DNA from: Minisyncoccia bacterium
GTDB taxonomy: Bacteria; Patescibacteriota; Minisyncoccia; Phycocordibacterales; Zambryskibacteraceae
Reading direction: 5' to 3'
Length of the DNA: 64,000 nucleotides
Assembly (NCBI GenBank): GCA_041742965.1
Contig: JBGTNQ010000012.1
Span: 1,379 to 65,378 of the forward strand
The position numbers were made by a program, and so were the translations under genes. This document shows, one piece after another, positions 1 to 64,000 of this stretch. Each line of letters starts with the position of its first letter. Position 1 is the stretch's first letter. The notes beneath the pieces are model-generated. The model was not told the origin of the DNA. It saw only the letters and a program-made list of their open reading frames with translations, and ran no database searches.

Positions 1-231
1 GAAAATCAGCTTCAAAATACCAATTGCCCCTTGCTTCTCCAGTAATCCTAAGTGGGCTAGACACAACAGCATTTTGTTTAGGGCCAAAAACACGAATGAG
101 GTCTTTATACTCGGTTATCTCTCCTTCAACAATACCGTTGTTCCCAGCATCTCCTCTAAAGAAGAACAAAGCCCATGCCCCAAGGGCGATTAGCAATATT
201 ACGACTATTATAATGAGTGCGTTTTTCATAA
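1..231 (-). CDS. secreted/membrane-anchored protein, N-terminal part only (gene runs off the window start); Gmad2/GerM-like Ig motif
   Basis: Minus-strand ATG at 229-231, then the hydrophobic anchor MKNALIIIVVILLIALGAWALFF. The motif GEARGNWYFEADF resembles a Gmad2 Ig-like domain. No stop codon before position 1. Confidence 0.45.
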
Positions 232-252
232 AAATAAAGCAAGCTCTTTCAT

Positions 253-1026
253 CTATCTAAACACAACGGAACCACTATCAAACTTAAGGCCTAGCACTAG
301 CTCTCCGCGTGAAGTGAAGTGGTAGCTAGATGTGTTGGTGAGAAGCCCTGAAAATTCTGATTCATTAGACCCCTCACAGTACATTAAAGTCTGTACGATT
401 TCAGAGAAAACGATTAGACCATCTGTACCGACTGAGTAGTTGCCACCCATGCCGTTACAGTCGGTCGTCGCAGAAAATGTGCCATTATTGTTGAAGGTGA
501 TTGTGAATGCACCCGCAGTACTTGGCACTACCTCCCTTCCATCATTGTAAAGCGCCGATATCCAGGTCCAGCTTTTCATATCAAGTGTCATCCGAGAAGG
601 ATCTGCTTCGCCTTCAAAATTTTCCACTACCACACCCTTAGTTTGCAAATAGTGGTAAGGAGAATCACACGGCACGATAGAGCCGTCTTCTCCTACAACT
701 CCTCGCACCTCTATAATGTCACCAGATTTTAAAAGATAAACATCGCCAATTTTGTTGCTCTGATATGCAGGACAAAGTGGAAGCCCCATAGAAGGTATGG
801 CTATTGTTGAGAGCTTTCCACCATCCCCTTCCAAAATTATAAGTGCCGGACCATCAAAAGCAACTTGGTTTGTGTCAACAGCGAGCACTCTTCCAGACCT
901 CTCCACAGTCTCTCCCGCCACAAAACCAGCCTGTTTTTCCTGATAAATATAGCTGTTAAACAAAAAGAAACCTCCGACAAGAACGAGTGCAACTACTAAC
1001 AAATAAATTATTTTTTGATTTTTCAT
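253..1026 (-). CDS. secreted protein with C-terminal META/HslJ-like domain
   Basis: ORF of 257 aa with an N-terminal TM/signal (KIIYLLVVALVLVGGFF). The C-terminal block TITFNNNGTFSATTDCNGMGGNYSVGTDGLIVFSEIVQTLMYCEG is META-domain-like. Confidence 0.5.
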   Translation of the reverse strand: MKNQKIIYLLVVALVLVGGFFLFNSYIYQEKQAGFVAGETVERSGRVLAVDTNQVAFDGPALIILEGDGGKLSTIAIPSMGLPLCPAYQSNKIGDVYLLKSGDIIEVRGVVGEDGSIVPCDSPYHYLQTKGVVVENFEGEADPSRMTLDMKSWTWISALYNDGREVVPSTAGAFTITFNNNGTFSATTDCNGMGGNYSVGTDGLIVFSEIVQTLMYCEGSNESEFSGLLTNTSSYHFTSRGELVLGLKFDSGSVVFR

Positions 1027-1154
1027 AAAAGGTTTGACGATTCAACCTATAAATAATTACATAAAAACACCTAACCTTAAATGGCCGTGTATTTATCTAC
1101 CTCTCGGTTGATGAAAACCGTTGAAGTGTCCCAATGTTATTTTATGCAATTTTA

Positions 1155-1508
1155 TTATTCCTGTTCTTCCAATTTGACAGCGGCTTCAGGAGTAGAGACC
1201 GTCTTGCCCATTAGGAACATTTTGATAATCCCCCAAGCAATGAGCCAGTAAACGAGCATCGCCAGAAGCGTGGTCCATTCAAATATACTGCCTTCTACTC
1301 TAGTTATTCTAAAAACATTTAGAAAAGGGGCGACAAAAATATAAGTTGTGCCGTAGATAAAATCAGTAAAGCCAGCGCCCGGATTTGCACCCAACAACTT
1401 TAGTAGAAAACGAAATGCCAACAATGCTTCAAGGAGGCCGATGACATACCAGACGATTTGAGTACCACGAAAAATCGGTTTCGTGGTTGGAGAATTATAT
1501 GAATCCAT
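1155..1508 (-). CDS. YggT-family small membrane protein
   Basis: 117 aa with the YGGT-like core YGTTYIFVAPFLNVFRI...WTTLLAMLVYWLIAW and two TM helices. Confidence 0.65.
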   Translation of the reverse strand: MDSYNSPTTKPIFRGTQIVWYVIGLLEALLAFRFLLKLLGANPGAGFTDFIYGTTYIFVAPFLNVFRITRVEGSIFEWTTLLAMLVYWLIAWGIIKMFLMGKTVSTPEAAVKLEEQE

Positions 1509-1541
1509 ATTTTTTATACCTAATTATTTAATAAACTAAAT

Positions 1542-1694
1542 TTACTTTAATACATTTTTTCCACTAATAACGTTAACCAAAAAAATGATGACAGCTACAA
1601 CGAGGAGAATGTGAATAAGTCCCCCCAGTGTATAAGATGTCACCAAGCCTAGTGCCCATAAAACCAACAAAACGATTGCAATGGTTGTAAGCAT
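1542..1694 (-). CDS. lmo0937-family micro membrane protein (50 aa), missed by the ORF track
   Basis: Hand translation gives MLTTIAIVLLVLWALGLVTSYTLGGLIHILLVVAVIIFLVNVISGKNVLK. This is a typical lmo0937-type 2-TM micro-protein. A near-paralog lies at 32692..32820. Confidence 0.5.
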   Translation of the reverse strand: MLTTIAIVLLVLWALGLVTSYTLGGLIHILLVVAVIIFLVNVISGKNVLK

Positions 1695-1871
1695 ATTGTT
1701 TAAATATTTTTTAATTTTATAATTTGACCAATCAGCCCTGTAATATAAGACGCGGATGGATAGTTTTTATTTCAATAATCTCCAAATGGCCGTCAGTCCA
1801 ACACTAACGGCCCTTTTTCACATTCAAATTTACCTAGAGACACCCTCAAATATTATCTGGGTATTTCGTAT

Positions 1872-1985
1872 TACCGTGAGCAAAGACTGACAAGCGACAG
1901 GGGCCGTGAGGGGCGAAAAAGAATAGTACCCAACCACACTTCTCCTCACATATCTGCACCTTTTACTGTTGAAGCAGAATCCTTT
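1872..1985. repeat. direct repeat copy A (~110 bp), near-identical to 7028..7140
   Basis: ~100 nt identical (gcaaagactgacaagcgacaggggccgtgaggggcgaaaaagaatagtacccaaccacacttctcctcacatatctgcaccttttactgttgaagcagaa). It spans the last ~12 codons of the membrane-protein gene plus ~70 nt of 3' flank. Confidence 0.85.
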
Positions 1986-2389
1986 TTAAGAGATTTGAAA
2001 ATAATTAAAATTAAAGAAATTAATGTATACAAGATTGTCAGTAAAAAAATAACTGTGCCCTTTGTTATTGGAATAAAGTCCATCCCATGTGTTCTTGTTG
2101 GCAAAAAAGCAATAATTATCAAAGAGATAGGGACCATCCATATGGAAAAATTTCTCCAAGTTGTAAAAGTAGAATCTTTCAACTTATAAGTTATTACTGA
2201 GAAAATAAAAACTGAAATAAAAATGTAAGTAAAGCTTACTATTAAATCGCTGGTATAATAGCATTTACTTGCATAGTTAAAACAAATTCCAATATCTACA
2301 CTAAACATTGAAACCATATTGACTATAAAAAAAAGAAACGAAAAAAGAAACATCCGCTTCTTTGTAAACCACTCACCAACTTTATTCAT
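1946..2389 (-). CDS. polytopic membrane protein, unknown function
   Basis: 147 aa with four hydrophobic helices. The C-terminus KSLKKDSASTVKGADM is encoded inside repeat copy A, and a paralogous 3' fragment exists at 7101..7230. Confidence 0.55.
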   Translation of the reverse strand: MNKVGEWFTKKRMFLFSFLFFIVNMVSMFSVDIGICFNYASKCYYTSDLIVSFTYIFISVFIFSVITYKLKDSTFTTWRNFSIWMVPISLIIIAFLPTRTHGMDFIPITKGTVIFLLTILYTLISLILIIFKSLKKDSASTVKGADM

Positions 2390-2427
2390 AATTTAATTAT
2401 CTAATAATTTATTTTAAATATCAACCA

Positions 2428-5187
2428 CTACTTTAGCCCCACTGTTACAGAATAAACATTTCCATCATCTAGTTTCATAGAGAGTTTATACCAATAACCA
2501 AAAGCTAATCCCTTGGTACTCCAGTTGTAGATATACTGTTGGCTGGTAGTGTCCCATCTAAATTCTGTCCCCGTAGAAGCTTGCGAATTGTATGTAGATT
2601 CATCTATTGATGCACTCATCTTACTTCCCTTTTGTGGTGTAAGCCAAACTGGTGTCGAACTTGCTTGCACTATAACACCATCAAGATTTTTCAATTGAAA
2701 CTTTATAGGTATGGTACTTCCTCCCTTAAAGACACTCCGCGCTTGCTCTGAATGATAGGCCGTATCATTTATGGGTTGCAGGAATCCAGAAAACGCATAG
2801 TACGGTGCAAGAACCACTTCGCCCAATTTTGCATTTAAGTTTATATCACTGATTCCATCTCCATTTTTATCAATTTGAAGCACAGAACTTCCTACTTCAA
2901 ATCCTTCAGATATGTCCATTGTTGCTACTGTGGAAGTGGAAGAAGGTATGCCCTCAAATGAAGTGGAGTCAGTTATTGTATTTCCTTCCTGCTTATCTAC
3001 ATCAAGCGAGAAACTACCTTTTTCAAGACCTTGCATTTTGAGAGTATACGCGACACCAACAGGAACTGAAAGAAATTGCACTTCACCTATTTGTTTATAA
3101 GTAACATTTGGAATTTCTTCTCTAGTTTGCTTAGTTGCTGGATCTTGTCCTGTGTACCTTCCTTGTGTATCAATAATGCCAAGAGTTAGAGGGGAATGTA
3201 GAGTGTAGTGGAGACGTTCCCGGTCTGACACTAAAGTCGAAGTATTATTCACGACAATATTAGTAAGATTAATGAAACCTTCGCCTTTAATTTTAGATTT
3301 AATAAAATCACGAAGGTCCAATACTTCTAAAATATCTTTGTGGTTTGTTCTAAATCGGTCATTTCCGTTATACTGAGCTAAATCCACCCACCACCTCTCC
3401 ACATTTGGATTAGTATCCGACATCCATAAAGCGCTTGGTACGACAACCGTAGCATCACCATCAATTACCATGCGAGGTTTATAAGAAGCATATTCACCTC
3501 CAAGGAATTTCTTTTTCACTACATAATCTAATCCTGCAAGAGTCTCCTCTCCCCAACCCGCTACTTGTATCACTTTAGTATCTGGTGGCGGTACCCAATT
3601 GTCTAATACTTGATGCACTACTTCTGCTTGTAAATATAATTCGCTATTCCCGATGTTTGTACGTACAGTATCTTCATATGTTGGCTTCGTTCTTCCGTCG
3701 GTACCTAAAACATAATTTTTAAGCTCAGTCTCGTTTGAGACAAATACTCCGTATTGTGAAGTTTGTGGATCAAAAAATGGCTTGTTTTCAAAGGATACTA
3801 TCTTGCCTACCGCGAAAGCCGGATCAACTGTATTAAAATACCCCGCAGAAGGTAATAGGTTATACATAACCGGCATATTTTCGGATAACTGCCTAGATCT
3901 TTTTTTGTCCATCAAGAAACCAAATGGGCCGATATTAGTTCCGTGAAGTATGTTTGCCACAGCTTCCGGTGTACCGACTTGTGGCACGCCGACAAAAATT
4001 ATTCTGTCTATTTGATCATAAAGAGGATTGCTTGTATCTTTTAACTTTTGAATTAATGCCTTTGTGACCAATCCTCCGTTTGAGTGCGCAATAATTGTTA
4101 TTTTCCCAGTCCTAGAGCTTGCTTGAAGTTCTTCCAATTTTTTTAGAATAAAAGATTCTGAAAAATCCTGTTCTTCTGTATAAGATAAATTATCTCCAGA
4201 TACTTTGCCGTTGGTAACAATATCTTCTAGTGAAAGTCGCCAGTCGTAGGGTATAAAAGCATAATCATTTATGATTTCTTCCACATCTTTCCATTTTCTT
4301 AAGTCCTCAATGAATGATTGATAAATATTGGGATTGGGTAAAAGAGAGAGGTCAATGTTATCGACGATGCCAGCCTCATTTCCTTCGTCACTCACCCTCT
4401 GTGTATCGTTTTTAGTATGAATGTTATGAATGCTGTCCCCCTGATCATTTAAGCTAAGTAGGGAGTGCCTCGCGTCATTTTTGGAAACCCATAATTCATC
4501 ATCTGTAGAATTATATAACCTAGACCCCATAATCCCCGGCAGGAACATAACACTTGAGCAACACTCTACTAATTCTGTTCTATACCCAATGGCATATAGA
4601 GCTGACTGATTGTTGAAACAACCCGCGGAAGTTTTATCAGGAAACCAAGCGCAAGAAGTGTTTCCTGGAATGGGATCTCGATTTGGAAAACGGAACATAA
4701 TACCCAGATGCGTATCTAATATTTCTGGATCAAAAGTATCCGCCCCATATACGAAAGCATAAGCTGATCCTGATACAAGTAAATAATCTTCAAAAAAGAA
4801 TGAGATATTATTTGGGGCGCCACGATTTAACTCGGCCCAACTAAACGTATTTATGGAACACTGAATTAGAGTGTCGAGACGATCAAGGTTATCCAGGGTG
4901 TATAGACAGAATTGTATCGGTGGAATGTCTGGAAAACCTTCTGGGCCTGAGTTGTCAGCATAGACGACGGCTTCCATTACATTAAAAGTGAAGTCTGATT
5001 CTGGAATAAGTCTCATCCCTTTGTAAGAAAGGACTTTATTGGGGCGATCACCACTAAGATTAGAGAAGGTTACATTTCTAAAGTCGAAAAGATAGGTGGT
5101 GTCTTCAGCTTGAACATTCGTCAGACCAATTAAAAAAAGAAGCGTTAAGATAATGTAGGTCTGAGGAACTTTAGTAAAAAATTTCAT
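2428..5187 (-). CDS. large secreted alpha/beta-hydrolase-fold protein (lipase/esterase-like, GHSNGG nucleophile elbow)
   Basis: 919 aa with the signal peptide MKFFTKVPQTYIILTLLFLIGLTNVQA. The motif IIAHSNGGLVTKALIQKL matches a lipase class-2/PGAP1-like nucleophile elbow. Large multi-domain C-terminal region. Confidence 0.65.
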   Translation of the reverse strand: MKFFTKVPQTYIILTLLFLIGLTNVQAEDTTYLFDFRNVTFSNLSGDRPNKVLSYKGMRLIPESDFTFNVMEAVVYADNSGPEGFPDIPPIQFCLYTLDNLDRLDTLIQCSINTFSWAELNRGAPNNISFFFEDYLLVSGSAYAFVYGADTFDPEILDTHLGIMFRFPNRDPIPGNTSCAWFPDKTSAGCFNNQSALYAIGYRTELVECCSSVMFLPGIMGSRLYNSTDDELWVSKNDARHSLLSLNDQGDSIHNIHTKNDTQRVSDEGNEAGIVDNIDLSLLPNPNIYQSFIEDLRKWKDVEEIINDYAFIPYDWRLSLEDIVTNGKVSGDNLSYTEEQDFSESFILKKLEELQASSRTGKITIIAHSNGGLVTKALIQKLKDTSNPLYDQIDRIIFVGVPQVGTPEAVANILHGTNIGPFGFLMDKKRSRQLSENMPVMYNLLPSAGYFNTVDPAFAVGKIVSFENKPFFDPQTSQYGVFVSNETELKNYVLGTDGRTKPTYEDTVRTNIGNSELYLQAEVVHQVLDNWVPPPDTKVIQVAGWGEETLAGLDYVVKKKFLGGEYASYKPRMVIDGDATVVVPSALWMSDTNPNVERWWVDLAQYNGNDRFRTNHKDILEVLDLRDFIKSKIKGEGFINLTNIVVNNTSTLVSDRERLHYTLHSPLTLGIIDTQGRYTGQDPATKQTREEIPNVTYKQIGEVQFLSVPVGVAYTLKMQGLEKGSFSLDVDKQEGNTITDSTSFEGIPSSTSTVATMDISEGFEVGSSVLQIDKNGDGISDINLNAKLGEVVLAPYYAFSGFLQPINDTAYHSEQARSVFKGGSTIPIKFQLKNLDGVIVQASSTPVWLTPQKGSKMSASIDESTYNSQASTGTEFRWDTTSQQYIYNWSTKGLAFGYWYKLSMKLDDGNVYSVTVGLK

Positions 5188-5352
5188 TATTACGATGTTA
5201 CGTTAATAATGGATAGGATAATGGGGTCAACCACTATTCTTTTTTGGCATACAGAAATGGCGGCTGACCACATTTCCTTAAATCTTATAATAAAAAATAA
5301 CATCTCCCCGTTAATCTGACAACACTAGCTTGTAGATAGGTAAAATCTCTTC

Positions 5353-5631
5353 TTATTGCAGTCTTTTGCAAAACATTAGAATATCCTTTCCGCGAGGAGT
5401 GAGTTTGTGGCGAACACTCGGGCCATCACTCCTCTTCAAGACGAGACCGGCAATTGCCAGTTTTCGCACATGGTCAGAAGCATTCTCGTACCCAATATGC
5501 AAACGCTCGGAAATATCATCCACCGAAAGCTCTGGCTCTCTAAGTAAGAGATCGAGAATTTCAATACGGCGATGGTTTGCAAAGCCTTTCACAATTCGTT
5601 CTGTTTTGCGATAGTTTATTTTTTCCTTCAT
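5353..5631 (-). CDS. ArsR/SmtB-family HTH transcriptional regulator
   Basis: 92 aa; RRIEILDLLL...LSVDDISERLHIGYENASDHVRKLAIAGLV is a wHTH of the ArsR family. Its last 10 codons are encoded by the 30-nt motif at 5357..5387. Confidence 0.8.
   Translation of the reverse strand: MKEKINYRKTERIVKGFANHRRIEILDLLLREPELSVDDISERLHIGYENASDHVRKLAIAGLVLKRSDGPSVRHKLTPRGKDILMFCKRLQ
5357..5387. repeat. 30-nt motif copy 1 (attgcagtcttttgcaaaacattagaata) with TTGCA-N6-TGCAA inverted-repeat core
   Basis: Overlaps the ArsR C-terminal coding sequence and stop codon. Copies at 5667..5697 and 6969..6999. Confidence 0.8.
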
Positions 5632-5666
5632 ATTTTTACATTTTTACAATTCTATTTTTATGATAT

Positions 5667-5697
5667 CAGACTATTGCAGTCTTTTGCAAAATACTAG
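5667..5697. repeat. 30-nt motif copy 2
   Basis: Sits 36-66 nt upstream of the ArsR start and overlaps the metK stop codon. 2-3 mismatches to the other copies. Confidence 0.8.
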
Positions 5698-6626
5698 AAT
5701 GAAGAATGTTGGCTGAAATGACCCCAGTTAGAGGTGTCTTTGAACTTAACTTCATCCAATTTTAAATACTCCCGTATCCCACTTGGGCTAAGGTCATAAT
5801 CATTAATTTCTCTTTCTACCCCATCAATAATAGCCACGGCCATAACCGGCTTACTTTTGCCTATAGCATAAGCAAGTTTTGTATAGACTTCTTTTGCATT
5901 ATGTTTATTCAATAAATCAACAGCAATTCTCCGAGCCATATATGCGCCACTTCTATCTACTTTTGTATAATCTTTTCCAGAAAAAGAACCTCCACCAATT
6001 GGTATTTCGGGGCCATAATTATCTATTACCAGTTTCCTACCTGAAAGTCCTGTATCACTATCAAATCCGCCCAAGGACCATTCGCCAGATGGGTTGATAA
6101 GATACTCATCTGCTGAAATATTACTTTTTACAAGACCGAGCAATTCACTACTTTTTGTATTTTGAAAACTTGCGACGACCGTCGTCACTTTCCCAGCCTT
6201 TATGGTAACTTGAGTTTTGCCATCATAGGGATATATGGCAAATATTTTTTTACACAAGTCTCTAGCCAGAACATATTCAAGCGGTAAGTACTCTTTCGTT
6301 TCATTCGTAGCATAACCTTTCATTATTCCCTGATCTCCAGCGCCACCACTGTCTACTCCTTGCTTTATTGTAGTGCTTTGTAAAGCTATGCTTTTTATAA
6401 CCTTATAATTTTCACCCACAATACCATGCACAATATTTTCAATATTTGGTTTTGATTTTGAAGTCACCTCACCATTTATTGTTATCAAATTATGCCCACC
6501 CATTACTTCTATCGCCACACGACTTTCTTTGTCCCCTTCTAAATATGCGTCGAGTATACTGTCTGCAATAAAATCACAGATTTTATCTGGATGCATTGGG
6601 CTCACGAATTCACATGTTTTTTCCAT
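5694..6626 (-). CDS. metK: S-adenosylmethionine synthetase, short form
   Basis: Motifs HPDKICDFIADSILDA, GAGDQG and GGGSFSGKD are present. The 310-aa short MetK is typical of reduced genomes. Confidence 0.85.
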   Translation of the reverse strand: MEKTCEFVSPMHPDKICDFIADSILDAYLEGDKESRVAIEVMGGHNLITINGEVTSKSKPNIENIVHGIVGENYKVIKSIALQSTTIKQGVDSGGAGDQGIMKGYATNETKEYLPLEYVLARDLCKKIFAIYPYDGKTQVTIKAGKVTTVVASFQNTKSSELLGLVKSNISADEYLINPSGEWSLGGFDSDTGLSGRKLVIDNYGPEIPIGGGSFSGKDYTKVDRSGAYMARRIAVDLLNKHNAKEVYTKLAYAIGKSKPVMAVAIIDGVEREINDYDLSPSGIREYLKLDEVKFKDTSNWGHFSQHSSF

Positions 6627-6845
6627 AAAAACTAAAAATTCCTCTAATAAGAGGAAAGATTTTTTCTGCGTGGACTAGACGCAAGACATATCTTTCCTTC
6701 CGCCTAGGGCGGATGGTTGGATTTAGCACCTCAGCAAAATTGCTTTTTGATAGGTTGCTGTGGGGTCCACGAGCCAAATCTCGCTCTCCGTCCGTAGTTA
6801 CTACGAAGGAGGATACCTCCACTCTTGATCGAACTATTCAATTGT
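6627..6845 (-). promoter_or_regulatory. candidate SAM-I/IV-like riboswitch in the metK 5' leader, with an SD-sequestering expression platform
   Basis: The minus-strand RNA contains AUCAAGAGUGGAGG, GCAACC, GGUGCUAAAUCC and AAAGAUAUG blocks in S-box order. The 3' P1 strand GGAAAGAU is complementary to AUCUUUCC, which in turn pairs with the SD GAGGAA 10 nt upstream of the ATG. Confidence 0.4.
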
Positions 6846-6856
6846 CGAACACTGGC

Positions 6857-6866
6857 ATTATATCAC
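6857..6866 (-). promoter_or_regulatory. extended -10 promoter (TGaTATAAT) for the metK leader
   Basis: Minus strand reads tgtgaTATAATgccagtg, ~10 nt upstream of the riboswitch 5' block. Confidence 0.4.
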
Positions 6867-6968
6867 ATTTCCAACCATCAATCCGAAATGTCCGGTCGCG
6901 GTAGGTGAAATCGGACAAGACCCGCCTCCGCCAGTTGGCGGAGGCGGGCGGGTAAAGTCACACTTTTC

Positions 6969-6999
6969 TTATTGCAGTCTTTTGCAAAACACTAGAATA
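6969..6999. repeat. 30-nt motif copy 3
   Basis: Lies upstream of the metK promoter and just after the GC hairpin cccgcctccgcc-agtt-ggcggaggcggg (6921-6948). Shares a 36-nt run with copy 1. Confidence 0.8.
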
Positions 7000-7027
7000 A
7001 AGAACGGGGGTTGTCGGGAAGTTGTAT

Positions 7028-7140
7028 GACCGTAGCAAAGACTGACAAGCGACAGGGGCCGTGAGGGGCGAAAAAGAATAGTACCCAACCACACTTCTCC
7101 TCACATATCTGCACCTTTTACTGTTGAAGCAGAAACTTTT
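7028..7140. repeat. direct repeat copy B (~110 bp)
   Basis: See copy A. Identity decays into divergent coding sequence past ~7140. Confidence 0.85.
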
Positions 7141-7230
7141 TTAAGAGATTTATGGATGATAAAAATAAGAGAGAAAATAGCATAGGCAATTAAAATTCCT
7201 ATAGCAATCAGATCTTTTTGTATATGAAAA
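7101..7230 (-). pseudogene. 3' fragment of a paralog of the 1946..2389 membrane-protein gene (no start codon)
   Basis: Encodes ...IQKDLIAIGILIAYAIFSLIFIIHKSLKKVSASTVKGADM*. The upstream reading frame runs through a terminator hairpin and has no in-frame ATG after it. Confidence 0.45.
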
Positions 7231-7280
7231 AATCCGTCTCCTGCATACCCACGCCCTCGTTTTGGAGGCGGGGTGGAATT

Positions 7281-7322
7281 ATTTTTAAAAAAGAAATCGC
7301 GCAGTGCTTTTGGCACTGCGCG
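7281..7322 (-). terminator. Rho-independent terminator
   Basis: Perfect 10-bp GC stem cgcgcagtgc/gcactgcgcg, 5-nt loop, then atttcttttttaaaaa on the minus strand, directly after the small ORF's stop. Confidence 0.7.
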
Positions 7323-7354
7323 AAGACCTCGAGTCCGACATGAATTCGGAAAGA

Positions 7355-7567
7355 CTACCACGGCATCTTGATCTTGCCGATCTGGGTCTCTCCACCCAGA
7401 ACGGTACCGTCTCCGGAGATGCGAGTCTTGTCGACTCCACCGGGAATGCCCCGCATGAAGTCAAAGTGACCCCCACCGTGAGACGGATTGTTCAGGTCGT
7501 TGTGGATCTTGCTGTTCGGATCCGAAAACGGAAACGACCCGCCAAGATTTGGGATCTTGCCATCCAT
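7355..7567 (-). CDS. small Gly-rich hypothetical protein (~70 aa) in a GC-rich islet
   Basis: SD GGAGGTGA sits 5 nt upstream of the ATG. Product MDGKIPNLGGSFPFSDPNSKIHNDLNNPSHGGGHFDFMRGIPGGVDKTRISGDGTVLGGETQIGKIKMPW. Local GC is clearly above the flanks and a strong terminator follows. No recognisable family. Confidence 0.45.
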   Translation of the reverse strand: MDGKIPNLGGSFPFSDPNSKIHNDLNNPSHGGGHFDFMRGIPGGVDKTRISGDGTVLGGETQIGKIKMPW

Positions 7568-7729
7568 TTTTCTCACCTCCTTTCCTGTGTAAAAATGTAG
7601 AACTGCTCTATTTAAAGATTAGCCAAAAGTAGTCTTGAGGTCAAGTACCCTCCTAAAAAAATCCAATATAATGAACAGCCCATCACCAGACGACCTTTAG
7701 GGGCTTGTTTATTAGTGTAAAATAGAGTT

Positions 7730-8125
7730 ATGAATACTTCTTCTTGGTATGAGACATTGGTGAGACCTGAGTGGGCGCCTCCGGCGTGGATATTCGGTCC
7801 CGTGTGGAGTGTGCTCTACATAATTATCGCCATCTCCTTCGGTGTGGTGTTTTATAAAATATGGAAAAAGGAGCTCCCCCATTGGATAGCATTACCTTTT
7901 CTCCTCAACTTATTCTTCAACCTCATCTTCAGCCCAATTCAGTTTGGTTTACAAAATAATCTCCTCGCTTCTTTAGATATTATTCTTGTGCTTGCAACTC
8001 TCATCTGGAGTATGGGTGCTGTTTGGAAGAGAGTGAAGTGGGTGGCTCTGGTCAATATTCCCTACCTCCTCTGGGTTTCTTTCGCTACGGTCCTTCAGCT
8101 GACTATTACTTATCTTAATTTTTAG
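7730..8125 (+). CDS. tspO: TspO/MBR family tryptophan-rich sensory protein
   Basis: WYETLVRPEWAPPAWIFGPVWSVLY...NLLASLDIIL...NIPYLLWVSFATVLQ is a classic TspO pattern with 5 TM helices. Confidence 0.8.
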   Translation: MNTSSWYETLVRPEWAPPAWIFGPVWSVLYIIIAISFGVVFYKIWKKELPHWIALPFLLNLFFNLIFSPIQFGLQNNLLASLDIILVLATLIWSMGAVWKRVKWVALVNIPYLLWVSFATVLQLTITYLNF

Positions 8126-8176
8126 ATTGATTCATTCGGTAGACAAATACTCTCTCAATCTAAAATACCAAATAGT

Positions 8177-8575
8177 TTAATTGAAGTTAACTTTAAAACT
8201 ATACATACCCATACTGCAGGTTCCTTGTAGTGGAGTGCCCTCTTCTGGTGTGCCTAAATCAATAGTCTCTTCTCCGGTCTGAGATAAAACTTTTTGATAA
8301 CCTATTGATCGAATAACCAATGCTAATGAACAGTCAAAAGTGCTGTCCGTTTTGATAACTAATTTTGTAGGAATTCCTGCTTTCGCTGTAGAGACACTGG
8401 GAGAATAACCCCCTTTGGCTTCTATCGTCACATACTGAATACCGTCTATTATTTCTACATTCTGAATCTGCGCCACTTGTTTTGAACCACCAAAGAAAAT
8501 AATGCCTATACTGATGGCAAGTCCGAGTGTGACGATAATTGAAGCGATCTTATTCATCCCGTTAGAAATTTTCAT
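8177..8575 (-). CDS. secreted cupredoxin-like domain protein (putative copper-binding)
   Basis: N-terminal TM, then a beta-rich domain with ...KAGIPTKLVIKTDSTFDCS...GTCSMGMYSFKVNF. Sits in the copper cluster. Confidence 0.45.
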   Translation of the reverse strand: MKISNGMNKIASIIVTLGLAISIGIIFFGGSKQVAQIQNVEIIDGIQYVTIEAKGGYSPSVSTAKAGIPTKLVIKTDSTFDCSLALVIRSIGYQKVLSQTGEETIDLGTPEEGTPLQGTCSMGMYSFKVNFN

Positions 8576-8647
8576 AAATAATTTTGATAGTTAATTTATA
8601 CCATGAAACAGGTATTCTGCTATTTCTAACGGGATTCATAAAACAAA

Positions 8648-9655
8648 TTATATATTAAATAGTGGGTTAATAATTCCGAGTCCCGCTAGTCCTGCAAGGA
8701 GTGCGAAGAGGCCCAAGCCAATCACGACAATACCCGCGGATTTGAAAAATAAAGAAGCGTGTTTCCCTTGCGCGAATGATGCAGAGCCAAATGAGAGAAG
8801 TAGAAGCATTGGCAATGTCCCAAGGGCGAATGCAAACATAATAAGTAGCCCTGACACAAAAGAACCACTTCCCAATGCTGACACCTGCATTGATTGGGTG
8901 AAACCACACGGCAAGAAAAAGGTAGCGAAGCCGAGAATAAGTGGAGTAAAGGCCTTGTGCTCAATTCTTCTGAAAAAATTGAAAATTCCTGACGGCAGTG
9001 CAATTTTGTTCTTTGCAAAAATTCCGATTAAATTTAAACCGAGAAGTAACATCACGACAGATGCCAGAATCCCCAATATGGCCGTAAAGGTGAAATTAAT
9101 GCCGATCATGCTACCTACCGCCCCAAGAACACCGCCCAACACTGCGAAGCTAACCAACCTTCCTGTATGAAAAAGTAAAAAAGTCCTTGTATCACTCACA
9201 TTGTCTTGCGATATTTTTGCCGACAGCGACAAAACCAACCCTCCTACAATAGCAAGACAGGTTGATACCGAAGCGATGAGACCGATAATAAAACTTGTTA
9301 CCGGTGTTATCTGCCCCCCAATTCCGAAATTTAAGATTCCTGATTTCTGCAAGAGAAAAAACAGAGCAATAAATGTAAGCCCGATTGGTATAGCTTTCCA
9401 AATAACACCTTCGTCTTGATCTTCTTTGATTGATTTTTCAACTGACAATACATAGCCATTTGATTGGATTTTGCTTGAAAGGATTTTTGCCAACTCCTCA
9501 GGGCTTTGTTCACTATCTGTTTCTATTTTTACGGTTTCATTCTTTAAATCGACATGGGTGTTTTTTATAAAACTTTGTTCGTTAAGGGTGTCTTCAATAA
9601 GAATTTTGCATGAAGCACAATGGGTTCCGGAAACATGGAATGTGTATGTTTTCAT
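8648..9655 (-). CDS. HMA-domain (GTHCASC) fused to a DsbD_2/CcdA-like polytopic membrane protein
   Basis: N-terminal MKTYTFHVSGTHCASCKILIED is an HMA fold with the CxxC motif. Downstream are TM helices with the conserved Cys motifs STCLAIVGG and LPCGFTQS. Confidence 0.6.
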   Translation of the reverse strand: MKTYTFHVSGTHCASCKILIEDTLNEQSFIKNTHVDLKNETVKIETDSEQSPEELAKILSSKIQSNGYVLSVEKSIKEDQDEGVIWKAIPIGLTFIALFFLLQKSGILNFGIGGQITPVTSFIIGLIASVSTCLAIVGGLVLSLSAKISQDNVSDTRTFLLFHTGRLVSFAVLGGVLGAVGSMIGINFTFTAILGILASVVMLLLGLNLIGIFAKNKIALPSGIFNFFRRIEHKAFTPLILGFATFFLPCGFTQSMQVSALGSGSFVSGLLIMFAFALGTLPMLLLLSFGSASFAQGKHASLFFKSAGIVVIGLGLFALLAGLAGLGIINPLFNI

Positions 9656-9666
9656 ATTTATAATTT

Positions 9667-10305
9667 TTATTTATACCAGCTCGTGTACCAACCTTGCATC
9701 TGCTGTATTTCTGCCGTCTGTGATGTCTGAATATCCTTTGCAAGCTGAAGCATCTCGCTACGATTCGTTCCCGATTCAAGCATTCTGGCCATCATAATTG
9801 CCATCTGGTGATGCGGGATCATTTGTTCAATGAATTCTTTGTCGAAATCAGGCGCATTTTTAAGCACATCAATATCCTGAGTGCTTCCCATGTGCATTCC
9901 GCCCTGAGACATCATTCCACCCATTCCAAAGCTGGTACCAACAGGAACACTCTTTCCAAACCAATCGATATACCATGCACGCATTTCCTGATTTTCTGCA
10001 GTCTGAGCTTTGAGGATATCCTCTGCTAGTGTCTTAATCTCCGAACGAGTTGCTTTCTCCAGGGCCAGGTTCGCCATAGCAATTGCTCCATCATGATGCG
10101 GGATCATTTGTTCAATGAAGTGCTTATCGATGGTGGTTGCAACTTGAGTGTTGCCATTTATTCTCTGTTCAGACCCCGAGTTATTTCTCCAGTTCATCAT
10201 TCCGTAACCGCCATATCGCATCATTGGGTAAAACACGACTGCCAATAGAAGACCTATTACGATTCCGCCGATTCCATATAAGATTTTGTTGTTTTGATTG
10301 TTCAT
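9667..10305 (-). CDS. DUF305-family protein (duplicated IPHH motif), putative metal-binding
   Basis: FIEQMIPHHDGAIAMA and FIEQMIPHHQMAIMMA repeats with an N-terminal TM. Confidence 0.7.
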   Translation of the reverse strand: MNNQNNKILYGIGGIVIGLLLAVVFYPMMRYGGYGMMNWRNNSGSEQRINGNTQVATTIDKHFIEQMIPHHDGAIAMANLALEKATRSEIKTLAEDILKAQTAENQEMRAWYIDWFGKSVPVGTSFGMGGMMSQGGMHMGSTQDIDVLKNAPDFDKEFIEQMIPHHQMAIMMARMLESGTNRSEMLQLAKDIQTSQTAEIQQMQGWYTSWYK

Positions 10306-10328
10306 AGTTTTACAGTTAGATTAATAAG

Positions 10329-10529
10329 TTACTCTCCGACATACTTCACAGGATCGGCTGTAAAGTGATTCTTGCAGTGGATAGCGCAAAAGTAGTAGGT
10401 CTTACCTTTGTAATCAGCGCTTGCCTTAATGTTGTCCGCGTCAACTTCCATTCCGCAGACAAGATCAATTGCCACTGTCGGATCAATGAACTTATAGTTT
10501 TTGTTACCCTTAGATTTTTTTGTTTGCAT
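10329..10529 (-). CDS. YHS/TRASH-domain metal-binding protein
   Basis: DLVCGMEVD...GKTYYFCAIHCKNHF matches the YHS motif found in copper-ATPase-associated proteins. Confidence 0.65.
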   Translation of the reverse strand: MQTKKSKGNKNYKFIDPTVAIDLVCGMEVDADNIKASADYKGKTYYFCAIHCKNHFTADPVKYVGE

Positions 10530-10960
10530 ATGTTTATGAGATTAAAGATAGTAAAATAAATCTCATGCAAAGACGGACTATTTTCAAATAACGAAAGCCA
10601 ACGAGTAATTTTCCGAGGACAGCTAAGTTGACGTTCAGGATCATGCCGGACTCGCCACAATATATAATTCACTAAAGAATCGGGTTGTTTTATATAAAGA
10701 AACCCTTCGCTTAAAAATACAGCGAACAGAATGGCAAGCAGGAAGATAAAAGGAATTGATGGGACCACGCTGAAGAATGAGATGAATGCCTGGATGTGAT
10801 GGACCGACATCGCTGTAATGTTTTCCGAACATGGCGTATTGTTTACATCTGAAGCAATACAACCAACCGCATGACTGACCCTGTGATTCATTGAGGTAAA
10901 GCCAAACACCCCTATTACTAGGACGCTTGCAATTATTAGTAATGAGAGGAGTTTTTTCAT
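10346..10960 (-). CDS. small His/Cys-rich membrane protein; 3' end uncertain (overlaps the YHS gene in another frame)
   Basis: The N-terminal ~110 aa look protein-like (signal/TM, MNHRVSHAVGCIASDVNNTPCSENITAMSVHHIQAF, then a TM). The remainder is low-quality. Possible frameshift or fusion with the downstream YHS domain. Confidence 0.35.
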   Translation of the reverse strand: MKKLLSLLIIASVLVIGVFGFTSMNHRVSHAVGCIASDVNNTPCSENITAMSVHHIQAFISFFSVVPSIPFIFLLAILFAVFLSEGFLYIKQPDSLVNYILWRVRHDPERQLSCPRKITRWLSLFENSPSLHEIYFTIFNLINICKQKNLRVTKTISSLIRQWQLILSAEWKLTRTTLRQALITKVRPTTFALSTARITLQPIL

Positions 10961-13254
10961 TATAATTTTTTAGCCTTAATGCGAAGTGAATTCGATACCA
11001 CTGACACAGAGGACATCGCCATGGCAAAACCGGCAAAGACCGGGTTCAAGAGCCAACCAAATAGTGGATAAAATACACCCGCAGCAAGTGGAATACCTAC
11101 AATATTATAGATGAATGCCCAAAAAAGATTTTGTCTGATTCCTCGCATGGTGATCTTGGACAGCTTGATTGCTTTAACAAGTTTTGAAATATCTCCTCCA
11201 AGAAGAGTAATCCCCGCCGACTCAATCGCCACATCTGTACCAGTGCCCATAGCAATTCCCACATCAGCTTGAGCAAGTGCTGGAGCATCGTTTACACCGT
11301 CGCCGGCCATCGCAACTACGCGACCCTGTGACTGAAGCTCTTTTATCTTTTCAAGCTTATCCTGTGGCAAAACATGAGCCACAACATCATCGATACCCAC
11401 AAGAGATCCGATATGTCTTGCCGTCTTCTCGTCGTCTCCAGTGAGCATTACTACTTTGATGCCAAGTGCGTGAAGCTTCTTAATCGCCTCTGCTGACTCT
11501 GGCTTAATTTCATCTGCCACCATCACAAAGCCGAGCACTTTTTCTTTTGTTGCGAGAATGACAGGTGTCTTTCCTTGAGAAGTAAATTCATTGAGCTTAA
11601 GTGCATCAAACGAAATCTGGAGATCGCTGATGAGCTTTGCGTTGCCAACAAAGTATTCAACACCTTTGACTTTCCCTTTGAGACCCTTACCTTGTATCCC
11701 TTCGAAGTCTGTAATGTCAGATACAGAAATGTTTTTTTCTTCTGCATAGTTTACGATTGCATGCGCGATTGGGTGCTCAGATTTCTTTTCGAGCGAAGCG
11801 AGTATTGAAATGAGATCATCGTCACTTAATGTCGAAAAATTTTGTATATCAACGAGCGTTGGTTTTCCTTTGGTTATTGTCCCTGTCTTATCGACCACCA
11901 CTGTATTTACTTTATGAAGTTTTTCGAGAGTAGCGGCGTCCTTAATGAGAATACCTTCTTTTGCACCCTTGCCTACCCCTACAATGATTGCCGTGGGTGT
12001 GGCGAGTCCGAGAGCACACGGACAAGCGATCACAAGAATGCCGACAAATGAGACGAGGCCAAAAGACAAGGCTTGAGAGAATTCTAGATATTGTGAACCT
12101 ATAATGAGCCACGCACCTAGAGTAAGAAAAGCGAGCAAAAGAACTAGGGGCACAAAGACTGCGGATATTTTATCCACCAATGCCTGAATGGGCGCTTTGC
12201 TACCTTGCGCATCTTCAACCATTTTTATAATTTGAGCGAGGAGTGTTTCTCCGCCAACTTTTGTAGCTTTAAATGTAAAAGAACCGCTTGTGTTTATTGT
12301 CCCAGACACAACACTGTCTCCGATCTTTTTCTGTGCTGGCATTGGCTCTCCTGTAACCATTGATTCATCTACAAACGAACTTCCCTCTGTTATCACGCCG
12401 TCCACCGGAATCTTTGACCCTGGTTTAATAATAATCAAATCCCCATGCTTTACGTCATTTACTGAAACTTCTACTTCTTTTCCATCACGAATAACTAAAG
12501 CTGTTTTCGCTTGGAGATTGAGAAGTTTCTCAATGGCATCACCTGTTTTTATTTTTGATCGAGCTTCAAGATACTTACCAAGTGCAATAAAGGTAATAAC
12601 CACAATTGTCACATCATAGTATTGATACTCAACATTTATAAACGGGCGGAGCACATCCTCAAATGCACTGACTGCAAAACTGTATGAAAAGGCAGTAAGG
12701 GTACCAATACCAATAAGCGTATCCATGTTTGCCTTGCCGTATCGAAGAAATCTGTAAAAACCAAGTAGGTACGGCTTACCAACAACAAATAAAATGTATG
12801 TAGCGAGTATGGGCAGAAGATGGTGAAAAAATTCTTCAAGCGTTGAGCTCATCATCGGGACAATGCTGTACTTAGACAAAATCTCCCAAACCATAACCAA
12901 GCCCGATAAAATGGCAATGGGAATAGCCGAGATTACTTTAATCCGCATATCGGCTACTTCAGCCAGTTTCTCTTTCTTTGACTGATTGAGTCCTAAATGA
13001 GCCGAGTGCTCACTAGGAGACATGCCCATCTCTTCGGCTGTAGCAGGAATATCCAACGAATACCCAAGAGGTTCAATATGTTTTGATAAGTCATACGGAT
13101 TTGTTTTTGAAGGATCGAATGAAACTTTGGCCTTTTCTGTACCGTAATTGGCTTCTACAGAATGCACACCTTCAACCTTCTTTAGTGTCTTTTCAATAAC
13201 TGCAGAACATGAGGCACAATGCATTCCTTTTATGTTGTAGGTCTGTGTGTGCAT
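10960..13254 (-). CDS. copA: copper-translocating P1B-type ATPase
   Basis: N-terminal HMA (GMHCASC), the CPC motif ACPCALGLATP, DKTGTIT and GDGVNDAPAL; 764 aa. Confidence 0.9.
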   Translation of the reverse strand: MHTQTYNIKGMHCASCSAVIEKTLKKVEGVHSVEANYGTEKAKVSFDPSKTNPYDLSKHIEPLGYSLDIPATAEEMGMSPSEHSAHLGLNQSKKEKLAEVADMRIKVISAIPIAILSGLVMVWEILSKYSIVPMMSSTLEEFFHHLLPILATYILFVVGKPYLLGFYRFLRYGKANMDTLIGIGTLTAFSYSFAVSAFEDVLRPFINVEYQYYDVTIVVITFIALGKYLEARSKIKTGDAIEKLLNLQAKTALVIRDGKEVEVSVNDVKHGDLIIIKPGSKIPVDGVITEGSSFVDESMVTGEPMPAQKKIGDSVVSGTINTSGSFTFKATKVGGETLLAQIIKMVEDAQGSKAPIQALVDKISAVFVPLVLLLAFLTLGAWLIIGSQYLEFSQALSFGLVSFVGILVIACPCALGLATPTAIIVGVGKGAKEGILIKDAATLEKLHKVNTVVVDKTGTITKGKPTLVDIQNFSTLSDDDLISILASLEKKSEHPIAHAIVNYAEEKNISVSDITDFEGIQGKGLKGKVKGVEYFVGNAKLISDLQISFDALKLNEFTSQGKTPVILATKEKVLGFVMVADEIKPESAEAIKKLHALGIKVVMLTGDDEKTARHIGSLVGIDDVVAHVLPQDKLEKIKELQSQGRVVAMAGDGVNDAPALAQADVGIAMGTGTDVAIESAGITLLGGDISKLVKAIKLSKITMRGIRQNLFWAFIYNIVGIPLAAGVFYPLFGWLLNPVFAGFAMAMSSVSVVSNSLRIKAKKL

Positions 13255-13255
13255 A

Positions 13256-13531
13256 TTATTTTCTCTTTAGTTTATAAACCTTCAAAATTTCTTGCGTAGC
13301 TTTTTCGGTCCGACCAGATTTCATTTGGCCCAAAATACATCCACCAAGATGGTTTTCGAGCAATAAATCTTCGACATTAGAAAGTCCTTGTTTAACCGCA
13401 GAAGTCTGTGTGATAACGTCTATGCAATATGTATCATTTTCTATCATCTTTTGTAGACCCCGAACCTGACCCTCAATAAGCTTAAGACGGCGAATAATTT
13501 TGCCTTTATTTTTATCTTCTATGTATTTCAT
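13256..13531 (-). CDS. csoR: CsoR/RcnR-family metal-sensing repressor
   Basis: 91 aa with the DUF156 fold and conserved C...H...C residues (YCIDVITQTSAVKQ...GGCI). Confidence 0.85.
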   Translation of the reverse strand: MKYIEDKNKGKIIRRLKLIEGQVRGLQKMIENDTYCIDVITQTSAVKQGLSNVEDLLLENHLGGCILGQMKSGRTEKATQEILKVYKLKRK

Positions 13532-13542
13532 ATACAGCCATT

Positions 13543-13565
13543 ATATACCCCCTAGGGGGTATATG
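13543..13565. promoter_or_regulatory. CsoR-type operator palindrome tatataccccctagggggtatat overlapping the csoR promoter
   Basis: A perfect GC-cored palindrome 12-35 nt upstream of the csoR ATG. A TATAAT-like -10 overlaps its distal arm on the minus strand. Matches the known CsoR operator style (TACCC-N-GGGTA). Confidence 0.6.
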
Positions 13566-13610
13566 CAAGTGTGGATAAAAAAGACCCCAGCGACAAAACC
13601 ATCCCTCATA

Positions 13611-13862
13611 TCAGGAATTATTTATAAGTTCCAATTTCTTTTCTCTTTTCCAACTTTTTATTTCCACCTCTCTCGCCCTCGCTTCCTTTAGGGTTTTAAA
13701 CTCTTCTTTATATTTCAGAACAACGGGGCGTCTAATCTTCGTATAATGTGCGCCAGATTTTGAATTGTTGTGTTGCAACAACCTTCGTTCAAGATTGTTT
13801 GTAGAACCAATATATAGAGATTTATCTGCACACTCGAGGATGTAGAGAAAATACATACTCAT
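13611..13862 (-). CDS. GIY-YIG nuclease-domain protein (UPF0213-like)
   Basis: MYFLYILECADKSLYIGSTNNLERRLLQHN... is a GIY-YIG core; 83 aa. Confidence 0.75.
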   Translation of the reverse strand: MSMYFLYILECADKSLYIGSTNNLERRLLQHNNSKSGAHYTKIRRPVVLKYKEEFKTLKEARAREVEIKSWKREKKLELINNS

Positions 13863-13960
13863 ATAATACTACGTCGTCACCCCTCGCTTCGCTCGGGATG
13901 GTTAAAATATAAAACACTTAGGATAAGCATTAAGATTTTATACCAGCTGCCGGACTTGGA

Positions 13961-14112
13961 CCGTGAGTACACTATCGGTCACAAGTTCTGGCTTACTATC
14001 CAGACTCGCGACCCCGTCTCGTCCGCCCAAGGCGGACTGCGACTTTCGATTCCAATCTCGGCTAGAAATGATGCTTCGCGCAGACTGCATTTAGCAGTCT
14101 TTGCGAATCATT
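13961..14112 (-). repeat. tRNA-3'-end-associated element E6 (152 nt), flanked by 15-nt direct repeats of the tRNA-Gln 3' end
   Basis: gctgccggacttgga occurs at 14113-14127 (tRNA T-arm/acceptor) and again at 13946-13960. The element carries agtccgccttgggcggacgagacggggtcgcgag and ends ...aacttgtgacc next to the distal repeat. Confidence 0.6.
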
Positions 14113-14113
14113 G

Positions 14114-14184
14114 CTGCCGGACTTGGAATCGAACCAAGATACACAGCTTCAAAGGCTGTTGTCCTACCTTTAGACGATCCGGCA
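14114..14184 (-). tRNA. tRNA-Gln (anticodon TTG)
   Basis: Minus-strand cloverleaf: acceptor TGCCGGA/TCCGGCA (U1:A72), anticodon stem ACAGC/GCTGT with loop CTTTGAA, and T-arm CTTGG-TTCGATT-CCAAG. Confidence 0.8.
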
Positions 14185-14320
14185 AAATACTAACTAGCTG
14201 TTAGCTTATAGCTTAAAGCTTTTAGCTTAGAAAGCGGAAAAGATTCAAAAACAACAGCTGACATCATACAACTTACAATAAAATTGACAGAAATGGAAAC
14301 TTTTAGGCGCACTGAGAATT

Positions 14321-15382
14321 CTAGGCGTTGGTTGATAGAATTTTTATTAAAGCGAGCTCAACAGGGAGCTCCGGAATGTGAGACCTGCCACACTCTCCAT
14401 ACGCGCCCAAAAGCTCAGAAAGAGAAGATGAGCTAATACCCTGTTTTTCTTTTTTTGAAAGATCACTAAGAAAAGAGAAATCTTCTTCAGAGACCTTTTC
14501 CTTTATGGGCTTTTCCATATCTTTCGCAAATTTGAGTAATAAAACAAAACGCATTTTTTGTAGTGCTAATCTCAAAAAAACTTTCGTATCACTATTCCCT
14601 TCTAGGGCCTTGTGCAAAGCGCCAAGAGAGGCGGATACATCTGAGGAAGAAACGGCGCTCACGAAATCATTGATAATGCTATTTCTAGGAGCACCGGTTA
14701 TTTTTTCTACTTCCTCAAGAGAAATCTTTTTATCAGAAGAAAAACTCAAAACTTTTTGAAGCATTCCTTGTGTATCACGAAAGGAGCCGTCTCCTAAGAT
14801 GGCAATAAGCTCTGCGCCAGCGTTGTCTATTGAATACCCTTCAGCTTTTGTAATGGATACAACCATATCTCTCAAAATACTTTCTGTAGGCTTCTTGAAT
14901 TGAAATACCTGACATCGAGAAACTACAGTTTCGGGGAGCTTATCTGTCTCTGTGGTTGCAAGAATGAAAACAGCGTGCTTTGGTGGTTCCTCTAATGTTT
15001 TTAAAAGAGCATTGAAAGCGGACTTAGAGAGCATGTGCGCTTCATCCAAAATATATACCTTATATGGAGACTCGAATGGTAGGGTCAGGACAGACTCATT
15101 CAAGTCTCGCATATTGTCTACTCCTGTATTTGATGCGGCGTCTATTTCATATAAATCATTTGCGGAACAGCCAATTTCGCGAGCAAATATACGAGCTACA
15201 GAAGTCTTGCCTGTTCCCCGAGAACCTGCAAAAAGATATGCGTGTGCTATCGAGCCGTTTTTTATTGAAGATTCTAATACGGAAACAACATGGTCTTGAC
15301 CGACAACGTCTTTGAATTTTTGTGGGCGATATTTTCTATACAGTGCGGTTTCTTGAGTAGAATTGTCCCGAGAAGATTTCAT
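14321..15382 (-). CDS. dnaX: DNA polymerase III subunit gamma/tau
   Basis: YRKYRPQKFKDVVGQ, GSRGTGKTS, YILDEAHML and the sensor motifs. The start is taken at MKSSRDN because the longer ORF extension crosses the upstream gene's terminator. Confidence 0.85.
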   Translation of the reverse strand: MKSSRDNSTQETALYRKYRPQKFKDVVGQDHVVSVLESSIKNGSIAHAYLFAGSRGTGKTSVARIFAREIGCSANDLYEIDAASNTGVDNMRDLNESVLTLPFESPYKVYILDEAHMLSKSAFNALLKTLEEPPKHAVFILATTETDKLPETVVSRCQVFQFKKPTESILRDMVVSITKAEGYSIDNAGAELIAILGDGSFRDTQGMLQKVLSFSSDKKISLEEVEKITGAPRNSIINDFVSAVSSSDVSASLGALHKALEGNSDTKVFLRLALQKMRFVLLLKFAKDMEKPIKEKVSEEDFSFLSDLSKKEKQGISSSSLSELLGAYGECGRSHIPELPVELALIKILSTNA

Positions 15383-15447
15383 ATAGGAAGGATTATATAA
15401 CAGAAGACGAATAAGGAAAAATGAAAATTGAAAAAAGAAAGATGAAA

Positions 15448-15496
15448 GAGAAGGGAAAAACAACAGGCGGGGTTGCGCAATGCGCAAACCCCGCCT
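15448..15496 (-). terminator. Rho-independent terminator of the Big_2 lipoprotein gene
   Basis: Hairpin ggcggggtttgcgca/tgcgcaaccccgcc followed by gttgtttttccc on the minus strand. Confidence 0.6.
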
Positions 15497-15515
15497 TTGA
15501 TCCCGTGAGGGACCC

Positions 15516-16157
15516 CTACGGTCTAACAGTCACAAACATCCCAGCCTGAAGCCTGCCCATGGTCGGATGGACCGCCTCGGTCTCCGCCATGATTTGAATG
15601 GGCGAATTCGCTCCAGCGGGATTGACGGACCACGCGGTGATCTCGCAAGTCACCGGATTTACCGTGGCGACCGCTGCATTTGTGGAGAAGCAGCGATACC
15701 CAACCGAGATCCCTTCATCCGCAGTAACCTTCACCACCGGAGTGAACTTCTGTCCGACTCGCAAGTCCAGACTGGTCGGGGTGATAGTGATGCCCCTCAA
15801 CTGCGGGCGATTCACCACCACTACCACGACAGTGTCCTTCTTTGCCGGATCGGCGCGCGAGGTGCCAGAAACCCGACCCTTGCCGAGACCAACACCGGTC
15901 ACGAGACCGGTGGAGGAGACCTGAAGCACGCTCGGATTGAGCGAACTCCAGATGACATCCTTGTCAGTAGTGCCAGTGACGACAGCAATGAGCTGAACCG
16001 ATTCGTCCTGATAAATCTGTGACGAGTCAGGCGACAACCTGATGGTGACCGTGGGCTTTGACGGCCCAGTGGGGTCACCGTGGTCATCACAATCGTGCCA
16101 TCTCGTGCACCCCGCGAGGGTGACGAAGAAAAGCAAGAAAACGGTGCGAGCGAGCAT
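15516..16157 (-). CDS. lipoprotein with Big_2 (bacterial Ig-like group 2) domains, in a GC-rich islet
   Basis: Signal plus lipobox MLARTVFLLFFVTLAGC. The tandem domains VTIRLSPDSSQIYQDESVQLIAVVTG...LQVSSTGLVTGVGLGKGRVSGTS are Big_2-like. GC is far above the flanks. Confidence 0.7.
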   Translation of the reverse strand: MLARTVFLLFFVTLAGCTRWHDCDDHGDPTGPSKPTVTIRLSPDSSQIYQDESVQLIAVVTGTTDKDVIWSSLNPSVLQVSSTGLVTGVGLGKGRVSGTSRADPAKKDTVVVVVVNRPQLRGITITPTSLDLRVGQKFTPVVKVTADEGISVGYRCFSTNAAVATVNPVTCEITAWSVNPAGANSPIQIMAETEAVHPTMGRLQAGMFVTVRP

Positions 16158-16789
16158 CGTGCCCTCCTGGGGCTGAATGATTTGACTGAATATGTTACAG
16201 AGCTTTCTTGCCGGACACTACCATTTTAAATGTAAAAAGTCAAGAATATTTATAGCTAGTTAAGGTAGAGGTCTCAGACCTCTAGAAAACCCATAAATGA
16301 GGCTCTTTCATAAAGCCTCCCGCAAATATTACAACATTTCAATGCGGTCACTCGCGAGCGACAAGTTTAAAATTTTTTAAATTAAAATAGGCAAACGAAA
16401 AGGCGGCTGCTATTGAGAGCAAACCGCCTCTCTCATTTTTGATTGGTCCTGCGGGAGGGAGACTACTCGAAACTTCGGTAAAAGTCGCGCAGAGGAACGT
16501 TCCTACCACACCCAGTCAATGGATTGATCTGGTGTGGCGATTGGAAACCGTGATGGTTGGCCGTGCTGTGTGGGTGAACGGAATCAGCTTCGACAATCGG
16601 ATCAGTTTGATCCCCACTGCCGATCAATCCAGACTCGACCATCATTTCGGTGAGTCCATCACACTGAGCATCGCTTAACATCTAGACACCATACCTTCCT
16701 TGTTACGGGTAAAAATAATACTACGGGGGAACTACTTCTATTTTGATATTACAAATATGGAGAAGAAAGTCAACATCATAGTAAGTTTA

Positions 16790-17875
16790 TTATGCCTTTT
16801 CCACCCTTACTAAAAACTCATTCACAATAGATTCCACTTCCCTAACATTTTCTGCCTCCATAAGTTTAGTTCGAAGCTCGTGAGCTCCACTGAAACTAAA
16901 AACATCCGACTTCGCCAAAGCTACGCCAGACAAGTACGATTTGAAATGCTTCTTCATCAAAGCAAAACTTTTTGTATCACCCAAAAGCTCCTCAAAAAGT
17001 TTTGTATGCTCTACTAAGACGCGGAGTTTTTCTTTAAGAGAAGGGGTGTATACTTCGACTCGCTTCACTCGCTCAGTATGCTCAATCTGGCTATCGCGAT
17101 TCTCGCGAGCCAAATTGGCAAACAAAAACGGATTGCCGAAAATAGCTCGTCCAAGCATAACCCCATCGGCACCGCTCTCTTTTCCTTTTTTTATTGCATC
17201 TTCAACATCTAAAATATCACCATTGCCGAATATAAGAGTTTTTGATTTTAAACTGTCTCGAATTTCTACAGCACGACGAACCTCTTCCCACCTCGCTGGA
17301 ACCTTAGACATTTCTTTTCTAGTTCTAGCATGAATGGTCACAACAGATGGTTCTTCTGCAAGAAGCTCTGGTAACCAAGTATCGAGCTCGTCTTTGTTAT
17401 ATCCGATACGAGTCTTCACAGATACAGGTAGATCCCCCGCACCCTCTTTGGCAGAACGGAGTACTTCACGAGCCCGCTTATAGTCCTTCATCATACTTGC
17501 CCCAGCTCCCTGCTTTTCAATACTTTTGTCAGGACAGCCCATATTTATATCTATGCCATCAAAACCAAGCTCTCTACAAAGTACACTGGCTTTTTTCATA
17601 TATTCTGGATTTCCAGAAAAAAGTTGGGCTACTATGGGGCGTTCCTCTTCTGAATACATGAGGTCCTTCAAAAGCTTCTTCTTGCCATCTTCGGTGGCAC
17701 GGATAAGACCATCAGCTGACACGAACTCAGTCCACATCGCATCTGGCTTACCATACTTTGCTATGACATGACGAAAAGAAGCATCTGTGACATCTGCCAT
17801 GGGGGCGAGGACAATAATGGGTCGGTTCTCTTTTATGCTCGACTCTTTAAGTTTTTTCCAAAATCCAAGATTCAT
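16790..17875 (-). CDS. dusB: tRNA-dihydrouridine synthase
   Basis: PMADVTDASFR, DINMGCP and VKTRIG motifs of a Dus-family TIM barrel. Confidence 0.85.
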   Translation of the reverse strand: MNLGFWKKLKESSIKENRPIIVLAPMADVTDASFRHVIAKYGKPDAMWTEFVSADGLIRATEDGKKKLLKDLMYSEEERPIVAQLFSGNPEYMKKASVLCRELGFDGIDINMGCPDKSIEKQGAGASMMKDYKRAREVLRSAKEGAGDLPVSVKTRIGYNKDELDTWLPELLAEEPSVVTIHARTRKEMSKVPARWEEVRRAVEIRDSLKSKTLIFGNGDILDVEDAIKKGKESGADGVMLGRAIFGNPFLFANLARENRDSQIEHTERVKRVEVYTPSLKEKLRVLVEHTKLFEELLGDTKSFALMKKHFKSYLSGVALAKSDVFSFSGAHELRTKLMEAENVREVESIVNEFLVRVEKA

Positions 17876-18060
17876 AATTATTATTTAAGCACACACAATA
17901 TCACAATTGTATTCACCCCGTAGTAGATTTTGTTCCTGAGTACAAAATTCACTACAGGGTTGACCTTGTGTAAAGAGGAGTATAGACTTTTATATGGACC
18001 TCTTTATAGAGGAGTTTACGTTCCATCAATACCCACCATTTACCCGCCCGGAGGATTCAC

Positions 18061-18636
18061 ATGCACAAACAGCAAGTCCGCGCCTTGGACAGGGTCGCGG
18101 AGGTCATCTGGCAGAATGGGCTGTCCAAGAACAGCTATCTCTCTCTGGAGAGCATCGTGCTGGTACTCACCTTCATCAGCAAGAGAGACGATACCGGCCA
18201 CATCAGGCAGTTAAACTTCCTGGAATGGTCAATTCTGCTCGAAAGCACCCGGCAGTTGTCTGGCTACGGCAAGTACAACTGGAGAATGCTTTATCTCCTG
18301 GTCTTGAGGATTGGAATCCGTGATTTCCTTTCTCAAGAACCGGCTGGTGGCCTCGAACGCTGTCGGAAAATAGACTGGCTCTCAAGCCTGTCTAGGGAAC
18401 TTTCTCCTCAAGGATTTCTTCGGGAGAATCTCCTGCCCGACAACAGCGGTGAGTTCACAGAAGTTGTGGTCCCACTTCTCGACGTTCTACACCAGAGCGC
18501 CGAAGTGCTGGATGCCAGTCGCCATCTCAAGACGCGAATCATCCGCGCCAAGAAGATGAGACCGACTGCAAGGGTGCGAAAAATCAGATCCTGGTTTGTC
18601 CGCGAAGAACACTGGATGATGGTAGCACATGCCTAG
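18061..18636 (+). CDS. hypothetical protein (191 aa) in a GC-rich islet
   Basis: SD GGAGG is 6 nt upstream of the ATG, and a 13-bp GC hairpin terminator follows at 18675-18708. GC is higher than the flanks. No recognisable domain. Confidence 0.5.
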   Translation: MHKQQVRALDRVAEVIWQNGLSKNSYLSLESIVLVLTFISKRDDTGHIRQLNFLEWSILLESTRQLSGYGKYNWRMLYLLVLRIGIRDFLSQEPAGGLERCRKIDWLSSLSRELSPQGFLRENLLPDNSGEFTEVVVPLLDVLHQSAEVLDASRHLKTRIIRAKKMRPTARVRKIRSWFVREEHWMMVAHA

Positions 18637-18873
18637 AGCGGGAGGAGGAATTTAACTTCCCCCCAATCAGGCCAGAACCCCACGGCGCACTGCGACGCCG
18701 TGGGGTTCTATCATTATATAAACCTTATAAAAGCGGTATTAACCCCGGGGCAAGCCCCAGTCAAAGAGCGTTCGCTCCACTCGCTCTTTGTCGCCCCAAG
18801 GGGCGGGTTATTAACCCTTATATTAGCTCCTCGGCTCGGAAATGAAAAAGATTACTTTTTCATTCCTCTCGCT

Positions 18874-21327
18874 CTACGTCGCTAATAAAAACTCAAAGTC
18901 TTGCGAGGTGAGTTTAATATCGGAACCTGCCTTATACTCTCCTGATATGATACGGTCAGCAATAATCTTTTCTACCGTGTCTTGTATAGCCCTATTTAGA
19001 GGCCTAGCACCAAACTTTTGATCGGTTCCCTTTTCAACCAGAAAGTCTAAAAGTTCTGGGGTAACAGTCAGCGTCATGCCTTTTTCTTTTAGCCTCCACA
19101 TAACGCGTCCGAGCATTTTTTCTGCAACCTTTCGCAATTCTTCGCTCTCTAATGGGTGAAAGAGTATAATCCCATCAAATCTATTTAGAAGTTCCGGTTT
19201 AAATATCCCTTGTTCAATTATTTTTTCTACAATCTCTGTTTTCTTTGCCAAAATATCTCCACCAGATTTCACGGTATCAAATATTTCTGTGCTTGCGGCA
19301 TTTGATGTGGCAATGATGATTGTATTTCGAGCACTTATCTTTCTCCCTGAAGCATCGCTAAACATGCCTTCGTCTAAAATCTGAAGAAATAAATCAAGAA
19401 CTTTTTTGTCAGCTTTTTCAAACTCATCGAGCAAAAGTACACCATATGGTTGTTCTCGGAGCATGCTAGCCAATACTCCCGGTGTATCTGTATCAAATCC
19501 ACCTATGAGACGATTGACGCTATCTTCTGTGCCGTATTCGGACATATCTAGGCGAATGAGAGGAGCTTCAGCACCAAAAAATATTTCCGAGAGAGCCTTT
19601 GTTGTTTCTGTCTTCCCTACACCCGTGGGACCGATGAACAAGAATGAACCTAGGGGCCTGTTTGGATTTGTGAGACCCGAACGCGCTCGACGCAAACTGT
19701 CGCTTATTGCCTGAACAGCCCCCTTCTGACCCACAACTCTTTCATGAAGAAGTTCTTCTAACTTCAAAAGATGGTCCTTTTCTTTTGAAGATATTTCACC
19801 GGTAGGCACCCCTGTCCTAGATTCAACTGCCCGCAATACATCGTCACGAAATATCATATATCCACCACGCTCGTTTGCATATGCTATGGCTTCAATAAGT
19901 AAATCTTCTGCTGTATCAAAAAGTGGCTCGTCAACAAAATATCTTTTTGCACTCTCCACTGATTCAAGAATTGCTAAATAAGAAAAGAAAACATTGTGCT
20001 CCTTTTCAAGAAAAAGGATGGAATCTTCTAGTGTGTGTATGATAGAAAATTCGTCCCCCTCGTCAACTTGTATTTTCTCTACATGTTGCATAAACTCACG
20101 GCGCTTAGAGACAACACGATTGAAATCATCTGTATCTGCGATAGCGATTATTGTCACTTCGGATGATTGTAAAAATCGAACTAAAAGCTCTGAAACATCT
20201 ACTCCCACGGTCTCACCGATATGAATGAAGTTGGCGATATCTGGAATAATGACCACCACATTTCCCGCTCTTGTTGCCTCTCCAAAAAGAGAGAGTAGGA
20301 GACGCTCTAGTGTGGGTGCATCAGTAGATTCGGTAACGAGGTGTTCCTGATCTAATACAAAAAAATGCTTATCGTGTAGCTCTTTTGGAGAAAGCCTACG
20401 CATAATTCTCCTGACTAAACCTTCTACAACCTCCATTTTGCCGACTCCCTCATCACCAACAAGAAGAGCGTTTGACTCAACAGAGCGAGATAAAGCTCTT
20501 TCTAGTTTTTCTATCTCACTAGCATGTAATTCATTTTCTTGATATGGAGAAAATACCAAAGGGGTGCTCATCCTCATCAAGGTATAAGCCTTGCCATAAG
20601 ACCAGTCCCTTCCTAGTCGAGGAAGGGTTTCCAACTTTTCTCTAGACCACCATCTCTCTATAGACATTCTTTTTCTCTCCTCACGTATGGTCCATAGAGC
20701 CGAAGAGATCAATGTTTTTTCACTTATTCCATGGGTAATTAAAAGATGCTCAAACTCTTTATCTCCACGCACGAGGGCCTTTAGATAACTTGAGAAAATA
20801 TCACCAGAGGTATCGAAAATAAAATTTTCTGCGTTTAAAAAGACTTTCCTTTTTGAAGCAAAATCTTTTATTGCCTTTACATCCAATCCAACCCTAAGAA
20901 GTATGTATTTTCCTATATTAGAACGCAGAAAGCCTCCAGTTATGTCTTTACTTTTTGTTTTTGAAATAATGTCTGCGAGTTCAAAAAGGTTTTTCTCTTT
21001 AGTATTATCTTCAAAGGCGTATGAGTAAAAAAAAGCATCTAAAGCAACGATAATAAGAAAGAAGAAAACCGATAGAAAGAAAAGAGCCGTCAACTCGCTT
21101 GCCGAAGTGAAGAATATATTTGAAGAGAGAATAAGTAAAAGAATAGAGAGGGCACCAAGTATTTTTTTGAAATAAAGTCTTGTTTTATGTTCTATAAAAC
21201 TCTCCAAAGCAAAAACTGGCATAAATCTTCGAGTCTTTTGTTTTAGGGTTTCAAAGTTCATTAAGAAAAGATAAATCGTAAAGATATGGCCAATATGAAC
21301 GGAAGGATAATCGGATAAATTATCCAA
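18874..21327 (-). CDS. membrane-anchored ClpA/B/C-family AAA+ ATPase with a degenerate first NBD
   Basis: Two N-terminal TM helices. D1 Walker A reads GDEGVGKM and Walker B reads IIPDI, both degenerate. D2 is intact ([18 protein letters not shown], sensor-2). The start may instead be the internal Met at 21261. Confidence 0.75.
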   Translation of the reverse strand: MDNLSDYPSVHIGHIFTIYLFLMNFETLKQKTRRFMPVFALESFIEHKTRLYFKKILGALSILLLILSSNIFFTSASELTALFFLSVFFFLIIVALDAFFYSYAFEDNTKEKNLFELADIISKTKSKDITGGFLRSNIGKYILLRVGLDVKAIKDFASKRKVFLNAENFIFDTSGDIFSSYLKALVRGDKEFEHLLITHGISEKTLISSALWTIREERKRMSIERWWSREKLETLPRLGRDWSYGKAYTLMRMSTPLVFSPYQENELHASEIEKLERALSRSVESNALLVGDEGVGKMEVVEGLVRRIMRRLSPKELHDKHFFVLDQEHLVTESTDAPTLERLLLSLFGEATRAGNVVVIIPDIANFIHIGETVGVDVSELLVRFLQSSEVTIIAIADTDDFNRVVSKRREFMQHVEKIQVDEGDEFSIIHTLEDSILFLEKEHNVFFSYLAILESVESAKRYFVDEPLFDTAEDLLIEAIAYANERGGYMIFRDDVLRAVESRTGVPTGEISSKEKDHLLKLEELLHERVVGQKGAVQAISDSLRRARSGLTNPNRPLGSFLFIGPTGVGKTETTKALSEIFFGAEAPLIRLDMSEYGTEDSVNRLIGGFDTDTPGVLASMLREQPYGVLLLDEFEKADKKVLDLFLQILDEGMFSDASGRKISARNTIIIATSNAASTEIFDTVKSGGDILAKKTEIVEKIIEQGIFKPELLNRFDGIILFHPLESEELRKVAEKMLGRVMWRLKEKGMTLTVTPELLDFLVEKGTDQKFGARPLNRAIQDTVEKIIADRIISGEYKAGSDIKLTSQDFEFLLAT

Positions 21328-21650
21328 AGGATTAAGATTATTAACCCAACGAGCATCCCCATTACTAGAGAGAAAAAACCCATAACTAACACACTGGCCC
21401 GAACAAAAAAACCAAAAGCTCTCATAATCGAATTTATCAAGAAAGACACCAAGGCCTCTTTTGGATGGAAACCGGACCTATACCCCTCACCCATCCTCTC
21501 CCACGGAGAAAAGAGGGTTTTAAACAATACAGATAAAGAAAAGAAGTCGGCTAAAAAATGAATAGCGTGGAGGATATTGTTAGTCAAATCCCTTATTCCC
21601 CTCGTATAATGCCAACGAAAATAGTTTGGAAGAAATAGAATTGCATCCAT
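21261..21650 (-). CDS. hypothetical small membrane protein
   Basis: 129-aa ORF with a hydrophobic C-terminal half. No family recognised. Overlaps the upstream end of the Clp-like ORF. Confidence 0.35.
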   Translation of the reverse strand: MDAILFLPNYFRWHYTRGIRDLTNNILHAIHFLADFFSLSVLFKTLFSPWERMGEGYRSGFHPKEALVSFLINSIMRAFGFFVRASVLVMGFFSLVMGMLVGLIILILWIIYPIILPFILAISLRFIFS

Positions 21651-21714
21651 GTATATAGTATAGCGTGCTATTTTTAAGAAAACAGAAGACTGTGGTGGAT
21701 TAGAATCTAAAAAA

Positions 21715-22536
21715 CTACTCTCCTTTTCTCACAAAAAACACCCTATTGCCATAACGCAAATCTAAAGAATGGACATTTAGACCAGATTCGGAGCGCAAAG
21801 AAAGATTTGGATCAGAGATTACGGAAGATAAGTTCAACGCGGTCTGAGATAAAGGCACTAGGGTAGTGATTATAATTTTTTCATTAGTAGAGAGAAAGAT
21901 CTCATACTCATTTTCAACAAGCTTTTTTACTAAAACAGGAGTCAAATCCAGAGAACGAAGAAAGGAAAGGAAGTCTCTAAATTGAATGAAGGTCTCTTCG
22001 TCCATAATCCGAGAAGTGATTTTCTTCTCACTGTCACCATTTTCTAATTCACCACGAAACGATACGAAAACTTCATCAGTAAACTCTGGAGCCTTATCAA
22101 ATATAAGTCCAGTCTTATCAAGAAAAAAACATCCTCCCTCGTCATCGCACCACAAGGCATCTGGCTCTCTCTCTTTTATATTTATAGAAAGAGTCTGGAA
22201 ATTCTCTATAGAAATATCAACTTCACTAATGCGAAAAAATTTTTCTTCTAATAATTTCTTAGTATCTTTCTTGGAAAAAAGTAAAATATTGTTTTTTGGA
22301 TAAATACCAAAATAATTATCATCTAAAGAGCCGAGAACCAGAGAACGAACCTCTCCTTCGGGAACTACCCGCGTCCCGGATACGGTGATATTAGTAATGT
22401 GTATAGAAGAAAGACGCCCGATGATTGCAGGCAAAGCGATAATAAACAAAACAAGGAAAGAGAGAAGTGTCCATTTTAGGATAAGGCGCCTCCTTCTTTT
22501 TTTCATCAACCGTGAAGGGTGTGACTTCCTAAGCAT
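21715..22536 (-). CDS. ftsQ: FtsQ/DivIB-like cell-division protein (TM + POTRA)
   Basis: Basic N-terminus, one TM, then a POTRA-like ITNITVSGTRVVPEGEVRSLV. Confidence 0.5.
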   Translation of the reverse strand: MLRKSHPSRLMKKRRRRLILKWTLLSFLVLFIIALPAIIGRLSSIHITNITVSGTRVVPEGEVRSLVLGSLDDNYFGIYPKNNILLFSKKDTKKLLEEKFFRISEVDISIENFQTLSINIKEREPDALWCDDEGGCFFLDKTGLIFDKAPEFTDEVFVSFRGELENGDSEKKITSRIMDEETFIQFRDFLSFLRSLDLTPVLVKKLVENEYEIFLSTNEKIIITTLVPLSQTALNLSSVISDPNLSLRSESGLNVHSLDLRYGNRVFFVRKGE

Positions 22537-22540
22537 AATC

Positions 22541-23812
22541 TTACTTTTTAGAAATTATTGAACGGTCTCCCATATATTTTTGAAGCACTTCAGGGATTTT
22601 GACCGAGCCATCGGCCTGTTGAAAGTTTTCTACCAAAGACACCAATATGCGAGGAGTTGGAATCGCCGTGGCATTTAAAGAGTGGACATATTTCATCTTT
22701 CCATCGCTGTCTTTGTATCGAATATTAAAACGCCTAGTTTGAAAATCATGATAATAGGAAGCACTGGCGATCTCTCTATAAGCTTCTTCTTTTGGAACCC
22801 AAAGCTCTGTGTCATAGGACTTAACATGAGCGCCCTTCAAATCTCCAGTACAAATGACGACCTGACGATATGGGATACCTAGTGACTCTATAAACTCTTC
22901 TGTGTTTCTATTTAATTCTTCGTGAAATTTTACAGATTCATCATGACTGGCTTCACATAGAACCAACTGCTCCCACTTATAAAACTCATGAACACGGATA
23001 AGGCCCTTAACATCTTTGCTGTAACTTCCCACTTCCCTTCTAAAACATGGTGAAAAAGCGAGATATCTTTTTGGTAATTCTTCTTTCAATAAAACCTCAT
23101 TGGCATGATATGCCATCATCGGTATTTCGGCGGTACCCGCTAAATACTGATCGTCTTGTGTCTGAAAAATATCATCTGCATCTCCAGGAAGGTGTCCTGT
23201 GCCGTACAAATATTCTTTGTTCACAATGGCGGGGGCGATAAATGGATTAAAATTTTTCTTTAAAAAGAAATCCCGAGCATAGTTCCATACAGCCCAAGAA
23301 AGTAAAGCTCCATCATTTTTTAAAAAATAACCACGAAAACCATGTGTCTTTGTACCTCTATCAAAGTCAGCCATATCCAAATCAGTCATAAGTTCGATAT
23401 GGTCCTTGGCAGGAAAATCAAACTTTGGCTTTTCGCCCCATATCTTTAGCTCCTTGTTACCCTCATCACTATCCCCTTCTGGTACAGACATGTCTGGCAT
23501 ATTGGGAATCTGAAGCATCAAAGATTGCCACTCTTTCATTATCTCTCTAAGAGATTCTTCATCTTTTTGAAGAGAAGCCTTCACTTTTTGCATATCAGCA
23601 ATAAACCCCACCTTTAGACTTGAGTTTTTCTCGTTTACAATCTTGTCACTCATTTCATTCTGAACCATTCGTGCACTTTCTACTCTAGACAAAACTTCTC
23701 TCCGTTTATCATCTAGAGAAATTAAAGCATCCACATCAACCTTTACTCGTTTTTTACGGGCACCTTCGAGCACAAGATCTTTATTTTCACGAATGAATTT
23801 TATATCTAACAT
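22541..23812 (-). CDS. serS: seryl-tRNA synthetase
   Basis: N-terminal coiled-coil arm plus the class II core (motif 2/3 region FRRE..., GSG..R). Confidence 0.9.
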   Translation of the reverse strand: MLDIKFIRENKDLVLEGARKKRVKVDVDALISLDDKRREVLSRVESARMVQNEMSDKIVNEKNSSLKVGFIADMQKVKASLQKDEESLREIMKEWQSLMLQIPNMPDMSVPEGDSDEGNKELKIWGEKPKFDFPAKDHIELMTDLDMADFDRGTKTHGFRGYFLKNDGALLSWAVWNYARDFFLKKNFNPFIAPAIVNKEYLYGTGHLPGDADDIFQTQDDQYLAGTAEIPMMAYHANEVLLKEELPKRYLAFSPCFRREVGSYSKDVKGLIRVHEFYKWEQLVLCEASHDESVKFHEELNRNTEEFIESLGIPYRQVVICTGDLKGAHVKSYDTELWVPKEEAYREIASASYYHDFQTRRFNIRYKDSDGKMKYVHSLNATAIPTPRILVSLVENFQQADGSVKIPEVLQKYMGDRSIISKK

Positions 23813-23904
23813 GGTTGATTTGATTTATAACCAGCAGTCCCGAACCTCCACAAGGCCTACCCTAATGACACTATGGTAGCAAAAATTGATAGAATAGAAA
23901 ATAT

Positions 23905-24762
23905 ATGAATTACTCAATATCAAAGTTAAATAAAAATGAATTTCCAGCCCTCTTGGAAGAAGTTCCTGACTCCCCTGAAAAACTTTTCCTAGTTGGCACT
24001 TTACCACCCAAAGAAAACAAAATACTTTGCGTAGTAGGCTCAAGAAAACACACAGAATACGGTCGTGAAGTGTGTGAATATCTAATAAAAGGACTGGCTG
24101 GTTTTCCGGTTTCTATCATTTCTGGATTGGCGCTAGGTATTGACTCGATTGCTCACAGAAGTGCCATCAAAAACAACCTACACACTGTTGCGATCCCGGG
24201 TTCTGGACTTGATCAAAAAGTTCTCTATCCACAAAGTCACAGAGGTCTCGCAGAAGATATTGTGTCTTCTGGCGGAGGTCTCCTCTCAGAATTTGAAAAC
24301 GATATGAAGGCAACCCAGTGGAGCTTTCCACAGCGTAATCGCATTATGGCAGGGATGAGTCATGCTGTACTAGTTATTGAAGCAGAAGAAAAGTCCGGCA
24401 CACTTATAACTTCGAAACTCGCCACAGAATATAACAGGGACGTATTCGCTGTACCTGGGCCTATTTTTTCTAAACAGTCAGAGGGGCCCCATATGCTTAT
24501 AAGACTTGGTGCCACTCCAATACGAAAACCCGAAGACTTGATAAGCGCCTTGGGCTTTGAAAATTTAGAACTCAAACCTCAAAAATATTCGCCAGAAAAT
24601 ACAGAGGAAAAAGTAATTATAAAAATACTTGAAGTACCAAAATCGCGTGACGAAATCATACGCGAAAGTGGTCTTCCTGCCTTTGCAGTAAACGGCACAT
24701 TGGCTGTCCTTGAAATAAAGGGAGTGATAACAGAATCTATGGGAGAGATAAGATTAAATTAG
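23905..24762 (+). CDS. dprA: DNA-processing protein DprA/Smf
   Basis: Rossmann-like core with GLALGIDSIAHRSAI...AIPGSGLD...GTLITS. Confidence 0.85.
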   Translation: MNYSISKLNKNEFPALLEEVPDSPEKLFLVGTLPPKENKILCVVGSRKHTEYGREVCEYLIKGLAGFPVSIISGLALGIDSIAHRSAIKNNLHTVAIPGSGLDQKVLYPQSHRGLAEDIVSSGGGLLSEFENDMKATQWSFPQRNRIMAGMSHAVLVIEAEEKSGTLITSKLATEYNRDVFAVPGPIFSKQSEGPHMLIRLGATPIRKPEDLISALGFENLELKPQKYSPENTEEKVIIKILEVPKSRDEIIRESGLPAFAVNGTLAVLEIKGVITESMGEIRLN

Positions 24763-24834
24763 CAAAAAAAACAACGCGCAACGAATACTAAAATAAAAAC
24801 AAAATTTGCATTCAAAAACTATTCGTAGTATTAA

Positions 24835-27027
24835 TTGACCCTAATGGCAAAAGGTAATGGAAAAAAACTTCTGATTGTCGAGTCGCCGGCGAAAGCAAAA
24901 ACAATCTCAAAATATCTAGACGGCGAATATGAAGTAGTCGCTTCTATTGGGCATGTTCGTGATTTACCTAAAACAAATAAAAAGGCAATAGATATTGAGG
25001 GAGGCTTCATTCCACACTATGAAATATCTAAAGGTAAAGAAAAAGTAATAAGTGAAATAAGAAAATTAGCAGGAGGAGCAGAAGATGTCATCCTGGCCAC
25101 AGACCCCGACCGTGAAGGAGAGGCTATAGCTTGGCATATTAGTGAGGCTGTGGGCCTTAAAAATCCAAAGAGGGTAGTCTTCCACGAAATCACCAAAGAG
25201 GCGGTAACAGAGGCAATAAAGCATCCACGGGATATTGATTTAAACCTTAAGATTGCCCAAGAGGCGCGCCGAGTACTGGACCGACTAGTTGGATACGACC
25301 TATCTGGACTTATTTGGAAAAAGGTCAGATACGGCCTTTCTGCTGGCCGTGTCCAATCTCCTGCACTCCGCATCATCATGGAGCGAGAGAGAGAAATCCG
25401 AGCTTTTAAACCTGAAACATTCTGGACAATATCCGCTGACTTTACCACAGAGAAAAATCTAATGATCACCTTGATCTGTGATGAAGAACCTAGAGAAGAA
25501 AAGGGAGTTATAAATATTTTAGACACAGCCAAAAAAGAACCTTGGTCAATTATTGATATAAAAGAGACAACAGTAAAAAGATCTCCTCGACCCCCCTTCA
25601 TCACTTCAACACTTCAACAAACAGCCAGTTCTAGATTAGGGTTTTCTCCTTCACGGACAATGGGTGTGGCACAAAAGCTTTATGAAGCTGGACTCATTAC
25701 ATATATGCGTACCGACAGCACCAACTTAGGGTCTCAGGCCAAAAAACAGATTGAGGAAGTAATAAAAAACAAGTTTGGAAAACAATACTACGAACCACAC
25801 TCTTATAGTAAGAAAAGTAAAAATGCTCAAGAAGCTCATGAAGCAATAAGACCCACAGACTTCGGGAAAGAAACTGGTGGTATAAATGAAGAACAGAAAA
25901 AACTCTATAATCTCATCTGGGCCAGAACAGTTGCCTCTCAGATGGTCTCCGCCGATACTCTTCGTACAAAAATAAGTGCCAATGTTAAAAGTGCTTCAAT
26001 ACCTAATTTTTCTATAACTGGATCCCGTGTCATATTTGATGGGTGGCTCATCGCTGATCCAAGGGCACGACAAGAGGATGTGGAGCTCCCAAAATTATTG
26101 AAAGGCGAAAATATCATACTCAAAGATATAAAAAGTGAAGAAAAGGAGACTACCCCACCCGCCAGATATTCAGAAGCTGGACTCGTAAAAGAACTTGAAA
26201 AAAGAGGCATAGGTAGACCTTCAACATACGCCTCAATAATAAAAACTATTATAGATAGAGGCTATGTACTAAAAGAACAGCGTGCGCTCGTACCGACGGA
26301 CACAGGGGATGTGGTGAGTTCTTTTCTCGAAGGAAATTTCGGAGACTATATAAGCGACACCTTTACCGCAGAGATGGAGAACAAGCTTGATGATATTGCT
26401 ATTGGTAAAAGAGAGTATGTAAAGACACTTTCTGATTTTTACAAACCATTTTTGAAAGATATAAAATCTAAAGATAAGTTGGAGAAACTAACAAATATGG
26501 GCGTGGCTGATGCAAAGTGGAAGTGTCCAAAATGCGGAAGTGGAATGATTATTAAGCTCGGAAAAAATGGCCGTTTCTTATCTTGTGATAAATTCCCTGA
26601 CTGCACAGGAGCACGAACTATAGATGGTGAAGAGATAATGGGGCCCAAAGATACGGGAGAACTTTGCCCAGAATGTGGTAAGGCTAACTTAGTAGAGCGC
26701 GACGGCCGATTTGGAAGATTTATAGCATGTGGCAGATACCCAAAATGTAAATTTGTAAAAGAAGACCCAGAAGCCAGAAAAAAACTACTAACAGGTGTTA
26801 AGTGCCCTGTATGTAAGGACGGAGAAATGATGGAAAGAAGGGGACGATTTGGTATTTTCTATTCCTGTAGTAACTATCCCAGTTGTAAAAATGCAATAAA
26901 AGCTAAGCCAACAGGAAACATGTGCCCTATGTGCAATTCCCTCATGATGGATGGCACGAAAACTATACCAGAACGCTGTAGTAACAAGAGCTGTGCAAAC
27001 CACAACCCGCATAAACTAATGAAGTAG
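24835..27027 (+). CDS. topA: DNA topoisomerase I with C-terminal zinc ribbons
   Basis: TOPRIM motifs LLIVESPAKAKTI and DPDREGEAIAWH, the catalytic region, and four C4 zinc ribbons. Confidence 0.9.
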   Translation: MTLMAKGNGKKLLIVESPAKAKTISKYLDGEYEVVASIGHVRDLPKTNKKAIDIEGGFIPHYEISKGKEKVISEIRKLAGGAEDVILATDPDREGEAIAWHISEAVGLKNPKRVVFHEITKEAVTEAIKHPRDIDLNLKIAQEARRVLDRLVGYDLSGLIWKKVRYGLSAGRVQSPALRIIMEREREIRAFKPETFWTISADFTTEKNLMITLICDEEPREEKGVINILDTAKKEPWSIIDIKETTVKRSPRPPFITSTLQQTASSRLGFSPSRTMGVAQKLYEAGLITYMRTDSTNLGSQAKKQIEEVIKNKFGKQYYEPHSYSKKSKNAQEAHEAIRPTDFGKETGGINEEQKKLYNLIWARTVASQMVSADTLRTKISANVKSASIPNFSITGSRVIFDGWLIADPRARQEDVELPKLLKGENIILKDIKSEEKETTPPARYSEAGLVKELEKRGIGRPSTYASIIKTIIDRGYVLKEQRALVPTDTGDVVSSFLEGNFGDYISDTFTAEMENKLDDIAIGKREYVKTLSDFYKPFLKDIKSKDKLEKLTNMGVADAKWKCPKCGSGMIIKLGKNGRFLSCDKFPDCTGARTIDGEEIMGPKDTGELCPECGKANLVERDGRFGRFIACGRYPKCKFVKEDPEARKKLLTGVKCPVCKDGEMMERRGRFGIFYSCSNYPSCKNAIKAKPTGNMCPMCNSLMMDGTKTIPERCSNKSCANHNPHKLMK

Positions 27028-27031
27028 ATTT

Positions 27032-27158
27032 GGAAGTGCGCAGTCTTCACTGCATACGCGCAAGTTTTCGTGAGACGGAGGCATATTTTTTCAGCAGAAA
27101 AAATGCCGAGTCGGGGTCGCAGAACCCCGCCCCTGACGAGGGGCGGGGTATTTGTGAC
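27032..27158 (+). repeat. element E1 (~127 nt) inserted at the topA 3' end, flanked by 75-nt direct repeats (26957..27031 and 27159..27233)
   Basis: The repeat cgaaaactatacc...gaagtagattt, which includes the topA stop codon, occurs twice. The insert carries ttttttcagcagaaaaaa and ccgagtcggggtcgcag and ends atttgtgacc. Confidence 0.65.
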
Positions 27159-27233
27159 CGAAAACTATACCAGAACGCTGTAGTAACAAGAGCTGTGCAA
27201 ACCACAACCCGCATAAACTAATGAAGTAGATTT

Positions 27234-28229
27234 TTATATTGAAAAGTTGCTGACAGAATAAAGAGAATCATCTTGGTTCTCTTCTTTTTGTTTTTCCTCG
27301 TCTGAGCGATCGTCTACTGGCCCTACCAGGGTTTCATCTTTCTCTACTGGCAAATTTTGAGCTTCTTCAAATTTATTGAGAACTTCATTTGGATTTTTCT
27401 GAGAATTACTTTTGATAATAGCTAGAAGACTCCTTAGGTCGTCGCTATTGAAAAAATCTATCAAAATCTTTCCCCCGACATCCTTTCGTTCAATCTGAAC
27501 CCTGGTGCCGAGCGCCTCACGAAGCTTTTCTTCAAGATCGATAATCTCTGGATCAATCGCCAGTTCCTTTTTTCTCACCCTATCAAAAGCAATCCTGCGT
27601 GCAATACCCTCTGCTTCACGCACGGTAAGTTTTTTCAAAGTAATTTCTTTAAACAAAACCAGCTGCTCCTCTGGTCTATCAGTAAGCATCAAAAGAGGTC
27701 TAGTATGACCTTCTGAGAGTTTGCCCTGACTAACTGCATTCAACATCTCTTCTGGCAAAGAAAGTAGGCGTAATGTATTAGACACATACTCTCTACTTTT
27801 GCCAACTTTCTGTGCAATAGTGACATGCTTAAAACCAAACTCATTTGCTAGGCGCTCAAATGCTCTGGCTCTGTCAATTGGATTCAAATCTTCACGCTGG
27901 ATATTTTCAATAATAGCCAACTCAAGTTTCATCAAATCCGTATCGTCTCCAGTTTTTATAAGGACGGGAACCTGAGAAAGACCAGCGATACGAGAAGCCC
28001 TGAGTCTTCGCTCTCCAGCGATGAGTTCGTATTTCACACCGAGACCGCCGTCTTCTTTTTGAAATTCCTTGCGAGTGACGACTAGGGCCTGTAAAACTCC
28101 GTATTGGCGAATAGAGTCAGCCAGACTCTGAAGTTCTGGTTCGCTGAACTCTCGACGAGGCTGAAAGGGGTTTGGTTCAATTTTGTCTACTTCAACCCAG
28201 AATATTGAGTCATTATAGAATTGGGACAT
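27234..28229 (-). CDS. parB: ParB/Spo0J chromosome-partitioning protein
   Basis: ParB box GERRLRA, an HTH and a C-terminal acidic tail. Confidence 0.85.
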   Translation of the reverse strand: MSQFYNDSIFWVEVDKIEPNPFQPRREFSEPELQSLADSIRQYGVLQALVVTRKEFQKEDGGLGVKYELIAGERRLRASRIAGLSQVPVLIKTGDDTDLMKLELAIIENIQREDLNPIDRARAFERLANEFGFKHVTIAQKVGKSREYVSNTLRLLSLPEEMLNAVSQGKLSEGHTRPLLMLTDRPEEQLVLFKEITLKKLTVREAEGIARRIAFDRVRKKELAIDPEIIDLEEKLREALGTRVQIERKDVGGKILIDFFNSDDLRSLLAIIKSNSQKNPNEVLNKFEEAQNLPVEKDETLVGPVDDRSDEEKQKEENQDDSLYSVSNFSI

Positions 28230-28242
28230 GGGGATATTATAA

Positions 28243-28270
28243 CCTACAACCTACAACCTACAACCTACAA
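28243..28270. repeat. tandem heptamer (acctaca)x4
   Basis: acctacaacctacaacctacaacctaca lies immediately upstream of the parB start. Confidence 0.8.
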
Positions 28271-28344
28271 TAAATGATCCTTGTATTGTTTGTATTTGAA
28301 TTTTGTTGTAAGTTGTAAGTCGTTAGTAGTTATTTTGCTTAGTT

Positions 28345-28428
28345 GCCGGAGTGGTGGAATGGTATACACGAACGACTCAAAATCGTTTGCTGAAAGGCAT
28401 GGAGGTTCAAATCCTCTCTCCGGCACCA
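28345..28428 (+). tRNA. tRNA-Leu (anticodon CAA), CCA encoded
   Basis: Acceptor GCCGGAG/CTCCGGC, long variable arm, anticodon stem AACGA/TCGTT with loop CTCAAAA, T-arm GGTTCAAATCC. Confidence 0.8.
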
Positions 28429-28496
28429 ATACTCTTTTGGGCCCTAAAAAGGCCAAGTCTACTCGCTTTTTTACCTCTTGCTTTTTTCTTTAATTT

Positions 28497-29393
28497 ATGG
28501 TAATATTAAATTATATGGAGATATTCAAGAAAATACATAACTTCCTTGGAAATAAAAGTGCTTTTATAGCGGGGCTTTTGGCCGTGCTCATTATCCCTAT
28601 ATCTTTCTCTTTCGCAGAATGGAAAAATGATTCTCTCCCCTATCCGCCTGATTTATATGCAATGTGTTTTGACGGTATAGACAATGACGAAGATGGAAGG
28701 GTGGATCTCGATGACCCTGATTGTCCTAAATGCTACGATAGAATCGACAACGATGGAGACGGTCTAATTGATGAAGAGGATCCTGATTGTCCAAACTATG
28801 TTGGTGAAAAGAAAAAAACTTTCGGAGAAATACTAGGGGCGTTTTTCTCAGATGGCGGATCAGTAAACTCTGGGGGCTCTATTGAAGGTGGTGGACCTAT
28901 CACCTCTGGTGGATCTATTGGAAGTAGTGGTTCTATAGTCTCTTGTAACGAAGTGCGCGCAGAACTTGTAAGGAACCCTGATAAAAATGGACCTAGATAT
29001 ATCTATGAATTTGAATGTGTAAATGAAATTGATTTAGGGGGACGTATACGCTCTGGCAGTTCTATAGACTCTGGAGGAAGAATCAGAAGCGGAGGAAGCA
29101 TTAGCTCTAGTGAAACAGTATCATCCGGTGGTTCTGTACAAAGTGGAGGATCAATAAATTCTAGTGGAGCAATTGGAGAAGGAGGAAATATTTCTTCTGG
29201 AGGGACCATATCAGCTGAAGGAACTATAAATAGTGGTGGTCAAATATCTTCCAGTGGAGCAGTATCATCCGGTGGATATATTCAATACGCCGGTTCTATC
29301 TACTCCGGAGGATCAGTGAGCTCTGGTGGCTCAATAAACTCTGGAGGTTCTGTGGGCTTTGGGGGATCAATTTACTCTGGGGGTACTATATAA
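28497..29393 (+). CDS. secreted protein with Asp-rich Ca-binding-like motifs and tandem SGGSIxS octapeptide repeats
   Basis: N-terminal TM/signal, then DGIDNDEDGRVDLDDPDCP and DNDGDGLIDEEDPDCP (thrombospondin-type-3-like). About 25 copies of a GGSI/GGRI repeat follow. Confidence 0.55.
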   Translation: MVILNYMEIFKKIHNFLGNKSAFIAGLLAVLIIPISFSFAEWKNDSLPYPPDLYAMCFDGIDNDEDGRVDLDDPDCPKCYDRIDNDGDGLIDEEDPDCPNYVGEKKKTFGEILGAFFSDGGSVNSGGSIEGGGPITSGGSIGSSGSIVSCNEVRAELVRNPDKNGPRYIYEFECVNEIDLGGRIRSGSSIDSGGRIRSGGSISSSETVSSGGSVQSGGSINSSGAIGEGGNISSGGTISAEGTINSGGQISSSGAVSSGGYIQYAGSIYSGGSVSSGGSINSGGSVGFGGSIYSGGTI

Positions 29394-29400
29394 TTTCTAA

Positions 29401-30306
29401 ATGAAACAAAAAGTTATCACCATAGTCGGACCCACAGCGTCTGGCAAAAGTGGTTTGGCTGTATACATAGCAAAAAAATATAACGGCGAAGTCATATCCG
29501 CAGACTCTCGTCAAATATACAAAAACTTAGATATTGGTACTGGAAAAATTACAAAAAAAGAAATGCTGGGTATCCCCCACCATCTTTTGAGTTTGGTGGA
29601 TTCGAAAAAACAATTTAATGTCAGTCAGTACACCAGACTAGCAAATACTGCCATTAAAGATATTGGTTCGAGAAAAAAAATGCCGATTATATGTGGTGGC
29701 ACAGGACTTTATATAGACGCCCTTCTTCTTGGATTACAATTTCCAGAAGTAAAACCTGATAAAAATCTTCGAGCCAAACTAGAGAAAAAAACAGCTAGCG
29801 AACTTTTTTTGATTCTAAAAAAACTGGACCAAAGAAGGGCAAGGGACATAGATAAGAACAATAAAGTTCGTCTGGTTAGAGCTATTGAAATCGCCAAATC
29901 TTTGGGGCATGTACCAAATCTAAAGAAAAAAAATACTGATTTTGATGTTCTTTGGATCGGAATAAGGCCAGATGACGAAACTCTCAAAAAAAATATTTCG
30001 AAAAGACTCACAGCAAGAATGAAAAGAGGAATGATATCTGAAGGAAAGAAGCTCAAAAAAAACGGTTTAAGCTTAAGGAGGTTTGATAGTCTCGGTCTTG
30101 AATATAGATACTTAGGAAAATTTCTAAAAAAAGAACTGACTAAAAAAGAAATGTTGGAAAAACTCGAAAAAGAGATATGGCAATATGCTAGAAGACAGAT
30201 AACTTGGTTTAAGAGGAATAAGGATATAGTTTGGTTTAAAGACAATTCAAAATATAGTTCACAAAAAATTATTGGAGTTATAAATAAGTGGCATTTGAAA
30301 GGATAG
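29401..30306 (+). CDS. miaA: tRNA dimethylallyltransferase
   Basis: P-loop GPTASGKS, then DSRQIY and the DIGTGK motifs. Confidence 0.85.
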   Translation: MKQKVITIVGPTASGKSGLAVYIAKKYNGEVISADSRQIYKNLDIGTGKITKKEMLGIPHHLLSLVDSKKQFNVSQYTRLANTAIKDIGSRKKMPIICGGTGLYIDALLLGLQFPEVKPDKNLRAKLEKKTASELFLILKKLDQRRARDIDKNNKVRLVRAIEIAKSLGHVPNLKKKNTDFDVLWIGIRPDDETLKKNISKRLTARMKRGMISEGKKLKKNGLSLRRFDSLGLEYRYLGKFLKKELTKKEMLEKLEKEIWQYARRQITWFKRNKDIVWFKDNSKYSSQKIIGVINKWHLKG

Positions 30307-30345
30307 TGAGTTATCTGGTAGGATGAGCTTCTGTGAGAGTGATAC

Positions 30346-30416
30346 GGGCGATTAGTTTAGTGGTAGAACAGCGGTCTCCAAAACCGCTGGCGAGGGTTCG
30401 ATTCCTTCATCGCCCG
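30346..30416 (+). tRNA. tRNA-Trp (anticodon CCA)
   Basis: Acceptor GGGCGAT/ATCGCCC, anticodon stem GCGGT/ACCGC with loop CTCCAAA, T-arm GGGTTCGATTCC. Confidence 0.8.
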
Positions 30417-30420
30417 CAAT

Positions 30421-30548
30421 GATTCACGAAAACAGCCGGGGGCTGTTTGAGTGATTTATCAATGCGAGGTGGATGAGGAATCGAAAGCCGGAGGCAGACG
30501 TGCCGAGGCGGGGTCGAGAGATTTTTCAGCAGAAAAATACTCGTGACC
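30421..30548 (+). repeat. element E2 (128 nt) between 21-nt direct repeats of the tRNA-Trp 3' end (30400..30420 and 30549..30569)
   Basis: gattccttcatcgcccgcaat, running from the T-loop to the discriminator plus 4 nt, is duplicated. The insert carries ggaatcgaaag, ccgaggcggggtcgagag and atttttcagcagaaaaa and ends tactcgtgacc. Confidence 0.65.
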
Positions 30549-30588
30549 GATTCCTTCATCGCCCGCAATCTAGTTATATTTATATATC

Positions 30589-31812
30589 CTATATCCTAGG
30601 AATCTCCGGATTTATGCGTGTAAGAGTTTCGTAATTTATTGTTCCCGCTAATTGTGCGACCTCTTCTGCAGAGATACTGCCTTTACCATCTTTACCTATT
30701 AAGGTGACTATTGTTCCCGGCTTCGCCCCCCTTATATTATTTAAATTAACGACCATCATATCCATCGATATTGTGCCCAAAACTTTAGCCTTTTTCCCAT
30801 TAACTAAAACTATTCCTTTTTTAGAAAGAGCGCGGGGATATCCATGCCAATAACCAACGGGGCAAATACCAATCTTTGTATCTCTAGAAACCTTTTCAGT
30901 AAGCCCATAACCTAGAGCATCACCATTTTTTATATTTTTTATTTCTGAGATAATTGTTTTCCAAGAAAGAGCTGGGATAAGTTTTTTTATTTTATGTTTT
31001 TTAGAAATCCAATCAGATGGGTATATGCCATAGAGAGCAATCCCCGCTCGGACATAGTCATATTTTTTCTTTAATTTTAAAAATACCCCAGAACTTGAAA
31101 ACAAATGCTTCTCCAATTTATAACCAGCAGTATCAAAAAAAGTGGCCCACTCTTCAAACCTTTTAATCTGCTTGTTGGTAAAACCTCTGCCACCGCGCTC
31201 GTCTAACACTGCGCAATGAGAATAGAGACCATTTATTTTCACCCCGTTAGAGAACGCTCCGTAGGTGTTTCCTCCCGTATGAACATTGGGTCCAGTGCCA
31301 CTTGTAAGTTCTCTAGCGGGGCTTACTGCCATCGGTAGTTTGTTTAAAAGAGAAAGGACTTCTCTTCTGTCACTTTCTAGAAAACCCTGTCTATGAAGTC
31401 CAGTATCTACTTTCAGAGAAACAAGTAGTGGTTTTTTACTTTTAAATCTCAAGAGGTCCTTCAAAGAATCGATACTTGAAATCGTGAGCTCAATATCTCT
31501 TCTAGACGCCTCTTGGAAATGAGAGTCTAAAGTAAAACCCAAAACAAGTACAGGCGCCTTAATACCAGCCTTCCTTAAAATGATCGCTTCTTCAAAAGAA
31601 TCTACAGCAAACTTTGAAGCAAATTTTTTTTCTAATATCTGTGAAATACCAACAATGCCATGACCGTAGGCATTTGATTTTACAACTGCCATAAGTTTGG
31701 TTCCTTTTGGTAGCAAGCCTTGAATCACGGTCATATTGTGAACCAAAGCCTTAGTATCTATCTCTACCCAAGTCCTAGTGTTAGGCTTAATTTTCATGAA
31801 TCCATAATACAC
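30589..31812 (-). CDS. alr: alanine racemase
   Basis: PLP-binding motif VVKSNAYGHG and the C-terminal beta-domain. Confidence 0.85.
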   Translation of the reverse strand: MYYGFMKIKPNTRTWVEIDTKALVHNMTVIQGLLPKGTKLMAVVKSNAYGHGIVGISQILEKKFASKFAVDSFEEAIILRKAGIKAPVLVLGFTLDSHFQEASRRDIELTISSIDSLKDLLRFKSKKPLLVSLKVDTGLHRQGFLESDRREVLSLLNKLPMAVSPARELTSGTGPNVHTGGNTYGAFSNGVKINGLYSHCAVLDERGGRGFTNKQIKRFEEWATFFDTAGYKLEKHLFSSSGVFLKLKKKYDYVRAGIALYGIYPSDWISKKHKIKKLIPALSWKTIISEIKNIKNGDALGYGLTEKVSRDTKIGICPVGYWHGYPRALSKKGIVLVNGKKAKVLGTISMDMMVVNLNNIRGAKPGTIVTLIGKDGKGSISAEEVAQLAGTINYETLTRINPEIPRI

Positions 31813-31823
31813 GAGCGCCCATA

Positions 31824-31866
31824 AAACAACATTCCAACATTCTGGAGAATGTTGGAATGTTGTTTA
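31824..31866 (-). terminator. 19-bp perfect palindrome/terminator-like hairpin downstream of rpmG
   Basis: aaacaacattccaacattc-tgga-gaatgttggaatgttgttt. The U-tract on the minus strand is weak. Confidence 0.45.
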
Positions 31867-31894
31867 GATTTAAGTATATAAAATAGACCTAATG

Positions 31895-32050
31895 CTACTT
31901 TTTTGCCTCCTTGAAAACCACTCTCTTTCGGAGCTTTTTGCTGTACTTTTTGAGCTCAATCTTTCGCTCAACCTTCTTTTTATTCTTGCGAGTATAATAG
32001 ACCTCCTTGGTCTCCTTATTCCTCAACACAATAAGATTATCTTGTGACAT
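31895..32050 (-). CDS. rpmG: 50S ribosomal protein L33 (Cys-less type)
   Basis: MSQDNLIVLRNKETKEVYYTRKNKKKVERKIELKKYSKKLRKRVVFKEAKK fits the L33 pattern YxTxKNKrn...LELKKY..RKh..h.E.K. Start taken at the internal Met. Confidence 0.7.
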   Translation of the reverse strand: MSQDNLIVLRNKETKEVYYTRKNKKKVERKIELKKYSKKLRKRVVFKEAKK

Positions 32051-32125
32051 AGTAGAAGCTAGAATAGCATGTAAATATAAAATTGCAAATAGACAATGAG
32101 CCATACCAGATTACTCCGGCATGGC

Positions 32126-32602
32126 TCATTTTTGAGCTCTTGTAGGCAGGAATCGGCCACGACACCAAGCCACAGAATACTTGGTCAGAGTTCCAGTGAG
32201 AAAGCACATCACTAGATGTGCTAGGCACCCAGGAACCACCTGCAAAATCGAGACTCCTGCAACTAAAGAACTTGCCGTGTATGTTGGTAAAATGAAAGCC
32301 GACAAGAGAAAGCCATCAACCAACATGACCCAAACTAACGATGAGCCCTTCGGAGCATAGCGCGCGCTAACAAACTCAACCCTAGCAGTATAATACTTGC
32401 TCAGCACATACTTAGAACACAAGTAAATGATATGAGCAGTACCAACCTGCGCCAAAGAAAACCCCCCTATGAATTTGCTAATCAGGGGCACCACCCCTCC
32501 CAAGGGAATACCCACCAAGAGAAGTCCTAGGTTTCCAACAAACCACTCTCTGAGGGTAAGATAGGCGGATTGCCAGCTCCACTTTCTGAAACTCAGTATC
32601 AA
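32126..32602 (-). CDS. hypothetical polytopic membrane protein
   Basis: 158-aa ORF with 4 predicted TM segments and no recognisable family. Confidence 0.4.
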   Translation of the reverse strand: MILSFRKWSWQSAYLTLREWFVGNLGLLLVGIPLGGVVPLISKFIGGFSLAQVGTAHIIYLCSKYVLSKYYTARVEFVSARYAPKGSSLVWVMLVDGFLLSAFILPTYTASSLVAGVSILQVVPGCLAHLVMCFLTGTLTKYSVAWCRGRFLPTRAQK

Positions 32603-32691
32603 AACACACCCCCTTTCCTATTCTAGAGTTGGAAACAGTGTACATCTTTCTCGAATGCTATCCCAAGAAAACAAATAGTCAAATCTTATTT

Positions 32692-32820
32692 TTAAAAGAG
32701 TAGCCTAGCTAGAAGTACCACAAGTGCGATAACAAGTAATGTATGTACTAAATTACCGCCAACATTAAAACTAAAGCCTAGGAGCCAGAGAACCAATAAA
32801 ACTATAATTATAGTCCACAT
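32692..32820 (-). CDS. lmo0937-family micro membrane protein (42 aa), missed by the ORF track
   Basis: MWTIIIVLLVLWLLGFSFNVGGNLVHTLLVIALVVLLARLLF is a paralog of 1542..1694. Confidence 0.5.
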   Translation of the reverse strand: MWTIIIVLLVLWLLGFSFNVGGNLVHTLLVIALVVLLARLLF

Positions 32821-32841
32821 ATTTTTATTTAATTAATTAAA

Positions 32842-33387
32842 TCAATCAATCAATAATAAGCACAATAAAGACACTGGGGGTAGAATATGCAAAGCCTTGA
32901 GTTTCTGAAGTCCTCGATGTACCTGCACCGCAATGGTATTCTTTGATTTTTTACTGATTAGGGACATTTCTTCAAGAGTTAGGCCTTTTACATATTTCAT
33001 AGTCATCACTTCACGATACTTAGCTGGAAGTCTTTCAATAAGAGAAGCGGCGGTATTTCCATCTATGGAATCAAACAATCGATCGGAATCATCAATCCCC
33101 GGTTCAAACCCCTTCTCTAAAAGACTGTCTAGGGAGGTTGGCTTGCGTTTTCTATACTGGTCTATAATAAGGCCATTCAAGACATGATAAAGAAATGCTT
33201 TCATTAGATGAATTTTTCCACCCTTAACAAGATACTTCCAGGTCTTTAGAAAAGTTTCTTGAACCATATCCTCGCTCACACCAGGGTCATTTAATTTAAA
33301 GAAGGCGTGCTTATTGAGGCTTTTGTTGTGATCTTCATAAGCCACGGTCATTGTAGCTTGTAGTTTTGTATTATCTTTTCGAGTCAT
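32842..33387 (-). CDS. ECF-type RNA polymerase sigma-70 factor
   Basis: Region 2 (DMVQETFLKTWKY) and region 4 (YREVMTMKYVKGLTLEEMSLISKKSKNTIAVQVHRGLQKLK). Confidence 0.8.
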   Translation of the reverse strand: MTRKDNTKLQATMTVAYEDHNKSLNKHAFFKLNDPGVSEDMVQETFLKTWKYLVKGGKIHLMKAFLYHVLNGLIIDQYRKRKPTSLDSLLEKGFEPGIDDSDRLFDSIDGNTAASLIERLPAKYREVMTMKYVKGLTLEEMSLISKKSKNTIAVQVHRGLQKLKALHILPPVSLLCLLLID

Positions 33388-33590
33388 GGTGATTATATAT
33401 ATGGAGCCGAAACAGAAGAGGTATTATTACCAAAGTATTACTTTGATTACCTTAAATCCTAATATACCTATACCACTGGGCATTTGACTGCTGTGTCTCT
33501 GATTTATCTATTACAAGACGATTACATAAAAACAAGAAGGGGAAGATCTAAACAGATTCTCATTATATCACAAATAGTTCAAAATTTCTT

Positions 33591-34217
33591 TTGCAATATT
33601 TTACACCAAGATTCGGCTTCAAGAGTATGGAAACAAGCAAAAACAACCCGTGGGCAGGTATGAAACCAAATGGGTCTCAATTCTTCTTTGAAAAGTTGTG
33701 GGGAGAAAGCTGGACATACATCAAAACAGTAGTGGATGTCGTGCGAGAACCTGTTTTGGTATTAGACAAAGATCTTTGTGTATTGGCTGCCAATGAGCCA
33801 TTTTACAAAACATTCAAAGTTACACCAGAAGACACGGAAAACAGACTAGTCTATGAGCTTGGAAATGGTCAGTGGGATATCCATTCACTAAAAAAACTTT
33901 TAGAAGATATTCTACCAGAAGACTCTTTCTTCAAAGGTTTTGAAGTAGCACATGACTTCCCCTCTATTGGAAGGAAATTGATGATTTTAAATGCGCGTAG
34001 AATATATAAAAACACACCAGCTACAGAAAAATTCCCGCCTATTATTCTACTTGCTATAGAAGACATAACCCAAATGGTAGAGGTGGCTGAAAAACTGGCT
34101 GATCATAGAAAACAATTTGAAACCAAACTAACAGAGAGAACACAAAAACTAGAAATTCATATAGGACAACTCGAAGATGAGATTGATGCCTTAAAAAGGA
34201 AGTCTCTTCAATATTAG
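33591..34217 (+). CDS. PAS-domain protein with C-terminal coiled coil
   Basis: PAS-like core EPVLVLDKDLCVLAANEPFYKTF...GRKLMILNARRI, followed by a heptad-rich tail. Confidence 0.55.
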   Translation: MQYFTPRFGFKSMETSKNNPWAGMKPNGSQFFFEKLWGESWTYIKTVVDVVREPVLVLDKDLCVLAANEPFYKTFKVTPEDTENRLVYELGNGQWDIHSLKKLLEDILPEDSFFKGFEVAHDFPSIGRKLMILNARRIYKNTPATEKFPPIILLAIEDITQMVEVAEKLADHRKQFETKLTERTQKLEIHIGQLEDEIDALKRKSLQY

Positions 34218-34241
34218 AATGCGCCCAAAATAAAAGTATTT

Positions 34242-34277
34242 AACCTCGGGACAAGCCCCGAGGTTAAACTTTTTGTT
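34242..34277 (+). terminator. Rho-independent terminator
   Basis: aacctcggg-acaagc-cccgaggtt followed by aaactttttgtt. Confidence 0.7.
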
Positions 34278-34465
34278 ACGACATCGACTTGGGCGCTGAG
34301 AACGAGAATACTCGTCAACACACTCCTCGCTAGTCGTAATTAATGAATAGACCACCACCCCGTAAGGACGCGTTCTATTGCTCAGAAATCCTTATCGGCT
34401 AATTCGCACGAATTAGCCGATAGAGATATGTGTGTGTAGTGGTTAAGGTGAAGCCTGAATACAAC

Positions 34466-35164
34466 TCAAACAGGTGTTACGAGCTCCGTGAAAACGACTG
34501 TCCTTTTGGTATAAAGCCTTTGGTCTGCTATCCAATCTCCAGAACAAGTTATTAAGTTGAGGCGAGACTTTGAATCATTACTAAGAAATACATCCTCCGT
34601 TGGAGCATCGTGTTCATATACCACAACATTAACAACCTTAAACTCTAATATTTTTCCTCTTTTATCTATGACCTTCACCACATCGCCCAAAGTTAATTTA
34701 TTTAGATCATAAAAAATGGCCTCAGGAACATTTCTTCCATCTACATGACCGGCAATAACCGCGCTTCCTGGCATCCCAGGGGCTACTCCACGGTTATACC
34801 AAGCTACTTCGGTAAAGTTTGAGGGAATGCCCATATTGCCACTGTCAGTTAACCCCACACTCTGAATCGTAGTATCCACCCCAATCGAGGGTATAAGTAT
34901 TCTCGCTGGTTTATCGGGCGCATCAAAAGAGGAACCGGAATCAATCTTTATAGAAAAATCTTCTGCTACCTCATTATTTAAAAAAGAATCTTGAACCACC
35001 CCAATATAGGGATTTTGCACTACATCAATAGTGGGACCCTTAGCTATCTGACTATGGGTCTGTATTTGAAAAAAAACCGAAAGGCCTGCTGAAAGCAGGC
35101 CTACGCTAAGGAATAGGAGAAATACCCTTTTCCAATAATATAATTTTGTAGAATTGGCCCTCAT
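34466..35164 (-). CDS. sortase (class E/F-like)
   Basis: N-terminal TM, the ILIPSIGVD beta-strand, the active-site His (AGHVDG) and the LITC cysteine motif. Confidence 0.75.
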   Translation of the reverse strand: MRANSTKLYYWKRVFLLFLSVGLLSAGLSVFFQIQTHSQIAKGPTIDVVQNPYIGVVQDSFLNNEVAEDFSIKIDSGSSFDAPDKPARILIPSIGVDTTIQSVGLTDSGNMGIPSNFTEVAWYNRGVAPGMPGSAVIAGHVDGRNVPEAIFYDLNKLTLGDVVKVIDKRGKILEFKVVNVVVYEHDAPTEDVFLSNDSKSRLNLITCSGDWIADQRLYTKRTVVFTELVTPV

Positions 35165-35199
35165 ATCACATAGTAGCGCCGGTTTGGCGGATTACTTCT

Positions 35200-35814
35200 T
35201 TATTGACCGTAACCACCACCAGTATTTGGAAATCCAGGAGTTGTTGGCACAGATACAACATTTGAGAAAACATTTGTTGCACATGTCGCAATAAGCCCAT
35301 TACTAGTAACACTCAGAGTTTTAAGACCTATCGATGCATAGTTTGCAGTAAATCCTGATCCATTTGGATTAGCAATAGTTAGATCTGGAGAAGACCAGGA
35401 ATACTCCCCATTACCACCAGAAGCAGAGAAGGTGGCATTTTGACCCAACATAACACTTTGTACTGCGGGAGAACAAGAGAGATTACCACTAGAAGATTGC
35501 GTGCCCGAAACGATCACATTACACATCGCTGTCTGTCCACCACTAGATACATTTACTTGAAATGTCCCAGTATTTGGATAGCTGACCGCGAATTGAGTAC
35601 CGGAAGAATTTGTAACATTCAAATCCTGACCAGACCAAAAGTAAGTTCCAGTACCACCAGAAGCAGTAAGAACCATTACCTCATTTACATTAACAGAAGA
35701 TGACCCTGTACTACAGCTCAAAGTAGGAGTGGTCTGAGCAAAGCTCAGTGTACCAAAACTCATACCCAAAACCATAATAATAGCCATTAGTAACATAGGT
35801 AGATATTTTTTCAT
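35200..35814 (-). CDS. secreted tandem Ig-like-domain protein, candidate sortase substrate with an atypical C-terminus (...FPNTGGGYGQ)
   Basis: Signal peptide; two ~70-aa repeats (LSCS...GTYFWSGQDL / GEYSWSSPDL); ends PNTGGG with no TM or basic tail. Confidence 0.5.
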   Translation of the reverse strand: MKKYLPMLLMAIIMVLGMSFGTLSFAQTTPTLSCSTGSSSVNVNEVMVLTASGGTGTYFWSGQDLNVTNSSGTQFAVSYPNTGTFQVNVSSGGQTAMCNVIVSGTQSSSGNLSCSPAVQSVMLGQNATFSASGGNGEYSWSSPDLTIANPNGSGFTANYASIGLKTLSVTSNGLIATCATNVFSNVVSVPTTPGFPNTGGGYGQ

Positions 35815-35912
35815 TTTATATATTTTTTATTTTTAATACGGATAATTCGACCTTTTCCATACAACAACGGAGCCGAATTACCTCTGGAGGTATTACAAAT
35901 ATAAAAAATGCT

Positions 35913-35953
35913 CAAAGCCCCACTTGGAAACTTAGTTTCCAAGTGGGGCTTTG
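35913..35953. repeat. palindromic element CACTTGGAAAC family, copy 1 (20+20 bp perfect hairpin)
   Basis: caaagccccacttggaaact-t-agtttccaagtggggctttg. On the minus strand a U-tract follows, so it is terminator-like. Confidence 0.7.
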
Positions 35954-36120
35954 AGGTATTGAAAATCTCAGTGTTTATACTGAGCGGACTAAGCGAGTCG
36001 GAGTATCGCCGGGAAGGATTCGGTCAGGAGTTTTCGTCTACTGACAAAACTCACAACCCTGCCTCCCTCGCCTTCGCTCGGTCCGGCTTTCTCGTCTCTA
36101 CCCGGACAGCACCGACTTGC

Positions 36121-36153
36121 AAAAAAGCTGAGTCCTCATGACTCAGCTTTTTT
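36121..36153. terminator. bidirectional terminator hairpin
   Basis: aaaaagctgagtc-ctca-tgactcagcttttttt. Confidence 0.65.
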
Positions 36154-36161
36154 TAGCAAGT

Positions 36162-36244
36162 GTGCGCCGGGAAGGATTCGAACCTTCGTAGCCCGAAGGC
36201 GAGAGATTTACAGTCTCTTGTAATTGACCACTCTACCACCGACG
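36162..36244 (-). tRNA. tRNA-Tyr (anticodon GTA)
   Basis: Minus strand: acceptor GCGTCGG/CCGGCGC (one G-U pair), anticodon stem AGAGA/TCTCT with loop CTGTAAA, long variable arm, T-arm GGTTCGAATCC. Confidence 0.75.
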
Positions 36245-36284
36245 CAATGTCCTCCATTCTATCGGAGAGCTGATATTTTACAAG

Positions 36285-38987
36285 TTACTTTACCTTTGCC
36301 CCCGCACCCTTATTGTCTACCAAACTTTCAGCCCAAAGGCTCCCCTTTCTACCTTTCTTAACATCAAAGGTGAACTCACTTCCTTTAACCCCCACAGAGA
36401 TAGTGCCGCCCTTTAGAACTCCCTTAGAGATCATTAGGGAAGCGACAGGGGTAAGAATTTTATTTTGAATTAATCGCTTAAGCGGTCTGGCTCCGTACTG
36501 CGGATTATATCCTTCCTTTGCAAGATGCTTATAGACATCGAGAGATATCTCGAGAGCAATCTCTTTCTCTGCTAATCGAACCTTCACTTGTTCAACTTGA
36601 ATTTTTACAATATCAGCCACAGCGTCCTGCGAGAGAATGTTGAATAGAATTATATCGTCCAGACGATTCAAGAACTCTGGTCGGAAATGGTCTTTTACCG
36701 CATCCATTACTTTAAGTTTCGCATCTTCATAGTCTCCCCTTTCTTCTGTTGAGTCGATAAAGCCAATTCTCTCCATCTTATCTATGAATTGAGCTCCGAT
36801 ATTTGAAGTAAGTATTATGACAGAGTTCTTAAAGTTCACCACGCGTCCCTTGGCATCGGTTAAGCGTCCATTATCAAGAACTTGAAGAAGGATGTTGAAC
36901 ACTTCTGGATGTGCTTTTTCAATTTCATCAAAAAGAATAACAGCATAAGGACGATGACGAACCATTTCAGTCAAAGTGCCACCTTCTTCATGCCCCACAT
37001 ATCCAGGAGGAGCACCAATAAGCTTTGAAACAGCGTGACGCTCCATAAATTCTGACATATCTACACGAATAAGAGCTTTTTCGTCATCAAACATAAACTC
37101 AGCTAAAGCTTTGGTAAGTTCAGTTTTTCCAACTCCCGTAGGACCCAAAAACATAAACGAACCTATGGGTCTATTTGGATCAGAAATTCCAGCCCTAGAA
37201 CGCTTGATGGTATCTGAAATCTTCTGGACAGCTTCATCTTGACCAATAATGCGTCTTTTTAAAAAGTCTTCCATTTGAGAAAGTTTCTCTGCTTCTTCAG
37301 CCAACATTCTAGACACAGGGATACCTGTCCAACGGGATACAATATCTGCAATATCTTCTTCAGTAATTTCTTCCTTTAGAATTCTACGAGAGCTTTGGAG
37401 TCTTTTTAGTCTTTTCATCTTTTGTTCTAAATCTCGTTCTAGGGTCGGGATTTTTCCATAGCGAATTTCAGCTGCCAGAGATAAATCTGAACGCGCTTCA
37501 GCAGACTCAGCCTCTAAGCGAAGTTTTTCAAGTTCCTTTTTAAATGTTTTTATGTCATTTACAGCCTCCTTTTCGTTTTTCCATTTAAGCTCGAGTTCGG
37601 ATGTTTTTTCTTTAAAATCGGCAATAATCTCTGTGATTTCTTTTATGCGAGCCTTTGTCTTTGGGTTCTTGGAGGTGCCAACTTCTTTTTTCAAGGCCTC
37701 TTTTTCAATCTCGAGCTTCATTATTTTGGCGTGCGTTTCCTCAAGTACTGGGGGCATATTTTCAAGTGAAATTTTGAGATGTGAAGATGCTTCATCAATC
37801 AAATCCACCGCTTTGTCTGGTAAAAACCTATCTGTAATATATCGGGAAGAAAGGTTAACTGCTGACACAATAGCGTCATCGGTAATCCTAACTCCATGAT
37901 AAAGCTCATATCTTTCTTTAAGCCCTCGTAGAATAGTGATGGCGTCTTCCTGAGAGGGTTCATTCACATACACCGGCTGAAAACGCCTTGTAAGAGCTGG
38001 ATCCTTTTCAATATGTTTCTGATATTCCTTAAGGGTGGTTGCGCCTATGGCTCTAAGTTCACCTCGAGCAAGTGCCGGTTTCAACATATTAGAGGCATCT
38101 AAAGATCCGTCAGCGGCACCAGCACCAACAATAGTATGGATTTCATCTATAAAGAGAATGATCTTTCCATCAGATCTTTCTATCTCTTTCAAAATATTTT
38201 TTAATCTCTCCTCAAACTCTCCTCGATACTTTGTACCGGCAATCAAAAGCCCCAGATCCAAAGAAACCAATTCTTTTTCACGAATAGATTCTGGAACGTT
38301 TCCATTTGCCATACGAACAGCAAGACCCTCAACAATAGCAGTCTTTCCTACCCCAGCTTCTCCTATAAGGATTGGATTATTTTTTGTCCTCCTGGCGAGA
38401 ATCTGAACGATTCTAGAAATCTCATTATCTCTCCCAATTACTGGATCAAGTTTATTTTGACCAGCCAATTTAGTTAAACTTCTAGTGTATTTTAAAATAT
38501 TTTTAGTTCTTTTTCCTTCTTTATTTCCTTCTAGGTTTTTAGAAGATTTCAATTCATCTATCACCTTCACAACAGTAGCTCTATCAATTTTGAAACGAGA
38601 GAGAAGTTCCTTTGCTGGACTTTTAATCTCGAGCAAAGAGACAAACATGTGTTCAGTAGAAGCAAACTCATCATTTAAGCCATCGGCAACCTTCAAACTG
38701 TTATCAATAATCTGAGCCAGTTCTGGAGTTAAAAAAATCTGATATGAAGGTGCCATCGTAGCAGAAGATTCTGGGGTCTCAATCGCCTCAAGAAGGAGGT
38801 CTGTTAAAAGAATTGTATCGACCTCAAGCCGATCCAAGATTGAAGCAACCATACTCTCTTCTTGCAGTATCAAAGCCCCAAAAAGATGCATTGGACTAAC
38901 ATGGTTTTGACCACGCTCAATAGCTAGCTCGTGAGCTTTTTTTATGGCTTCTTTGGCTTTGGTTGTAAATCTCTGAAATGGTGGCAT
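36285..38987 (-). CDS. clpB: chaperone ClpB
   Basis: Clp N-domain, NBD1 ([22 protein letters not shown]), a long coiled-coil M-domain, NBD2 ([18 protein letters not shown]). Start taken at MPPFQRF. Confidence 0.9.
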
Positions 38988-39041
38988 ATGGGTGTATAAA
39001 ATACAATAATTGTCCTCTAGAGTCAAACAAGTCTAACAAAA

Positions 39042-39848
39042 TTATCTTGCTAGATAGTCTGTAATCGCCGACTTAAGAAGTGATACGGGAAGATAAATTG
39101 GAGAGTTAGACGGGGTAGTACGCCCAGATCGCATACCCACCAACTCCCCCGATAGATTAAACAGCGGGGAGCCGACTACGGAACTCTTGTGGATAATGTC
39201 TGTTTCAAATCCATATTGAGTCGTTGGATCAGCTTGATCTGAATACAAGAACGAGGACATTCTTCCTATAGAAATAGTATTATTTTCTTGCCCCTCAAGG
39301 GTTATAACTGACTGACCAAGTTTCAATTCCAGATTGCCTACAGTAACCGGGGTGCCGGAGAAAGAGGTGCCATCCTTTGGTACGATTTTAAAGAAAACAA
39401 CAGAACGTTTCTCATCTTGGCCTAAATAATCTAAAACAAAATCTGTCTTATCAAAAAGAGTTGCTGTATAACGACCTCTTTCATTAAACGAATCTCGGGT
39501 TGGTGTAACTACTAAACCTCCGGGAGACAAAATTGTCCCGATGCCATAAAAATTATTGGCAATGTCACGGATTCTGACAATGCTAGAAGAATTTTTCACC
39601 ACAGTATCAATAACTTGATCCTCTTCTTTAACTACAACCGTAACCTCTCTGACTTCTACAGTATTCTTCCCACTACCTTCTGACACAACTGTCTCGATTG
39701 TTTTTTCAACAACTCTGTTTATGGTCTGAGTAACCAAAGGTGGCGCCTCCTGAAGGAGTGAGAAAGTAATAATGCCTGTAGCAATAGACGTAACAAAGCT
39801 TACCAAAAGAGTAAGTAAGACAAGCTGATTTTTTGTTAGATCTTCCAT
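39042..39848 (-). CDS. membrane-anchored trypsin-like (HtrA/S1C-like) domain protein, possibly catalytically degenerate
   Basis: TM anchor, then ...VVGSPLFNLSGELVGM, which resembles the GNSGGPL.N..GE.IGI block of S1C but with altered residues. Confidence 0.45.
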   Translation of the reverse strand: MEDLTKNQLVLLTLLVSFVTSIATGIITFSLLQEAPPLVTQTINRVVEKTIETVVSEGSGKNTVEVREVTVVVKEEDQVIDTVVKNSSSIVRIRDIANNFYGIGTILSPGGLVVTPTRDSFNERGRYTATLFDKTDFVLDYLGQDEKRSVVFFKIVPKDGTSFSGTPVTVGNLELKLGQSVITLEGQENNTISIGRMSSFLYSDQADPTTQYGFETDIIHKSSVVGSPLFNLSGELVGMRSGRTTPSNSPIYLPVSLLKSAITDYLAR

Positions 39849-39879
39849 TCCCCTATTATAAGAGAATTGCCAAGTCAAA

Positions 39880-41073
39880 TCAAACAACACGAGACCTGCG
39901 AACCATCTCTGGAATTGTGTTTAAAAGAATCTTTATATCTTCTGTTTTTGTTCCCCTTCCCAAAGAAAAGCGAATCGATGATTTTGCGCATTCAATCCCA
40001 CCTAGCACCTCTATAACATCTGAGTGCAAATCTTCCTTTAAGCTTTTGCAAGAACTCGCTGTAGAGCAAAGAATTCCGAGACTGTCAGCAACAATGACCG
40101 CGTACTCAGCATCCATATCAGGAAAACAAATATTTATATTGTTGGGCAATCTCTCTTTTAGATCACCGTTTAGACTAGACCCTGGAACACTTTTCAGCAC
40201 TTCTCTAATAATCTTTTCCCTAAGTGGGGTTAATCTCTTTGTCTCTTTCTCACTCATAGACCGAGCTATTTCAAGAGCAGTAGCAAACCCCACAATAGAT
40301 GGTAAATTTTCTGTACCGGAACGAAGCCCCTTTTCCTGACCTCCACCAAAAACAACCGGCGCGATGTTAACGCCACGACGAGCCCACAAGACGCCTATGC
40401 CTTTTGGTCCATATATTTTTGACCCATCTAAAGAGAGAAAATCGACGCCCAAGCTCAGTGTATTCAAAGAAAGATAATTTGGCGCCTGGCTAGCGTCTGT
40501 ATGAAAGTACGGATATGAAGAGGGTGTTTTTGGGGATTTTCTAAAGTCACGAATTATTTTAGCAATTTCTCTTATTGGCTCGATGGTTCCGATCTCATTA
40601 TTCGCATACATTATTGAAACGAGAACAGTATTTTTATTTATGATGGTCTTTAAGTATTTCAAATCGACAATACCCTGACTATCGACCGGAACAATACTCA
40701 TGCTCCCGCCCCTTCTCTCTATCTCATCTTTTAACCCCAAAACTGCTGGATGCTCAATGGACGAAAAAATGACATGCGGTTTAGTAATATGTTTTCTTGC
40801 TTCAGTTACAATACCCAAGATGGCAATATTATTTGACTCTGTTCCACTACCCGTAAAAAAAATTTCATCAGAATGACCATGAAGCACTGCCGCAACTCTT
40901 TTGCGTGAATTTTCTAATACATTCCTCACCTCAACCCCTTCCCTATAAAGAGCGGATGGATTATGAAAAGATTTTGAAAAATATGGCCTCATAGCCAACA
41001 AAACCCTCGGATCAACCGGCGTAGTAGAGGCGTAGTCGAAATATATTCTCTTTTGTTTTTTTCTATTAATCAC
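39880..41073 (-). CDS. iscS: cysteine desulfurase (class V aminotransferase)
   Basis: YFDYASTTP, the PLP-lysine region SLDGSKIYGPKGIG, and the catalytic Cys loop SSCKS. Confidence 0.85.
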   Translation of the reverse strand: MINRKKQKRIYFDYASTTPVDPRVLLAMRPYFSKSFHNPSALYREGVEVRNVLENSRKRVAAVLHGHSDEIFFTGSGTESNNIAILGIVTEARKHITKPHVIFSSIEHPAVLGLKDEIERRGGSMSIVPVDSQGIVDLKYLKTIINKNTVLVSIMYANNEIGTIEPIREIAKIIRDFRKSPKTPSSYPYFHTDASQAPNYLSLNTLSLGVDFLSLDGSKIYGPKGIGVLWARRGVNIAPVVFGGGQEKGLRSGTENLPSIVGFATALEIARSMSEKETKRLTPLREKIIREVLKSVPGSSLNGDLKERLPNNINICFPDMDAEYAVIVADSLGILCSTASSCKSLKEDLHSDVIEVLGGIECAKSSIRFSLGRGTKTEDIKILLNTIPEMVRRSRVV

Positions 41074-41200
41074 CTTAATTTTGTGAACCAGTTATATCAC
41101 GCAGAATCGACTTCGTGAATAGTCTTTATATTTATCCTTTTCAGAAGGGGTATTTTTTTGTATACTGGGAACCTCTTATTAGTACTTTTATTTATAAATC

Positions 41201-41683
41201 ATGCCCATCCTCCTCGAGACTTCAACGATGATATATGTCCTGCTTGGCCTCATTATCGTCCTTATCGTTTGGATAATCAGACTAGAAATAAGGCTAAGAA
41301 ACCTTCTTTTGGGTAAAGATGGCAAAAGCCTGGAGGACACTATAAAAACGATACTGGGAGATATAAAAGACTATGAAAACTTCAAAAGAGAGTCTATACA
41401 ATATTGGAAAAATATAGAAAACAGGCTAAAGAGAAGTATCCAGGCCGTTGAGACAATTCGTTTCAATCCGTTTAAAGGCACAGGGTCAGGAGGAAATCAA
41501 AGTTTCTCTACCACGCTCCTAAATGAAAAAGGGGACGGTGTAGTGATTTCAAGTCTATATTCAAGAGAACACATTAGTGTATTTTCTAAACCTATAAAAA
41601 AATTCAGCTCTGAATTCGAAATGACAGCTGAAGAAAAGGAGGTTATAAAACAAGCAAAAGAAAATATCGTCCAAGGTAAATAA
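41201..41683 (+). CDS. DUF4446-like membrane protein
   Basis: N-terminal TM, then IRFNPFKGTGSGGNQSFSTTLLNEKGDGVVISSLYSRE, which resembles the DUF4446 signature. Confidence 0.4.
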   Translation: MPILLETSTMIYVLLGLIIVLIVWIIRLEIRLRNLLLGKDGKSLEDTIKTILGDIKDYENFKRESIQYWKNIENRLKRSIQAVETIRFNPFKGTGSGGNQSFSTTLLNEKGDGVVISSLYSREHISVFSKPIKKFSSEFEMTAEEKEVIKQAKENIVQGK

Positions 41684-41690
41684 TAAAAAA

Positions 41691-43187
41691 ATGAAATCAG
41701 AAGATGAAAAAGTCATAGAAAGACCGCCCGTGATTACTATCATGGGGCATATTGACCATGGAAAATCCACTCTTCTCGACTACATTAGAAAAACAAACAT
41801 TGTAGACAAAGAAGCTGGAGGTATTACTCAACACCTTTCAGCATATGAAGTCAGCCATGTAAACAAAGACAGTATAGAAAAGAAGATCACATTTCTTGAT
41901 ACCCCAGGACACGAGGCGTTTGGAGCAATCCGCGCCAGGGGGGTGAAGGTGGCGGATATCGGTATTTTAGTAGTATCTGCAGAGGATGGAGTAAAACCCC
42001 AGACACTCGAGGCCTTGAAGGTGCTGAAGGTAGATGGAATCCCATTCGCTGTCGCAATAAACAAAATAGATAAACCTGGAGCAAGCGTTGAAAGAACAAA
42101 ACAGAACCTGGCTGAGAACGATATCTTCATTGAGGGTTATGGTGGAGATATTCCGTGGGTCGCGATATCTGCAAAAACCGGAGACGGCATTCCAGAACTA
42201 TTAGACCTGCTTTTACTTATTGCCGAACTAGAGGAACTGAAAGGAAATCCAGAAGAGGGTGGCTCCGGTATCATAATAGAAAGTAATCTAGATACGAAAA
42301 AAGGAATCATCGCCACAGCAATTATAAAAAACGGCACCGTTAAGGGTGGTCAGTTTGCGGTCTGTGGGGAAAGCATCTCCCCCCTCAGGATTATTGAAAA
42401 TTTTTTGGGAAAAAAAATAAATGAAGCGTCCTTTTCGAGCCCCATTCGAATCATAGGATGGGATTCAGCCCCAAAGGTAGGAGAAGAATTCATTTGTTTT
42501 GATGACAAAAAAGAGGCCGCTTCTTTTGCGGAGAAAAACAAAATACCGACAAATACACAGAATCAAGTTGAAGCAGATGGTAAAACTCTTATACCTATAA
42601 TCGTTAAAACGGATACAGCGGGAAGCTTGGATGCTTTAGTATATGAAATATCAAAACTTGAAAATGAGCGCATATCACCAAAAGTCGTATTGTCAGGCAT
42701 AGGGCCGATATCTGAAAATGATATAAGAGTAGCTAGTAGCCACGAAAAACCATTGGTCGTAGCCTTTCACAGCCCAATAGACGCCCAAGCAGGAAGTCTA
42801 GCTCTAAGACTGGGTATATCCATAGAACAATTCGACATTATATACAAACTAACAGAGTGGTTAGAAAAAGCTTTGGAAGACAGAACCCCTAAAATAGAGA
42901 CGGAAGAAACAACTGGCCAAGCAAAAATATTGAAACTTTTTTCTAAGACAAGAGAGAAGCAGGTTTTGGGTGGGCGCGTTGAATCTGGAGAAATTGTTTC
43001 TGGAGAGCAGGTAAAAATAATGAGACGAGATGTTGAAATCGGTCGCGGTAGAATCCGTGAATTACAAATACAGAAAGAGAAAATAGGAAAAGTAGAGGAA
43101 GGAAAAGAATTTGGAGCAATGATAGAATCTAAAGCAGAGATCTCCCCTGGAGACAAAATAGAGTGCTTTGCGACGGTAAGTAAATAA
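41691..43187 (+). CDS. infB: translation initiation factor IF-2, short form
   Basis: G-domain motifs [14 protein letters not shown] and NKID, then the C-terminal beta-barrels. 498 aa with no N-terminal extension. Confidence 0.9.
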
Positions 43188-43191
43188 AAAA

Positions 43192-43524
43192 ATGAAACCG
43201 ATAAGTTATCGAAAAGAAAAACTTCCTGAACTTCTCCAACACTTGGCCGCAGAGTTCATAACCGAAGAGTCAAATAGAACTTCACTTATAACAATCACAG
43301 GGTGTCGCCTATCAGCTGATAGTAAAAGGGCAGTTTTGTTATTTACTGTTCTTCCAGAAAATCAGGAAAAGGCCGCTGTAGATTTTCTAAGCAGAAAAAA
43401 CCTAGCGTTCAAAAAATTTGTGCGAGAAAAATCACGAATAGGTAGAATTCCAATGCTATCGTTTGCGCTAGATATGGGAGAAAAAAATAGACAAAAAATT
43501 GATTTTCTTCTCTCTTCTGACTAG
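43192..43524 (+). CDS. rbfA: ribosome-binding factor A
   Basis: Sits directly after infB; KH-like fold motifs (RTSLITITGCRLSADSKRAVLLFTVL). Confidence 0.6.
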   Translation: MKPISYRKEKLPELLQHLAAEFITEESNRTSLITITGCRLSADSKRAVLLFTVLPENQEKAAVDFLSRKNLAFKKFVREKSRIGRIPMLSFALDMGEKNRQKIDFLLSSD

Positions 43525-43645
43525 TATTGTAAGTCTGGTAGAATAAGAGATGCCCAAAAGATGTGGTGCTAAAGCTTCGTGAACGGGACAGAGAGGTGTA
43601 AAACTTTAAGTTATGATATTGATAAGGCGTGGTGGCCAAGTGGTA

Positions 43646-43717
43646 AGGCGAAGCTCTGCAAAAGCTTTATTCACGGGTTCGATTCCCGTCCACGCCTCAA
43701 GTAAAAAGTATGACTTT
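43646..43717 (+). tRNA. tRNA-Cys (anticodon GCA)
   Basis: Acceptor GGCGTGG/CCACGCC, anticodon stem AAGCT/AGCTT with loop CTGCAAA, T-arm GGGTTCGATTCCCG. Confidence 0.8.
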
Positions 43718-43727
43718 AGTGTGATAT

Positions 43728-43870
43728 CTTTTACTTTGATGAGGACGGAAGTATGCAAATTTATTTGCATACTTAGGGAATCGAAAGGCGCAGTGATATT
43801 TTGTGAGTTCACAAAATTACGAGCCGTGGTCACGACCGAGCCGAGCGACGGCGAGGTGAGAGTTGTGACC
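43728..43870 (+). repeat. element E3 (~143 nt) between 27-nt direct repeats of the tRNA-Cys 3' end (43701..43727 and 43871..43897)
   Basis: gattcccgtccacgcctcaagtaaaag is duplicated. The insert carries gggaatcgaaagg, ttttgtgagttcacaaaa and gtggtcacgacc and ends gagttgtgacc. Confidence 0.65.
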
Positions 43871-43945
43871 GATTCCCGTCCACGCCTCAAGTAAAAGTGT
43901 GGCTTTGTAAGACATCTTTTACTTAGTTGGTGTGAAGAAATATAT

Positions 43946-44028
43946 GCCCGGGTGGTGGAATGGTATACACGGCGGACTTAAAATCCTCTGGCCGCAAGGC
44001 CATGTGAGTTCGAGTCTCACCCCGGGCA
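43946..44028 (+). tRNA. tRNA-Leu (anticodon TAA, tentative)
   Basis: Acceptor GCCCGGG/CCCGGGC, long variable arm, anticodon loop CTTAAAA with one mismatch in the anticodon stem, T-arm GAGTTCGAGTCTC. Confidence 0.65.
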
Positions 44029-44034
44029 CAATAT

Positions 44035-44107
44035 GCGCCCATAGCTCAGTTGGTAGAGCTGCTCCCTCTTAAGGAGAAGGTCGTAGGTTCAAATCCTACT
44101 GGGCGCA
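44035..44107 (+). tRNA. tRNA-Lys (anticodon CTT)
   Basis: Acceptor GCGCCCA/TGGGCGC, D-arm TAGCTCAGTTGGTAGAGC, anticodon loop CTCTTAA, T-arm GTAGGTTCAAATCCTAC. Confidence 0.8.
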
Positions 44108-44379
44108 CAGAAGCTACAGCAACCTGCCCTGCGGCAGGTTTTGTGCTTCTGTGCGGACCGGAGCCATGTTTTGTGACCACACAAAACAGACGAGGTGGGG
44201 TCGAGAAATTTTGTGAGCGACGGCGAACAAAATATTCGTGACCACAAAGGACGCAATTGGCATGATCAAGATTTTTCCGTCAGGAAAAATACTTGTGACC
44301 ACAATCCTGTGCGAACCATACTTCCCCTCTCACAAACAATACTTGTGACCCGAGTTAAATATGATAAAGTATTTCTCAT
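44108..44379 (+). repeat. E4: tandem array of four short units, each ending in ...GTGACC, with AT-stem hairpins, between tRNA-Lys and tRNA-Leu
   Basis: GTGACC at 44173, 44238, 44295 and 44345, each followed by acacaaaa / acaaagg / acaatcc (tRNA-trailer-like). Internal cgaggtggggtcgag, ttttgtgaccacacaaaa and atttttccgtcaggaaaaat. Confidence 0.6.
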
Positions 44380-44461
44380 GCTGGGGTGGCGGAATTGGTA
44401 TACGCGCTAGTCTTAGGAACTAGTGGAGAAATCCATAGGAGTTCAAGTCTCCTCCCCAGCA
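44380..44461 (+). tRNA. tRNA-Leu (anticodon TAG)
   Basis: Acceptor GCTGGGG/CCCCAGC, anticodon stem CTAGT/ACTAG with loop CTTAGGA, long variable arm, T-arm GGAGTTCAAGTCTCC. Confidence 0.8.
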
Positions 44462-44466
44462 CAAAC

Positions 44467-44595
44467 GAAAGTAGTGAGTTTGTGCTCTAGGCGCATTTTT
44501 TGCTTTGCAAAAAGAGCAGAGACTTGAAGGCCGGAGTCCGCCTTGGGCGGACGAGGCGGGGTCGCGGACTTTTTCAGCAGAAAAAGATCTGTGAC
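44467..44595 (+). repeat. element E5 (129 nt) between 22-nt direct repeats of the tRNA-Leu(TAG) 3' end (44445..44466 and 44596..44617)
   Basis: aagtctcctccccagcacaaac is duplicated. The insert carries ggagtccgccttgggcggacgaggcggggtcgcggac and ctttttcagcagaaaaag and ends atctgtgacc. Confidence 0.65.
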
Positions 44596-44666
44596 CAAGT
44601 CTCCTCCCCAGCACAAACTCACTACTTTCGTTTGTGCTGTATAAAATTTGACTTTTTGCTTGTTTT

Positions 44667-45794
44667 GTGATAGTGTCCGAAACAGATACACCTGTTCTCT
44701 GTAACAAACTACTCACAAAAATGCGCCTTGCGCAAAGGAGATCTCGCATGTTGGCCATTATTCTCACAGGGCTTACCCTTTTGGGTTTGGGAGCGCTCAT
44801 CAGATTCTTGGGCTCGATTGCCAAGATCTGGGGCATCATCCCCGCTCAAACATTCGCCCTAGTCACAACCTGGGCGAACCGCAACACAGATTTCACCAAG
44901 GACGGTGGAACTGTAGGTGGAACAGTTGAAAATCTCCTTCATGGAATTCCAGGTAAAGTACTCGTAAGAGACCCAGACCCAATGAAATGGAGATTTGAAG
45001 ACGGAGAAGAAGAGCGCAGTCTCCTCTTCGGTCTTCTCGGCGTCCAGTGGGTCGGATTATTCCGAGCACTTCGCCTGAACAAGATCAGCATAATAAGGTA
45101 CGGCAAGGAAGGAGGAGGGGTTGATGAAAAGGAAGAGATTGAGGCGGAAGACCATGAATTTCTAAGAACCTCCGCTTCCAGATTCATCTTCTACTCTTCA
45201 AGCAGTTTCGTCAGAGTAAAGAACGCCGAAACAGCTGGGGTATATGCCTTGGATTGGGAATTCATAGTCATTACCGAACGTATCTTTCCGTTACGTTCAG
45301 TGCTAAGAGTTCCTGATCCGTTTGCCAACCTTTCAGCAATGGTCTCAAGGGCGGTGATCAGAAAGACCAGCCTACTTGAACCAGAAGATTTTTTGAGTAC
45401 GACCGAAAGTGCCAAAAACAAAAGGGCGGTGATCAAGGCCATCATGTCAATCTCGAAGGATGCCGAGAGAGAACTTGGTCTCAAAATCACCGAAGTAACA
45501 CTGAGGTCGGTGAGCCCTGAAGACAAGTACTGTGAGAGCCTCGAACTAGAGGCAAAGACAAGAAGAGAAAACGAGGCCGCTGTGGCCATAGCTGAAAAAG
45601 ACAAGGCGGTTGGTCTCCTCAAGAACAGCATCGAAGCTGACCAGGTGGAACGGGTGGTGATGAGAATTGCAAACAACCCGGGAGCCATCCAGGTTCGAGC
45701 CCTTGAAGCCTACCGAGACAACAAGACCGTCAAGGTCTATGCTCCTGGGGGAAAGCTCTCACAGATTCTTCCTGATTTGACCGACGGTGAGTGA
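44667..45794 (+). CDS. SPFH/band-7-like domain membrane protein in a GC-rich island (N-terminus uncertain)
   Basis: TM segment LAIILTGLTLLGLGALI, then YALDWEFIVITERIFPLRSVLRV...ELGLKITEVTLRSVSPEDK...LELEAKTRRENEAAVAIAEKD, resembling the SPFH core plus a coiled coil. High local GC. Confidence 0.45.
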   Translation: MIVSETDTPVLCNKLLTKMRLAQRRSRMLAIILTGLTLLGLGALIRFLGSIAKIWGIIPAQTFALVTTWANRNTDFTKDGGTVGGTVENLLHGIPGKVLVRDPDPMKWRFEDGEEERSLLFGLLGVQWVGLFRALRLNKISIIRYGKEGGGVDEKEEIEAEDHEFLRTSASRFIFYSSSSFVRVKNAETAGVYALDWEFIVITERIFPLRSVLRVPDPFANLSAMVSRAVIRKTSLLEPEDFLSTTESAKNKRAVIKAIMSISKDAERELGLKITEVTLRSVSPEDKYCESLELEAKTRRENEAAVAIAEKDKAVGLLKNSIEADQVERVVMRIANNPGAIQVRALEAYRDNKTVKVYAPGGKLSQILPDLTDGE

Positions 45795-45915
45795 GTAGTT
45801 TGAAAAGACCAAGCACAGCTGTGCTTGGCCTTTTCTTATGTATTGACAAATGGGTACTAAGTATGCTATAATTAGATAAGAGATCTTTCGCAATTAAACA
45901 TGATTCTAGGAGGCA

Positions 45916-47385
45916 GTGATGAACCCGTTCCTAAGAAACCAACTCCGGCTTTCTTCAAAGAAAGCCTTGGAGTCGGCGACTCGCAAAATCAGTGGTTTCT
46001 TCGTCGCGGCCAAGAAAGCGATCGGTCGCCCACTCACTTGGACATGGACCAAAACTAAGGAGGTAGGAGTGAGTATCAAAAAAGTAGTTGGTGGACTCTT
46101 CAGCTCTGCTGGTCTGTATGTCAAAGATCAGTGGAAGAAGAATGCTCGACGAGTAGTTGAGGTGGTGTTGTATTTCATCATCATCCCAATACTCCTCTTC
46201 ACCTTCTACGTGAATTTGGGAGTCTCTATCAAAGAGCTTCCTTTCGCGAAGATTGCGTTGTACGGAGGAATCGGACTCGCTGTTGCCCTCTTGCTCTGGC
46301 TCAGTTGGAGCAAGAGGAATAAGTTAGTCAGCGCAGTTCGAGGTATTGGGAGCAGTGGAGGTGGTGGAAATAGCGGTGACGCTATTTCAAGATTCTTCAC
46401 TTCTGTTGCCGTGTTTCTTGTCTTCAATGCCGCCTACTGGGCGATGTTGAGTCAAATCCACGGCGACTGGGGATCAGAGTATTTTACTGGCACGTGGTTA
46501 TGGTCTCCAGCCTTCATTGTGCTGGCCGTGGCAACACTTGTCATGGGGTTCTCCTACGGGAGGGCAAACAAGCAGTTCGGATTCCTCCGAGTGCCGGCGG
46601 CGATAATGATTACCGTGACGGTAATCATGGCAATGCTTCCTGGTATCGGCGGGCCAGTACGGCCCAAGATACCGGGTTTCGCCGAAGCTTCGGCGGTGAA
46701 TTATACCCTGCCGAGGAAGCTAGCGGATGCGCCCTGGATAGTCTATCAGGGGCCGGTCAAGGACTCGGTCCTTGCTGCCTTCCCCAGCGATACCACTATG
46801 TGGAATATCGCTGCAGCCGAAAGTGGCTTCCGTCAGTTTGATAGTGACGGAGTCCCTCTTCCGAACGACGAGGGGTCAAGCGCTGTGGGAGTCTTCCAGA
46901 TTATGGAAGGTCTCCATGGTCGCGACTGCGGAGCCGACCTCGATATCCATACCATTTCGGGGAATATCGCTTGCGCGAAAATTCTCCGAGAGCGTAATGG
47001 GTACCACGACTGGGCAAGTTCTGCCTGGAAGTGGCGCGACTGGTACGCCACCGAGCCAGAGCACTGGTCATTCGACAGGGCTCCAGAGTACCTTCTGGCA
47101 AGGAGTGCTCTCGGTGACGAGGTCGTGATCGTCGACGCCCCTGTGGGCAGTGAGAGTATTGCTGTCCACACCAATGGACGGAAGTACTGTTGGTCGGCTG
47201 ATGGCGAGGGAGTGCCATACCTCGTCATCGACGATGCTGGTCAGACAGCCACCATCAATCCGGGTGAGAGCGTTAAGCTCACTCGGTATGCGCGGTGGTT
47301 GAAGTTCCAATCACTTGGAGAAGTTCCCCTGAAGATTGTTTTCAGGCGGAGACCTCCTGGGGTCATGAGTTGCAGTACCGCCTGA
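45916..47385 (+). CDS. polytopic membrane protein with a lytic-transglycosylase (SLT-like) domain, in a GC-rich island
   Basis: Five or more TM helices, then NIAAAESGFRQF...GSSAVGVFQIMEGLHG, which matches the SLT catalytic Glu-Ser and GLMQ motifs. High local GC. Confidence 0.55.
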   Translation: MMNPFLRNQLRLSSKKALESATRKISGFFVAAKKAIGRPLTWTWTKTKEVGVSIKKVVGGLFSSAGLYVKDQWKKNARRVVEVVLYFIIIPILLFTFYVNLGVSIKELPFAKIALYGGIGLAVALLLWLSWSKRNKLVSAVRGIGSSGGGGNSGDAISRFFTSVAVFLVFNAAYWAMLSQIHGDWGSEYFTGTWLWSPAFIVLAVATLVMGFSYGRANKQFGFLRVPAAIMITVTVIMAMLPGIGGPVRPKIPGFAEASAVNYTLPRKLADAPWIVYQGPVKDSVLAAFPSDTTMWNIAAAESGFRQFDSDGVPLPNDEGSSAVGVFQIMEGLHGRDCGADLDIHTISGNIACAKILRERNGYHDWASSAWKWRDWYATEPEHWSFDRAPEYLLARSALGDEVVIVDAPVGSESIAVHTNGRKYCWSADGEGVPYLVIDDAGQTATINPGESVKLTRYARWLKFQSLGEVPLKIVFRRRPPGVMSCSTA

Positions 47386-47405
47386 TTTTGGGCGGTGAAA
47401 AACGA

Positions 47406-47476
47406 GGGCGACGCGAAAGCGTCGCCCTTTTCTCATACCAAAACCCCCTCCGCCTTGGGCGGAGGGGGTTTTGTAT
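47406..47476 (+). terminator. two tandem Rho-independent terminators
   Basis: gggcgacgc-gaaa-gcgtcgccc-ttttctc, then aaccccctccgcc-ttg-ggcggagggggtt-ttgtatt. Confidence 0.75.
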
Positions 47477-47482
47477 TCCAAA

Positions 47483-47764
47483 CTAATCAAGAAGTCTGTC
47501 TATATATTGCGGTTGACTCGCCCGAAGTCCAAATGTATTGAGAATTATATTTATAATTCCAAAAACAGAAACCATAATAATCATGCCTATAATCCCCCAC
47601 TTCATATGACTCTTGCCCTTCTCTCTTGCACTAGGGTCGTCACCTGATGCAACGAAAGAGAATATTCCCCAGAAAAAGAAGAGAATTGCTACAGCGAAAC
47701 CAAACACAATCAGCGGATTGAGTATGATTTCCGCTATACGAGCCAAAAATTCAGATATGGACAC
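47483..47764 (-). CDS. small two-TM membrane protein, paralog 1 of 6 (TrbC/VirB2-pilin-like)
   Basis: Core LIVFGFAVAILFFFWGIFSFVASGDDPSAREKGKSHMKWGIIGMIIMVSVFGIINI matches the shared family pattern. Confidence 0.5.
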   Translation of the reverse strand: MSISEFLARIAEIILNPLIVFGFAVAILFFFWGIFSFVASGDDPSAREKGKSHMKWGIIGMIIMVSVFGIINIILNTFGLRASQPQYIDRLLD

Positions 47765-47778
47765 GGAACAAATTTAAA

Positions 47779-48159
47779 TTAATTAGTCTGAAGATTTCCA
47801 ACACCTGGCGTAGTGCCTAAATTCTGACTTTGCTGAATACCCAAAGCATTACCAACAAAGCTAACAAGACCCCATACAGAAACCATCACAAACAAAGTTA
47901 CAACTCCCCATATCATCATGTTTTTACCTTTTGCTGCATCTACTTCATCTCCAGCTGCAAGGACAAACTTAGCCAATCCCCAGAAAAAGAAGAGAAGAGC
48001 CAAAGCTACTACTAGTGGCAACAAAAGATCAACAATCCTCCCAATAGACCTGAAAAATGTCTCAATATTTGTCAGCTGTGGACCAGCAGTACCAGCCATA
48101 GTTAACAAAGGAAGAGCGAAAACTGCTAAACTACCTATAAATTTCCTTATCATATTCAA
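47779..48159 (-). CDS. small two-TM membrane protein, paralog 2 (signal peptide + VirB2-like core)
   Basis: LLLPLVVALALLFFFWGLAKFVLAAGDEVDAAKGKNMMIWGVVTLFVMVSVWGLVSFV. Confidence 0.5.
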   Translation of the reverse strand: MNMIRKFIGSLAVFALPLLTMAGTAGPQLTNIETFFRSIGRIVDLLLPLVVALALLFFFWGLAKFVLAAGDEVDAAKGKNMMIWGVVTLFVMVSVWGLVSFVGNALGIQQSQNLGTTPGVGNLQTN

Positions 48160-48256
48160 TAAATTAATATTAAAACCTATAAATTTCTTTCTAATATACC
48201 TACTAATAGTATCACGAAAAAATCGAAAAGACAGGCATATGTGGAAAACAAAAAAA

Positions 48257-48550
48257 TCAATTATTAACCTTTGGGTTTAATTGAGAGGGAGCATTACCTC
48301 CAATGAGGAAAATAACATCTTCTTGTATAAACCTTACAATTCCCCAAATAGACACCATAACGAATAAAACAACAATCCCCCACACCATCTTATTTTTTCC
48401 CTCTTGCTTCTTCTTCACATCATCACTCTCTTTTATAAATATAGCCAAACTCCAAAAGAAAAAGAGTAGAGCCACAGCCACAGAAAGTGGGAGTAGTAAA
48501 TTCACCAAGCTTCCAAATGCCGATATTAAATCTTGAATATTTGAAATCAT
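48257..48550 (-). CDS. small two-TM membrane protein, paralog 3
   Basis: LLLPLSVAVALLFFFWSLAIFIKESDDVKKKQEGKNKMVWGIVVLFVMVSIWGIVRFI. Confidence 0.5.
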   Translation of the reverse strand: MISNIQDLISAFGSLVNLLLPLSVAVALLFFFWSLAIFIKESDDVKKKQEGKNKMVWGIVVLFVMVSIWGIVRFIQEDVIFLIGGNAPSQLNPKVNN

Positions 48551-48933
48551 GGACTTGTTGTAGGAAATTGAGGAATAGTACTAATAGGTTGACCAAACAG
48601 GTCACCAGTAATGAGATTTATTATTCCTATAAACGAAACCATTACAAACAAAGCCAAAATACCCCATTTCATAAGACTCTTCCCCTCTTCAATAACCTTC
48701 TCATCCCCAGAGCCCCTGATAACTTTCGCCAAACCCCAGAAAAATACTAGGAGAGTGGCTCCAACAATCACAGGTAGAAGACTATTAATAAAACTTGTAA
48801 ATAAGCAGAGAGTTTCTGCAAAGGTGGTTGGTGGTAATGGCACATTAGCCGGACAGGCAGCAAAAACAGGCACTGGTAGAAATACCGAGAAAGAAAGAAT
48901 TAGAATTAAAAATAGAGAAGAGAAACGAATCAT
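48547..48933 (-). CDS. small two-TM membrane protein, paralog 4 (signal peptide)
   Basis: LLPVIVGATLLVFFWGLAKVIRGSGDEKVIEEGKSLMKWGILALFVMVSFIGIINLI. Shares a 4-nt overlap with its neighbour. Confidence 0.5.
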   Translation of the reverse strand: MIRFSSLFLILILSFSVFLPVPVFAACPANVPLPPTTFAETLCLFTSFINSLLPVIVGATLLVFFWGLAKVIRGSGDEKVIEEGKSLMKWGILALFVMVSFIGIINLITGDLFGQPISTIPQFPTTSP

Positions 48934-49367
48934 GCGCGAAGTTGATTAATAGTAGTCTCAATGACTTGAGCTATAACCCAAGCGCCAAGCAATATTGCCG
49001 TACCTATGGCGGCGTTTGTAAAGGCTGCCTTGCCCTCCCCAATCTGCTTTTCATCCCCACGAGCCGTGACTAAAAGAAAACCTGCATACATTATATAGAG
49101 AACAGCTATTACACCCCCTAGAGGTAGAACTATGTTGTTTATTACAAGAGATATAAATTCATAAAGAGTTGAGGCTCCACGAACTGGGTTTTGAATCTTT
49201 ATTGTTGTAACTACGGGATTTGGACCCTCACCTTCTCCTGGATCTAATCCGGGGTCAGGACCCTCAGACTCACCACCAAGAAGTAAGATTGGTGAAAAGA
49301 GAAACAAAAAAACTAAAATATGTATGCTACTTCTTTTCAATTTCATTATATTCATATTATATATCAA
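48930..49367 (-). CDS. small two-TM membrane protein, paralog 5 (signal peptide, Gly/Pro/Glu linker)
   Basis: IVLPLGGVIAVLYIMYAGFLLVTARGDEKQIGEGKAAFTNAAIGTAILLGAWVIAQVI resembles the VirB2 pattern ILGP...AVL.I..G..wM.G. Confidence 0.5.
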   Translation of the reverse strand: MIYNMNIMKLKRSSIHILVFLFLFSPILLLGGESEGPDPGLDPGEGEGPNPVVTTIKIQNPVRGASTLYEFISLVINNIVLPLGGVIAVLYIMYAGFLLVTARGDEKQIGEGKAAFTNAAIGTAILLGAWVIAQVIETTINQLRA

Positions 49368-49757
49368 TTATTCAAGAATCGAATAACCATCATCAAGCAA
49401 AGCTGATAAAATCAAATCCACAATGAGCCAAGCAGCGAGCATAAATATAAGCCCCTTTGCCACCTTTACAAAAACATCCTTTCCTCTGTCTCTCTGACCT
49501 TGGTTACCTCCAGCGGTCATAATGAGAAAACCCGCCCAAGCGAAAGAAAGAGCTGCAAGCGGTATAGCTATTAAAATTAGAAAATTGATAAAATTCTGAG
49601 CAAGTTCTATGAGTTTGTTGTATGAACATGGACCAAGGGCAGAACCTGGGGCATCATCACAAACGATTAGATTTTCCCCAGCCATAACCCCAACAGTACC
49701 TGGTAGCGGAGTGGCCAATAAACAAAGCATTATAAAACTAAATAATATTTTTTTCAT
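49368..49757 (-). CDS. small two-TM membrane protein, paralog 6 (signal peptide)
   Basis: LILIAIPLAALSFAWAGFLIMTAGGNQGQRDRGKDVFVKVAKGLIFMLAAWLIVDLI. Confidence 0.5.
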   Translation of the reverse strand: MKKILFSFIMLCLLATPLPGTVGVMAGENLIVCDDAPGSALGPCSYNKLIELAQNFINFLILIAIPLAALSFAWAGFLIMTAGGNQGQRDRGKDVFVKVAKGLIFMLAAWLIVDLILSALLDDGYSILE

Positions 49758-51046
49758 TATCTTTGCAAAAGATTTTGGAGTTCTTGATGAGCCCTAGTAA
49801 TGGCTTGTTCAAACCTCGCCCTTCCTCCGGTTATGGTCTCTATGAGATCTTTGAATATCCGACCAGTGGCAACCGCATCAGGGTCACGCCAAGCTTTGGA
49901 CCACAAAGCGTTATCAAAAAAAACTTGAGAAAAACCGTCAGAAGGTCTCTGTAAAAGCAAATCTCTTCTGGCAGGAGGTATTTGAAGATTTTGTGAAAAA
50001 ATAATAGAGACTTCTGGAGTTGTTAGGTTCACAATTGCTGAATAGGCCCCAGAGACATTGGAGGTGTTTCTCACTATAGCTAAAGCATGCATTTTGCCAA
50101 AGGTTGTCTTCCTGAGATTAGTGCGAGACTGTGGCAAAGAAGCAACATCAAAATTTAGATTTGGGTTTTTGAGATTAATTGCCTTAAGCTCTGAAGCGAA
50201 ACCGAAGTAAACAGCCAAGTCGCCGGATGTAAACATATTTTGAGAAAATGGGAGAGAGCGATTCCAAGAATAAAAAGGTTTGGCTGGATTTGAAAACTCG
50301 GTATAGAAAGTCAGGGCCGCAGAAGCCGGTGCAACTGGTAAGTTGAAATTGTCTAATAGTGCACTATAAAAACGATTTCCATCAGACGAAGTGATGGCTC
50401 CACCAGCTTGAAATATAAGAGTGCTTAAAATCTCTTTTGCATTTGCTACATTAGAATATTCTCCAAGGGCGACTGCCGATTTAACAATATTGAATGCTCC
50501 GTCTTTCTGAGTAAGAGTTTGTGATAATGTATAAAATTCATCCCAAAATGCCGGAGGGTTTGCTAAGCTAGCATTAGTGAAAATATCTCTATTCCAATAC
50601 ATAACAAGCGGATCAACAAGCATCGGCAAAGCCAAAATACCATCGCCTTGCAAAAATATTTCTCCCTCTTCTATGAACACATTTTTAAAATCTCGCTCTG
50701 AATACGCCGTATAAGGTATAGGGAAAATCCTACTACTATTCCTTAAAATATCTTCGTGTGGCAAAAAAACAATATCTGGGCCACGGCCATCAGCTAAAGC
50801 TTCAACAAACTGTTGCTGGAATGTGTTGGGGGATTTTTCAACATAAGATATCTGTATCAATTTATCTTTTGAAAGTGTCGTCTCAAAAAAGGAGGCATTC
50901 CATACTTGTTGGGAAACGGTCCCCCAAACTGTCACACTAACTTTCTCTCCACTGTCTCCACGAAAAAAGGCAAAAGCAAAAACTCCAATGATTATAAAAA
51001 CACCGAAGGCTCCAGTAAGAACTAATTGGAATTTGGACATATTCAT
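49757..51046 (-). CDS. membrane-anchored extracellular solute-binding protein (SBP family 1-like)
   Basis: N-terminal TM, then GRGPDIVFLPHEDI...LALPMLVDPLVMYWNRDIF..., typical of MalE-like SBPs. No permease or ATPase genes are adjacent. Confidence 0.65.
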   Translation of the reverse strand: MNMSKFQLVLTGAFGVFIIIGVFAFAFFRGDSGEKVSVTVWGTVSQQVWNASFFETTLSKDKLIQISYVEKSPNTFQQQFVEALADGRGPDIVFLPHEDILRNSSRIFPIPYTAYSERDFKNVFIEEGEIFLQGDGILALPMLVDPLVMYWNRDIFTNASLANPPAFWDEFYTLSQTLTQKDGAFNIVKSAVALGEYSNVANAKEILSTLIFQAGGAITSSDGNRFYSALLDNFNLPVAPASAALTFYTEFSNPAKPFYSWNRSLPFSQNMFTSGDLAVYFGFASELKAINLKNPNLNFDVASLPQSRTNLRKTTFGKMHALAIVRNTSNVSGAYSAIVNLTTPEVSIIFSQNLQIPPARRDLLLQRPSDGFSQVFFDNALWSKAWRDPDAVATGRIFKDLIETITGGRARFEQAITRAHQELQNLLQR

Positions 51047-51570
51047 GACTTTGTAAAAATTAATCCGTAATGATGCTTGCCGGCTGATATGTTTTTTTGG
51101 AAAACGAAGCCTACTTCAGAAAATACTTTTTTTGCATCATCTTCAGAAAAAACCGCATCTGAATGAGGTCCAATGCCTCCAAAAGAATCCGTCCAATCAA
51201 TCAAAAGAAGTCTACCTTTGGATTCCAAAACCCTAAATGCCTCTTTTGCTATAGCTGACCTATCTCTAACTTGAAACATTAAGTTTGATATAACTATAAC
51301 CTTTACCGCCTCGTCTTTGAGCCTACTTCCCAAGGGCTTTTCCAAGTCTCCCCAGACAACTTCAATATTTGATAAACCTTGCCTTGTGGCTTCATTTTTA
51401 ATCTTTGAGAGCAATTCTTTTTGAATATCTATGGCATAGACCGTACCGCCGTCACCCACGACCTTGGCCATAGCTAAACTATAGTGCCCAGAACCTGAAC
51501 CGAAGTCGGCGACACTTTCTCCAAGATTGATGCCGAATTGTTCTATATTTTTGATTGGGTCAGAAAACAT
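51043..51570 (-). CDS. class I SAM-dependent methyltransferase
   Basis: Motif I VADFGSGSGHYS and motif II VYAIDI. Confidence 0.75.
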   Translation of the reverse strand: MFSDPIKNIEQFGINLGESVADFGSGSGHYSLAMAKVVGDGGTVYAIDIQKELLSKIKNEATRQGLSNIEVVWGDLEKPLGSRLKDEAVKVIVISNLMFQVRDRSAIAKEAFRVLESKGRLLLIDWTDSFGGIGPHSDAVFSEDDAKKVFSEVGFVFQKNISAGKHHYGLIFTKS

Positions 51571-51676
51571 AATATTTATAGAGAGAAGTCTAAAATTTCA
51601 ATGACAATATTATAACCCACATTCAAAAGGAGCTATACACAGAATGAACAAAAAACAAAATTAGAAGTATGTATAT

Positions 51677-54154
51677 TTAGAAACAAATGAGAGAGGCGAG
51701 GCTGTCCCCTTCTCGAAGTTTCATAACTCTCACTCCTTGGGTTTGACGGCCAAGCTCTGGAATCTCATCAATTGCGGTCCTTATAACCTGGCCTTTCTTT
51801 GATATGGCCACGAGTTCTGCTTCCTCTTCACTTACCACAGCTGAGGCGATAACTTTTCCTGTTTTTGCTGTTACATTTCCTGTTTTTATACCAGAACCAC
51901 CGCGACCCTGTATTTTATATTCTGATAGGTCAGTTTGTTTTCCATATCCATTTGCATAGACAACCAGAAGCATAGGCTTAACAGTCTCTTTTCTGGCCAC
52001 TTGAGCTGCGACGACAATATCCCCTTTTTGAAGTTTCATCAGACGAACACCAGAAGCATTTCTGCCCATCTCTCTGACATCACTTGCTTTAAAACGAATT
52101 GACTGACCATTACTTGATACAATAACAGCACTATCTTCTGGATTTGCCAAAGAAGCTGAAACGAGTGAATCGTCTGGGGCTAGTTTGATTGCAATAATTC
52201 CACTTGAGCGAACATCCGAGAAGTTTTTTGCAGACACTCTCTTACCATTTCCATTCCTTGTAACCATTACGAGAGAAGTCCCCTCCTTGGATTTTTCTTG
52301 TTTTGGAACAGGAAGAATGGAAGTAACCTTCTCTTCACTACCCAAAGAGATGAAATTCATAATAGACTTGCCTCTCGTCGCTCTTTTGCCTTCTGGAATG
52401 TCGTACATTTTTATCTGATAGACCTTACCCTTATCTGTAAAGAAAAGAAGGTCGCTATGTGTAGAGGCTGTGAGGAAATGAGTAACAAAATCTTCTTCTT
52501 TAGTATTTAAGTCTACAACTCCTACACCCCCTCTCTTTTGGGCTTTGTATTCTCCAGGGTTGGTTCTCTTTATATATCCGCCGGCCGTCAAAACGAGAGC
52601 GTTTTCTTCATCTGGAATTAAGTCTTCAACAGAAAATACCTGAGCACCACCCTTTACCACCTTGGTGCGTCTTTCATCGCCATATTTTTCCTGAAGCTCG
52701 GAAAGTTCTTTTTTTATTATTGAAAAGATTTTCTTTGGATTTGCCAAAATACTTTTAAGTTCAGCAATAAGGTCTTGAACGCCTTTCAGTTCATCTTCTA
52801 TCTTTTTTCTTTCAAGTCCGGCCAACTTTTGAAGACGCATCTCCAAAATAGCCGTGGTTTGTAAATCGGAAAACTTAAACTCTTTCATCAACCCCTTATG
52901 GGCCTCTTCTACAGTCTTTGAAGCACGAATGAGTTTAATAATGCGGTCTATGTGGTCAAGAGCTTTTTTGAGACCCAAGAGTATATGTTCGCGATCAAGA
53001 GCTTTCCTCAAATCAAACTCTGTGCGCCGTCTAACCACTTCATTTCTATGAGAAACGAATTCGGTCAATATAGACTTTAAAGAAAGGGTTTGAGGGATAC
53101 CATTCACTAGAGCCACTAGGTTAAAGTGAAAAGTTTCTTCAAGTTGTGTGTGTTTATAAAGTTGATTTAGAATTTTCTGTGGCTGACTACCAGACTTTAG
53201 ATCTATGGCGATTCTTATGTCTTTCGTTGATTCATCACGAAGACCTTTTATACCCTCAATCTTTTTATCTCTAACGAGCTCTGCAATCTTAGTTATGAGG
53301 TCTGCCTTATTAACTCTAAAAGGAATCTCTGTGATTATAATTTGGAAGTTGCCAAGTTTTGATTCGCTAATTTCTGCAACACCACGCGCCACCACACCAC
53401 CTCTACCAGTAGCATAAGCATGGTGTATATCTTTTTGATTAAAAATTATTCCACCAGTAGGGAAGTCGGGGCCCTTGATAAACTGCAACAAATCTTCAGT
53501 GGTAGCATTCTTGTTATCAACCAAATAGGCCACCGCATCACATAGCTCGCGCAGGTTGTGTGGCGGAATGTTCGTCGCCATTCCCACGGCAATACCCAAA
53601 GTTCCATTCAAAAGAAGGTTGGGGGCCGCAGACGGAAGTACTATTGGCTCTTTTTTTGTCCCGTCGTAGTTTGGGCGAAAATCAACGGTTTCTTTTTCAA
53701 TATCTCTCAATAATTCACTAGAGAGACGAGACATCTTGGCTTCGGTATATCTGTAGGCTGCGGCATTGTCTCCATCAATAGAACCGAAGTTACCTTGACC
53801 AATAACCAAAGGATACCTAGTAGAAAAATCTTGAGCCATCTTCACCATTGAGTCATAGACGGAGGTGTCTCCATGCGGATGGTAGTTACCCAAAACATCT
53901 CCCACGACCGTAGCAGATTTACGAAACTTGGCACTTGCGGAAAGACCCATATTATTCATTGAGAACAAAATCCTTCTGTGGACAGGCTTTAGACCGTCTC
54001 GCACATCAGGAAGAGCTCTGTCTGTGATGACAGACATGGCGTAGTCAATAAATGACTCTTTCATTTCCGTAACAATGTTGCGAGGAACAACATTTACTCG
54101 CGGTTCAGAAGGTATTGGGAGAGTTCCCCCTTTTTTGTCTTGTTTTTTTGCCAT
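51677..54154 (-). CDS. gyrA: DNA gyrase subunit A
   Basis: QRDR region [28 protein letters not shown], the catalytic Tyr region [11 protein letters not shown], and C-terminal beta-pinwheel repeats. Confidence 0.9.
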
Positions 54155-54167
54155 CAAACATTAAGTA

Positions 54168-54545
54168 TTACTGATTCATCCTAGAATCATCTGGAACAAA
54201 TTTAATTTCCCCAGATTCTACCTGAGCTTTCATCTTGTTATATTCAGATTCAAAATCAAGGGTAGATGTTGTCTCTGTAAAAAGCTCTCTGGTAGCGGTT
54301 ACCACTTGAGCAACACTTTTCTTTAGAGAGGAAATTGGGGTGACGCCGTCAGAGGCTCTCCTGTCTTCCGCAATAATCTGATTAGCATTTTGAGGAAGCA
54401 GAACTGAAAGCCAAGCAATAAATATCATACCCGTAACGGCACCTGAAGCCAAAAGGGCAAAACGGCGTTTGTGATGATCGGGTTTTTTTCGAAGTCCTGA
54501 AATATATTGATACATATTAGATATATTATACCTCTGATAAGACAA
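54168..54545 (-). CDS. hypothetical membrane-anchored protein
   Basis: 125 aa with a basic N-terminus, one TM, then a soluble domain. No family recognised. Confidence 0.4.
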   Translation of the reverse strand: MSYQRYNISNMYQYISGLRKKPDHHKRRFALLASGAVTGMIFIAWLSVLLPQNANQIIAEDRRASDGVTPISSLKKSVAQVVTATRELFTETTSTLDFESEYNKMKAQVESGEIKFVPDDSRMNQ

Positions 54546-55164
54546 AAACCTCCCCCTCTTTACCTTCTAAATCCTTCTTCTTTATGGTCAATTTGTCAAC
54601 AGCTTTAGCGTCCTCACTCCCCGCCTCTTTTAGAAAAGTTTTGAGAGCTGTTTTTGATATTTCATCACCAAAATGAATGGGGACAATAATAGATGGCTCA
54701 AGTTTAACTGCTATGTCATTTGCCTGAGAAGGCTCTAGGACTCCATCTCCGCCAATCGGAACAAAAAGAACATCTATATCATCGAGTGCTTCTTTTGCAG
54801 AAATATCTAAAGAATCTGGAACGCCGATGGCTCCAAGGAAACAAAGATTCATTCCTTCAAGATTCATAAGGTAAACAGTGTTTATCCTATCTTTTGACTT
54901 ATAGTTTGAAATAGAAGAAAAACCCCTGATAAATATTCCGCCTATTTCATATTCTCCAGGACCATTTATGACGAAGGGTTCTCTGTCAGCTCTAGTAGCA
55001 GAGTCCCTGCCATTCATATCCGGATCATTTAAGGAGATGAGAGCGATGTCAGCACCAAAGCGAGTTGGTTTAAATTTTGAATCCTTAGACACTGGATTAT
55101 AAGAGACTACAGTGTCCCCAAATTGGACTTTTATAGACTCAATACCTTGATACGAGATAATCAT
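54526..55164 (-). CDS. MBL-fold metal-dependent hydrolase (UPF0173-like)
   Basis: DVLFVPIGGDGVLEP...IIVPIHFG resembles the UPF0173/MBL beta-lactamase fold. Confidence 0.5.
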   Translation of the reverse strand: MIISYQGIESIKVQFGDTVVSYNPVSKDSKFKPTRFGADIALISLNDPDMNGRDSATRADREPFVINGPGEYEIGGIFIRGFSSISNYKSKDRINTVYLMNLEGMNLCFLGAIGVPDSLDISAKEALDDIDVLFVPIGGDGVLEPSQANDIAVKLEPSIIVPIHFGDEISKTALKTFLKEAGSEDAKAVDKLTIKKKDLEGKEGEVFVLSEV

Positions 55165-55379
55165 ATGGAACCATGTTAGCACAGTTTTATGAAAAATAAA
55201 GCTCTAAAACTGTCTTTTTTGGGATTTTATGGGCCTTGTTTTTTAATCTATTTTCATATAGAATCGCACTTACTTAGCCTAAAGCTAGGTTTTTGTTTTA
55301 TCAATTTATTAGGCGAATCGTAACCTTACGCAGGAGAAATGATGTACCGGCGATGCGTAAATCGGTTCGCACAAAACAA

Positions 55380-56501
55380 ATGGCAGAAGAAAAAATAGTT
55401 GAAGAAGAGATTGCTGAAGAAGAAGTGGTTCCCAAAAAAGACAGTGCTATGGATAAGCTCATGGCTGACTCCCCTAACCCCCCATCAATTGATGATTTGG
55501 TAGAAGGGACCGTTATAGGTATTGATAAAGGAGCACTTTATATTGATGTCCCCCCTTTTGGAACTGGTATCATATACGGCCGTGAATACATAAATGCTCG
55601 CGACATTATAAGAAAGGTGAATGTTGGTGACTCGGTCGCTGGTAAAGTAATCGCCCTTGATAATAAAGACGGCTACATAGAGATATCTCTAAAAGAAGCT
55701 CGCCAAGCACTCATCTGGAGTGAGGCTGAAGATGCCATTAGAGACCACATTGTATTTGATTTACCAATTCAAGAGGCCAATAAAGGTGGCCTCATACTTG
55801 CTTGGCAAGGAATACAGGGTTTTCTTCCCGCTTCACAACTAAAACCAGAACACTATCCTAGAGTCTCCGATGGAGATAAAGATAGGATTTTGGATGAACT
55901 AAGAAAGCTTGTCGGTGAACGCATCTCTGTCTCAATCATCGCCGCAATTCCAAAGGAAGGAAAGCTTATCTTCTCTGAGAAAAGCCCAGAGAGTAAGGAT
56001 AAGGAACAAATTGTGGACAAATACGCCCTCGGTGATGAGCTTGGAGGAGAGGTGACTGGAATTGTGGACTTTGGAATATTCGTAAAAGTAGAAGAGGGTC
56101 TGGAAGGGCTTGTGCATATATCTGAAATTGATTGGGCACTTGTAGAAAACCCTAGGACTCTCTACAAAGTGGGAGACAAAGTGAAAGTGAAAGTAATAGA
56201 TATCAAAGATGGAAAGATTTCACTCTCCATAAAAGCTCTCAAAGAAAATCCATGGAGAGAAGCTGAAAAGAAATACAAGAAAGACGACCTAGTAAAAGGT
56301 GTGATAATCAAGTTCAACAAACACGGCGCGCTTGCTTCTATCGAAGAGGGTGTAGCAGGACTTGTGCATATATCTGAGTTCGGTAGTGAAGACAAACTTC
56401 GTGAAAAACTTGAACTAGGTAAGACATATGATTTCAAAATCACTCTCTTTGATCCTAAAGAACAAAAGATGGCGCTCTCGTTTTCAGAGGCAAATAAGTA
56501 A
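55380..56501 (+). CDS. rpsA: 30S ribosomal protein S1 (four S1 domains)
   Basis: Repeated S1/OB motifs (GTVIGIDKGALYIDV..., GEVTGIVDFGIFVKVEEGLEGLVHISEI, GVIIKFNKHGALASIEEGVAGLVHISE). Confidence 0.8.
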   Translation: MAEEKIVEEEIAEEEVVPKKDSAMDKLMADSPNPPSIDDLVEGTVIGIDKGALYIDVPPFGTGIIYGREYINARDIIRKVNVGDSVAGKVIALDNKDGYIEISLKEARQALIWSEAEDAIRDHIVFDLPIQEANKGGLILAWQGIQGFLPASQLKPEHYPRVSDGDKDRILDELRKLVGERISVSIIAAIPKEGKLIFSEKSPESKDKEQIVDKYALGDELGGEVTGIVDFGIFVKVEEGLEGLVHISEIDWALVENPRTLYKVGDKVKVKVIDIKDGKISLSIKALKENPWREAEKKYKKDDLVKGVIIKFNKHGALASIEEGVAGLVHISEFGSEDKLREKLELGKTYDFKITLFDPKEQKMALSFSEANK

Positions 56502-56542
56502 TAGAGAAATCTGTTTCGATTAGCAAGTAGTCAAGAGACTTA

Positions 56543-56582
56543 AATCAACCGCGTCGCTCGCAAACGACGTGGTTGATTTTTA
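56543..56582 (+). terminator. Rho-independent terminator after rpsA
   Basis: atcaaccgcgtcg-ctcgcaaa-cgacgtggttgat-ttttagg. Confidence 0.65.
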
Positions 56583-56641
56583 GGTGGCTAGGTATAAGAT
56601 AAAATAAGAACCAGTTATCAACCCTCCACCGTGAGGTCACA

Positions 56642-57052
56642 ATGCGTATCAGTTCTAGAAAAACTATTGACCTGTATCAGAGAGATTTGGTATTCATGCT
56701 TCTTCTCAACCTTGAAGAAGCCGGGATGTTACCAATAAGCTTGGAAGATCTTCACTTGAGAGTCTTCCCTGTCTTCATTGGCAACATTGAAGCTCAAAGG
56801 GGAGTGACCACCATGTTCTTCCGAGACCACTCCTTTAGCCATTTCAGAGACCTCGACCAGATCCTGTTTGGATACAATGGTGGGGGATTTCTAAAAGTCG
56901 AGAAAGGGAGGGTGCTCTACACGATGCACCCAACTCGACTGAGAGAATTTGTTTCTAGATCGATTGGAGATGGCTACACCGTGGAAGACCTCTCCGCCGC
57001 AACTGCCTGTGCGTGTTTCTACGCAGAAATGACCAGAGAGGTGGCCGCATGA
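56642..57052 (+). CDS. hypothetical protein (136 aa) in a moderately GC-rich islet
   Basis: ORF bounded by the rpsA terminator upstream and a GC hairpin downstream. No family recognised. Confidence 0.4.
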   Translation: MRISSRKTIDLYQRDLVFMLLLNLEEAGMLPISLEDLHLRVFPVFIGNIEAQRGVTTMFFRDHSFSHFRDLDQILFGYNGGGFLKVEKGRVLYTMHPTRLREFVSRSIGDGYTVEDLSAATACACFYAEMTREVAA

Positions 57053-57111
57053 AGATGTGAAAGAAAAAGGCGACCCGCACCCGCGAGCCGCCTTTTCCCA
57101 TCATAATAAAT

Positions 57112-57696
57112 TTAATTAAACTGACTCATTGCAGTCTCACGCCCTTCGCTAACAATTGTTTCTATCGCTTGAGACACAGTCTTAGATATTTTTTTCATCA
57201 CATCCATTTCCTTTGATGAGAAAGCTCCGAGAATATGCTTCTCTACTTCCCTCTCACCTTTTGGTTTTTTTACCTTTCCGCTTGGGGTGGATTTACTAAT
57301 ACCTACACGGATACGGACAAAGGCTTCAGTTTTAAGAGCCCGAATAATTGATTCAATCCCACGATGTCCACCAGAGCCACGATTGAAAGATATTTTTATA
57401 TTTCCTAAACCTAAATCTAAATCGTCATAAACAACTATAAGTTGTTCGGCCTTTTTAACACTAGTTACAGCCGTGGCTACACTAGCCCCAGATTTATTCA
57501 TAAAAGTTTCAGGGAAAAGTACCAGAACCTTTTCTTTTCCAATTTTTCCTTCTGAAACTAGGGCCTTATATTTTTTTGAAGACTCTAATTCATCACAAAA
57601 ATCCTTTAAAAATTTTCTTAATACGATTCTGCCCGTATTGTGACGAGTATTTTCGTATTCTCCACCAGGGTTTCCTAAACCGACGATTGTATACAT
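57112..57696 (-). CDS. pth: peptidyl-tRNA hydrolase
   Basis: MYTIVGLGNPGGEYENTRHNTG and HNG. Confidence 0.9.
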   Translation of the reverse strand: MYTIVGLGNPGGEYENTRHNTGRIVLRKFLKDFCDELESSKKYKALVSEGKIGKEKVLVLFPETFMNKSGASVATAVTSVKKAEQLIVVYDDLDLGLGNIKISFNRGSGGHRGIESIIRALKTEAFVRIRVGISKSTPSGKVKKPKGEREVEKHILGAFSSKEMDVMKKISKTVSQAIETIVSEGRETAMSQFN

Positions 57697-57813
57697 GACT
57701 CAAGTGTATCAAATGTGAATATCACAATCTACTTTTTTCACAAGAACCCACAAAAAGTATTGCTGTCAAATGCTCTTTTGTAATACAATGCAACAAAATA
57801 AATTTCTCTACCT

Positions 57814-58419
57814 ATGTTAGAACAAGACACCATCAATCCACCAGAAAATCCGACACCAGAAAAAAAAGAAAAAGGATTTTTTAGAGAACTGATAGAATTT
57901 GCTCTTATCGCCATACTCGTAGTTGTGCCGTTTCGAATGTTCATCGCCCAGCCATACATAGTAAACGGCGCCTCAATGAACCCCACATTTAAAGGGGGCG
58001 AATACCTTATTGTTGACCAAATCACCTATCGCTTTGAGGAACCCAAGCGCGGTTCTGTCATTATATTTAAATATCCAAAAGACCCAGATTGGTACTTTAT
58101 TAAAAGAGTTATAGGGCTACCCAGCGAAACCATAAAAATAGAGAGTGGGAAGGTCAAAATAATAAACGAAGAAAACCCTGAAGGATTTGCTCTCTCGGAA
58201 GATTACATAGAGTTTGAAAAAAATGAAAATTTTTCAATAACACTTGAGGGAGATGAGTATTTCGTCATGGGTGACAACAGGCTCGGTAGTGCAGACTCTC
58301 GCATATGGGGGCCTCTGCCAAAAGAGAACATTGTCGGTAGACCGGTCGCTCGTCTTTTTCCCTTGAACAAAATTAGTTTTTTCCCAGGAAACCATACTGA
58401 GGACATCTCAGAAGACTAA
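57814..58419 (+). CDS. lepB: signal peptidase I
   Basis: Ser box NGASMNPT, Lys box YFIKRVIGLPSE, and GDNRLGSADSRIWG. Confidence 0.85.
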   Translation: MLEQDTINPPENPTPEKKEKGFFRELIEFALIAILVVVPFRMFIAQPYIVNGASMNPTFKGGEYLIVDQITYRFEEPKRGSVIIFKYPKDPDWYFIKRVIGLPSETIKIESGKVKIINEENPEGFALSEDYIEFEKNENFSITLEGDEYFVMGDNRLGSADSRIWGPLPKENIVGRPVARLFPLNKISFFPGNHTEDISED

Positions 58420-58421
58420 TC

Positions 58422-59639
58422 ATGCCAATCAAAAACTCGTCTTCAAAAAAAGACAACAGAGAAGCTTCTCATATTTTAAAAGAATTTGAAAAACCTTTTG
58501 AGACGGCTCTTTATTTTGGATTTACACCCATAAAGACGCCGGAAGTAAGCAGAGAAGACAATCAAAAACTTAAGTCTCTCAAAGATCCACACTACGATTC
58601 AAAATTAATCCAGGAAGAATTCCCATTTGTTTTCAATGCCTTAGAAAAAATTTCCATATTGCGCACATTTGAAGATTGGGGCTTTTCCAAGGGCCCTCAA
58701 CCCACCCTATTGGCATATAAAAAACCAATCATAGGCACACACAAAAAAAAGCCAGCAAATCTAGTTTTAGGCCTTGAGGTAATTGACCTACATGGAAGTT
58801 GCGCTGAAGCTATTCTACTTAGAACCACACTATCAATACTTAGGGACGAGGGTTTCAATGATGTGACCGTGCATATAAACAGCATTGGTGACAAAGACTC
58901 TGTATCAGAATTTGAAAAAACGGTATCCGGATTTGTCAGAAAGCATATGAATGGCTTCCCTGCTGATATAAGAAAAATGGCAAAAAAGGATATCTTTGAT
59001 ATTTTGAGAAGTAGTGATGAAAAACATCTATCTATTCAAGAGCAAGCCCCCAAATCTCTAAGTTTCCTTTCAGAACCATCGAGAAATCAGTGCCAAGAAG
59101 TTTTAGAGTATTTAGAAGCATTTGATGTTCCATATCAAATATCACCGAGACTCATTGGGGCTCCCACTTTTTGTTCACACACTGTCTTTGAAATACGAAA
59201 CAACGATGGAACAAACAAAAACATACTAGCTCAAGGATATGGATATTCTCGGCTCGCTAAAAAAATAGGTTTCAAAAAAGACCTATCGGCTTGTGGGGCT
59301 ACTATAGTCTGCAAGAAAAAAGGTGGGAAAAGTCGTGCTAAGACAGTAGCGCTGAAACCTAAAATATATTTGATACAACTTGGATTCGGAGCAAAATTAT
59401 TTTCACTTCCTTTGTTAGAAAATCTGAGAAAAGCACGCATTCATGTAGCTCACTCTCTATCAAAAGATAAACTAGGAAGTCAGCTTGCCTCTGCAGAAAA
59501 TATGAAGGTGTCTTCTGTACTAATCGTTGGACAAAAAGAAGCCCTAGACAAGACTGTTACTGTGAGAGATATGAATACCAGGGCCCAAGAAACAGTCCCA
59601 GCAGATGAACTAGTGGAGTATTTGAGGAAGTTGAAGTAG
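58422..59639 (+). CDS. class-II aaRS-like protein: HisRS/HisZ-type anticodon-binding domain with a divergent N-terminal domain
   Basis: The C-terminal ~100 aa (IYLIQLGFGAKLFSLPLLENLRKARIHVAHSLSKDKLGSQLASAENMKVSSVLIVGQKEALDKTVTVRDMNT) are HGTP-anticodon-like. Class II motifs 1-3 were not recognised in the N-terminal 280 aa. Confidence 0.55.
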   Translation: MPIKNSSSKKDNREASHILKEFEKPFETALYFGFTPIKTPEVSREDNQKLKSLKDPHYDSKLIQEEFPFVFNALEKISILRTFEDWGFSKGPQPTLLAYKKPIIGTHKKKPANLVLGLEVIDLHGSCAEAILLRTTLSILRDEGFNDVTVHINSIGDKDSVSEFEKTVSGFVRKHMNGFPADIRKMAKKDIFDILRSSDEKHLSIQEQAPKSLSFLSEPSRNQCQEVLEYLEAFDVPYQISPRLIGAPTFCSHTVFEIRNNDGTNKNILAQGYGYSRLAKKIGFKKDLSACGATIVCKKKGGKSRAKTVALKPKIYLIQLGFGAKLFSLPLLENLRKARIHVAHSLSKDKLGSQLASAENMKVSSVLIVGQKEALDKTVTVRDMNTRAQETVPADELVEYLRKLK

Positions 59640-59673
59640 ACAGTAATAAAATACATAGGCTTAGCCTATGTAT

Positions 59674-59700
59674 CCACTTGGAAACTCGGTTTCCAAGTGG
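59674..59700. repeat. palindromic element CACTTGGAAAC family, copy 2
   Basis: ccacttggaaac-tc-ggtttccaagtgg, preceded by the hairpin ataggcttagcctat and followed by gggggattttcat. Confidence 0.7.
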
Positions 59701-59801
59701 GGGATTTTCATGATTCATCATTCGTCATTCAATATTCGCCATTCGGCCTATGCCGAATGGCTCTTTACATCCATCCCTTCCCCTGCTAATATTAGCCACC
59801 T

Positions 59802-60056
59802 ATGATAAATGTTCAGGTAGAAAGAAATCAAAACGAGAGCGGTCTATCACTTTTAAGACGCTTCACCAAACGAGTACAGGGCTCGGGCATTCTTCCTCGT
59901 GTAAGAAGCATACGCTATGCAAGTAGAAATATTTCTGAGACAGTAAAGCAGAAAAAAACTTTGAAAAAACTCCGACAAAAGGCCTATATCTTGGAGCAGA
60001 TAAAGCTCGGCAAAATAACAGAAAATGAAAGAAAAGGCAAAAGGGGAAGAAAGTAA
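59802..60056 (+). CDS. rpsU: 30S ribosomal protein S21
   Basis: MINVQVERNQNESGLSLLRRFTKRVQGSGILPRVRSIRYASRN...KQKK fits the S21 pattern (V.V..nE....ALRRFkR.....G.l...R....Y). Confidence 0.75.
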   Translation: MINVQVERNQNESGLSLLRRFTKRVQGSGILPRVRSIRYASRNISETVKQKKTLKKLRQKAYILEQIKLGKITENERKGKRGRK

Positions 60057-60435
60057 TCTTTACTTTTCAATAACGAACAAAACAAAAGGCAAGCCACCGC
60101 GCTTGCCTTTTGTTGATATAAAAAACCATATACTAGGAGAAAAATATGAGCTATCACTAGTATTCATCGGTGAAAAAAAATCTTCAAATCTAAATCGTAT
60201 TTATAGGGGGAAAAACAAAACAGCAAATGTTCTATCTTTTCCACTTTCAAAAAGAGAGGGGGAAATTTTTATTTGTCTAGAAAAGGCCAAGAGAGAAGCG
60301 CCGAACTTCGAAGAATCATTTACAAATTTTGTGGGTTTTCTCTTTATCCACGGACTTCTTCATTTGAAAGGAATGCAACACGGTAGTAGAATGGAGAAGC
60401 GAGAAAAAATATTGAGAAAAAGATTCAATCTCTAA
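60025..60435 (+). CDS. ybeY: endoribonuclease YbeY
   Basis: Zinc motif FIHGLLHLKGMQH. Overlaps the rpsU 3' end, so the true start may be internal. Confidence 0.7.
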   Translation: MKEKAKGEESNLYFSITNKTKGKPPRLPFVDIKNHILGEKYELSLVFIGEKKSSNLNRIYRGKNKTANVLSFPLSKREGEIFICLEKAKREAPNFEESFTNFVGFLFIHGLLHLKGMQHGSRMEKREKILRKRFNL

Positions 60436-60535
60436 ATCATTTTTTAGATTATGAATCTGACAAATAAATTGGGGGGAGAGCTTTCCTCTTTGTCGTCCAT
60501 TAGTTCCCTCTTCGCTATTCTTCTTTTATTTACCC

Positions 60536-61729
60536 ATGTCCAGAAACATTTCAGTTGGCATTGATATAGGAACCTATCAAATTAAGGTTGTTGTTGCAGA
60601 ACAAAACCACGATGATGAGAGGGGTCAGCCCAAAATACTTGGTACTGGATTTGCAGAATCCAAAGGTCTTCGCCATGGATATATAGTCAATTCAAGCGAA
60701 GTAATAAAGGGCCTTAGGATGGCGGTCTCTCAAGCAGAAAAAGCCTCTGGAATAGGCATAAGGCGCGCTTATATATCAGTTGGCGGTATAGGACTTTCAA
60801 GTGTCATATCAACTGGCAGTACAGTTATATCTAGAGCTGATTCAGAAATAACAGAACTCGATATGCAAAAAGTGATGGAGCTGGCGCGTGAATCCATCCC
60901 TACTGCTCTGTCCCAAAACAGAAGAATTATCTACGAGATTCCAATAAAATACCGCGTAGACAGCAAAGAAGTTTTAGGCAATCACCCTTTGGGATTAAAG
61001 GGGATGAAGCTTGATGTAAAATCTCTTTTTATTACAAGTCTAGAACATCATTTAAAAGACCTGATAGATGCAGTAGAAGAAGCTGGGATTGAAGTCATAG
61101 ATGTGGTGGCATCTCCTATAGCGGCCAGCTTTGTAACACTGACGAAAGCTCAAAAAATAGCTGGGTGTGTTCTGGCAAATATAGGTTCTGAAACAATTTC
61201 TATAGTAGTTTTTGAAAATAATATCCCCATATCCCTTGAGGTTTTTCCTCTTGGTTCAAACGATATTACAAATGACATAGCTTTGGGTTTACGCATACCA
61301 CTTGAAGAGGCAGAAACCTTAAAACACGGCGGAATAACACACGCTTCATATCCCAAAAAGAAACTGGATGAAATCATAGGCGCAAGACTCTCAGATATGT
61401 TTGAACTGATTGATGCTCATCTTAAAAAAATTGGCCGAAATGGGCTTCTGCCTGCGGGAATAATCATCACCGGTGGTGGATCGTCTATTGGCACAATAGA
61501 AGACTTTGCAAAAGCATCTCTAAAACTTCCATCCAAAGTTGCTCATCTAAATTTTCCTGAGAAAGAGAAGGGAAAAGTCAAAGACGCTTTTTTTGCGGTA
61601 GCTTTAGGTCTCTGTATATTAGGATTAAGAGAGGAAGATGGAAGGGGTACAATAATCAGAAACCCAATAAATATACTGAAGACCATCGGAAATAAAGTGA
61701 AAGATATCTTGAGACCCTTCTTGCCTTAG
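60536..61729 (+). CDS. ftsA: cell-division protein FtsA
   Basis: Actin-fold phosphate loops (VGIDIGTYQIKVVV, IITGGGSS). Confidence 0.85.
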   Translation: MSRNISVGIDIGTYQIKVVVAEQNHDDERGQPKILGTGFAESKGLRHGYIVNSSEVIKGLRMAVSQAEKASGIGIRRAYISVGGIGLSSVISTGSTVISRADSEITELDMQKVMELARESIPTALSQNRRIIYEIPIKYRVDSKEVLGNHPLGLKGMKLDVKSLFITSLEHHLKDLIDAVEEAGIEVIDVVASPIAASFVTLTKAQKIAGCVLANIGSETISIVVFENNIPISLEVFPLGSNDITNDIALGLRIPLEEAETLKHGGITHASYPKKKLDEIIGARLSDMFELIDAHLKKIGRNGLLPAGIIITGGGSSIGTIEDFAKASLKLPSKVAHLNFPEKEKGKVKDAFFAVALGLCILGLREEDGRGTIIRNPINILKTIGNKVKDILRPFLP

Positions 61730-61904
61730 TACCCTATCCCCTATTTTTGAGTATTAAAAAGACACAAAATCCTTTTTTTGGCAAGGTTCTTTCTTTTTTT
61801 TATGGCTTTGCTATTATGGCTCTACTAAGTATTTGAGGGTTTAGGCCTTTAAAACGCCCTTAGACTTATTTTCCTTATTCAGCTTATTTACCCGAATAAA
61901 AATC

Positions 61905-63077
61905 ATGCCCCAAATCAAACCAGAAGTTGAAGCATTTGCTCGGATTAAAGTCCTTGGAATAGGCGGTTCGGGCAAGAATGTGATTAATCATATGATTAAT
62001 TCCAAGGTCCGTGGAGTTGACTTTATCTCCGTAAACACAGACGCTCAGGATCTACATCACTCTCTCGCCAAAAAGAAAATTCACATTGGTAAGAACCTAA
62101 CTCGTGGACTCGGTACTGGTATGAATCCAGAGCTCGGAAAACGGGCCGCAGAAGAGACAAAGGAAGAAATACAGGAATCTATAAAGGGGGCTGACATGGT
62201 CTTCATCGCTTGCGGTATGGGAGGTGGTACTGGAACAGGTGCTGCTCCTGCTGTGGCTCGAACAGCCAAAGAAGCGGGGTGTCTCACAGTAGCTGTAGTG
62301 ACAAAGCCATTCTTCTTTGAAGGTCTGCAGAGAATGCGTATTGCTGAACAAGGTATTGAAGAACTCAAGCAGTCAGTTGACGCTATTATCATCATTCCAA
62401 ACGACAGACTTCTCTCAACTATAGACAAGGACACTACTGCCAAAAACGCCTTCGCAATGTGTGACGATATACTCCGTCGAGCGGTGGAAGGTATTTCTGA
62501 CCTTGTCACAACCCCGGGCCTCATCAATATTGACTTTGCAGATATACGCGCAGTTATGGAAAATGCCGGCGCTGCGCTTATGGGTATAGGATACGCCTCT
62601 GGTGAAAAAAGAGCTGAAGAAGCGGCCCGCACGGCTATCAATTCCCCACTTCTTGAAGTTTCAATATCTGGAGCAAAGGGTGTTCTATTCTCCATTGCTG
62701 GGGGCGACGATCTCACTATGTTTGAAATCCAAGACGCAGCCAAGGTTATCACCGAATCTGTAGATCCAAATGCAAAAATTATATTCGGAACTGTTAGAGA
62801 CGAAAAACTCAAGAAAGGAGAGATTAAAATCACCGTTATCGCCTCTGGTTTTCCAGAAAATATGGTTAAGAAAACTCTCTTCCAGCAAGACAGTGAGGGA
62901 GAAGAAAAGAAGGGTAAAATCTATAACAGCATTCCAGTATTTGGTAGTGCTAAAGAACCTAAAACTGAAGAAAAGAAACCCGAACCACAGCCAACACCCG
63001 CTCCAACAACAGAAGAAAATGATGAGGATGATTGGGGTGCAGTACCAGCATTTCTCCGCCGTTCAAAGTTAAAATAG
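61905..63077 (+). CDS. ftsZ: cell-division protein FtsZ
   Basis: GIGGSGKN, the tubulin signature GMGGGTGTGAAP, the T7 loop, and a C-terminal acidic/Pro-rich tail. Confidence 0.9.
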   Translation: MPQIKPEVEAFARIKVLGIGGSGKNVINHMINSKVRGVDFISVNTDAQDLHHSLAKKKIHIGKNLTRGLGTGMNPELGKRAAEETKEEIQESIKGADMVFIACGMGGGTGTGAAPAVARTAKEAGCLTVAVVTKPFFFEGLQRMRIAEQGIEELKQSVDAIIIIPNDRLLSTIDKDTTAKNAFAMCDDILRRAVEGISDLVTTPGLINIDFADIRAVMENAGAALMGIGYASGEKRAEEAARTAINSPLLEVSISGAKGVLFSIAGGDDLTMFEIQDAAKVITESVDPNAKIIFGTVRDEKLKKGEIKITVIASGFPENMVKKTLFQQDSEGEEKKGKIYNSIPVFGSAKEPKTEEKKPEPQPTPAPTTEENDEDDWGAVPAFLRRSKLK

Positions 63078-63231
63078 AACCATCAAAAATCCGCCCTAGG
63101 GCGGATTTTTTGTTACATAGAGCTATGTTGCACATTTAATTATTCTTTGACTTATAAATTATAGGTGACAAAATTAAAGCAGAGGTGACAATGAGTCTTT
63201 GCTACACCATAAACCCAGACAAGGAGTCATT

Positions 63232-63402
63232 ATGTACTACTTGGAAAGGATGAGGAGTAGGCTCGTCGGTTCACTTGATGCATTCATTGGTGCCATGTTC
63301 GGAGCAGGCTTGGTGTTCGCTCCACATCTCACCATCATCGCCATCCTTATCGGAGCAGTCGCAATTGTTGCAATAAGGATGCGTGGTCAGACGATCACCT
63401 GA
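63232..63402 (+). CDS. small (57 aa) membrane protein in a GC-rich islet
   Basis: SD AGGAG 6 nt upstream. Product MYYLERMRSRLVGSLDAFIGAMFGAGLVFAPHLTIIAILIGAVAIVAIRMRGQTIT. A strong terminator follows. Confidence 0.45.
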   Translation: MYYLERMRSRLVGSLDAFIGAMFGAGLVFAPHLTIIAILIGAVAIVAIRMRGQTIT

Positions 63403-63403
63403 C

Positions 63404-63450
63404 CCCCACGAACCCCCACACGAGGTTCGTGGGGGTTTCGCTTTTAAAAA
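63404..63450 (+). terminator. Rho-independent terminator
   Basis: cccccacgaacc-cccacacgag-ggttcgtggggg followed by tttcgcttttaaaaa. Confidence 0.7.
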
Positions 63451-63479
63451 GCCACACATAGGGACTAACCTATGTACCT

Positions 63480-63504
63480 CACTTGGAAACTCGGTTTCCA
63501 AGTG
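63480..63504. repeat. palindromic element CACTTGGAAAC family, copy 3
   Basis: cacttggaaac-tcg-gtttccaagtg, preceded by the hairpin catagggactaacctatg and followed by actcgattttcat. Confidence 0.7.
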
Positions 63505-63660
63505 ACTCGATTTTCATTCCTTATCCTCCCCTCCTAAAAGCTAGGAGCTCTACGCTATAAACTACCTATATTCCTCATTCTTCCTCGCCATCTTTATTAT
63601 TTTTCCCATTTCTGATATCCTATCTTTTACTTGTCATTCTTTATTCATCATTCTTTATCT

Positions 63661-64000
63661 ATGTACGACTTAGCTATTTTAGGAGGAGGACCGGCTGGAG
63701 TATCTGCTGGAGTATACGCGGCCAGAAAACAACTAAAAACAATATTTATAACTGAAAGCTGGGGAGGACAAAGTATTGAATCCGCCGGTATAGAAAACTG
63801 GATTGGAACAATCAATATCCCAGGGCCCCAACTCGCAGAAGACCTCAAAAAACACCTCCTCGCCTACGCTGGAGATATTGTGACAGTAAAGGAAGGCGAA
63901 AGAGCAGAATCAGTCTCAAAAAAAGATGGGGGATTTGTAATAAAGACGAATAGTGGCGAATACGAAACAAAAACAATTTTAGTCGCCACGGGAAGCTCAA
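63661..64000 (+). CDS. trxB: thioredoxin-disulfide reductase-like FAD oxidoreductase, N-terminal part (runs off the window end)
   Basis: MYDLAILGGGPAGVSAGVYAARKQLKTIFITE...ILVATGSS is an FAD-binding GxGxxG fold. No stop codon before position 64000. Confidence 0.7.
   Translation, partial: MYDLAILGGGPAGVSAGVYAARKQLKTIFITESWGGQSIESAGIENWIGTINIPGPQLAEDLKKHLLAYAGDIVTVKEGERAESVSKKDGGFVIKTNSGEYETKTILVATGSS

Follow-up and report, generated by a model that had tools for sequence, protein, structure and literature searches.

A 64-kb stretch of DNA (the window) carries two same-orientation copies of a repeat, R, which bracket a 5.16-kb block that includes metK. On balance, we read R as a scar of recombination between the 3' ends of two old membrane-protein paralogues, and not as a new kind of element. 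The window is chromosomal and belongs to a Paceibacteria-like CPR bacterium; the block is ordinary chromosomal DNA, and R is without demonstrated function of its own. The genes discussed lie on the minus strand, and the relevant features are the following.

1868-2017 (exact core 1879-1979): R copy A; in minus-strand terms, the last 23 codons of the intact membrane gene plus a 67-nt 3' flank
1946-2389, minus strand: intact multi-pass membrane protein of 147 aa, the type-1 paralogue, with no Pfam family and a 10-residue C-terminal extension from R
2428-5187, minus strand: secreted LCAT-like alpha/beta hydrolase of 919 aa, forming a conserved pair with the membrane gene in relatives
5350-5383 and 5672-5706: copies 1 and 2 of a ~35-nt motif, TTATTGCAGTCTTTTGCAAAAYAYTAGAAT
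5353-5631, minus strand: ArsR/HTH_5-type winged-helix regulator of 92 aa (Pfam scan)
5694-6626, minus strand: metK, a short S-adenosylmethionine synthetase of 310 aa, typical of the clade
6639-6834, minus strand: metK leader; its SAM-I riboswitch aptamer (6685-6834) scores 31.7 bits and has 47 nt inserted in P2, and a terminator-like hairpin occupies 6639-6656
6921-6950: perfect G+C-rich hairpin between R copy B and the metK promoter region
6963-7004: copy 3 of the ~35-nt motif, with the palindrome TTGCA-N6-TGCAA, 30 nt from R copy B
7024-7172 (exact core 7034-7134): R copy B, joined to a paralogue fragment
7101-7245, minus strand: remnant of a type-2 membrane-protein paralogue, ~37 C-terminal codons without start codon or promoter
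7297-7323, minus strand: strong intrinsic terminator of a G+C-rich 73-aa ORF (7355-7576), marking the cut-off point of the paralogue fragment

The longest exact match between the two copies of R spans 101 nt (1879-1979 versus 7034-7134), and with its diverged edges the repeat extends to 150 nt at 92% identity (1868-2017 versus 7024-7172). A first-pass annotation of this DNA had described direct repeats around a ~5-kb segment, at 1872-1985 and 7028-7140; the repeats are real, with slightly different limits. Each copy consists of the last 10-23 codons of an open reading frame and 67 nt past its stop codon (1946-1948 and 7101-7103), so that the terminal codons named by that annotation stand while its conserved flank of 70 nt becomes one of 67 nt. 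A 43-nt core of R matched twice in the window and never in 100 shuffles, and self-BLAST of all 64 kb gave no third copy.

Copies A and B differ by 11 mismatches and one gap, all confined to the two edges. These 12 differences sit in the outer 38 nt and 11 nt, leaving a sharp-edged core of 101/101 identity, and they are of mixed type (T/C, A/T, G/A and the gap) with no adenine specificity. On the coding side, two mismatches sit directly at the edge of the core (AAG GAT versus AAA GTT); on the non-coding side, similarity reaches only ~12 nt past the core.

In the membrane-protein family, eight homologues (P0002-P0009) and both paralogues of a related locus, L059, stop at K(S/T)LKKE or no more than 1-2 residues away. 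Both copies in the window instead run 10 codons past this family end, with the tail SASTVKGADM, and the identical segment starts exactly at the native stop position (KSLKKE and stop in relatives). Because R starts at the native stop codon, the 10-residue tail of the membrane protein appears to be a product of rearrangement and not a family feature. The earlier view that R includes the membrane gene's own end thus gives way: the eight homologues and the second paralogue place that end at or near KKE.

The distal copy had been described as belonging to a gene fragment with no start codon, and this is borne out. Likeness of the distal ORF (7101-7361) to the membrane family is limited to its last ~37 codons, and upstream of ~7245 the frame enters the neighbouring gene's terminator hairpin (7297-7323). 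Next to the R tract, the fragment shares 16 of 35 residues with the intact gene of the window, or ~45% protein identity. Its 35-residue core scores 81 against the 146-aa second paralogue of L059 and 65 against the window's intact gene, which makes the fragment an old paralogue and not a recent copy. By this comparison, the distal fragment is what is left of a second (type-2) paralogue that diverged anciently, and not a piece of the same membrane gene. Because the neighbouring coding DNA of the paralogues is only ~45% identical at the protein level, the 101-nt core must be recent.

The gene content between the repeats is as first described (membrane protein, lipase-like hydrolase, ArsR regulator and metK). 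The pair of LCAT-like hydrolase and membrane gene is conserved in L059 and in ten further loci (L060-L069), and L059 also has a second membrane-protein paralogue in tandem. The metK leader is the normal SAM-I leader of the clade, and the G+C content of the block (0.26-0.43) is not distinct from that of its flanks. A single metK was seen in the 64 kb, and it lies inside the block. All three copies of the ~35-nt motif read ILxFCKRLQ and stop in the ArsR frame, but this follows from their sequence identity and was discounted as evidence for gene remnants.

No close relatives of the window were found in the databases searched, none being closer than 66-78% protein identity; the nearest homologue of the membrane gene stands at 66%. 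Of ten window proteins checked, each is either a singleton at 90% identity or missing from the collection, and exact-protein look-ups of the membrane protein and MetK returned no other contigs. The synteny comparison proposed in the first-pass annotation was carried out on 58 metK loci from other genomes: metK does lie elsewhere, and none of the 58 has the ArsR, hydrolase and membrane-protein neighbours, a result from distant relatives that says little about a recent event.

We also assessed the block against known classes of mobile element. Pfam scans covered those ORFs of the window that are 120 aa or longer and were taken as genuine genes; they returned no integrase, resolvase, transposase, reverse transcriptase or relaxase, and in a repeat search neither R nor the block proved to have inverted repeats at its ends. 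An integron cassette was rejected on the grounds that R has neither internal dyad symmetry nor a significant fold and that no intI was found in the window. The same holds for an insertion sequence, composite transposon or MITE (no terminal inverted repeats, a repeat 101-150 nt long, no transposase found in the window), for the template and variable repeats (TR/VR) of a diversity-generating retroelement, DGR (no reverse transcriptase domain found in the window, edge differences of mixed type and none in the core) and for an integrase island with att repeats (no tyrosine or serine recombinase found in the 64 kb). One att-type feature is present, in that the membrane gene's 3' end falls within the 101-150-nt repeat, but the intact gene lies inside the block. 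The suggestion of a mobile cassette is therefore not sustained: the window scans gave no recombinase, the hydrolase and membrane-protein pair is a conserved chromosomal operon, and metK has its usual SAM-I riboswitch.

According to the reading that we favour, R is a 3' flank fused, at the family's native stop position, to two anciently diverged membrane-gene paralogues, of which type 1 is intact and type 2 has decayed to its last ~37 codons. The two flank copies would share a recent origin through non-allelic homologous recombination, with the conserved KSLKK-coding ends serving as homology. This could have happened by copying of a short gene-conversion tract between the paralogue ends, or else the 5.16-kb block was inserted or duplicated through a single crossover of Campbell type. 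R shows the features by which paralogue recombination or a gene-conversion tract is recognised, namely old homologous flanks next to an identical tract with sharp edges (101/101). We infer the recombination mechanism and its recency from R and its limits, the paralogy, the native gene end of the family and the lack of mobility genes in the scans. As a consequence, the membrane protein ends in 10 extra residues, and RecA has a substrate through which the block could be deleted or amplified; the excision of metK proposed in the first-pass annotation would, in principle, be such an event.

Several observations run counter to this reading. The edge mismatches AAG GAT versus AAA GTT are not predicted by a simple crossover within the KSLKK microhomology. 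Since similarity on the non-coding side extends only ~12 nt, there is little flanking homology to initiate conversion. The flank was found downstream of no homologue examined. Finally, other duplicated 3' ends with inserts occur in the window (at topA and several tRNA genes), which hints at a dedicated process over chance recombination.

These other sites belong to a family of elements that we encountered as a by-product. A covarying, three-helix element of ~130 nt follows six of the eight tRNA genes and topA in the window, and after most copies the 3' end of the upstream gene recurs as a duplicate. The target duplications measure 22 to 75 nt, topA having an exact 75-nt duplication and a 127-nt insert. 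Elements of this kind also follow tRNA genes in other Paceibacteria. The family is absent from Rfam, its strict three-block pattern had no match in IMG/VR, and our literature searches turned up no account of tRNA-flank elements like these in CPR bacteria.

One alternative is accordingly that the block owes its place to a dedicated insertion mechanism, att-type or guide-bearing, related to these elements; the copies of R would then be an attL/attR-like target duplication and the 5 kb a payload or captured DNA. The layout agrees with the tRNA and topA cases (first direct repeat, insert, second direct repeat). Moreover, the sequence ahead of R copy B, ...GGGGGTTGTCGGGAAGTTGTATGAC/C, is similar to the right end of the family, ...GGGGTCGCG...TTGTGAC/C (the slash marking the end), and an 8-nt complement of R (CAGTCTTT) lies ~55 nt upstream of copy B. 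Against this, neither a family profile HMM (nhmmer, E<=10) nor a covariance model (E<=1) built on helices P2 and P3 and the conserved junctions gave a match near 1868-2017 or 6900-7172. Complements of 8 nt occur at 10 of 107 TGAC/C sites, with a background of 3.3%; when family right ends and an internal family hairpin are set aside, five sites including R have one, versus 3.6 expected by chance. The complement of R is also out of register (pairing +7 to +14, versus +1 to +8 in the family), and GTAT(T/G)AC, found ahead of both copies of R, must for that reason belong to the repeat and cannot be the end of an insert. What would be the payload is a set of housekeeping-type genes, a conserved operon among them, and the scanned ORFs of the window encode no recombinase. 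No significant link between R and the family emerged from nhmmer, covariance model and site-by-site complement count, and we consider an insertion of this kind unlikely. A broader version has the same process place both the ~130-nt elements and, as a large-payload product, the R duplication, by inserting at gene 3' ends and duplicating 20-150 nt so that the gene survives, with the self-flank complement possibly acting as guide. We regard this as distinctly unlikely; if true, the metK, regulator and hydrolase block would be mobile or mobilisable DNA of an undescribed kind.

Two further alternatives concern the assembly and the sequence of R. The order seen in the window could be an assembly choice, the true chromosome joining the fragment through R to the flank at 1878, with metK, ArsR, hydrolase, membrane gene and R on a separate 5,155-bp circle or in a second strain, or with integrated and excised forms mixed. 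An independent k=31 Logan assembly of run SRR28170462 matches every base up to R and breaks exactly there, with 30-nt overlaps (contig L074 ends at 1908, L072 covers 1950-7063 and L073 starts at 7105); its graph fits both arrangements equally, and L072 with one copy of R would close into a 5,155-bp circle. However, common read lengths exceed the 101-nt repeat, as do the largest k-mers of the usual metagenome assemblers, so that the deposited 83-kb contig could have been resolved directly by reads. A 5-kb circle that lacks a replication gene and yet carries the only metK seen is biologically improbable, and an assembler join would not produce copies that diverge gradually at both edges. We therefore give this arrangement a low probability, and we find it harder still to believe that R is a functional element held identical by selection, be it a small RNA or a 3'-UTR/terminator module convergent with the membrane genes. 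A plus-strand promoter-like site (TTTACC-16-TATTAT, 1829-1856) does end just upstream of copy A, and weak hairpins followed by T-runs occur at the far end of R. Yet R folds no better than shuffled sequences (z +0.9 to +1.5 in four folds, both strands of both copies) and has no Rfam match even at E<=5, and identity of 101/101 beside coding sequence of ~45% identity is not explained by selection alone. An Rfam search of 1500-7700 in E-value mode returned only the SAM riboswitch and noise. R is absent downstream of homologous genes and from 74 fetched loci, and these results speak against the functional RNA that the first-pass annotation had suspected in its 70-mer.

R was likewise rejected as a dispersed or mobile repeat. 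A third copy was absent from the window, the 74 loci and IMG/VR, where the 22-nt core of R had no match. In JGI metagenomes this core had two matches, both in contigs of 63% G+C; similarity stops at 22-27 nt, which marks them as chance. A resemblance of R to tandem repeats downstream of the second paralogue of L059 was discarded, the local alignment being matched by 71 of 200 shuffles.

Taken alone, the finding on R matters little, and indicates that paralogue-driven rearrangement continues in a reduced CPR genome. The 101-nt perfect repeat could allow a 5-kb unit holding the window's only metK to be deleted, amplified or circularised, which is relevant to curation of the genome and to the measurement of strain variation. 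The greater value lies in the by-product, a structured element absent from Rfam that flanks most tRNA genes of the window and usually precedes a duplicated gene 3' end.

Among known systems, tracts of non-allelic recombination and gene conversion likewise place a short perfect tract within much older, diverged paralogues and yield direct repeats able to delete or amplify the interval. In contrast to known conversion tracts, R overlaps the native coding region hardly at all and supplies both genes with a stop codon in place of their own, and one partner is a pseudogene stub. Islands with att sites in gene 3' ends (tRNA, tmRNA or protein genes, including integrase-less CIME-type islands) also have long direct repeats holding a gene 3' end, one end keeping the gene whole and the other having a displaced 3' piece; here, no integrase was found in or near the block, base composition is not distinct, and the intact gene lies within the bracketed block and not outside it. 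CPR bacteria are rich in DGRs, which likewise have a ~100-150-nt repeat, one copy of which sits where a protein gene ends, whereas no reverse transcriptase was found here, the core has no differences, the edge differences are not adenine-specific and most of the repeat is non-coding. Amplifiable or translocatable units similarly comprise several genes between same-orientation direct repeats, with a potential circular product that would here measure 5,155 bp; the bounding repeats in our case are not insertion sequences.

A direct repeat, hereafter R, brackets the metK segment, as the first-pass annotation had proposed. The longest exact match between its copies is 101 nt (1879-1979 and 7034-7134). 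With the diverged edges included, 150 nt align at 92% identity (R-A, 1868-2017; R-B, 7024-7172), and the 12 differences are confined to the edges, within the outermost 38 nt at the coding end and the outermost 11 nt at the opposite end. A 43-nt core of R occurs exactly twice in the window, compared to no match in 100 shuffles, and self-BLAST of the entire 64-kb window returned no third copy. All genes of the region lie on the minus strand, and its features are listed here in minus-strand order.

Features of the block between the R copies and of its flanks
7355-7576, minus: G+C-rich ORF of 73 aa, without a Pfam family
7297-7323, minus: strong terminator of the 73-aa ORF
7101 to about 7245, minus: membrane-gene ORF fragment, between the 73-aa ORF and R-B
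6963-7004: copy of a 35-nt motif, after R-B
6921-6950: perfect G+C-rich hairpin, between the 35-nt motif and the SAM-I leader
6685-6834, minus: SAM-I riboswitch-like leader of metK (31.7 bits, under the Rfam gathering score of 44.4)
6639-6656, minus: terminator-like hairpin in the metK leader
5694-6626, minus: metK (Pfam domain assignment)
5353-5631, minus: ArsR/HTH_5 regulator (domain assignment), its last codons formed by a copy of the 35-nt motif
2428-5187, minus: LCAT-like hydrolase of 919 aa (domain assignment)
1946-2389, minus: membrane protein of 147 aa, followed by R-A

The 35-nt motif (TTATTGCAGTCTTTTGCAAAAYAYTAGAAT), which contains the dyad TTGCA-N6-TGCAA, has three direct copies confined to this region of the window: one gene-strand upstream of the metK leader (6963-7004), one 40 nt ahead of the ArsR start and overlapping a predicted -35 box (5672-5706), and one at the stop codon of ArsR, ahead of the hydrolase gene (5350-5383). 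It is a plausible candidate operator of the adjacent ArsR-type regulator. Outside the block, 7240-7580 forms a patch of ~50% G+C inside ~39% G+C surroundings, containing the 73-aa ORF, for which the protein collection holds no identical sequence, and then two perfect G+C-rich hairpins. This patch adjoins the membrane-gene paralogue represented by the fragment and has apparently truncated it.

All ten local proteins checked form singleton clusters at 90% identity among ~15 billion sequences or are absent there, so that no close relative is at hand for comparison. The best MetK matches (70-78% identity) come from metagenome-assembled genomes mostly titled Paceibacterota, Nomurabacteria, Parcubacteria or Candidatus Saccharibacteria, and the remainder of the window codes for core functions (topA, gyrA, ftsA/ftsZ, IF-2, ClpB, aminoacyl-tRNA synthetases and tRNAs). 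The pair of hydrolase and membrane genes forms a conserved operon, present in loci of other genomes from NCBI (L059) and from JGI and ENA (L060-L069). Among 58 metK loci of other genomes, none combines metK with nearby ArsR, hydrolase and membrane genes; an LCAT-like gene occurs in L019 alone, 2 kb upstream of metK. In relatives, a canonical SAM-I riboswitch (44.9-55.3 bits) precedes metK, and the DNA of the proximal leader is conserved. Because such leaders are common to relatives, the metK of the window is a normal, riboswitch-controlled copy, whose leader a 47-nt insertion in P2 brings below the gathering score.

Three observations lie beside this comparison. A related Paceibacterota genome (L012) carries two diverged metK paralogues (3415-4344 and 11231-12160) at 79% nucleotide identity and 7.8 kb apart, each preceded by the conserved leader, with SAM-I above the Rfam gathering score ahead of the second only. 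LOOT RNA (RF03000) exceeds its gathering score in two related genomes (L016, 15069-15192; L006, 5974-6097) and has no match in the window. Finally, four small paralogous T4SS_pilin (PF18895) genes form an array in the window at 47779-49757 on the minus strand, adjoining a solute-binding protein gene.

What R consists of emerges from eight homologues of the membrane protein (37-66% identity), all of which end in KSLKK plus at most three residues; the DNA of three homologous genes ends in AAG AAA GAG TAA or equivalent. The intact gene and the fragment in the window both read AAA TCT CTT AAA AA(G/A) G(A/T)T, and after that point are identical over ten further codons (SASTVKGADM*) and 67 non-coding bases. 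Because the homologues stop at KSLKK or within three residues of it and the window copies read on, the identical segment starts at the position of the stop codon native to the family; it is a 3' flank joined onto both genes and not a conserved gene end. Of the 35 family-like residues of the fragment, 16 are identical in the intact neighbour, and the fragment scores 81 against a 146-aa second paralogue, positioned after the hydrolase-membrane pair in L059, versus 65 against the window's intact gene. Since the fragment is nearer to that second paralogue than to its own neighbour, the two window genes are old paralogues of different types (type 1, intact; type 2, fragment), and the adjoining 101/101 identity therefore has to be recent. 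Directly 3' of its second paralogue, L059 carries tandem ~28-nt repeats (AGTTCGCAAGGACCGTCCTTGCTACATT; 6683-6790); kinship of R with these was rejected, the similarity not being significant.

Non-allelic recombination between the paralogues is the most economical account of R, and we lean modestly towards reading R as the scar of a recent event of this kind between the 3' ends of the two old genes. Such an event would have converted a short tract or, by a single crossover, have inserted or duplicated the 5.16-kb block, leaving a perfect 101-nt core with older homology on either side. The type-2 paralogue would have been truncated earlier by the G+C-rich ORF and its terminators, and have decayed.

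An independent assembly bears on the arrangement itself. Logan contigs from run SRR28170462 agree exactly with the window sequence and end at R with 30-nt overlaps (L074 ends at 1908, L072 covers 1950-7063, that is 5,114 nt, and L073 starts at 7105); k=31 unitigs must stop at such a repeat. These contigs confirm all unique sequence and a two-in, two-out node at R, a graph that fits both the window order and a block-less chromosome accompanied by a circle of 5,155 bp. That the copies diverge gradually at either edge of R speaks against a pure assembler join.

The first-pass annotation is upheld for the repeat and partly supported in its interpretation; nothing indicates that R acts as a functional RNA or that the block is a mobile cassette. 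On both strands of both copies, R folds no better than shuffled sequence (z-scores +0.9 to +1.5), and a permissive Rfam search over R gave no match. R is absent downstream of homologous membrane genes and from all 74 fetched loci; a 22-nt core has no match in IMG/VR, and in the JGI metagenome collection its only two matches, both in contigs of 63% G+C, are due to chance. R has no terminal inverted repeats, the differences between its copies are not adenine-specific, and G+C inside the block (0.26-0.43) is not distinct from the surroundings. Pfam scans of the window's ORFs of at least 120 aa taken as real genes found no integrase, transposase, relaxase or reverse transcriptase.

Another duplicated gene end lies at topA. 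A 75-nt stretch made up of its last 23 codons, its stop codon and 4 further nt (26957-27031) recurs exactly at 27159-27233, 202 nt downstream; a G+C-rich insert of 127 nt separates the copies, which adjoin the stop codon of a convergent parB-like gene. The insert belongs to a family of structured, G+C-rich elements of ~95-165 nt, and a related ~130-nt element follows six of the eight tRNA genes in the window (Trp, Cys, Leu(tag), Gln, Tyr and Lys).

Copies of the element family in the window and in four loci of other genomes
13977-14106, minus: directly 3' of a tRNA gene
27022-27159, plus: after topA
30424-30548, plus: directly 3' of a tRNA gene
36022-36141, minus: directly 3' of a tRNA gene
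43737-43870, plus: directly 3' of a tRNA gene
44105-44243, plus: directly 3' of a tRNA gene
44457-44596, plus: directly 3' of a tRNA gene
L010: 8890-9014 (minus), 11626-11717, 11784-11879, 16437-16599, 18263-18356
L016: 20272-20402
L019: 1245-1381
L020: 6083-6201

The conserved blocks are GGAATCGAAAG, CG.AG...CGAG.CGGGGTCGCG and TGTGAC|C, and right ends in the window read ...T(G/C)TGAC|C. Behind most copies, the 3' end of the upstream gene recurs: directly, from T-loop position 56, for Trp, Cys, Leu(tag) and Tyr, and broken by a 13-nt insertion for Gln; the Lys case is not clear-cut. In the Trp, Cys, Leu(tag) and topA elements, an upstream segment is the complement of the duplicate's initial 8 nt. 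This segment varies with the target (GGAATCG for T-loops, GAGACTTG for tRNA-Leu, AGTTTTCG for topA); in Gln, Tyr and Lys it is shorter or degenerate. With five copies as its basis, a covariance model retrieved others 3' of tRNA genes in further Paceibacteria (L010, L019, L020) and one copy in L016. Its predicted helices are 88.9% paired, compared to 34-46% with partners slid, and hold 23 pairs with double changes, a level reached by none of 500 shuffles, figures that lean in the model's favour because the alignment was fitted to it.

Two local observations concern these copies. The terminator hairpin after tRNA-Leu(tag) (44457-44486) and a second hairpin behind the duplicated tRNA 3' end (44610-44639) have identical stems and reverse-complementary loops, so that the two match perfectly in inverted orientation over 30 nt; template switching inside a palindrome makes loop inversions of this kind. 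Downstream of the tRNA-Lys element, at 44244-44350, two more short units end in TACTTGTGAC|C, and behind one of them the tRNA-Lys 3' end recurs in degenerate form, which suggests tandem or nested copies of the family.

Could the duplication of R be a product of the same process? The topA and tRNA elements also pair an insert with a duplicated gene 3' end, and R-B is adjoined by GTATGAC|C and an 8-nt complement, suggestive of the family's right end. However, these occur at chance rate and in the wrong register, and neither the nhmmer profile nor the covariance model of the family matches near R; a shared process is therefore kept as a minority rival only, and we regard it as improbable. Recombination between the paralogue 3' ends, which we prefer, makes R an ordinary kind of genome rearrangement in an unusual organism, and the tRNA- and topA-flanking family is the more interesting lead. 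The family is neither found in Rfam nor described in the literature searched; its members may be mini insertion elements, either guide-bearing or of att type, or else tRNA-trailer RNAs.

Follow-up and report, generated by a model that had tools for sequence, protein, structure and literature searches.

What are the short inserts that, in the 64,000-nt stretch of DNA analysed here (the window), separate the 3' ends of several tRNA genes and of topA from duplicated copies of these ends? The six loci that a sequence-only reading had reported all exist where it placed them, but the count was one short: a covariance model detects a seventh at 36022-36101 (minus strand), 3' of tRNA-Tyr. The window thus contains seven folded, protein-less element copies, and six of its eight tRNA genes carry one. 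The elements are about 100-170 nt long and are defined by structure, without an encoded protein; on the gene-sense strand, a variable 5' hairpin P1 (often terminator-like) is followed by a guide, a GNRA-like 4-nt joiner, P2 (a hairpin above a G/A-rich internal loop and a 3-bp base), and P3 (GGUCRC...GYGACC). The features of the window are the following.

13946-13976, minus: 3' flank of the Gln copy, with a 16-nt module GATAGTGTACTCACGG (13961-13976), then the distal 15-nt repeat TCCAAGTCCGGCAGC (13946-13960)
13977-14112, minus: Gln element copy (z -6.1; 63.5 bits), with P1 hairpin, guide TTGGAATC (14048-14055), joiner GAAA (14044-14047), P2, and P3 ending GTGACC
14113-14184, minus: tRNA-Gln(ttg), the last 15 nt (14113-14127) being the proximal repeat
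26957-27031, plus: topA proximal 75-nt repeat, the final 70 nt of topA with the stop codon (27025-27027), plus 4 nt
27032-27159, plus: topA element copy (z -7.3; 73.6 bits), with guide AAGTTTTC (27062-27069), joiner GTGA (27070-27073), P2 and P3
27159-27233, plus: topA distal 75-nt repeat, 100% identity
30346-30420, plus: tRNA-Trp(cca), with proximal repeat CGATTCCTTCATCGCCCGCAAT (30399-30420)
30421-30548, plus: Trp element copy (z -4.7; 76.1 bits), with 5' terminus AATGAT.., P1, guide GATGAGGAATC (30472-30482), joiner GAAA (30483-30486), P2 and P3
30548-30569, plus: Trp distal repeat, 22 nt of the tRNA 3' end
36007-36021, minus: Tyr distal 15-nt repeat GAATCCTTCCCGGCG, tRNA-Tyr positions 57 onward
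36022-36161, minus: Tyr element copy, found with the covariance model (44.5 bits, E 2.8e-10), with terminator-like P1 (~36108-36152) and core (36022-36101) ending CTGACC
36162-36245, minus: tRNA-Tyr, with proximal repeat 36165-36179
43626-43741, plus: tRNA-Cys(gca), trailer and terminator hairpin, with exact proximal repeat 43680-43706 and a degenerate extension to 43741
43742-43870, plus: Cys element copy (z -5.6; 59.3 bits), with P1, guide GGGAATC (43776-43782), joiner GAAA (43783-43786), P2, and P3, variant core CGTGGTCA
43870-43929, plus: Cys distal repeat, 27/27 nt identical, then a diverged yet intact terminator hairpin (77% identity)
44109-44243, plus: Lys element copy, directly 3' of tRNA-Lys (z -5.4; 69.6 bits)
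44244-44350, plus: two older 5'-truncated copies 3' of the Lys copy
44380-44466, plus: tRNA-Leu(tag), with proximal repeat (C)AAGTCTCCTCCCCAGCACAAAC (44444-44466)
44467-44596, plus: Leu(tag) element copy (z -5.2; 71.8 bits), with guide GAGACTT (44519-44525), joiner GAAG (44526-44529), and P3 TTTTTCAGCAGAAAAA
44596-44640, plus: Leu distal repeat and trailer hairpin, the copy of the tRNA-Leu 3' end reaching 44618

This pattern is far beyond chance. Under the covariance model, the seven copies obtain 44-76 bits and the next best match 13 bits; about zero matches to the six-motif pattern are expected by chance in the window, and folding compared with shuffles yields z = -4.7 to -7.3 per copy. The core CGAGnCGGGGTCG...GTGACC is found at 13977-14021 (minus strand), 27107-27159, 30504-30548, 43820-43870, 44191-44243 and 44552-44596. 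The GTGACC terminus, previously taken to be invariant, is CTGACC in the Tyr copy and GCGGGA in the metagenome locus L141. A GA(A/T)AGTGTACTCAC module follows GTGACC in the Gln copy and also in L015, L053, L114 and L121. The identity of topA is supported by TopA domains in the encoded protein. What had been read as a tandem array at 44108-44379 resolves into one full copy, that of tRNA-Lys, and two 5'-truncated remnants, both ending TACTTGTGACC: the first retains the P3 hairpin and the terminus (44271-44300, with a weak partial model match at 44267-44295), and the second the terminus alone (44330-44350). The termini of the full copy and of the first remnant are followed by ACAA..., and that of the second by CGAG. 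The Lys copy represents the discriminator-site 'ACAA' target class, without a T-loop duplication, and has a short guide, TGT(G), that pairs with the flanking ACA.

The elements share a three-way junction that is supported by covariation. In the core helices, 98.0% of the cells are paired, compared to 75.2% in shuffles and 35-47% when the register is slid; there are 335 double-compensatory cells (101 in shuffles), and double compensatory changes occur at 13 of the 20 pairs, some invariant positions having been imposed by the search pattern itself. G.U cells number about 130 and A.C/C.A cells about 4, which assigns the fold to the gene-sense strand; it includes RNA-like motifs, namely the GNRA-like joiner and tandem G.A.

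The key feature of the elements, absent from the sequence-only reading, is an internal guide of 6-13 nt, reverse-complementary to the bases with which the target begins, with the joiner next to it; GGAATCGAAAG, proposed there as a conserved motif, is instead such a variable, target-complementary guide together with the GAAA joiner. The guide-target pairing (helix P0) closes the three-way junction and puts the 3' end of the element exactly against the first base of the target. In the fixed register of 8 positions, 70% of the guide-target pairs are canonical; shuffling the flanks among loci lowers this share to 49 +/- 1.9%, and sliding the guide to 32-45%. Individual helices reach 12 bp. For example, the Gln guide is the complement of tRNA-Gln positions 57-64, GATTCCAA (10/12 pairs), the topA guide pairs with the GAAAACT that opens the repeat, and the Trp guide is reverse-complementary to target nt 1-12 with one base missing. 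Close relatives with cores about 90% identical carry differing guides, each matched to its own target. Where the adjacent copy has changed, the guide remains complementary to the functional tRNA in 14 of 15 cases (e.g., 12 versus 4 pairs in L114); in L082, an exception, the guide mismatches its own flank.

Re-reading of the five direct-repeat pairs finds all of them exact (Gln 15, topA 75, Trp 22, Cys 27 and Leu-TAG 22-23 nt); the Tyr copy has a 15-nt repeat, and beyond the exact 27 nt the Cys repeat goes on to about 60 nt at 77% identity. The tRNA repeats do begin within the T-loop, at C56/G57, directly after GGTTC. In about 35 loci, GGTTC precedes the proximal repeat, and the distal repeat begins at nt 0 after GTGACC. 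The insertion sites are T-loop position 56/57 of tRNA and tmRNA genes and, more rarely, the discriminator 'ACAA' and topA, with some adjoining 5S rRNA (the tmRNA and 5S contexts are confirmed by Rfam); the topA site is fixed at 70 nt ahead of the stop codon, and the same codon position is occupied in L028 and L038. Most duplications measure 17-23 nt and extend just to the tRNA 3' end (0-8 nt beyond it in most intact cases); the overall span is 17-90 nt. Because the displaced gene end is directly duplicated, the upstream gene is left whole, and what lies downstream is a relic copy; across loci, distal repeats range from perfect to heavily mutated. Some resemble intact foreign alleles, namely the window Cys trailer, L141, and the topA end in L028, where 6 of about 11 differences are synonymous and the reading frame is kept.

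Scoring of the first 100 pattern-match loci identifies family members, at 50-90 bits, in at least 70-75 or so loci of Patescibacteria metagenome-assembled genomes from many classes, counts from the genome scan being lower bounds from the matches listed; high-GC pattern matches score no more than 28 bits. The upstream genes include tRNAs of most isotypes (about 20 different tRNAs), tmRNA, topA and 5S rRNA. Copies at tRNA and tmRNA genes are on the same strand as the gene and directly 3' of it; in other contexts, copies are convergent to 5S rRNA or solo between protein genes (L008 and L036). An Rfam search of the elements matched no family, with no known ribozyme or RNA family even at E <= 10, and no description of the family was found in the literature. 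Thus, the family is widespread in Patescibacteria and apparently undescribed so far.

Most orthologous loci in relatives are empty. In the closest one, L122 (84% IF-2 identity, identical tRNA-Cys), there is a 54-nt spacer with a single gene-end copy. The IF-2-Cys-Leu-Lys-Leu synteny is kept in more than 15 metagenome loci, and, among the matches listed, the site is occupied in L141 and the window only. The tRNA-Lys element of L015 and the tRNA-Arg element of L053 share about 95% identity over their full length, yet each has the end of its own tRNA on its flanks. Old copies decay and stack, as seen at 44244-44350, in L075 and in L025; identity among the window copies is only about 50%, so that there was no recent burst. 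No transposase, integrase, reverse transcriptase or TnpB is encoded among the approximately 50 window ORFs, and no protein family is enriched beside 76 element loci.

Empty orthologous sites, local repeats, tandem and decayed copies and the lack of an encoded protein favour a trans-mobilised miniature element family, one of the explanations offered previously. The elements probably constitute a new family of insertion elements that are non-autonomous, are directed by a guide, and duplicate the target in a way that restores the gene. They would be mobilised in trans. The guide would pick the target by pairing with the sense strand once this is unwound, the element would be attached by its 3' end at 56/57, and filling in after a second break, about 18-20 nt further downstream, would produce the repeat. 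As neither a transposition intermediate nor an enzyme or autonomous parent was found, mobility is deduced from comparative patterns only. Several observations sit uneasily with this interpretation: precise deletions through repeat-to-repeat recombination, occurring repeatedly, could account for the polymorphism in place of gains; gene conversion between copies could yield similar cores at different targets; the 12-nt guide must be rewritten for every new target; and all transposases known to us make much shorter and less variable duplications. The foreign-allele-like distal repeats call for an extra assumption, later homologous exchange with element-free relatives, with the crossover in the repeat.

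A host non-coding RNA gene, inherited vertically within tRNA or tmRNA transcription units, with losses accounting for the differences in presence, is an unlikely alternative. Such an RNA could act in processing, folding or quality control, or be a self-cleaving ribozyme cutting GUGACC|N, its 3' tail and guide being matched to the neighbouring tRNA through selection or gene conversion. The same-strand position directly 3' of tRNA or tmRNA, the sense-strand-specific, G.U-rich fold with its RNA-like motifs, the high occupancy of the window tRNAs, the core conserved across the whole phylum and the tracking of the functional tRNA by the guide all agree with a host RNA, and in part with the earlier proposal of structured RNAs co-transcribed with tRNAs. 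However, T-run terminator-like hairpins lie between gene and core (window Lys, Leu-TAG and Tyr; L042, L061 and L118), the distal repeat decays freely, and most orthologous tRNA sites, including that of the closest relative, lack the element; the copies in the topA coding end, convergent to 5S rRNA or solo, the truncated tandem remnants and the absence of a match to known RNA families are also difficult to accommodate.

It is still more doubtful that the copies are PATE-like non-autonomous derivatives of an IS200/IS605-type single-strand transposon. The element would then be the right-end scaffold of a TnpB-type guide RNA (omega RNA), the 17-22-nt distal repeat its guide, and the T-loop GTTC the TnpA target and TAM, with TnpA/TnpB encoded elsewhere mobilising or retaining copies. 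In favour are the geometry (some 100-135 nt of scaffold, a terminal hairpin, then 17-22 nt equal to the flank), the insertion 3' of the fixed short motif GGTTC and the strand-specific single-strand structure; ACC rather than TTC precedes the distal repeat, which would guard against self-targeting. IS608-type TnpA reportedly selects sites by pairing of an internal guide with the flank or cleavage site, and the guide-flank pairing here resembles that choice, but the partner is the 3' flank about 80 nt away, not a 4-nt site by the hairpin foot. To our knowledge, IS200/IS605 elements make no target duplication, whereas one is always made here, and those repeats that measure 36-90 nt exceed the length of a guide. 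Moreover, seed pairing would be blocked, since the first 6-12 nt of the would-be guide are already paired to the scaffold, the intact proximal target with its TTC would stay cleavable, no tnpA or tnpB adjoins the copies in the approximately 76 loci or the window, and no omega RNA or IS605-associated family in Rfam is matched.

Very improbable are miniature integrative elements recombined as folded single strands by a tyrosine recombinase (Xer-, IntI- or phage-type), on the model of CTX-phage attP and integron attC, with P3 stacked on P0 offering the T-loop core site in duplex form and the repeat serving as the att identity block. The T-loops of tRNA and tmRNA are reportedly the classical sublocation of island integration, and the analogy drawn with it previously is apt for position, although no defining att-site feature was found. 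The identity block does span the crossover to just beyond the gene end, some distal copies (e.g., the L028 topA end) look like intact foreign alleles, and P0 reproduces the target duplex beside an invariant half-site. Against this, the nearly identical tRNA-Lys and tRNA-Arg elements carry local repeats and hence have not inherited these as an attP block; with identity starting at C56, the 7-bp T-loop overlap would be only 5/7 identical; no second inverted core-type site is evident; and a search for a cognate integrase near the copies detected none.

Decayed arms of larger integrated islands or prophages, or chance or assembly artefacts, would suit the tRNA 3' end position with flanking direct repeats but are scarcely credible given the uniform size, the covarying single-strand structure conserved across phyla-level lineages, the identical architecture behind about 20 tRNA isotypes, and the presence of the same sequence in an independent short-read assembly of the same sample, an assembly that breaks at the repeats. 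The arm-type remnants suggested previously were rejected because the inserts have a conserved covarying structure and recur across many Patescibacteria classes behind about 20 different tRNAs with no integrase nearby, unlike relics.

The P2 and P3 modules are visibly mosaic between the window copies; P2 of the Leu(tag) copy is identical to that of the Gln copy. The trailer hairpin after the Leu distal repeat is the proximal one with its loop reverse-complemented.

The genomes of Patescibacteria (candidate phyla radiation) are tiny, their tRNA genes are single-copy, and few mobile elements are known from them; despite this, six of the eight tRNA genes in the window (identified with ARAGORN and Rfam, with no other known RNA), as well as topA, carry the same kind of insert. 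The window has a gene content of the typical Saccharibacteria type (DprA, TopA, ParB, MiaA, short IF-2, sortase, T4SS pilins, Clp ATPases and FtsA/Z). Motif and repeat scans and direct reading identify inserts with the common core CGAGnCGGGGTCG...GTGACC at all six loci picked out by the sequence-only reading, and the repeat scan bears out its five pairs of direct repeats, in which the gene's own 3' end (proximal repeat) recurs exactly beyond the GTGACC terminus (distal repeat). A covariance model of the element, R1, scores these six copies at 59-76 bits, and the set is extended by a seventh copy, behind tRNA-Tyr.

Repeats flanking copies in the window (copies are named by the gene they follow)
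Gln copy: 15 nt, exact
topA copy: 75 nt including the stop codon and reaching 4 nt beyond it, exact
Trp copy: 22 nt, exact
Cys copy: 27 nt, exact, with a 77%-identical continuation across the trailer hairpin
Leu-TAG copy: 22-23 nt, exact
36022-36101, minus strand: seventh copy, behind tRNA-Tyr; R1 score 44.5 bits; own 15-nt repeat

In four tRNA cases (Gln, Trp, Cys and Leu-TAG), the repeat starts at C56/G57 of the T-loop, immediately 3' of GGTTC. The stretch 44108-44379, previously read as a tandem array, does contain multiple copies, only the first of them full; it is followed by two 5'-truncated remnants, each of which keeps the terminus TACTTGTGACC. Identity among the copies of this genome is only about 50%, so the family is old here.

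Compared with shuffled sequence, the fold of each copy has a z-score of -4.7 to -7.3. The common layout begins with a variable hairpin (P1) and a linker. P2 follows, with a base of 3 bp, an internal loop rich in G and A, and a hairpin; then come GG and the long P3, which has the base GGUCRC/GYGACC and a 3' strand that stops exactly at the distal repeat. RNAalifold analysis of an alignment of 79 sequences from many genomes predicts 20 core pairs, with double compensatory changes at 13 of these. Paired cells amount to 98.0%, compared with 75.2 +/- 0.7% for shuffled controls and 35-47% when the partners are slid; there are 335 double-change cells versus 101 +/- 7, and the covariation score is 0.579 versus 0.149. 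The core pairs include about 130 G.U cells versus about 4 A.C/C.A cells, and therefore the fold is that of the gene-sense strand. Several of the seemingly invariant positions (GGUC/GACC, CGAG, GGGG) were fixed by the search pattern itself, and these positions are variable in the Cys and Tyr copies of the window and in L141 (here and below, L numbers denote loci fetched from other genomes or metagenomes).

The alignment reveals that the bases immediately 5' of P2 vary with the sequence located 3' of GTGACC, with guide/target pairs GGAATC/GATTCC, GAGACTT/AAGTCTC, TTGTG/(C)ACAA and, for topA, AAGTTTTC/GAAAACT. Thus, GGAATCGAAAG, which had been taken for a conserved motif, is instead a variable, target-complementary guide followed by a GNRA-like joiner of 4 nt (GAAA, GCGA, GCAA, GTGA or GGAA); in a variant, ...ATGA-GAAA, tandem G.A pairs replace the first two pairs. 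Over the first eight guide positions, in a fixed register, canonical pairing is 70%; the controls give 49 +/- 1.9% (at most 54.7%) with flanks exchanged between loci at random and 32-45% with the register shifted. The guide-target helix (P0) extends up to 12 bp, e.g., CCGTCGAGAATC/GATTCTCGGCGG in L079, and the pairing is 12/12 in L114, L121, L017 and L085; in the window, the Trp guide GATGAGGAATC equals target bases 1-12 in reverse complement, one base short. P0 closes a three-way junction and stacks the 3' end of the element on the first target base. In 14 of 15 T-loop cases with differing repeat copies, the guide fits the functional gene no worse than it fits the distal copy next to it, so the guide records, or still recognises, its target and does not co-evolve with the adjoining relic. 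The resemblance of GAUGAG...GAAA to a hammerhead ribozyme is rejected because these bases are the guide and the joiner and vary with the target; models of self-cleaving ribozymes (hammerhead, twister, twister-sister, pistol, hatchet, HDV-like and hairpin) yield no match at E <= 10 in 43600-44700, a region with three copies.

A pattern scan of one genome per species detects at least 120 stretches, and scoring of the first 100 loci with R1 gives about 75 matches at 50-90 bits, from Patescibacteria MAGs. The matches listed come from Saccharibacteria, Paceibacterota/Parcubacteria, Nomura-, Kaiser-, Adler-, Campbell-, Taylor-, Zambryskii- and Moraniibacteria, and include three bins labelled Elusimicrobia. 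High-GC actinobacterial pattern matches score 28 bits or less, and the 15 pattern matches from a scan of viral contigs, none with tRNA context and all at 23 bits or less, are attributed to chance. Among the matches listed, many 8-kb loci contain two or three copies, and almost every locus has a tRNA, of nearly any isotype and on the same strand, whose end lies 40-70 nt upstream. Four 'tRNA-less' loci are located behind smpB and tmRNA (the latter identified by Rfam), two are convergent to 5S rRNA, and the elements of L028 and L038 occupy the same topA codon position as the window copy. The tRNA discriminator represents a second target class (junction between ...GCGC and ACAA...), behind Lys, Arg, Ala, Val and Glu tRNAs, with a TTGTG-like guide and little or no T-loop duplication. 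The family captured by R1 combines a covarying P2/P3 core, an in-register guide to the 3' flank separated from P2 by a 4-nt joiner, insertion at T-loop 56/57 or another fixed site, and a duplicated gene end. It can be stated with very high confidence that this structured family at tRNA T-loops is real and is conserved across the Patescibacteria.

A search of Rfam 15, at the gathering threshold and even at E <= 10, gives no match to the element, only tRNAs and noise, and the models found across all runs are just tRNA, tmRNA, 5S, RNase P and one group I intron. No published description of the family was found in the literature searched. The nearest report deals with anticodon-loop group I introns of Patescibacteria tRNAs, introns being common in the tRNA genes of this group (PMC13011429).

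Comparison with relatives points to insertion. The IF-2-tRNA-Cys-Leu-Lys-Leu synteny is kept in more than 15 metagenome loci found as IF-2 gene relatives, of which only L141 contains elements at these sites. In the closest relative, L122 (IF-2 identity 84%), a tRNA-Cys identical to that of the window is followed by a single trailer hairpin and, after 54 nt without an insert, by tRNA-Leu, compared with a spacing of 248 nt in the window. Closely similar elements also occur at different targets. The elements of L015 (tRNA-Lys) and L053 (tRNA-Arg) show about 95% identity all the way from the tRNA end to the right terminus, yet each has the end of its own tRNA on both sides; in the pairs L042 (tRNA-Gly) and L061 (tmRNA), and L003 (tRNA-Ser) and the Trp copy of the window, the core is about 90% common and the guides differ, each fitting its own target. 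It follows that the local target is the source of the repeat, which is not borne by the element. Exact repeats are present at five window copies (15-75 nt) and about 35 other loci, with an overall range of 15 to 90 nt; in intact T-loop cases, the repeat is about 17-23 nt long and ends 0-8 nt beyond the tRNA end, and the topA-site repeat of L028 extends to a stop codon. Across loci, distal repeats range from perfect to heavily mutated, and older truncated or tandem copies lie downstream of younger ones (window 44244-44350, L075 and L025). The empty sites, the presence of the same element at different targets and this age series favour a miniature family mobilised in trans, one of the three explanations offered by the sequence-only reading, and it appears fairly probable that the family is a guide-directed mobile element.

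The protein neighbourhood adds no candidate enzyme from the classes searched for: in Pfam comparisons, none of the about 50 ORFs of the 64-kb window is a transposase, integrase, reverse transcriptase or TnpB, and ORF clustering for 76 loci among the matches listed reveals only housekeeping neighbours, with no enriched protein family.

Among the alternatives, an origin from IS200/IS605-type elements is a live rival. The element resembles IS200/IS605, their non-autonomous PATEs and the TnpB omega RNA in its small hairpin-rich ends, one-strand action, choice of site through pairing with an internal guide, insertion 3' of a short fixed motif, and right-end scaffold directly preceding a guide-length flank; the flank lengths fit a 16-20-nt omega RNA guide. 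However, the first 6-12 nt of that flank are paired to the scaffold so that, unlike in the omega RNA, the scaffold engages the start of the would-be guide. Furthermore, the element's own guide (6-13 nt) pairs with the 3' flank although some 80 nt separate it from the junction, and 15-90 nt of target are duplicated whereas IS200/IS605 produces no target duplication. TnpA and TnpB are not linked to the element: no tnpA (Y1 HUH) or tnpB overlapping the scaffold is found in the window or beside 76 loci among the matches listed, and none of the ORFs beside the tRNA-less copies is TnpB-like. No omega RNA or IS605-associated RNA model of Rfam 15 matches the element. A function as a host RNA is also a live rival, and so is the earlier suggestion of structured RNAs co-transcribed with the tRNAs. 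In several copies, terminator-like hairpins are present between the gene and the core, which argues against obligatory co-transcription, although read-through may occur.

The suggestion that the inserts are decayed integrase arms is rejected. Like tyrosine-integrase islands and phages in tRNA and tmRNA genes, the element occupies the same genes at the T-loop position, forms tandem arrays and rebuilds the gene end by a repeat that reaches just beyond the 3' end. Unlike these islands, it is only 100-170 nt long, has a conserved single-strand fold, and lacks an integrase and cargo (no integrase gene is found in the window or in any locus examined). The repeat comes from the local target, and a single family serves dozens of different tRNAs; an inherited, constant att identity block is not observed, given the Lys and Arg ends that flank the nearly identical elements of L015 and L053. 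Integrase crossovers fall in the 7-nt T-loop or anticodon loop, between symmetric stems; the junction at 56/57 is inside the T-loop, but the identity spans only five of its seven bases.

Other known systems share fewer features with the family. Integron attC sites and the CTX-phage attP likewise present a recombination site in a strand-specific fold of about 60-150 nt and leave a short repeat, whereas the element has a long repeat and a three-way junction in place of a lone imperfect hairpin, lacks R/L boxes and dif-like half sites, and comes with no evidence of IntI or Xer; neither integron GTTRRRY boxes, by sequence reading, nor intI, among window and locus ORFs, were detected. The bridge and seek RNAs of IS110/IS1111 are similarly structured non-coding RNAs of about 150 nt with target-pairing loops and a programmable site, but they are encoded next to a DEDD recombinase, their target and donor loops come in pairs, and they are not associated with a long duplication; neither such a recombinase nor paired loops are seen with the element. 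Bacterial MITEs (Correia, RUP, BOX, ERIC etc.) are comparably short, protein-less, multi-copy, intergenic and structured, but the element has no general terminal inverted repeats (by eye, only the AATGAT subfamily shows a weak 8-9-nt match between its ends) and no fixed 2-9-bp duplication, and its strict specificity of site and orientation comes with a target-matched guide. Group II (EBS/IBS) and group I (IGS) introns also define their site by an internal guide to the flanking 'exon' and have covarying structure; the element, in contrast, is far too small, pairs with the 3' side only, matches no intron covariance model in Rfam, and is located behind a restored gene end, the upstream gene being complete and uninterrupted, so that splicing is not needed. 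In particular, an intron interrupting the tRNA in the T-loop is rejected because copies without an upstream tRNA have no abutting 5' tRNA part, and four of the tRNA-less copies follow tmRNA. Derivation of the repeat from RNA, as a copy of a mature tRNA 3' fragment, is rejected since the distal repeats of genes without an encoded CCA also lack CCA. Each known class thus fails at least one checkable defining feature, and the family is therefore treated as a new kind of element.

The features to be accommodated by a mechanism of guide-directed mobility are a conserved sense-strand three-way junction, a target-complementary guide, an exact 56/57 junction, a local duplication that rebuilds the gene, and no encoded protein. 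The following scheme is speculative in its details. The element would be mobilised in trans as a single strand, and its guide would pair, starting at G57, with the sense strand of the unwound target, aligning the 3' end of the element (...GACC) for joining to G57. The opposite strand would then be broken where the opened region ends (after about 18-20 nt, sometimes more), and filling-in would generate the repeat. T-loop sites would be favoured because they are universal and because a duplication of about 20 nt from position 57 exactly regenerates the tRNA. The active strand could be DNA, as in IS200/605, integron attC and CTX phage, or RNA, as in introns or ribozymes, in which case reverse transcription would be needed. 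As a tentative and rather doubtful proposal, the family could be a self-guided mobile nucleic acid of a new class, with a three-way junction that acts as a catalytic RNA or else serves as the specific substrate for some Patescibacteria enzyme not yet recognised, a programmable internal guide of 12-13 nt by which it opens the target and joins its 3' end at T-loop 56/57, a stagger of about 18-20 nt set by the opened bubble, and rewriting of the guide from the new target at each hop. It would then be a minimal, protein-less, guide-programmable insertion system that leaves essential genes functional by rebuilding their ends.

If the reading as a guide-directed mobile element is right, a very compact mobile element chooses its site by a short programmable guide, targets the T-loop, the most conserved sequence in the cell, and spares the host by exactly duplicating the displaced gene end. 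Such an element would unite three ideas known so far only apart, namely the guide-directed site choice of group II introns, IS200/605 and bridge RNAs, the tRNA-end regeneration of integrase islands, and miniature non-autonomous elements, and would raise the questions of which enzyme or ribozyme carries out the reaction, how the guide is rewritten for each target and whether the system can be reprogrammed. In practical terms, the repeats break short-read assemblies, and leftover pseudo-tRNA ends can confuse annotation: Logan short-read contigs of the same organism (SRR28170462; L001, L168 and L169) stop exactly inside the topA and tRNA-Trp repeats, and therefore the elements fragment assemblies of such genomes. 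Exact-protein look-ups for further strains return identical proteins in the source sample only.

Some distal copies look like intact alleles of another lineage, unlike decayed duplicates. In L028, the first 32 nt of the distal copy are identical and, beyond these, 6 of about 11 differences are synonymous, with the reading frame and the zinc-ribbon residues kept; both Cys trailers of the window keep the terminator hairpin. In L141 (5957-6190, behind tRNA-Cys), where the divergent terminus ..GGTGCGGGA replaces GTGACC, the distal acceptor strand TCAGGCC is like the tRNA-Cys allele of other lineages (CCAGGCC), not the resident CGTGGCC. Such copies suggest a gene end carried by the element in the manner of attP, which for retargeting is contradicted by the comparison of L015 with L053. 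Later homologous exchange with element-free relatives, with the crossover inside the distal repeat, is a consistent alternative, and DprA is encoded by these organisms. Precise losses between repeats could also contribute to the pattern of presence and absence.

Modules are shared among otherwise divergent copies of the window. The P2 GTCCGCCTTGGGCGGAC is identical between the Gln and Leu-TAG copies (14022-14038 and 44535-44551); TTTTTCAGCAGAAAAA serves as P3 in the Trp (30521-30536) and Leu-TAG (44569-44584) copies and as P2 in the topA copy (27087-27102); and the loop GAGCGACGGCGA is common to the Cys (43840-43851) and Lys (44215-44226) copies. This mosaic of P2 and P3 modules suggests recombination between copies, which could mimic transposition in the core comparison. 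A conserved 13-16-nt module, GA(A/T)AGTGTACTCAC(G), is located between the GTGACC terminus and the distal repeat in several independent loci and lineages: the window (13961-13976, minus strand), L015, L053, L114 and L121 (two copies), with a variant in L092 and L063. The guides of module-bearing copies still fit the tRNA perfectly, up to 12/12; the module may represent a footprint, or a subfamily may have a longer 3' terminus. The trailer hairpin of tRNA-Leu(tag), AGCACAAAC-loop-GTTTGTGCT, follows both repeat copies (44466-44494 and 44618-44646), and its 11-12-nt loop is reverse-complemented between them (GAAAGTAGTGAG versus TCACTACTTTC).

Right after the tRNA cluster starts a GC-rich block (44000-48000; 0.48-0.50 versus about 0.40 elsewhere), which may be a horizontally acquired T4SS-related island. 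The unannotated ORFs of the 44.7-47.4 kb block encode membrane or T4SS-type proteins, not nucleases.

Genes of the GC-rich block
44667-45794: ORF with a weak Band_7 match
45916-47385: 489-aa multi-pass membrane protein without a Pfam match
47779-49757, minus strand: four T4SS-pilin-like genes

Several loci outside the window have unusual arrangements. The 5S-convergent copies (L004 971-1056 and L027 3683-3767) have a doubled terminus, GTGACCGGGTGTGACC, and a local hairpin against the joiner where the guide would be; in L027, a partial 5S copy is present on the other side of the element. In L048 (6255-6643), an element lies just upstream of a tRNA gene containing a group I intron (Rfam Intron_gpI, 58 bits); its 3' flank resembles the antisense of a tRNA D-arm, and its flanking repeat consists of the tRNA 5' flank and the first 10 nt of the tRNA, L071 being similar. 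In L117 (about 3700-3830), an element copy with 97% identity to that of L082 is bordered on its 5' side by the C-terminal end of an ORF for an IS3-type transposase, together with the terminal repeat of this IS, so the IS inserted between the target gene and the element. L122 contains, behind tRNA-Lys (6822-6947), an element of about 110 nt, denoted Y, with a 17-nt repeat of the tRNA end (TCCTACTGGGCGCACC) and a layout that matches the family (anti-flank AGGAAT, GAAA joiner and P2 with tandem G.A), the P3 being short and different; R1 does not detect it, and R1 probably covers just part of a wider superfamily. The intact tRNA-Lys of the same locus is directly preceded by two tandem units of about 62 nt (6598-6745), each opening with the first 12 nt of the tRNA (GCGCCCATAGCT); they represent a different small insert that duplicates the tRNA 5' end. 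Finally, three tandem repeats of about 120 nt with the palindrome TGTACGATATATCGTACA (7440-7830) are located beside a small ORF (about 7030-7430).

Follow-up and report, generated by a model that had tools for sequence, protein, structure and literature searches.

A candidate guide-bearing, non-coding mobile unit at the 3′ end of topA in a Patescibacteria genome

Closest described systems

Integrase-borne islands, prophages and CIMEs insert site-specifically in the 3′ part of a gene, with tRNA and tmRNA genes as preferred targets. The element supplies a new gene 3′ end, the displaced partial copy is left at its far end as a direct repeat, and tandem accretion occurs. According to PMC9897764, which refers to Williams 2002, islands within genes for tRNA and tmRNA give this repeat geometry. 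The element analysed here, located at the 3′ end of topA in a 64-kb window (the whole stretch of DNA under study), shares these features. It differs from integrase-borne islands in size, with a unit of 130–200 nt as opposed to kilobases, in carrying neither an integrase nor any ORF, and in its body, which is predicted to adopt a conserved, RNA-like three-way junction and includes a stretch able to pair with the target.

Group I and group II introns resemble the element in being non-coding, in their catalytic-RNA-like architecture, and in an internal guide that pairs with sequence flanking the insertion point; patchy presence, as for homing to one conserved site, and phenotypically neutral insertion are likewise shared. 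However, the element is far smaller and has no group I/II core, its guide pairs on the 3′ side only, and the 5′ GUGYG, 3′ AY and terminal-G signatures are absent. Because it carries a duplicate gene end, splicing would be unnecessary. An intron of either group was rejected, since Rfam 15 scans (at gathering thresholds over the whole window and at relaxed thresholds over three element regions) returned tRNAs only and the target gene is whole before the element begins.

The bridge (seek) RNAs of IS110/IS1111 and the guides of IS200/IS605 are similar in that an element-encoded guide sets the target and can be altered by base changes. These families use their own DEDD or HUH transposase and guide segments of 4–7 nt, neither of which was found in the element. 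The element also differs from IS110, which has separate donor and target loops, and from both IS110 and IS200/IS605 in duplicating and replacing a gene end. An IS110 bridge RNA was rejected on the lack of an adjacent ORF, the single guide, and the duplication of a gene end rather than of a 2-nt core. IS200/IS605 ends (PATE) and TnpB omega RNA were rejected on the long repeats, the absence of tnpA/tnpB and the lack of an omega-RNA-type match in Rfam. Guide RNAs of CRISPR-associated transposons, Cas12k or TnpB have a 3′ guide, whereas that of the element is 5′ and antisense to its target, as follows from the G·U pairs that mark the sense strand as the structured one. A retron ncRNA has a superficially similar layout (guide, conserved G, two hairpins, 3′ partner), but the element family has 7 members within the 64 kb, where a reverse transcriptase is lacking. 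A diversity-generating retroelement was rejected because the two repeat copies do not differ (100% identity), a reverse transcriptase is absent and the usual targets are tRNA genes.

Small self-cleaving ribozymes and plant retrozymes share with the element a three-way junction with a putative processing site and two substrate-binding arms. As in rolling-circle ribozyme RNAs and retrozymes, the genomic copy exceeds unit length, is bounded by repeats and encodes no protein. The core of the element is unlike that of small self-cleaving ribozymes, with J consisting of GAAA and GG and an internal loop of GGAG/CGA. Comparison by eye with hammerhead and hairpin ribozymes, k-turn or box C/D motifs and retrons revealed partial likeness only (tandem G·A near hp1; arms flanking the junction) and no fit to any of them. 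A literature search found no description of the element, and the family is apparently undescribed.

The topA repeat and its counterparts in related lineages

The topA locus comprises the following features (window positions).

24844–27027, + strand: topA (DNA topoisomerase I), a 727-aa ORF with a probable ATG start at 24844
26957–27031, + strand: repeat copy 1, the functional topA 3′ end
27032–27158, + strand: the insert or non-repeated element body, 127 nt, terminating in GTGAC
27159–27233, + strand: repeat copy 2, still identical to copy 1
27234–28229, − strand: parB (from the ORF list and Pfam), convergent with topA; context outside the element

The ORF was assigned to topA through its Toprim, Topoisom_bac and three Zn_ribbon_Top1 domains (Pfam). 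A preliminary description of this DNA had claimed a 75-nt repeat of the topA 3′ end, stop codon included, around a 127-nt insert. The repeat search confirmed a perfect 75-nt direct repeat (100% identity; start-to-start distance 202 nt), and chance cannot account for such a match within 64 kb. Copy 1 begins at base 2 of a Thr codon and holds the final 23 topA codons (encoding ..TKTIPERCSNKSCANHNPHKLMK*), the TAG stop codon (27025–27027) and 4 bases more (ATTT). The stop codon of parB abuts the end of copy 2.

A perfect repeat that is shorter than a read could in principle reflect a 75-mer duplicated by mis-joining during assembly, but we regard the chance of this as negligible. An independent Logan contig (run SRR28170462) matches window positions 27204–29138 at 100% and ends exactly 30 nt (k−1) inside copy 2, a break explained by a de Bruijn graph at a real repeat whose right end continues two ways. 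Moreover, the order topA tail, element, second topA tail recurs in about 10 related lineages, with the insertion at one and the same codon. These lineages come from independent JGI assemblies, and several were recovered from 2 or 3 samples each. Six sister elements in the window have an identical layout. An exact look-up of the window topA protein sequence returned no record, and a search of metagenomes with the right-junction 24-mer gave no match.

The preliminary description had also proposed comparing topA 3′ ends across related genomes. Both filled (about 10) and empty (about 35) topA lineages were found, with the element always at the same codon. The topA DNA of L133 (empty) and L130 (filled) is 92% identical, and the identity breaks exactly at the junction. 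In L130 the C-terminus encoded by the upstream copy (HKLMK*) is foreign and resembles that of the window. Downstream lies a decayed orthologue of the resident tail (HKLEKAKIDAKEK*), followed by the flank that L133 also has. Judging from these sequences, the element brought the upstream copy of L130 with it and displaced the resident gene end, which is now the downstream copy. The same division, element type upstream and resident type downstream, is seen between the copies of L135, L137 and L145, and tandem units carry differing gene-end versions. The foreign origin of the upstream copy in L130 and the resident origin of the downstream one bear out the earlier proposal of an integration that regenerates the gene end, as distinct from transposition. 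In this respect the L130 repeat is unlike a duplication copied from the target. Among transposon or MITE features, no terminal inverted repeats were found, and the repeat is not of fixed length, ranging from 17 to 75 nt across the family with 20–22 nt in fresh tRNA repeats.

By analogy with L130, L135, L137 and L145, copy 1 in the window is probably the portion of the mobile unit that replaced the topA gene end, and copy 2, by comparison with the same related lineages, would be the displaced original 3′ end. Since the two copies are identical in the window, the element-borne copy is indistinguishable from the resident one at this locus. We are confident that positions 26957–27158 (202 nt) constitute a mobile unit with these borders. 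The event is a site-specific integration replacing the topA 3′ end, by an element that is non-coding and guide-bearing.

Family membership, fold and guide

A covariance model of the family, trained on tRNA-associated copies only, matches the topA insert (E1) at 27063–27166 with 46.7 bits and an E value of 2.8e-14, and all helices are present. The insert thus belongs, as first suggested, to a family of GTGACC-ended elements. It has the features by which members are recognised, namely the P2/P3 three-way junction, the conserved junction nucleotides, a 5′ guide that can pair with the bases after GUGAC, and an intact target gene upstream in which those bases recur. The window contains 7 family copies (E values 2.4e-34 to 1.3e-7), 6 of which follow tRNA genes, so that 6/8 tRNA genes of the window are occupied. 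The six other copies are listed below.

30399–30569, + strand: E2 at tRNA-Trp; copy 1 30399–30420, body 30421–30547, copy 2 30548–30569; 101.9 bits
43680–43896, + strand: E3 at tRNA-Cys; copy 1 43680–43706, body 43707–43869, copy 2 43870–43896
44109–44349, + strand: E4 after tRNA-Lys; scaffold to 44242; 28.3 bits, E 1.3e-7
44444–44618, + strand: E5 at tRNA-Leu(tag); copy 1 44444–44466, body 44467–44595, copy 2 44596–44618; 77.9 bits
13979–14112, − strand: E6 after tRNA-Gln; 63.6 bits; a 13-nt mini-hairpin interrupts copy 2
36023–36161, − strand: E7 after tRNA-Tyr; 42.4 bits; terminates in CTGAC

Copy 1 of E2 starts at C56 of the tRNA-Trp T-loop. Behind the E4 scaffold lie two remnants (44243–44349) reduced to hp2 and GTGAC. 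An exact-pattern scan of GTDB placed the element in more than 119 genomes among the matches listed, almost all of Patescibacteria with a few Elusimicrobia, and the covariance model gave 130 matches in 100 of these loci. Most copies (101/124) sit 20–271 nt behind a same-strand tRNA, the maximum tRNA-to-scaffold gap being 271 nt, and 18 tRNA identities are represented. Further copies lie behind tmRNA-like 3′ ends; with tmRNA genes and topA both carrying members, the family is indeed not restricted to tRNA targets, as had been claimed. Tandem units occur in L124, L128 and L010.

The structural parts of the topA element are as follows.

27036–27057, + strand: P0 hairpin, GUGCGCAGU-CUUC-ACUGCAUAC
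27063–27070, + strand: guide AGUUUUCG, complementary to CGAAAACU, the 8 nt with which each repeat copy opens
27074–27112, + strand: P2 and hp1; a G-A-C / G-U-C stem, a conserved internal loop GGAG / CGA, and a variable hp1
27115–27159, + strand: P3 and hp2; GGUCG.. / ..UGACC, with a variable hp2

A conserved RNA fold, a three-way junction that terminates in GUGAC, is predicted for all copies (the DNA of E7 ends in CTGAC). The element body is strongly structured (z −7.1), as are the whole unit (z −6.05) and the E2 unit (z −8.1). In a covariation test, 92.6% of cells were paired compared with 75.6% in shuffles and 36–47% with slid partners; compensatory cells numbered 134 against 45.7 expected, a value reached in 0/500 shuffles. 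P3 contributes 14 pairs (98.9% paired), 8 of them with compensatory changes and one an invariant G·U pair, and its final base pair involves the junction C at 27159, with which copy 2 begins. The middle P2 pair covaries as C:G (19), A:U (5) and U:A (3; n = 27). By eye, P0 shows compensatory changes within the topA subfamily, with GUAUGCAGC-CUGC-GCUGCAUAC in L137 and GUACAAAGC-CUUC-GCUUUGUAC in copy 2 of L124, and tRNA copies carry a similar hairpin. A unit-length RNA is predicted to close into a three-way junction with its 5′ and 3′ ends abutting. The covariation, including the G·U pairs, favours an RNA, with a folded single-stranded DNA as the other possibility. The hp2 of E1 resembles an intrinsic terminator.

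A non-mobile host RNA module, for example a terminator or 3′-processing signal behind tRNAs, could have been inherited vertically and acquired its repeats by local slippage or template switching. The very high tRNA occupancy in the window and the conservation across phyla would suit such a module, as would the terminator likeness of hp2 and, in E5, a hairpin after copy 1 that is the reverse complement of one after copy 2 (a template-switch signature). We nevertheless consider this account very improbable. Presence in topA is patchy among close lineages, the upstream gene end is foreign with an abrupt break of identity at the junction, tandem units have different gene-end versions, and a single scaffold stands behind 18 tRNA identities, tmRNA and topA.

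Across the family the guide lies directly 5′ of the fold and is complementary to the first 7–22 nt of the target. In the topA element, the covariance-model alignment pairs 27063–27070 with 27159–27166, and the unit fold pairs the guide with 26957–26964. Contiguous pairing between guides and the 3′ half of their cognate tRNA averages 9.1 nt, compared with 4.8 ± 0.21 in 5000 permutations. The mean is 9.1 for pairing with copy 1 and falls to 6.5 for copy 2, which decays. The guide covaries with its target in 101 tRNA copies and, among topA lineages, with copy 1 at synonymous sites. Poor fit to the presumed target was observed in the second element of the tandems in L124 and L128. Instead of reflecting targeting, the perfect guide match to the nearby copy 1 could have arisen secondarily, through replication template switching between inverted repeats (quasipalindrome correction). 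Preferential mutation of guide-binding bases in copy 2 was not supported for tRNA copies, in which the first 7 nt and the remaining positions alike show 5.7 differences per position; mutated guide-binding bases in copy 2 of topA in L128 are anecdotal. A retrovirus-like primer-binding site for the tRNA CCA was rejected, because guides stop at or before the discriminator base or enter the genomic trailer.

Candidate modes of movement

No ORF is present within the 127-nt element body. A Pfam scan of 30 window ORFs detected no mobile-element ORF, recombinase, tnpA/tnpB or reverse transcriptase, and no mobile-element ORF recurs within 2.5 kb of 121 copies. Clustering of 605 ORFs adjoining copies gave housekeeping families only. 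No integrase and no attP or excised form of the element was identified, and no reverse transcriptase was seen near any family copy. In viral contigs, a strict pattern had 0 matches and a relaxed pattern 4, all of which lacked both support from the covariance model and a tRNA nearby; this search thus gave no sign of a phage-borne form. Homologues of large serine recombinases occur in 3 loci only, outside the element. At one of these, L010, a large-serine-recombinase island and two mini-elements share one tRNA, leaving room for a protein partner encoded elsewhere in the genome. The island was rejected as the carrier of the element, because its own right junction has no scaffold. In L061 and L062 the recombinase homologue is located upstream of the tRNA.

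Thus, when the element is set beside integrative elements, direct repeats of a gene 3′ segment with an element-borne copy completing the gene are found, whereas a recombinase inside or consistently linked to the element is not. The element could still be a miniature non-autonomous integrative element (a CIME-like attL–attR remnant) moved by a tyrosine or serine integrase encoded elsewhere, with the conserved fold serving as an arm or accessory site and the guide complementarity being incidental. We judge this origin, with the roles it assigns to fold and guide, unlikely. The repeats from T-loop to 3′ end and the element-supplied gene end match integrase-borne islands exactly, and both the tandem accretion and the serine recombinase island in the same tRNA at L010 are in keeping with it. 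However, none of about 130 copies is adjoined by an integrase, the right junction of the L010 island lacks the scaffold, and the other two homologues stand apart from the element. Compensatory changes, the invariant G·U pair and cognate-specific guide pairing are left unexplained by double-stranded protein-binding sites. Furthermore, the presumed overlap differs between element copy (CAAAAAC) and resident (CGAAGAC), a mismatch that a tyrosine recombinase tolerates poorly but a U-rich RNA guide would accept through G·U pairs.

Given a non-coding element with an internal guide that can pair with its target, integration may follow a chemistry other than that of a classical integrase. We infer its movement as follows. 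The unit would run from a replacement gene 3′ end (starting at a fixed C) through P0, a guide of at least 8 nt, and P2 with its hairpin to P3, likewise with a hairpin, and would terminate in GUGAC. The guide can pair with the opening bases of the replacement gene end, and hence of the target, and would direct insertion immediately 5′ of the C in the guide-pairing target, at ..GGNN|CGA.. in tRNA and tmRNA T-loops and at the look-alike ..GGCA|CGAAAAC in topA. A folded transcript or folded single strand would choose the site by pairing of its two arms (GGUC.. and the guide) on either side of the junction. A factor that the element does not encode, be it a host or trans-acting enzyme or the RNA itself, would then exchange the strands at N|C. 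As the unit brings its own gene end, topA would stay intact, and the resident end, shifted downstream of GUGAC as copy 2, would be free to decay. We consider the case for a guide-directed mechanism to be evenly balanced, and incline slightly towards the combined reading of E1 as one integrated copy of a small non-coding, site-specific, guide-directed mobile unit. More tentatively, the scaffold might be a new catalytic or enzyme-recruiting RNA that uses guide-programmed insertion, with a spare 3′ end protecting the host gene, which would make it a protein-less, reprogrammable element of most Patescibacteria tRNA genes, tmRNA and topA.

Movement at the RNA level, by a small ribozyme comparable to the processing domains of viroids or retrozymes, is a further possibility to which we give little weight. 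Such an RNA would excise itself at N|C and GUGAC|C, possibly circularise, recombine with an RNA or DNA target chosen through its guide and be copied back into DNA by a reverse transcriptase supplied in trans. The predicted three-way junction, whose termini meet at a junction with some 30 invariant nucleotides, would fit this scheme. So would the two arms that pair on either side of this junction, an arrangement known from hammerhead and hairpin ribozymes. The G·U pairs that mark the sense strand as the functional RNA, the want of a linked protein and the remnants at 44243–44349, which retain the 3′ end only, point in the same direction. Against it, models of known self-cleaving ribozymes and introns went unmatched even at relaxed thresholds (hammerhead, hairpin, twister, pistol, hatchet and HDV-like ribozymes at E up to 10), and there is no reverse transcriptase near the copies or in the window.

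If the reading as a guide-directed mobile unit holds, the family would represent a very small (130–200 nt), gene-less mobile element whose site is chosen by base pairing and whose target stays functional. It would add to the known structured RNAs a new family, present dozens of times in each small genome, and would explain the partial tRNA copies behind many Patescibacteria tRNA genes, a source of annotation errors. It would also make testable whether RNA alone, or with a housekeeping enzyme, directs site-specific DNA insertion, and a rewritable guide, as in the shift from the tRNA T-loop to the topA look-alike, would be relevant to genome engineering. The topA case suggests that the family is able to jump to protein-coding genes, where it replaces the C-terminal coding segment; in some lineages the protein tail has changed from HKLEKAKIDAKEK to HKLMK.

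Repeat at the topA 3' end and its insert

The end of topA is present twice, as a perfect 75-nt direct repeat at 26957-27031 (copy 1) and 27159-27233 (copy 2) with a spacing of 202 nt. Copy 1 is the gene end, including the TAG stop codon and 4 further bases, and copy 2 directly adjoins the stop codon of parB, which is convergent with topA. The features are as follows (the guide is a segment just 5' of the scaffold).

24844-27027: topA (topoisomerase I), 727 aa, with Toprim, Topoisom_bac and three Zn-ribbon domains
27032-27158: topA insert between the copies, 127 nt, with GTGAC at its 3' end
27063-27070: topA guide AGUUUUCG, which matches CGAAAACU

An independent read set (SRR28170462) yields a Logan contig that covers 27204-29138 and breaks off at exactly 30 nt (k-1) into copy 2. 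This is the behaviour expected at a true repeat, confirming the repeat that the preliminary description had claimed and making an assembly artefact extremely improbable. The identity of the two copies indicates that the event is recent, or took place within one population, or that the lineage is near the origin of the topA unit. The last hairpin of the insert (27131-27158, CCCCGCCCC-UGACGA-GGGGCGGGG, then UAUUUGU) also scores as an intrinsic terminator and may terminate topA transcription ahead of parB.

In the window, GTGAC and a copy of the upstream gene end recur after tRNA-Trp, -Cys, -Lys, -Leu(tag), -Gln and -Tyr, the repeat always starting at T-loop C56 (GGTT/CGA..; the slash marks the junction). 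A covariance model built from tRNA-associated copies has seven matches in the window, including the topA insert (46.7 bits, E 2.8e-14, every helix present), in agreement with its earlier assignment to a GTGACC-ended family. When an exact pattern from three tRNA-associated window copies was searched against a species-representative genome collection, the matches listed comprised more than 119 stretches, almost all from Patescibacteria (Saccharibacteria, Paceibacterota, Nomurabacteria, Kaiserbacteria and others) with a few from Elusimicrobia. Among the matches listed, a same-strand tRNA lies 20-271 nt upstream (median about 62) in 101 of 124 copies, representing 18 different identities, and several remaining copies sit after tmRNA-like 3' ends. 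The model gave 130 matches across 100 genome loci. The window itself probably belongs to Patescibacteria, since its housekeeping genes have their closest counterparts at loci of that group and its proteins are short. At L011, L025, L053, L054, L086 and L096 a tmRNA-like 3' end (..GGTTCGATTCCCGCCATCTCCAC..) precedes the family copy, so ssrA is a target too; together with the topA insert, these bear out the proposal that the family is not confined to tRNA targets. No matching family was found in Rfam 15, even at relaxed thresholds, and no description of it in the literature searched; the topA insert is one member of a widespread, apparently undescribed family.

Conserved fold and guide

A consensus structure was derived from 27 equal-length copies. 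Helix PA pairs the segment 5' of UCG-AAAG with the sequence after GUGAC; P2 (3 bp) encloses an internal loop (GGAG / CGA) and a variable hairpin, hp1; P3 (9 bp, GGUCG.. / ..UGACC) encloses a second variable hairpin, hp2. The junction strands are GAAA between PA and P2 and GG between P2 and P3. In the alignment, 92.6% of cells are paired, against 75.6% in shuffles and 36-47% with slid partners, and 134 are compensatory against 45.7 expected (0/500 shuffles as high). About 30 junction nucleotides are invariant, and one invariant G.U pair points to sense-strand RNA. Folded as one RNA, the unit 26957-27158 gave -77.1 kcal/mol (z -6.05), with its 5' end pairing with the guide and P2 and P3 forming as in the family model, an arrangement that would bring the unit's 5' and 3' ends directly together at the three-way junction. 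Folding is the same for the tRNA-Trp unit (z -8.1). Each of the two sides of the junction pairs with an arm, one arm being GGUC.. and the other the guide.

The guide's sequence complements the start of the target. Across 101 tRNA copies, it pairs with the 3' half of the cognate tRNA over a mean of 9.1 contiguous nt (maximum 22 nt), compared with 4.8 +/- 0.21 in a permuted control (n=5000). Pairing is 9.1 with the upstream functional copy versus 6.5 with the downstream copy, where substitutions and indels accumulate. Complementarity extends into the tRNA trailer in many tRNA copies. The topA subfamily is among those copies in which the guide is instead short, with a conserved 9-bp hairpin, P0, on its 5' side. 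Among topA relatives the guide tracks copy 1 at synonymous positions (GUUUUUG with CAAAAAC, UGGUUUUAG with CUAAAACCA, GAUGGUUUUUG with CAAAAACCAUC, UAGUUUUUG with CAAAAACUA). With G.U pairs allowed, the U-rich GUUUUUG matches the resident CGAAGAC as well as CAAAAAC, which fits an RNA guide. A match between guide and copy 1 could also be maintained in the absence of selection, by template switching between the inverted copies.

The terminator hairpin after copy 1 of tRNA-Leu(tag) (44457-44487) is the exact reverse complement of that after copy 2 (44609-44639); the stem is unchanged and the loop inverted, which is the mark of such template switching within a palindrome.

Filled and empty topA sites in relatives

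Comparison of topA 3' ends in related genomes, named as a check in the preliminary description, supports its reading of the site. Among 80 loci from a metagenome scan with the topA C-terminus, the model detects the element immediately behind topA in about 10 separate lineages with 61-83% protein identity to the window, two of which have tandem units, and about 35 lineages are empty. The insertion position ..ATGGAnGGnA/C[AGT]AAAAC.. is common to every filled topA, and the site is T-loop-like (GGCA/CGAAAAC versus GGTT/CGAATCC).

The empty locus L133 and the filled locus L130 share 92% topA DNA identity, which falls off sharply at N/C. The L133 gene ends ..GGCA/CGAAGACAATTCC... (protein end ..HKLEKAKIDAKEK). 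After the same junction L130 carries a different, window-like tail (CAAAAACGATACC.., protein end ..HKLMK), then P0, guide, scaffold and GUGAC, followed by a decayed orthologue of the L133 tail and a downstream flank shared with L133. Three further loci (L135, L137, L145) show the same split, copy 1 being element-type and copy 2 resident-type, and L124 has two units with gene-end copies of differing types. The mobile unit thus comprises the replacement gene end from C, P0, the guide, P2 and P3..GUGAC. Insertion is site-specific, immediately 5' of the C that precedes the guide-complementary sequence, and the gene end is carried by the unit; a non-mobile host module is very unlikely. Judged from sequence comparison, copy 2 reads as the displaced resident gene end and the event as integration with gene-end replacement, not transposase-type duplication, in line with the site-specific integration regenerating a gene end first proposed.

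In some lineages (L130 compared with L133; L122) the insertion altered the TopA C-terminus, from the resident ..HKLEKAKIDAKEK to ..HKLMK; the element is therefore able to rewrite the last ~20 residues, including half of the last zinc ribbon.

Possible mechanism and other small elements

The unit contains no ORF. No recurrent recombinase, transposase or reverse transcriptase was found near the ~130 copies, none of the three was found in the window, and no phage-borne form of the element was found. We give about even chances to a mechanism in which a folded transcript, or folded single strand, would select the insertion site, and strand exchange would fall to the RNA itself or to a factor whose gene lies elsewhere. 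The repeats have the geometry of islands that integrate into tRNA/tmRNA genes, as outlined in PMC9897764 (citing Williams 2002), and a classical integrase might act in trans with the guide incidental; the family differs from such islands in being small and gene-free and in having an RNA fold and an internal guide, and we regard this alternative as rather unlikely. An RNA-level ribozyme cycle with reverse transcription appears similarly improbable. In the same features the family also does not fit introns, IS200/IS605, IS110, retrons, DGRs or known ribozymes.

At L010 (CAYRER010000017.1, ~1000-7600), a ~6.5-kb island is flanked by a tRNA on one side and by two identical mini-elements in tandem on the other. 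It encodes a large serine recombinase (Resolvase + Recombinase + Zn_ribbon_recom), an HTH protein and DUF4325. Its right junction (..CATAA/GTTCGAAAT..) is without scaffold, so the island is apparently an element in its own right that shares the T-loop hot spot.

After the tRNA-Lys element, 44243-44349 holds two short units keeping only the last hairpin and GTGAC (ends 44299 and 44349), each then followed by CACAA..; one resembles another tRNA's 3' half. Both have the appearance of old copies, truncated at the 5' end or deleted internally, that have piled up at a single site. A variant at 13960-13978 (minus strand) has the junction C, then GAAA and a 3-bp mini-hairpin, then the displaced tRNA 3' half. 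It also occurs at L006, L012, L025, L026, L031, L054, L057, L059, L062, L102 and L113, with compensatory changes (GUG-UACU-CAC, GCG-UACU-CGC, CUG-UAAU-CAG); a scar, an extra module or a shifted crossover are candidate origins.

A 29-nt perfect palindrome (CCACTTGGAAACT.AGTTTCCAAGTGG) lies at three gene ends (35920-35948, 59674-59702, 63479-63507), probably as a bidirectional terminator that they share or as a further family of small repeats. Two direct copies of a 139-nt sequence (93% identical) stand 5 kb apart (1879-2017 and 7034-7172), and a 44-nt motif (TATTGCAGTCTTTTGCAAAA..TAGAAT) occurs at 5354-5397, 5672-5715 and 6970-7013, upstream of genes around a SAM-synthetase-like ORF; the motif may act as a promoter or operator, or be left over from a gene duplication.
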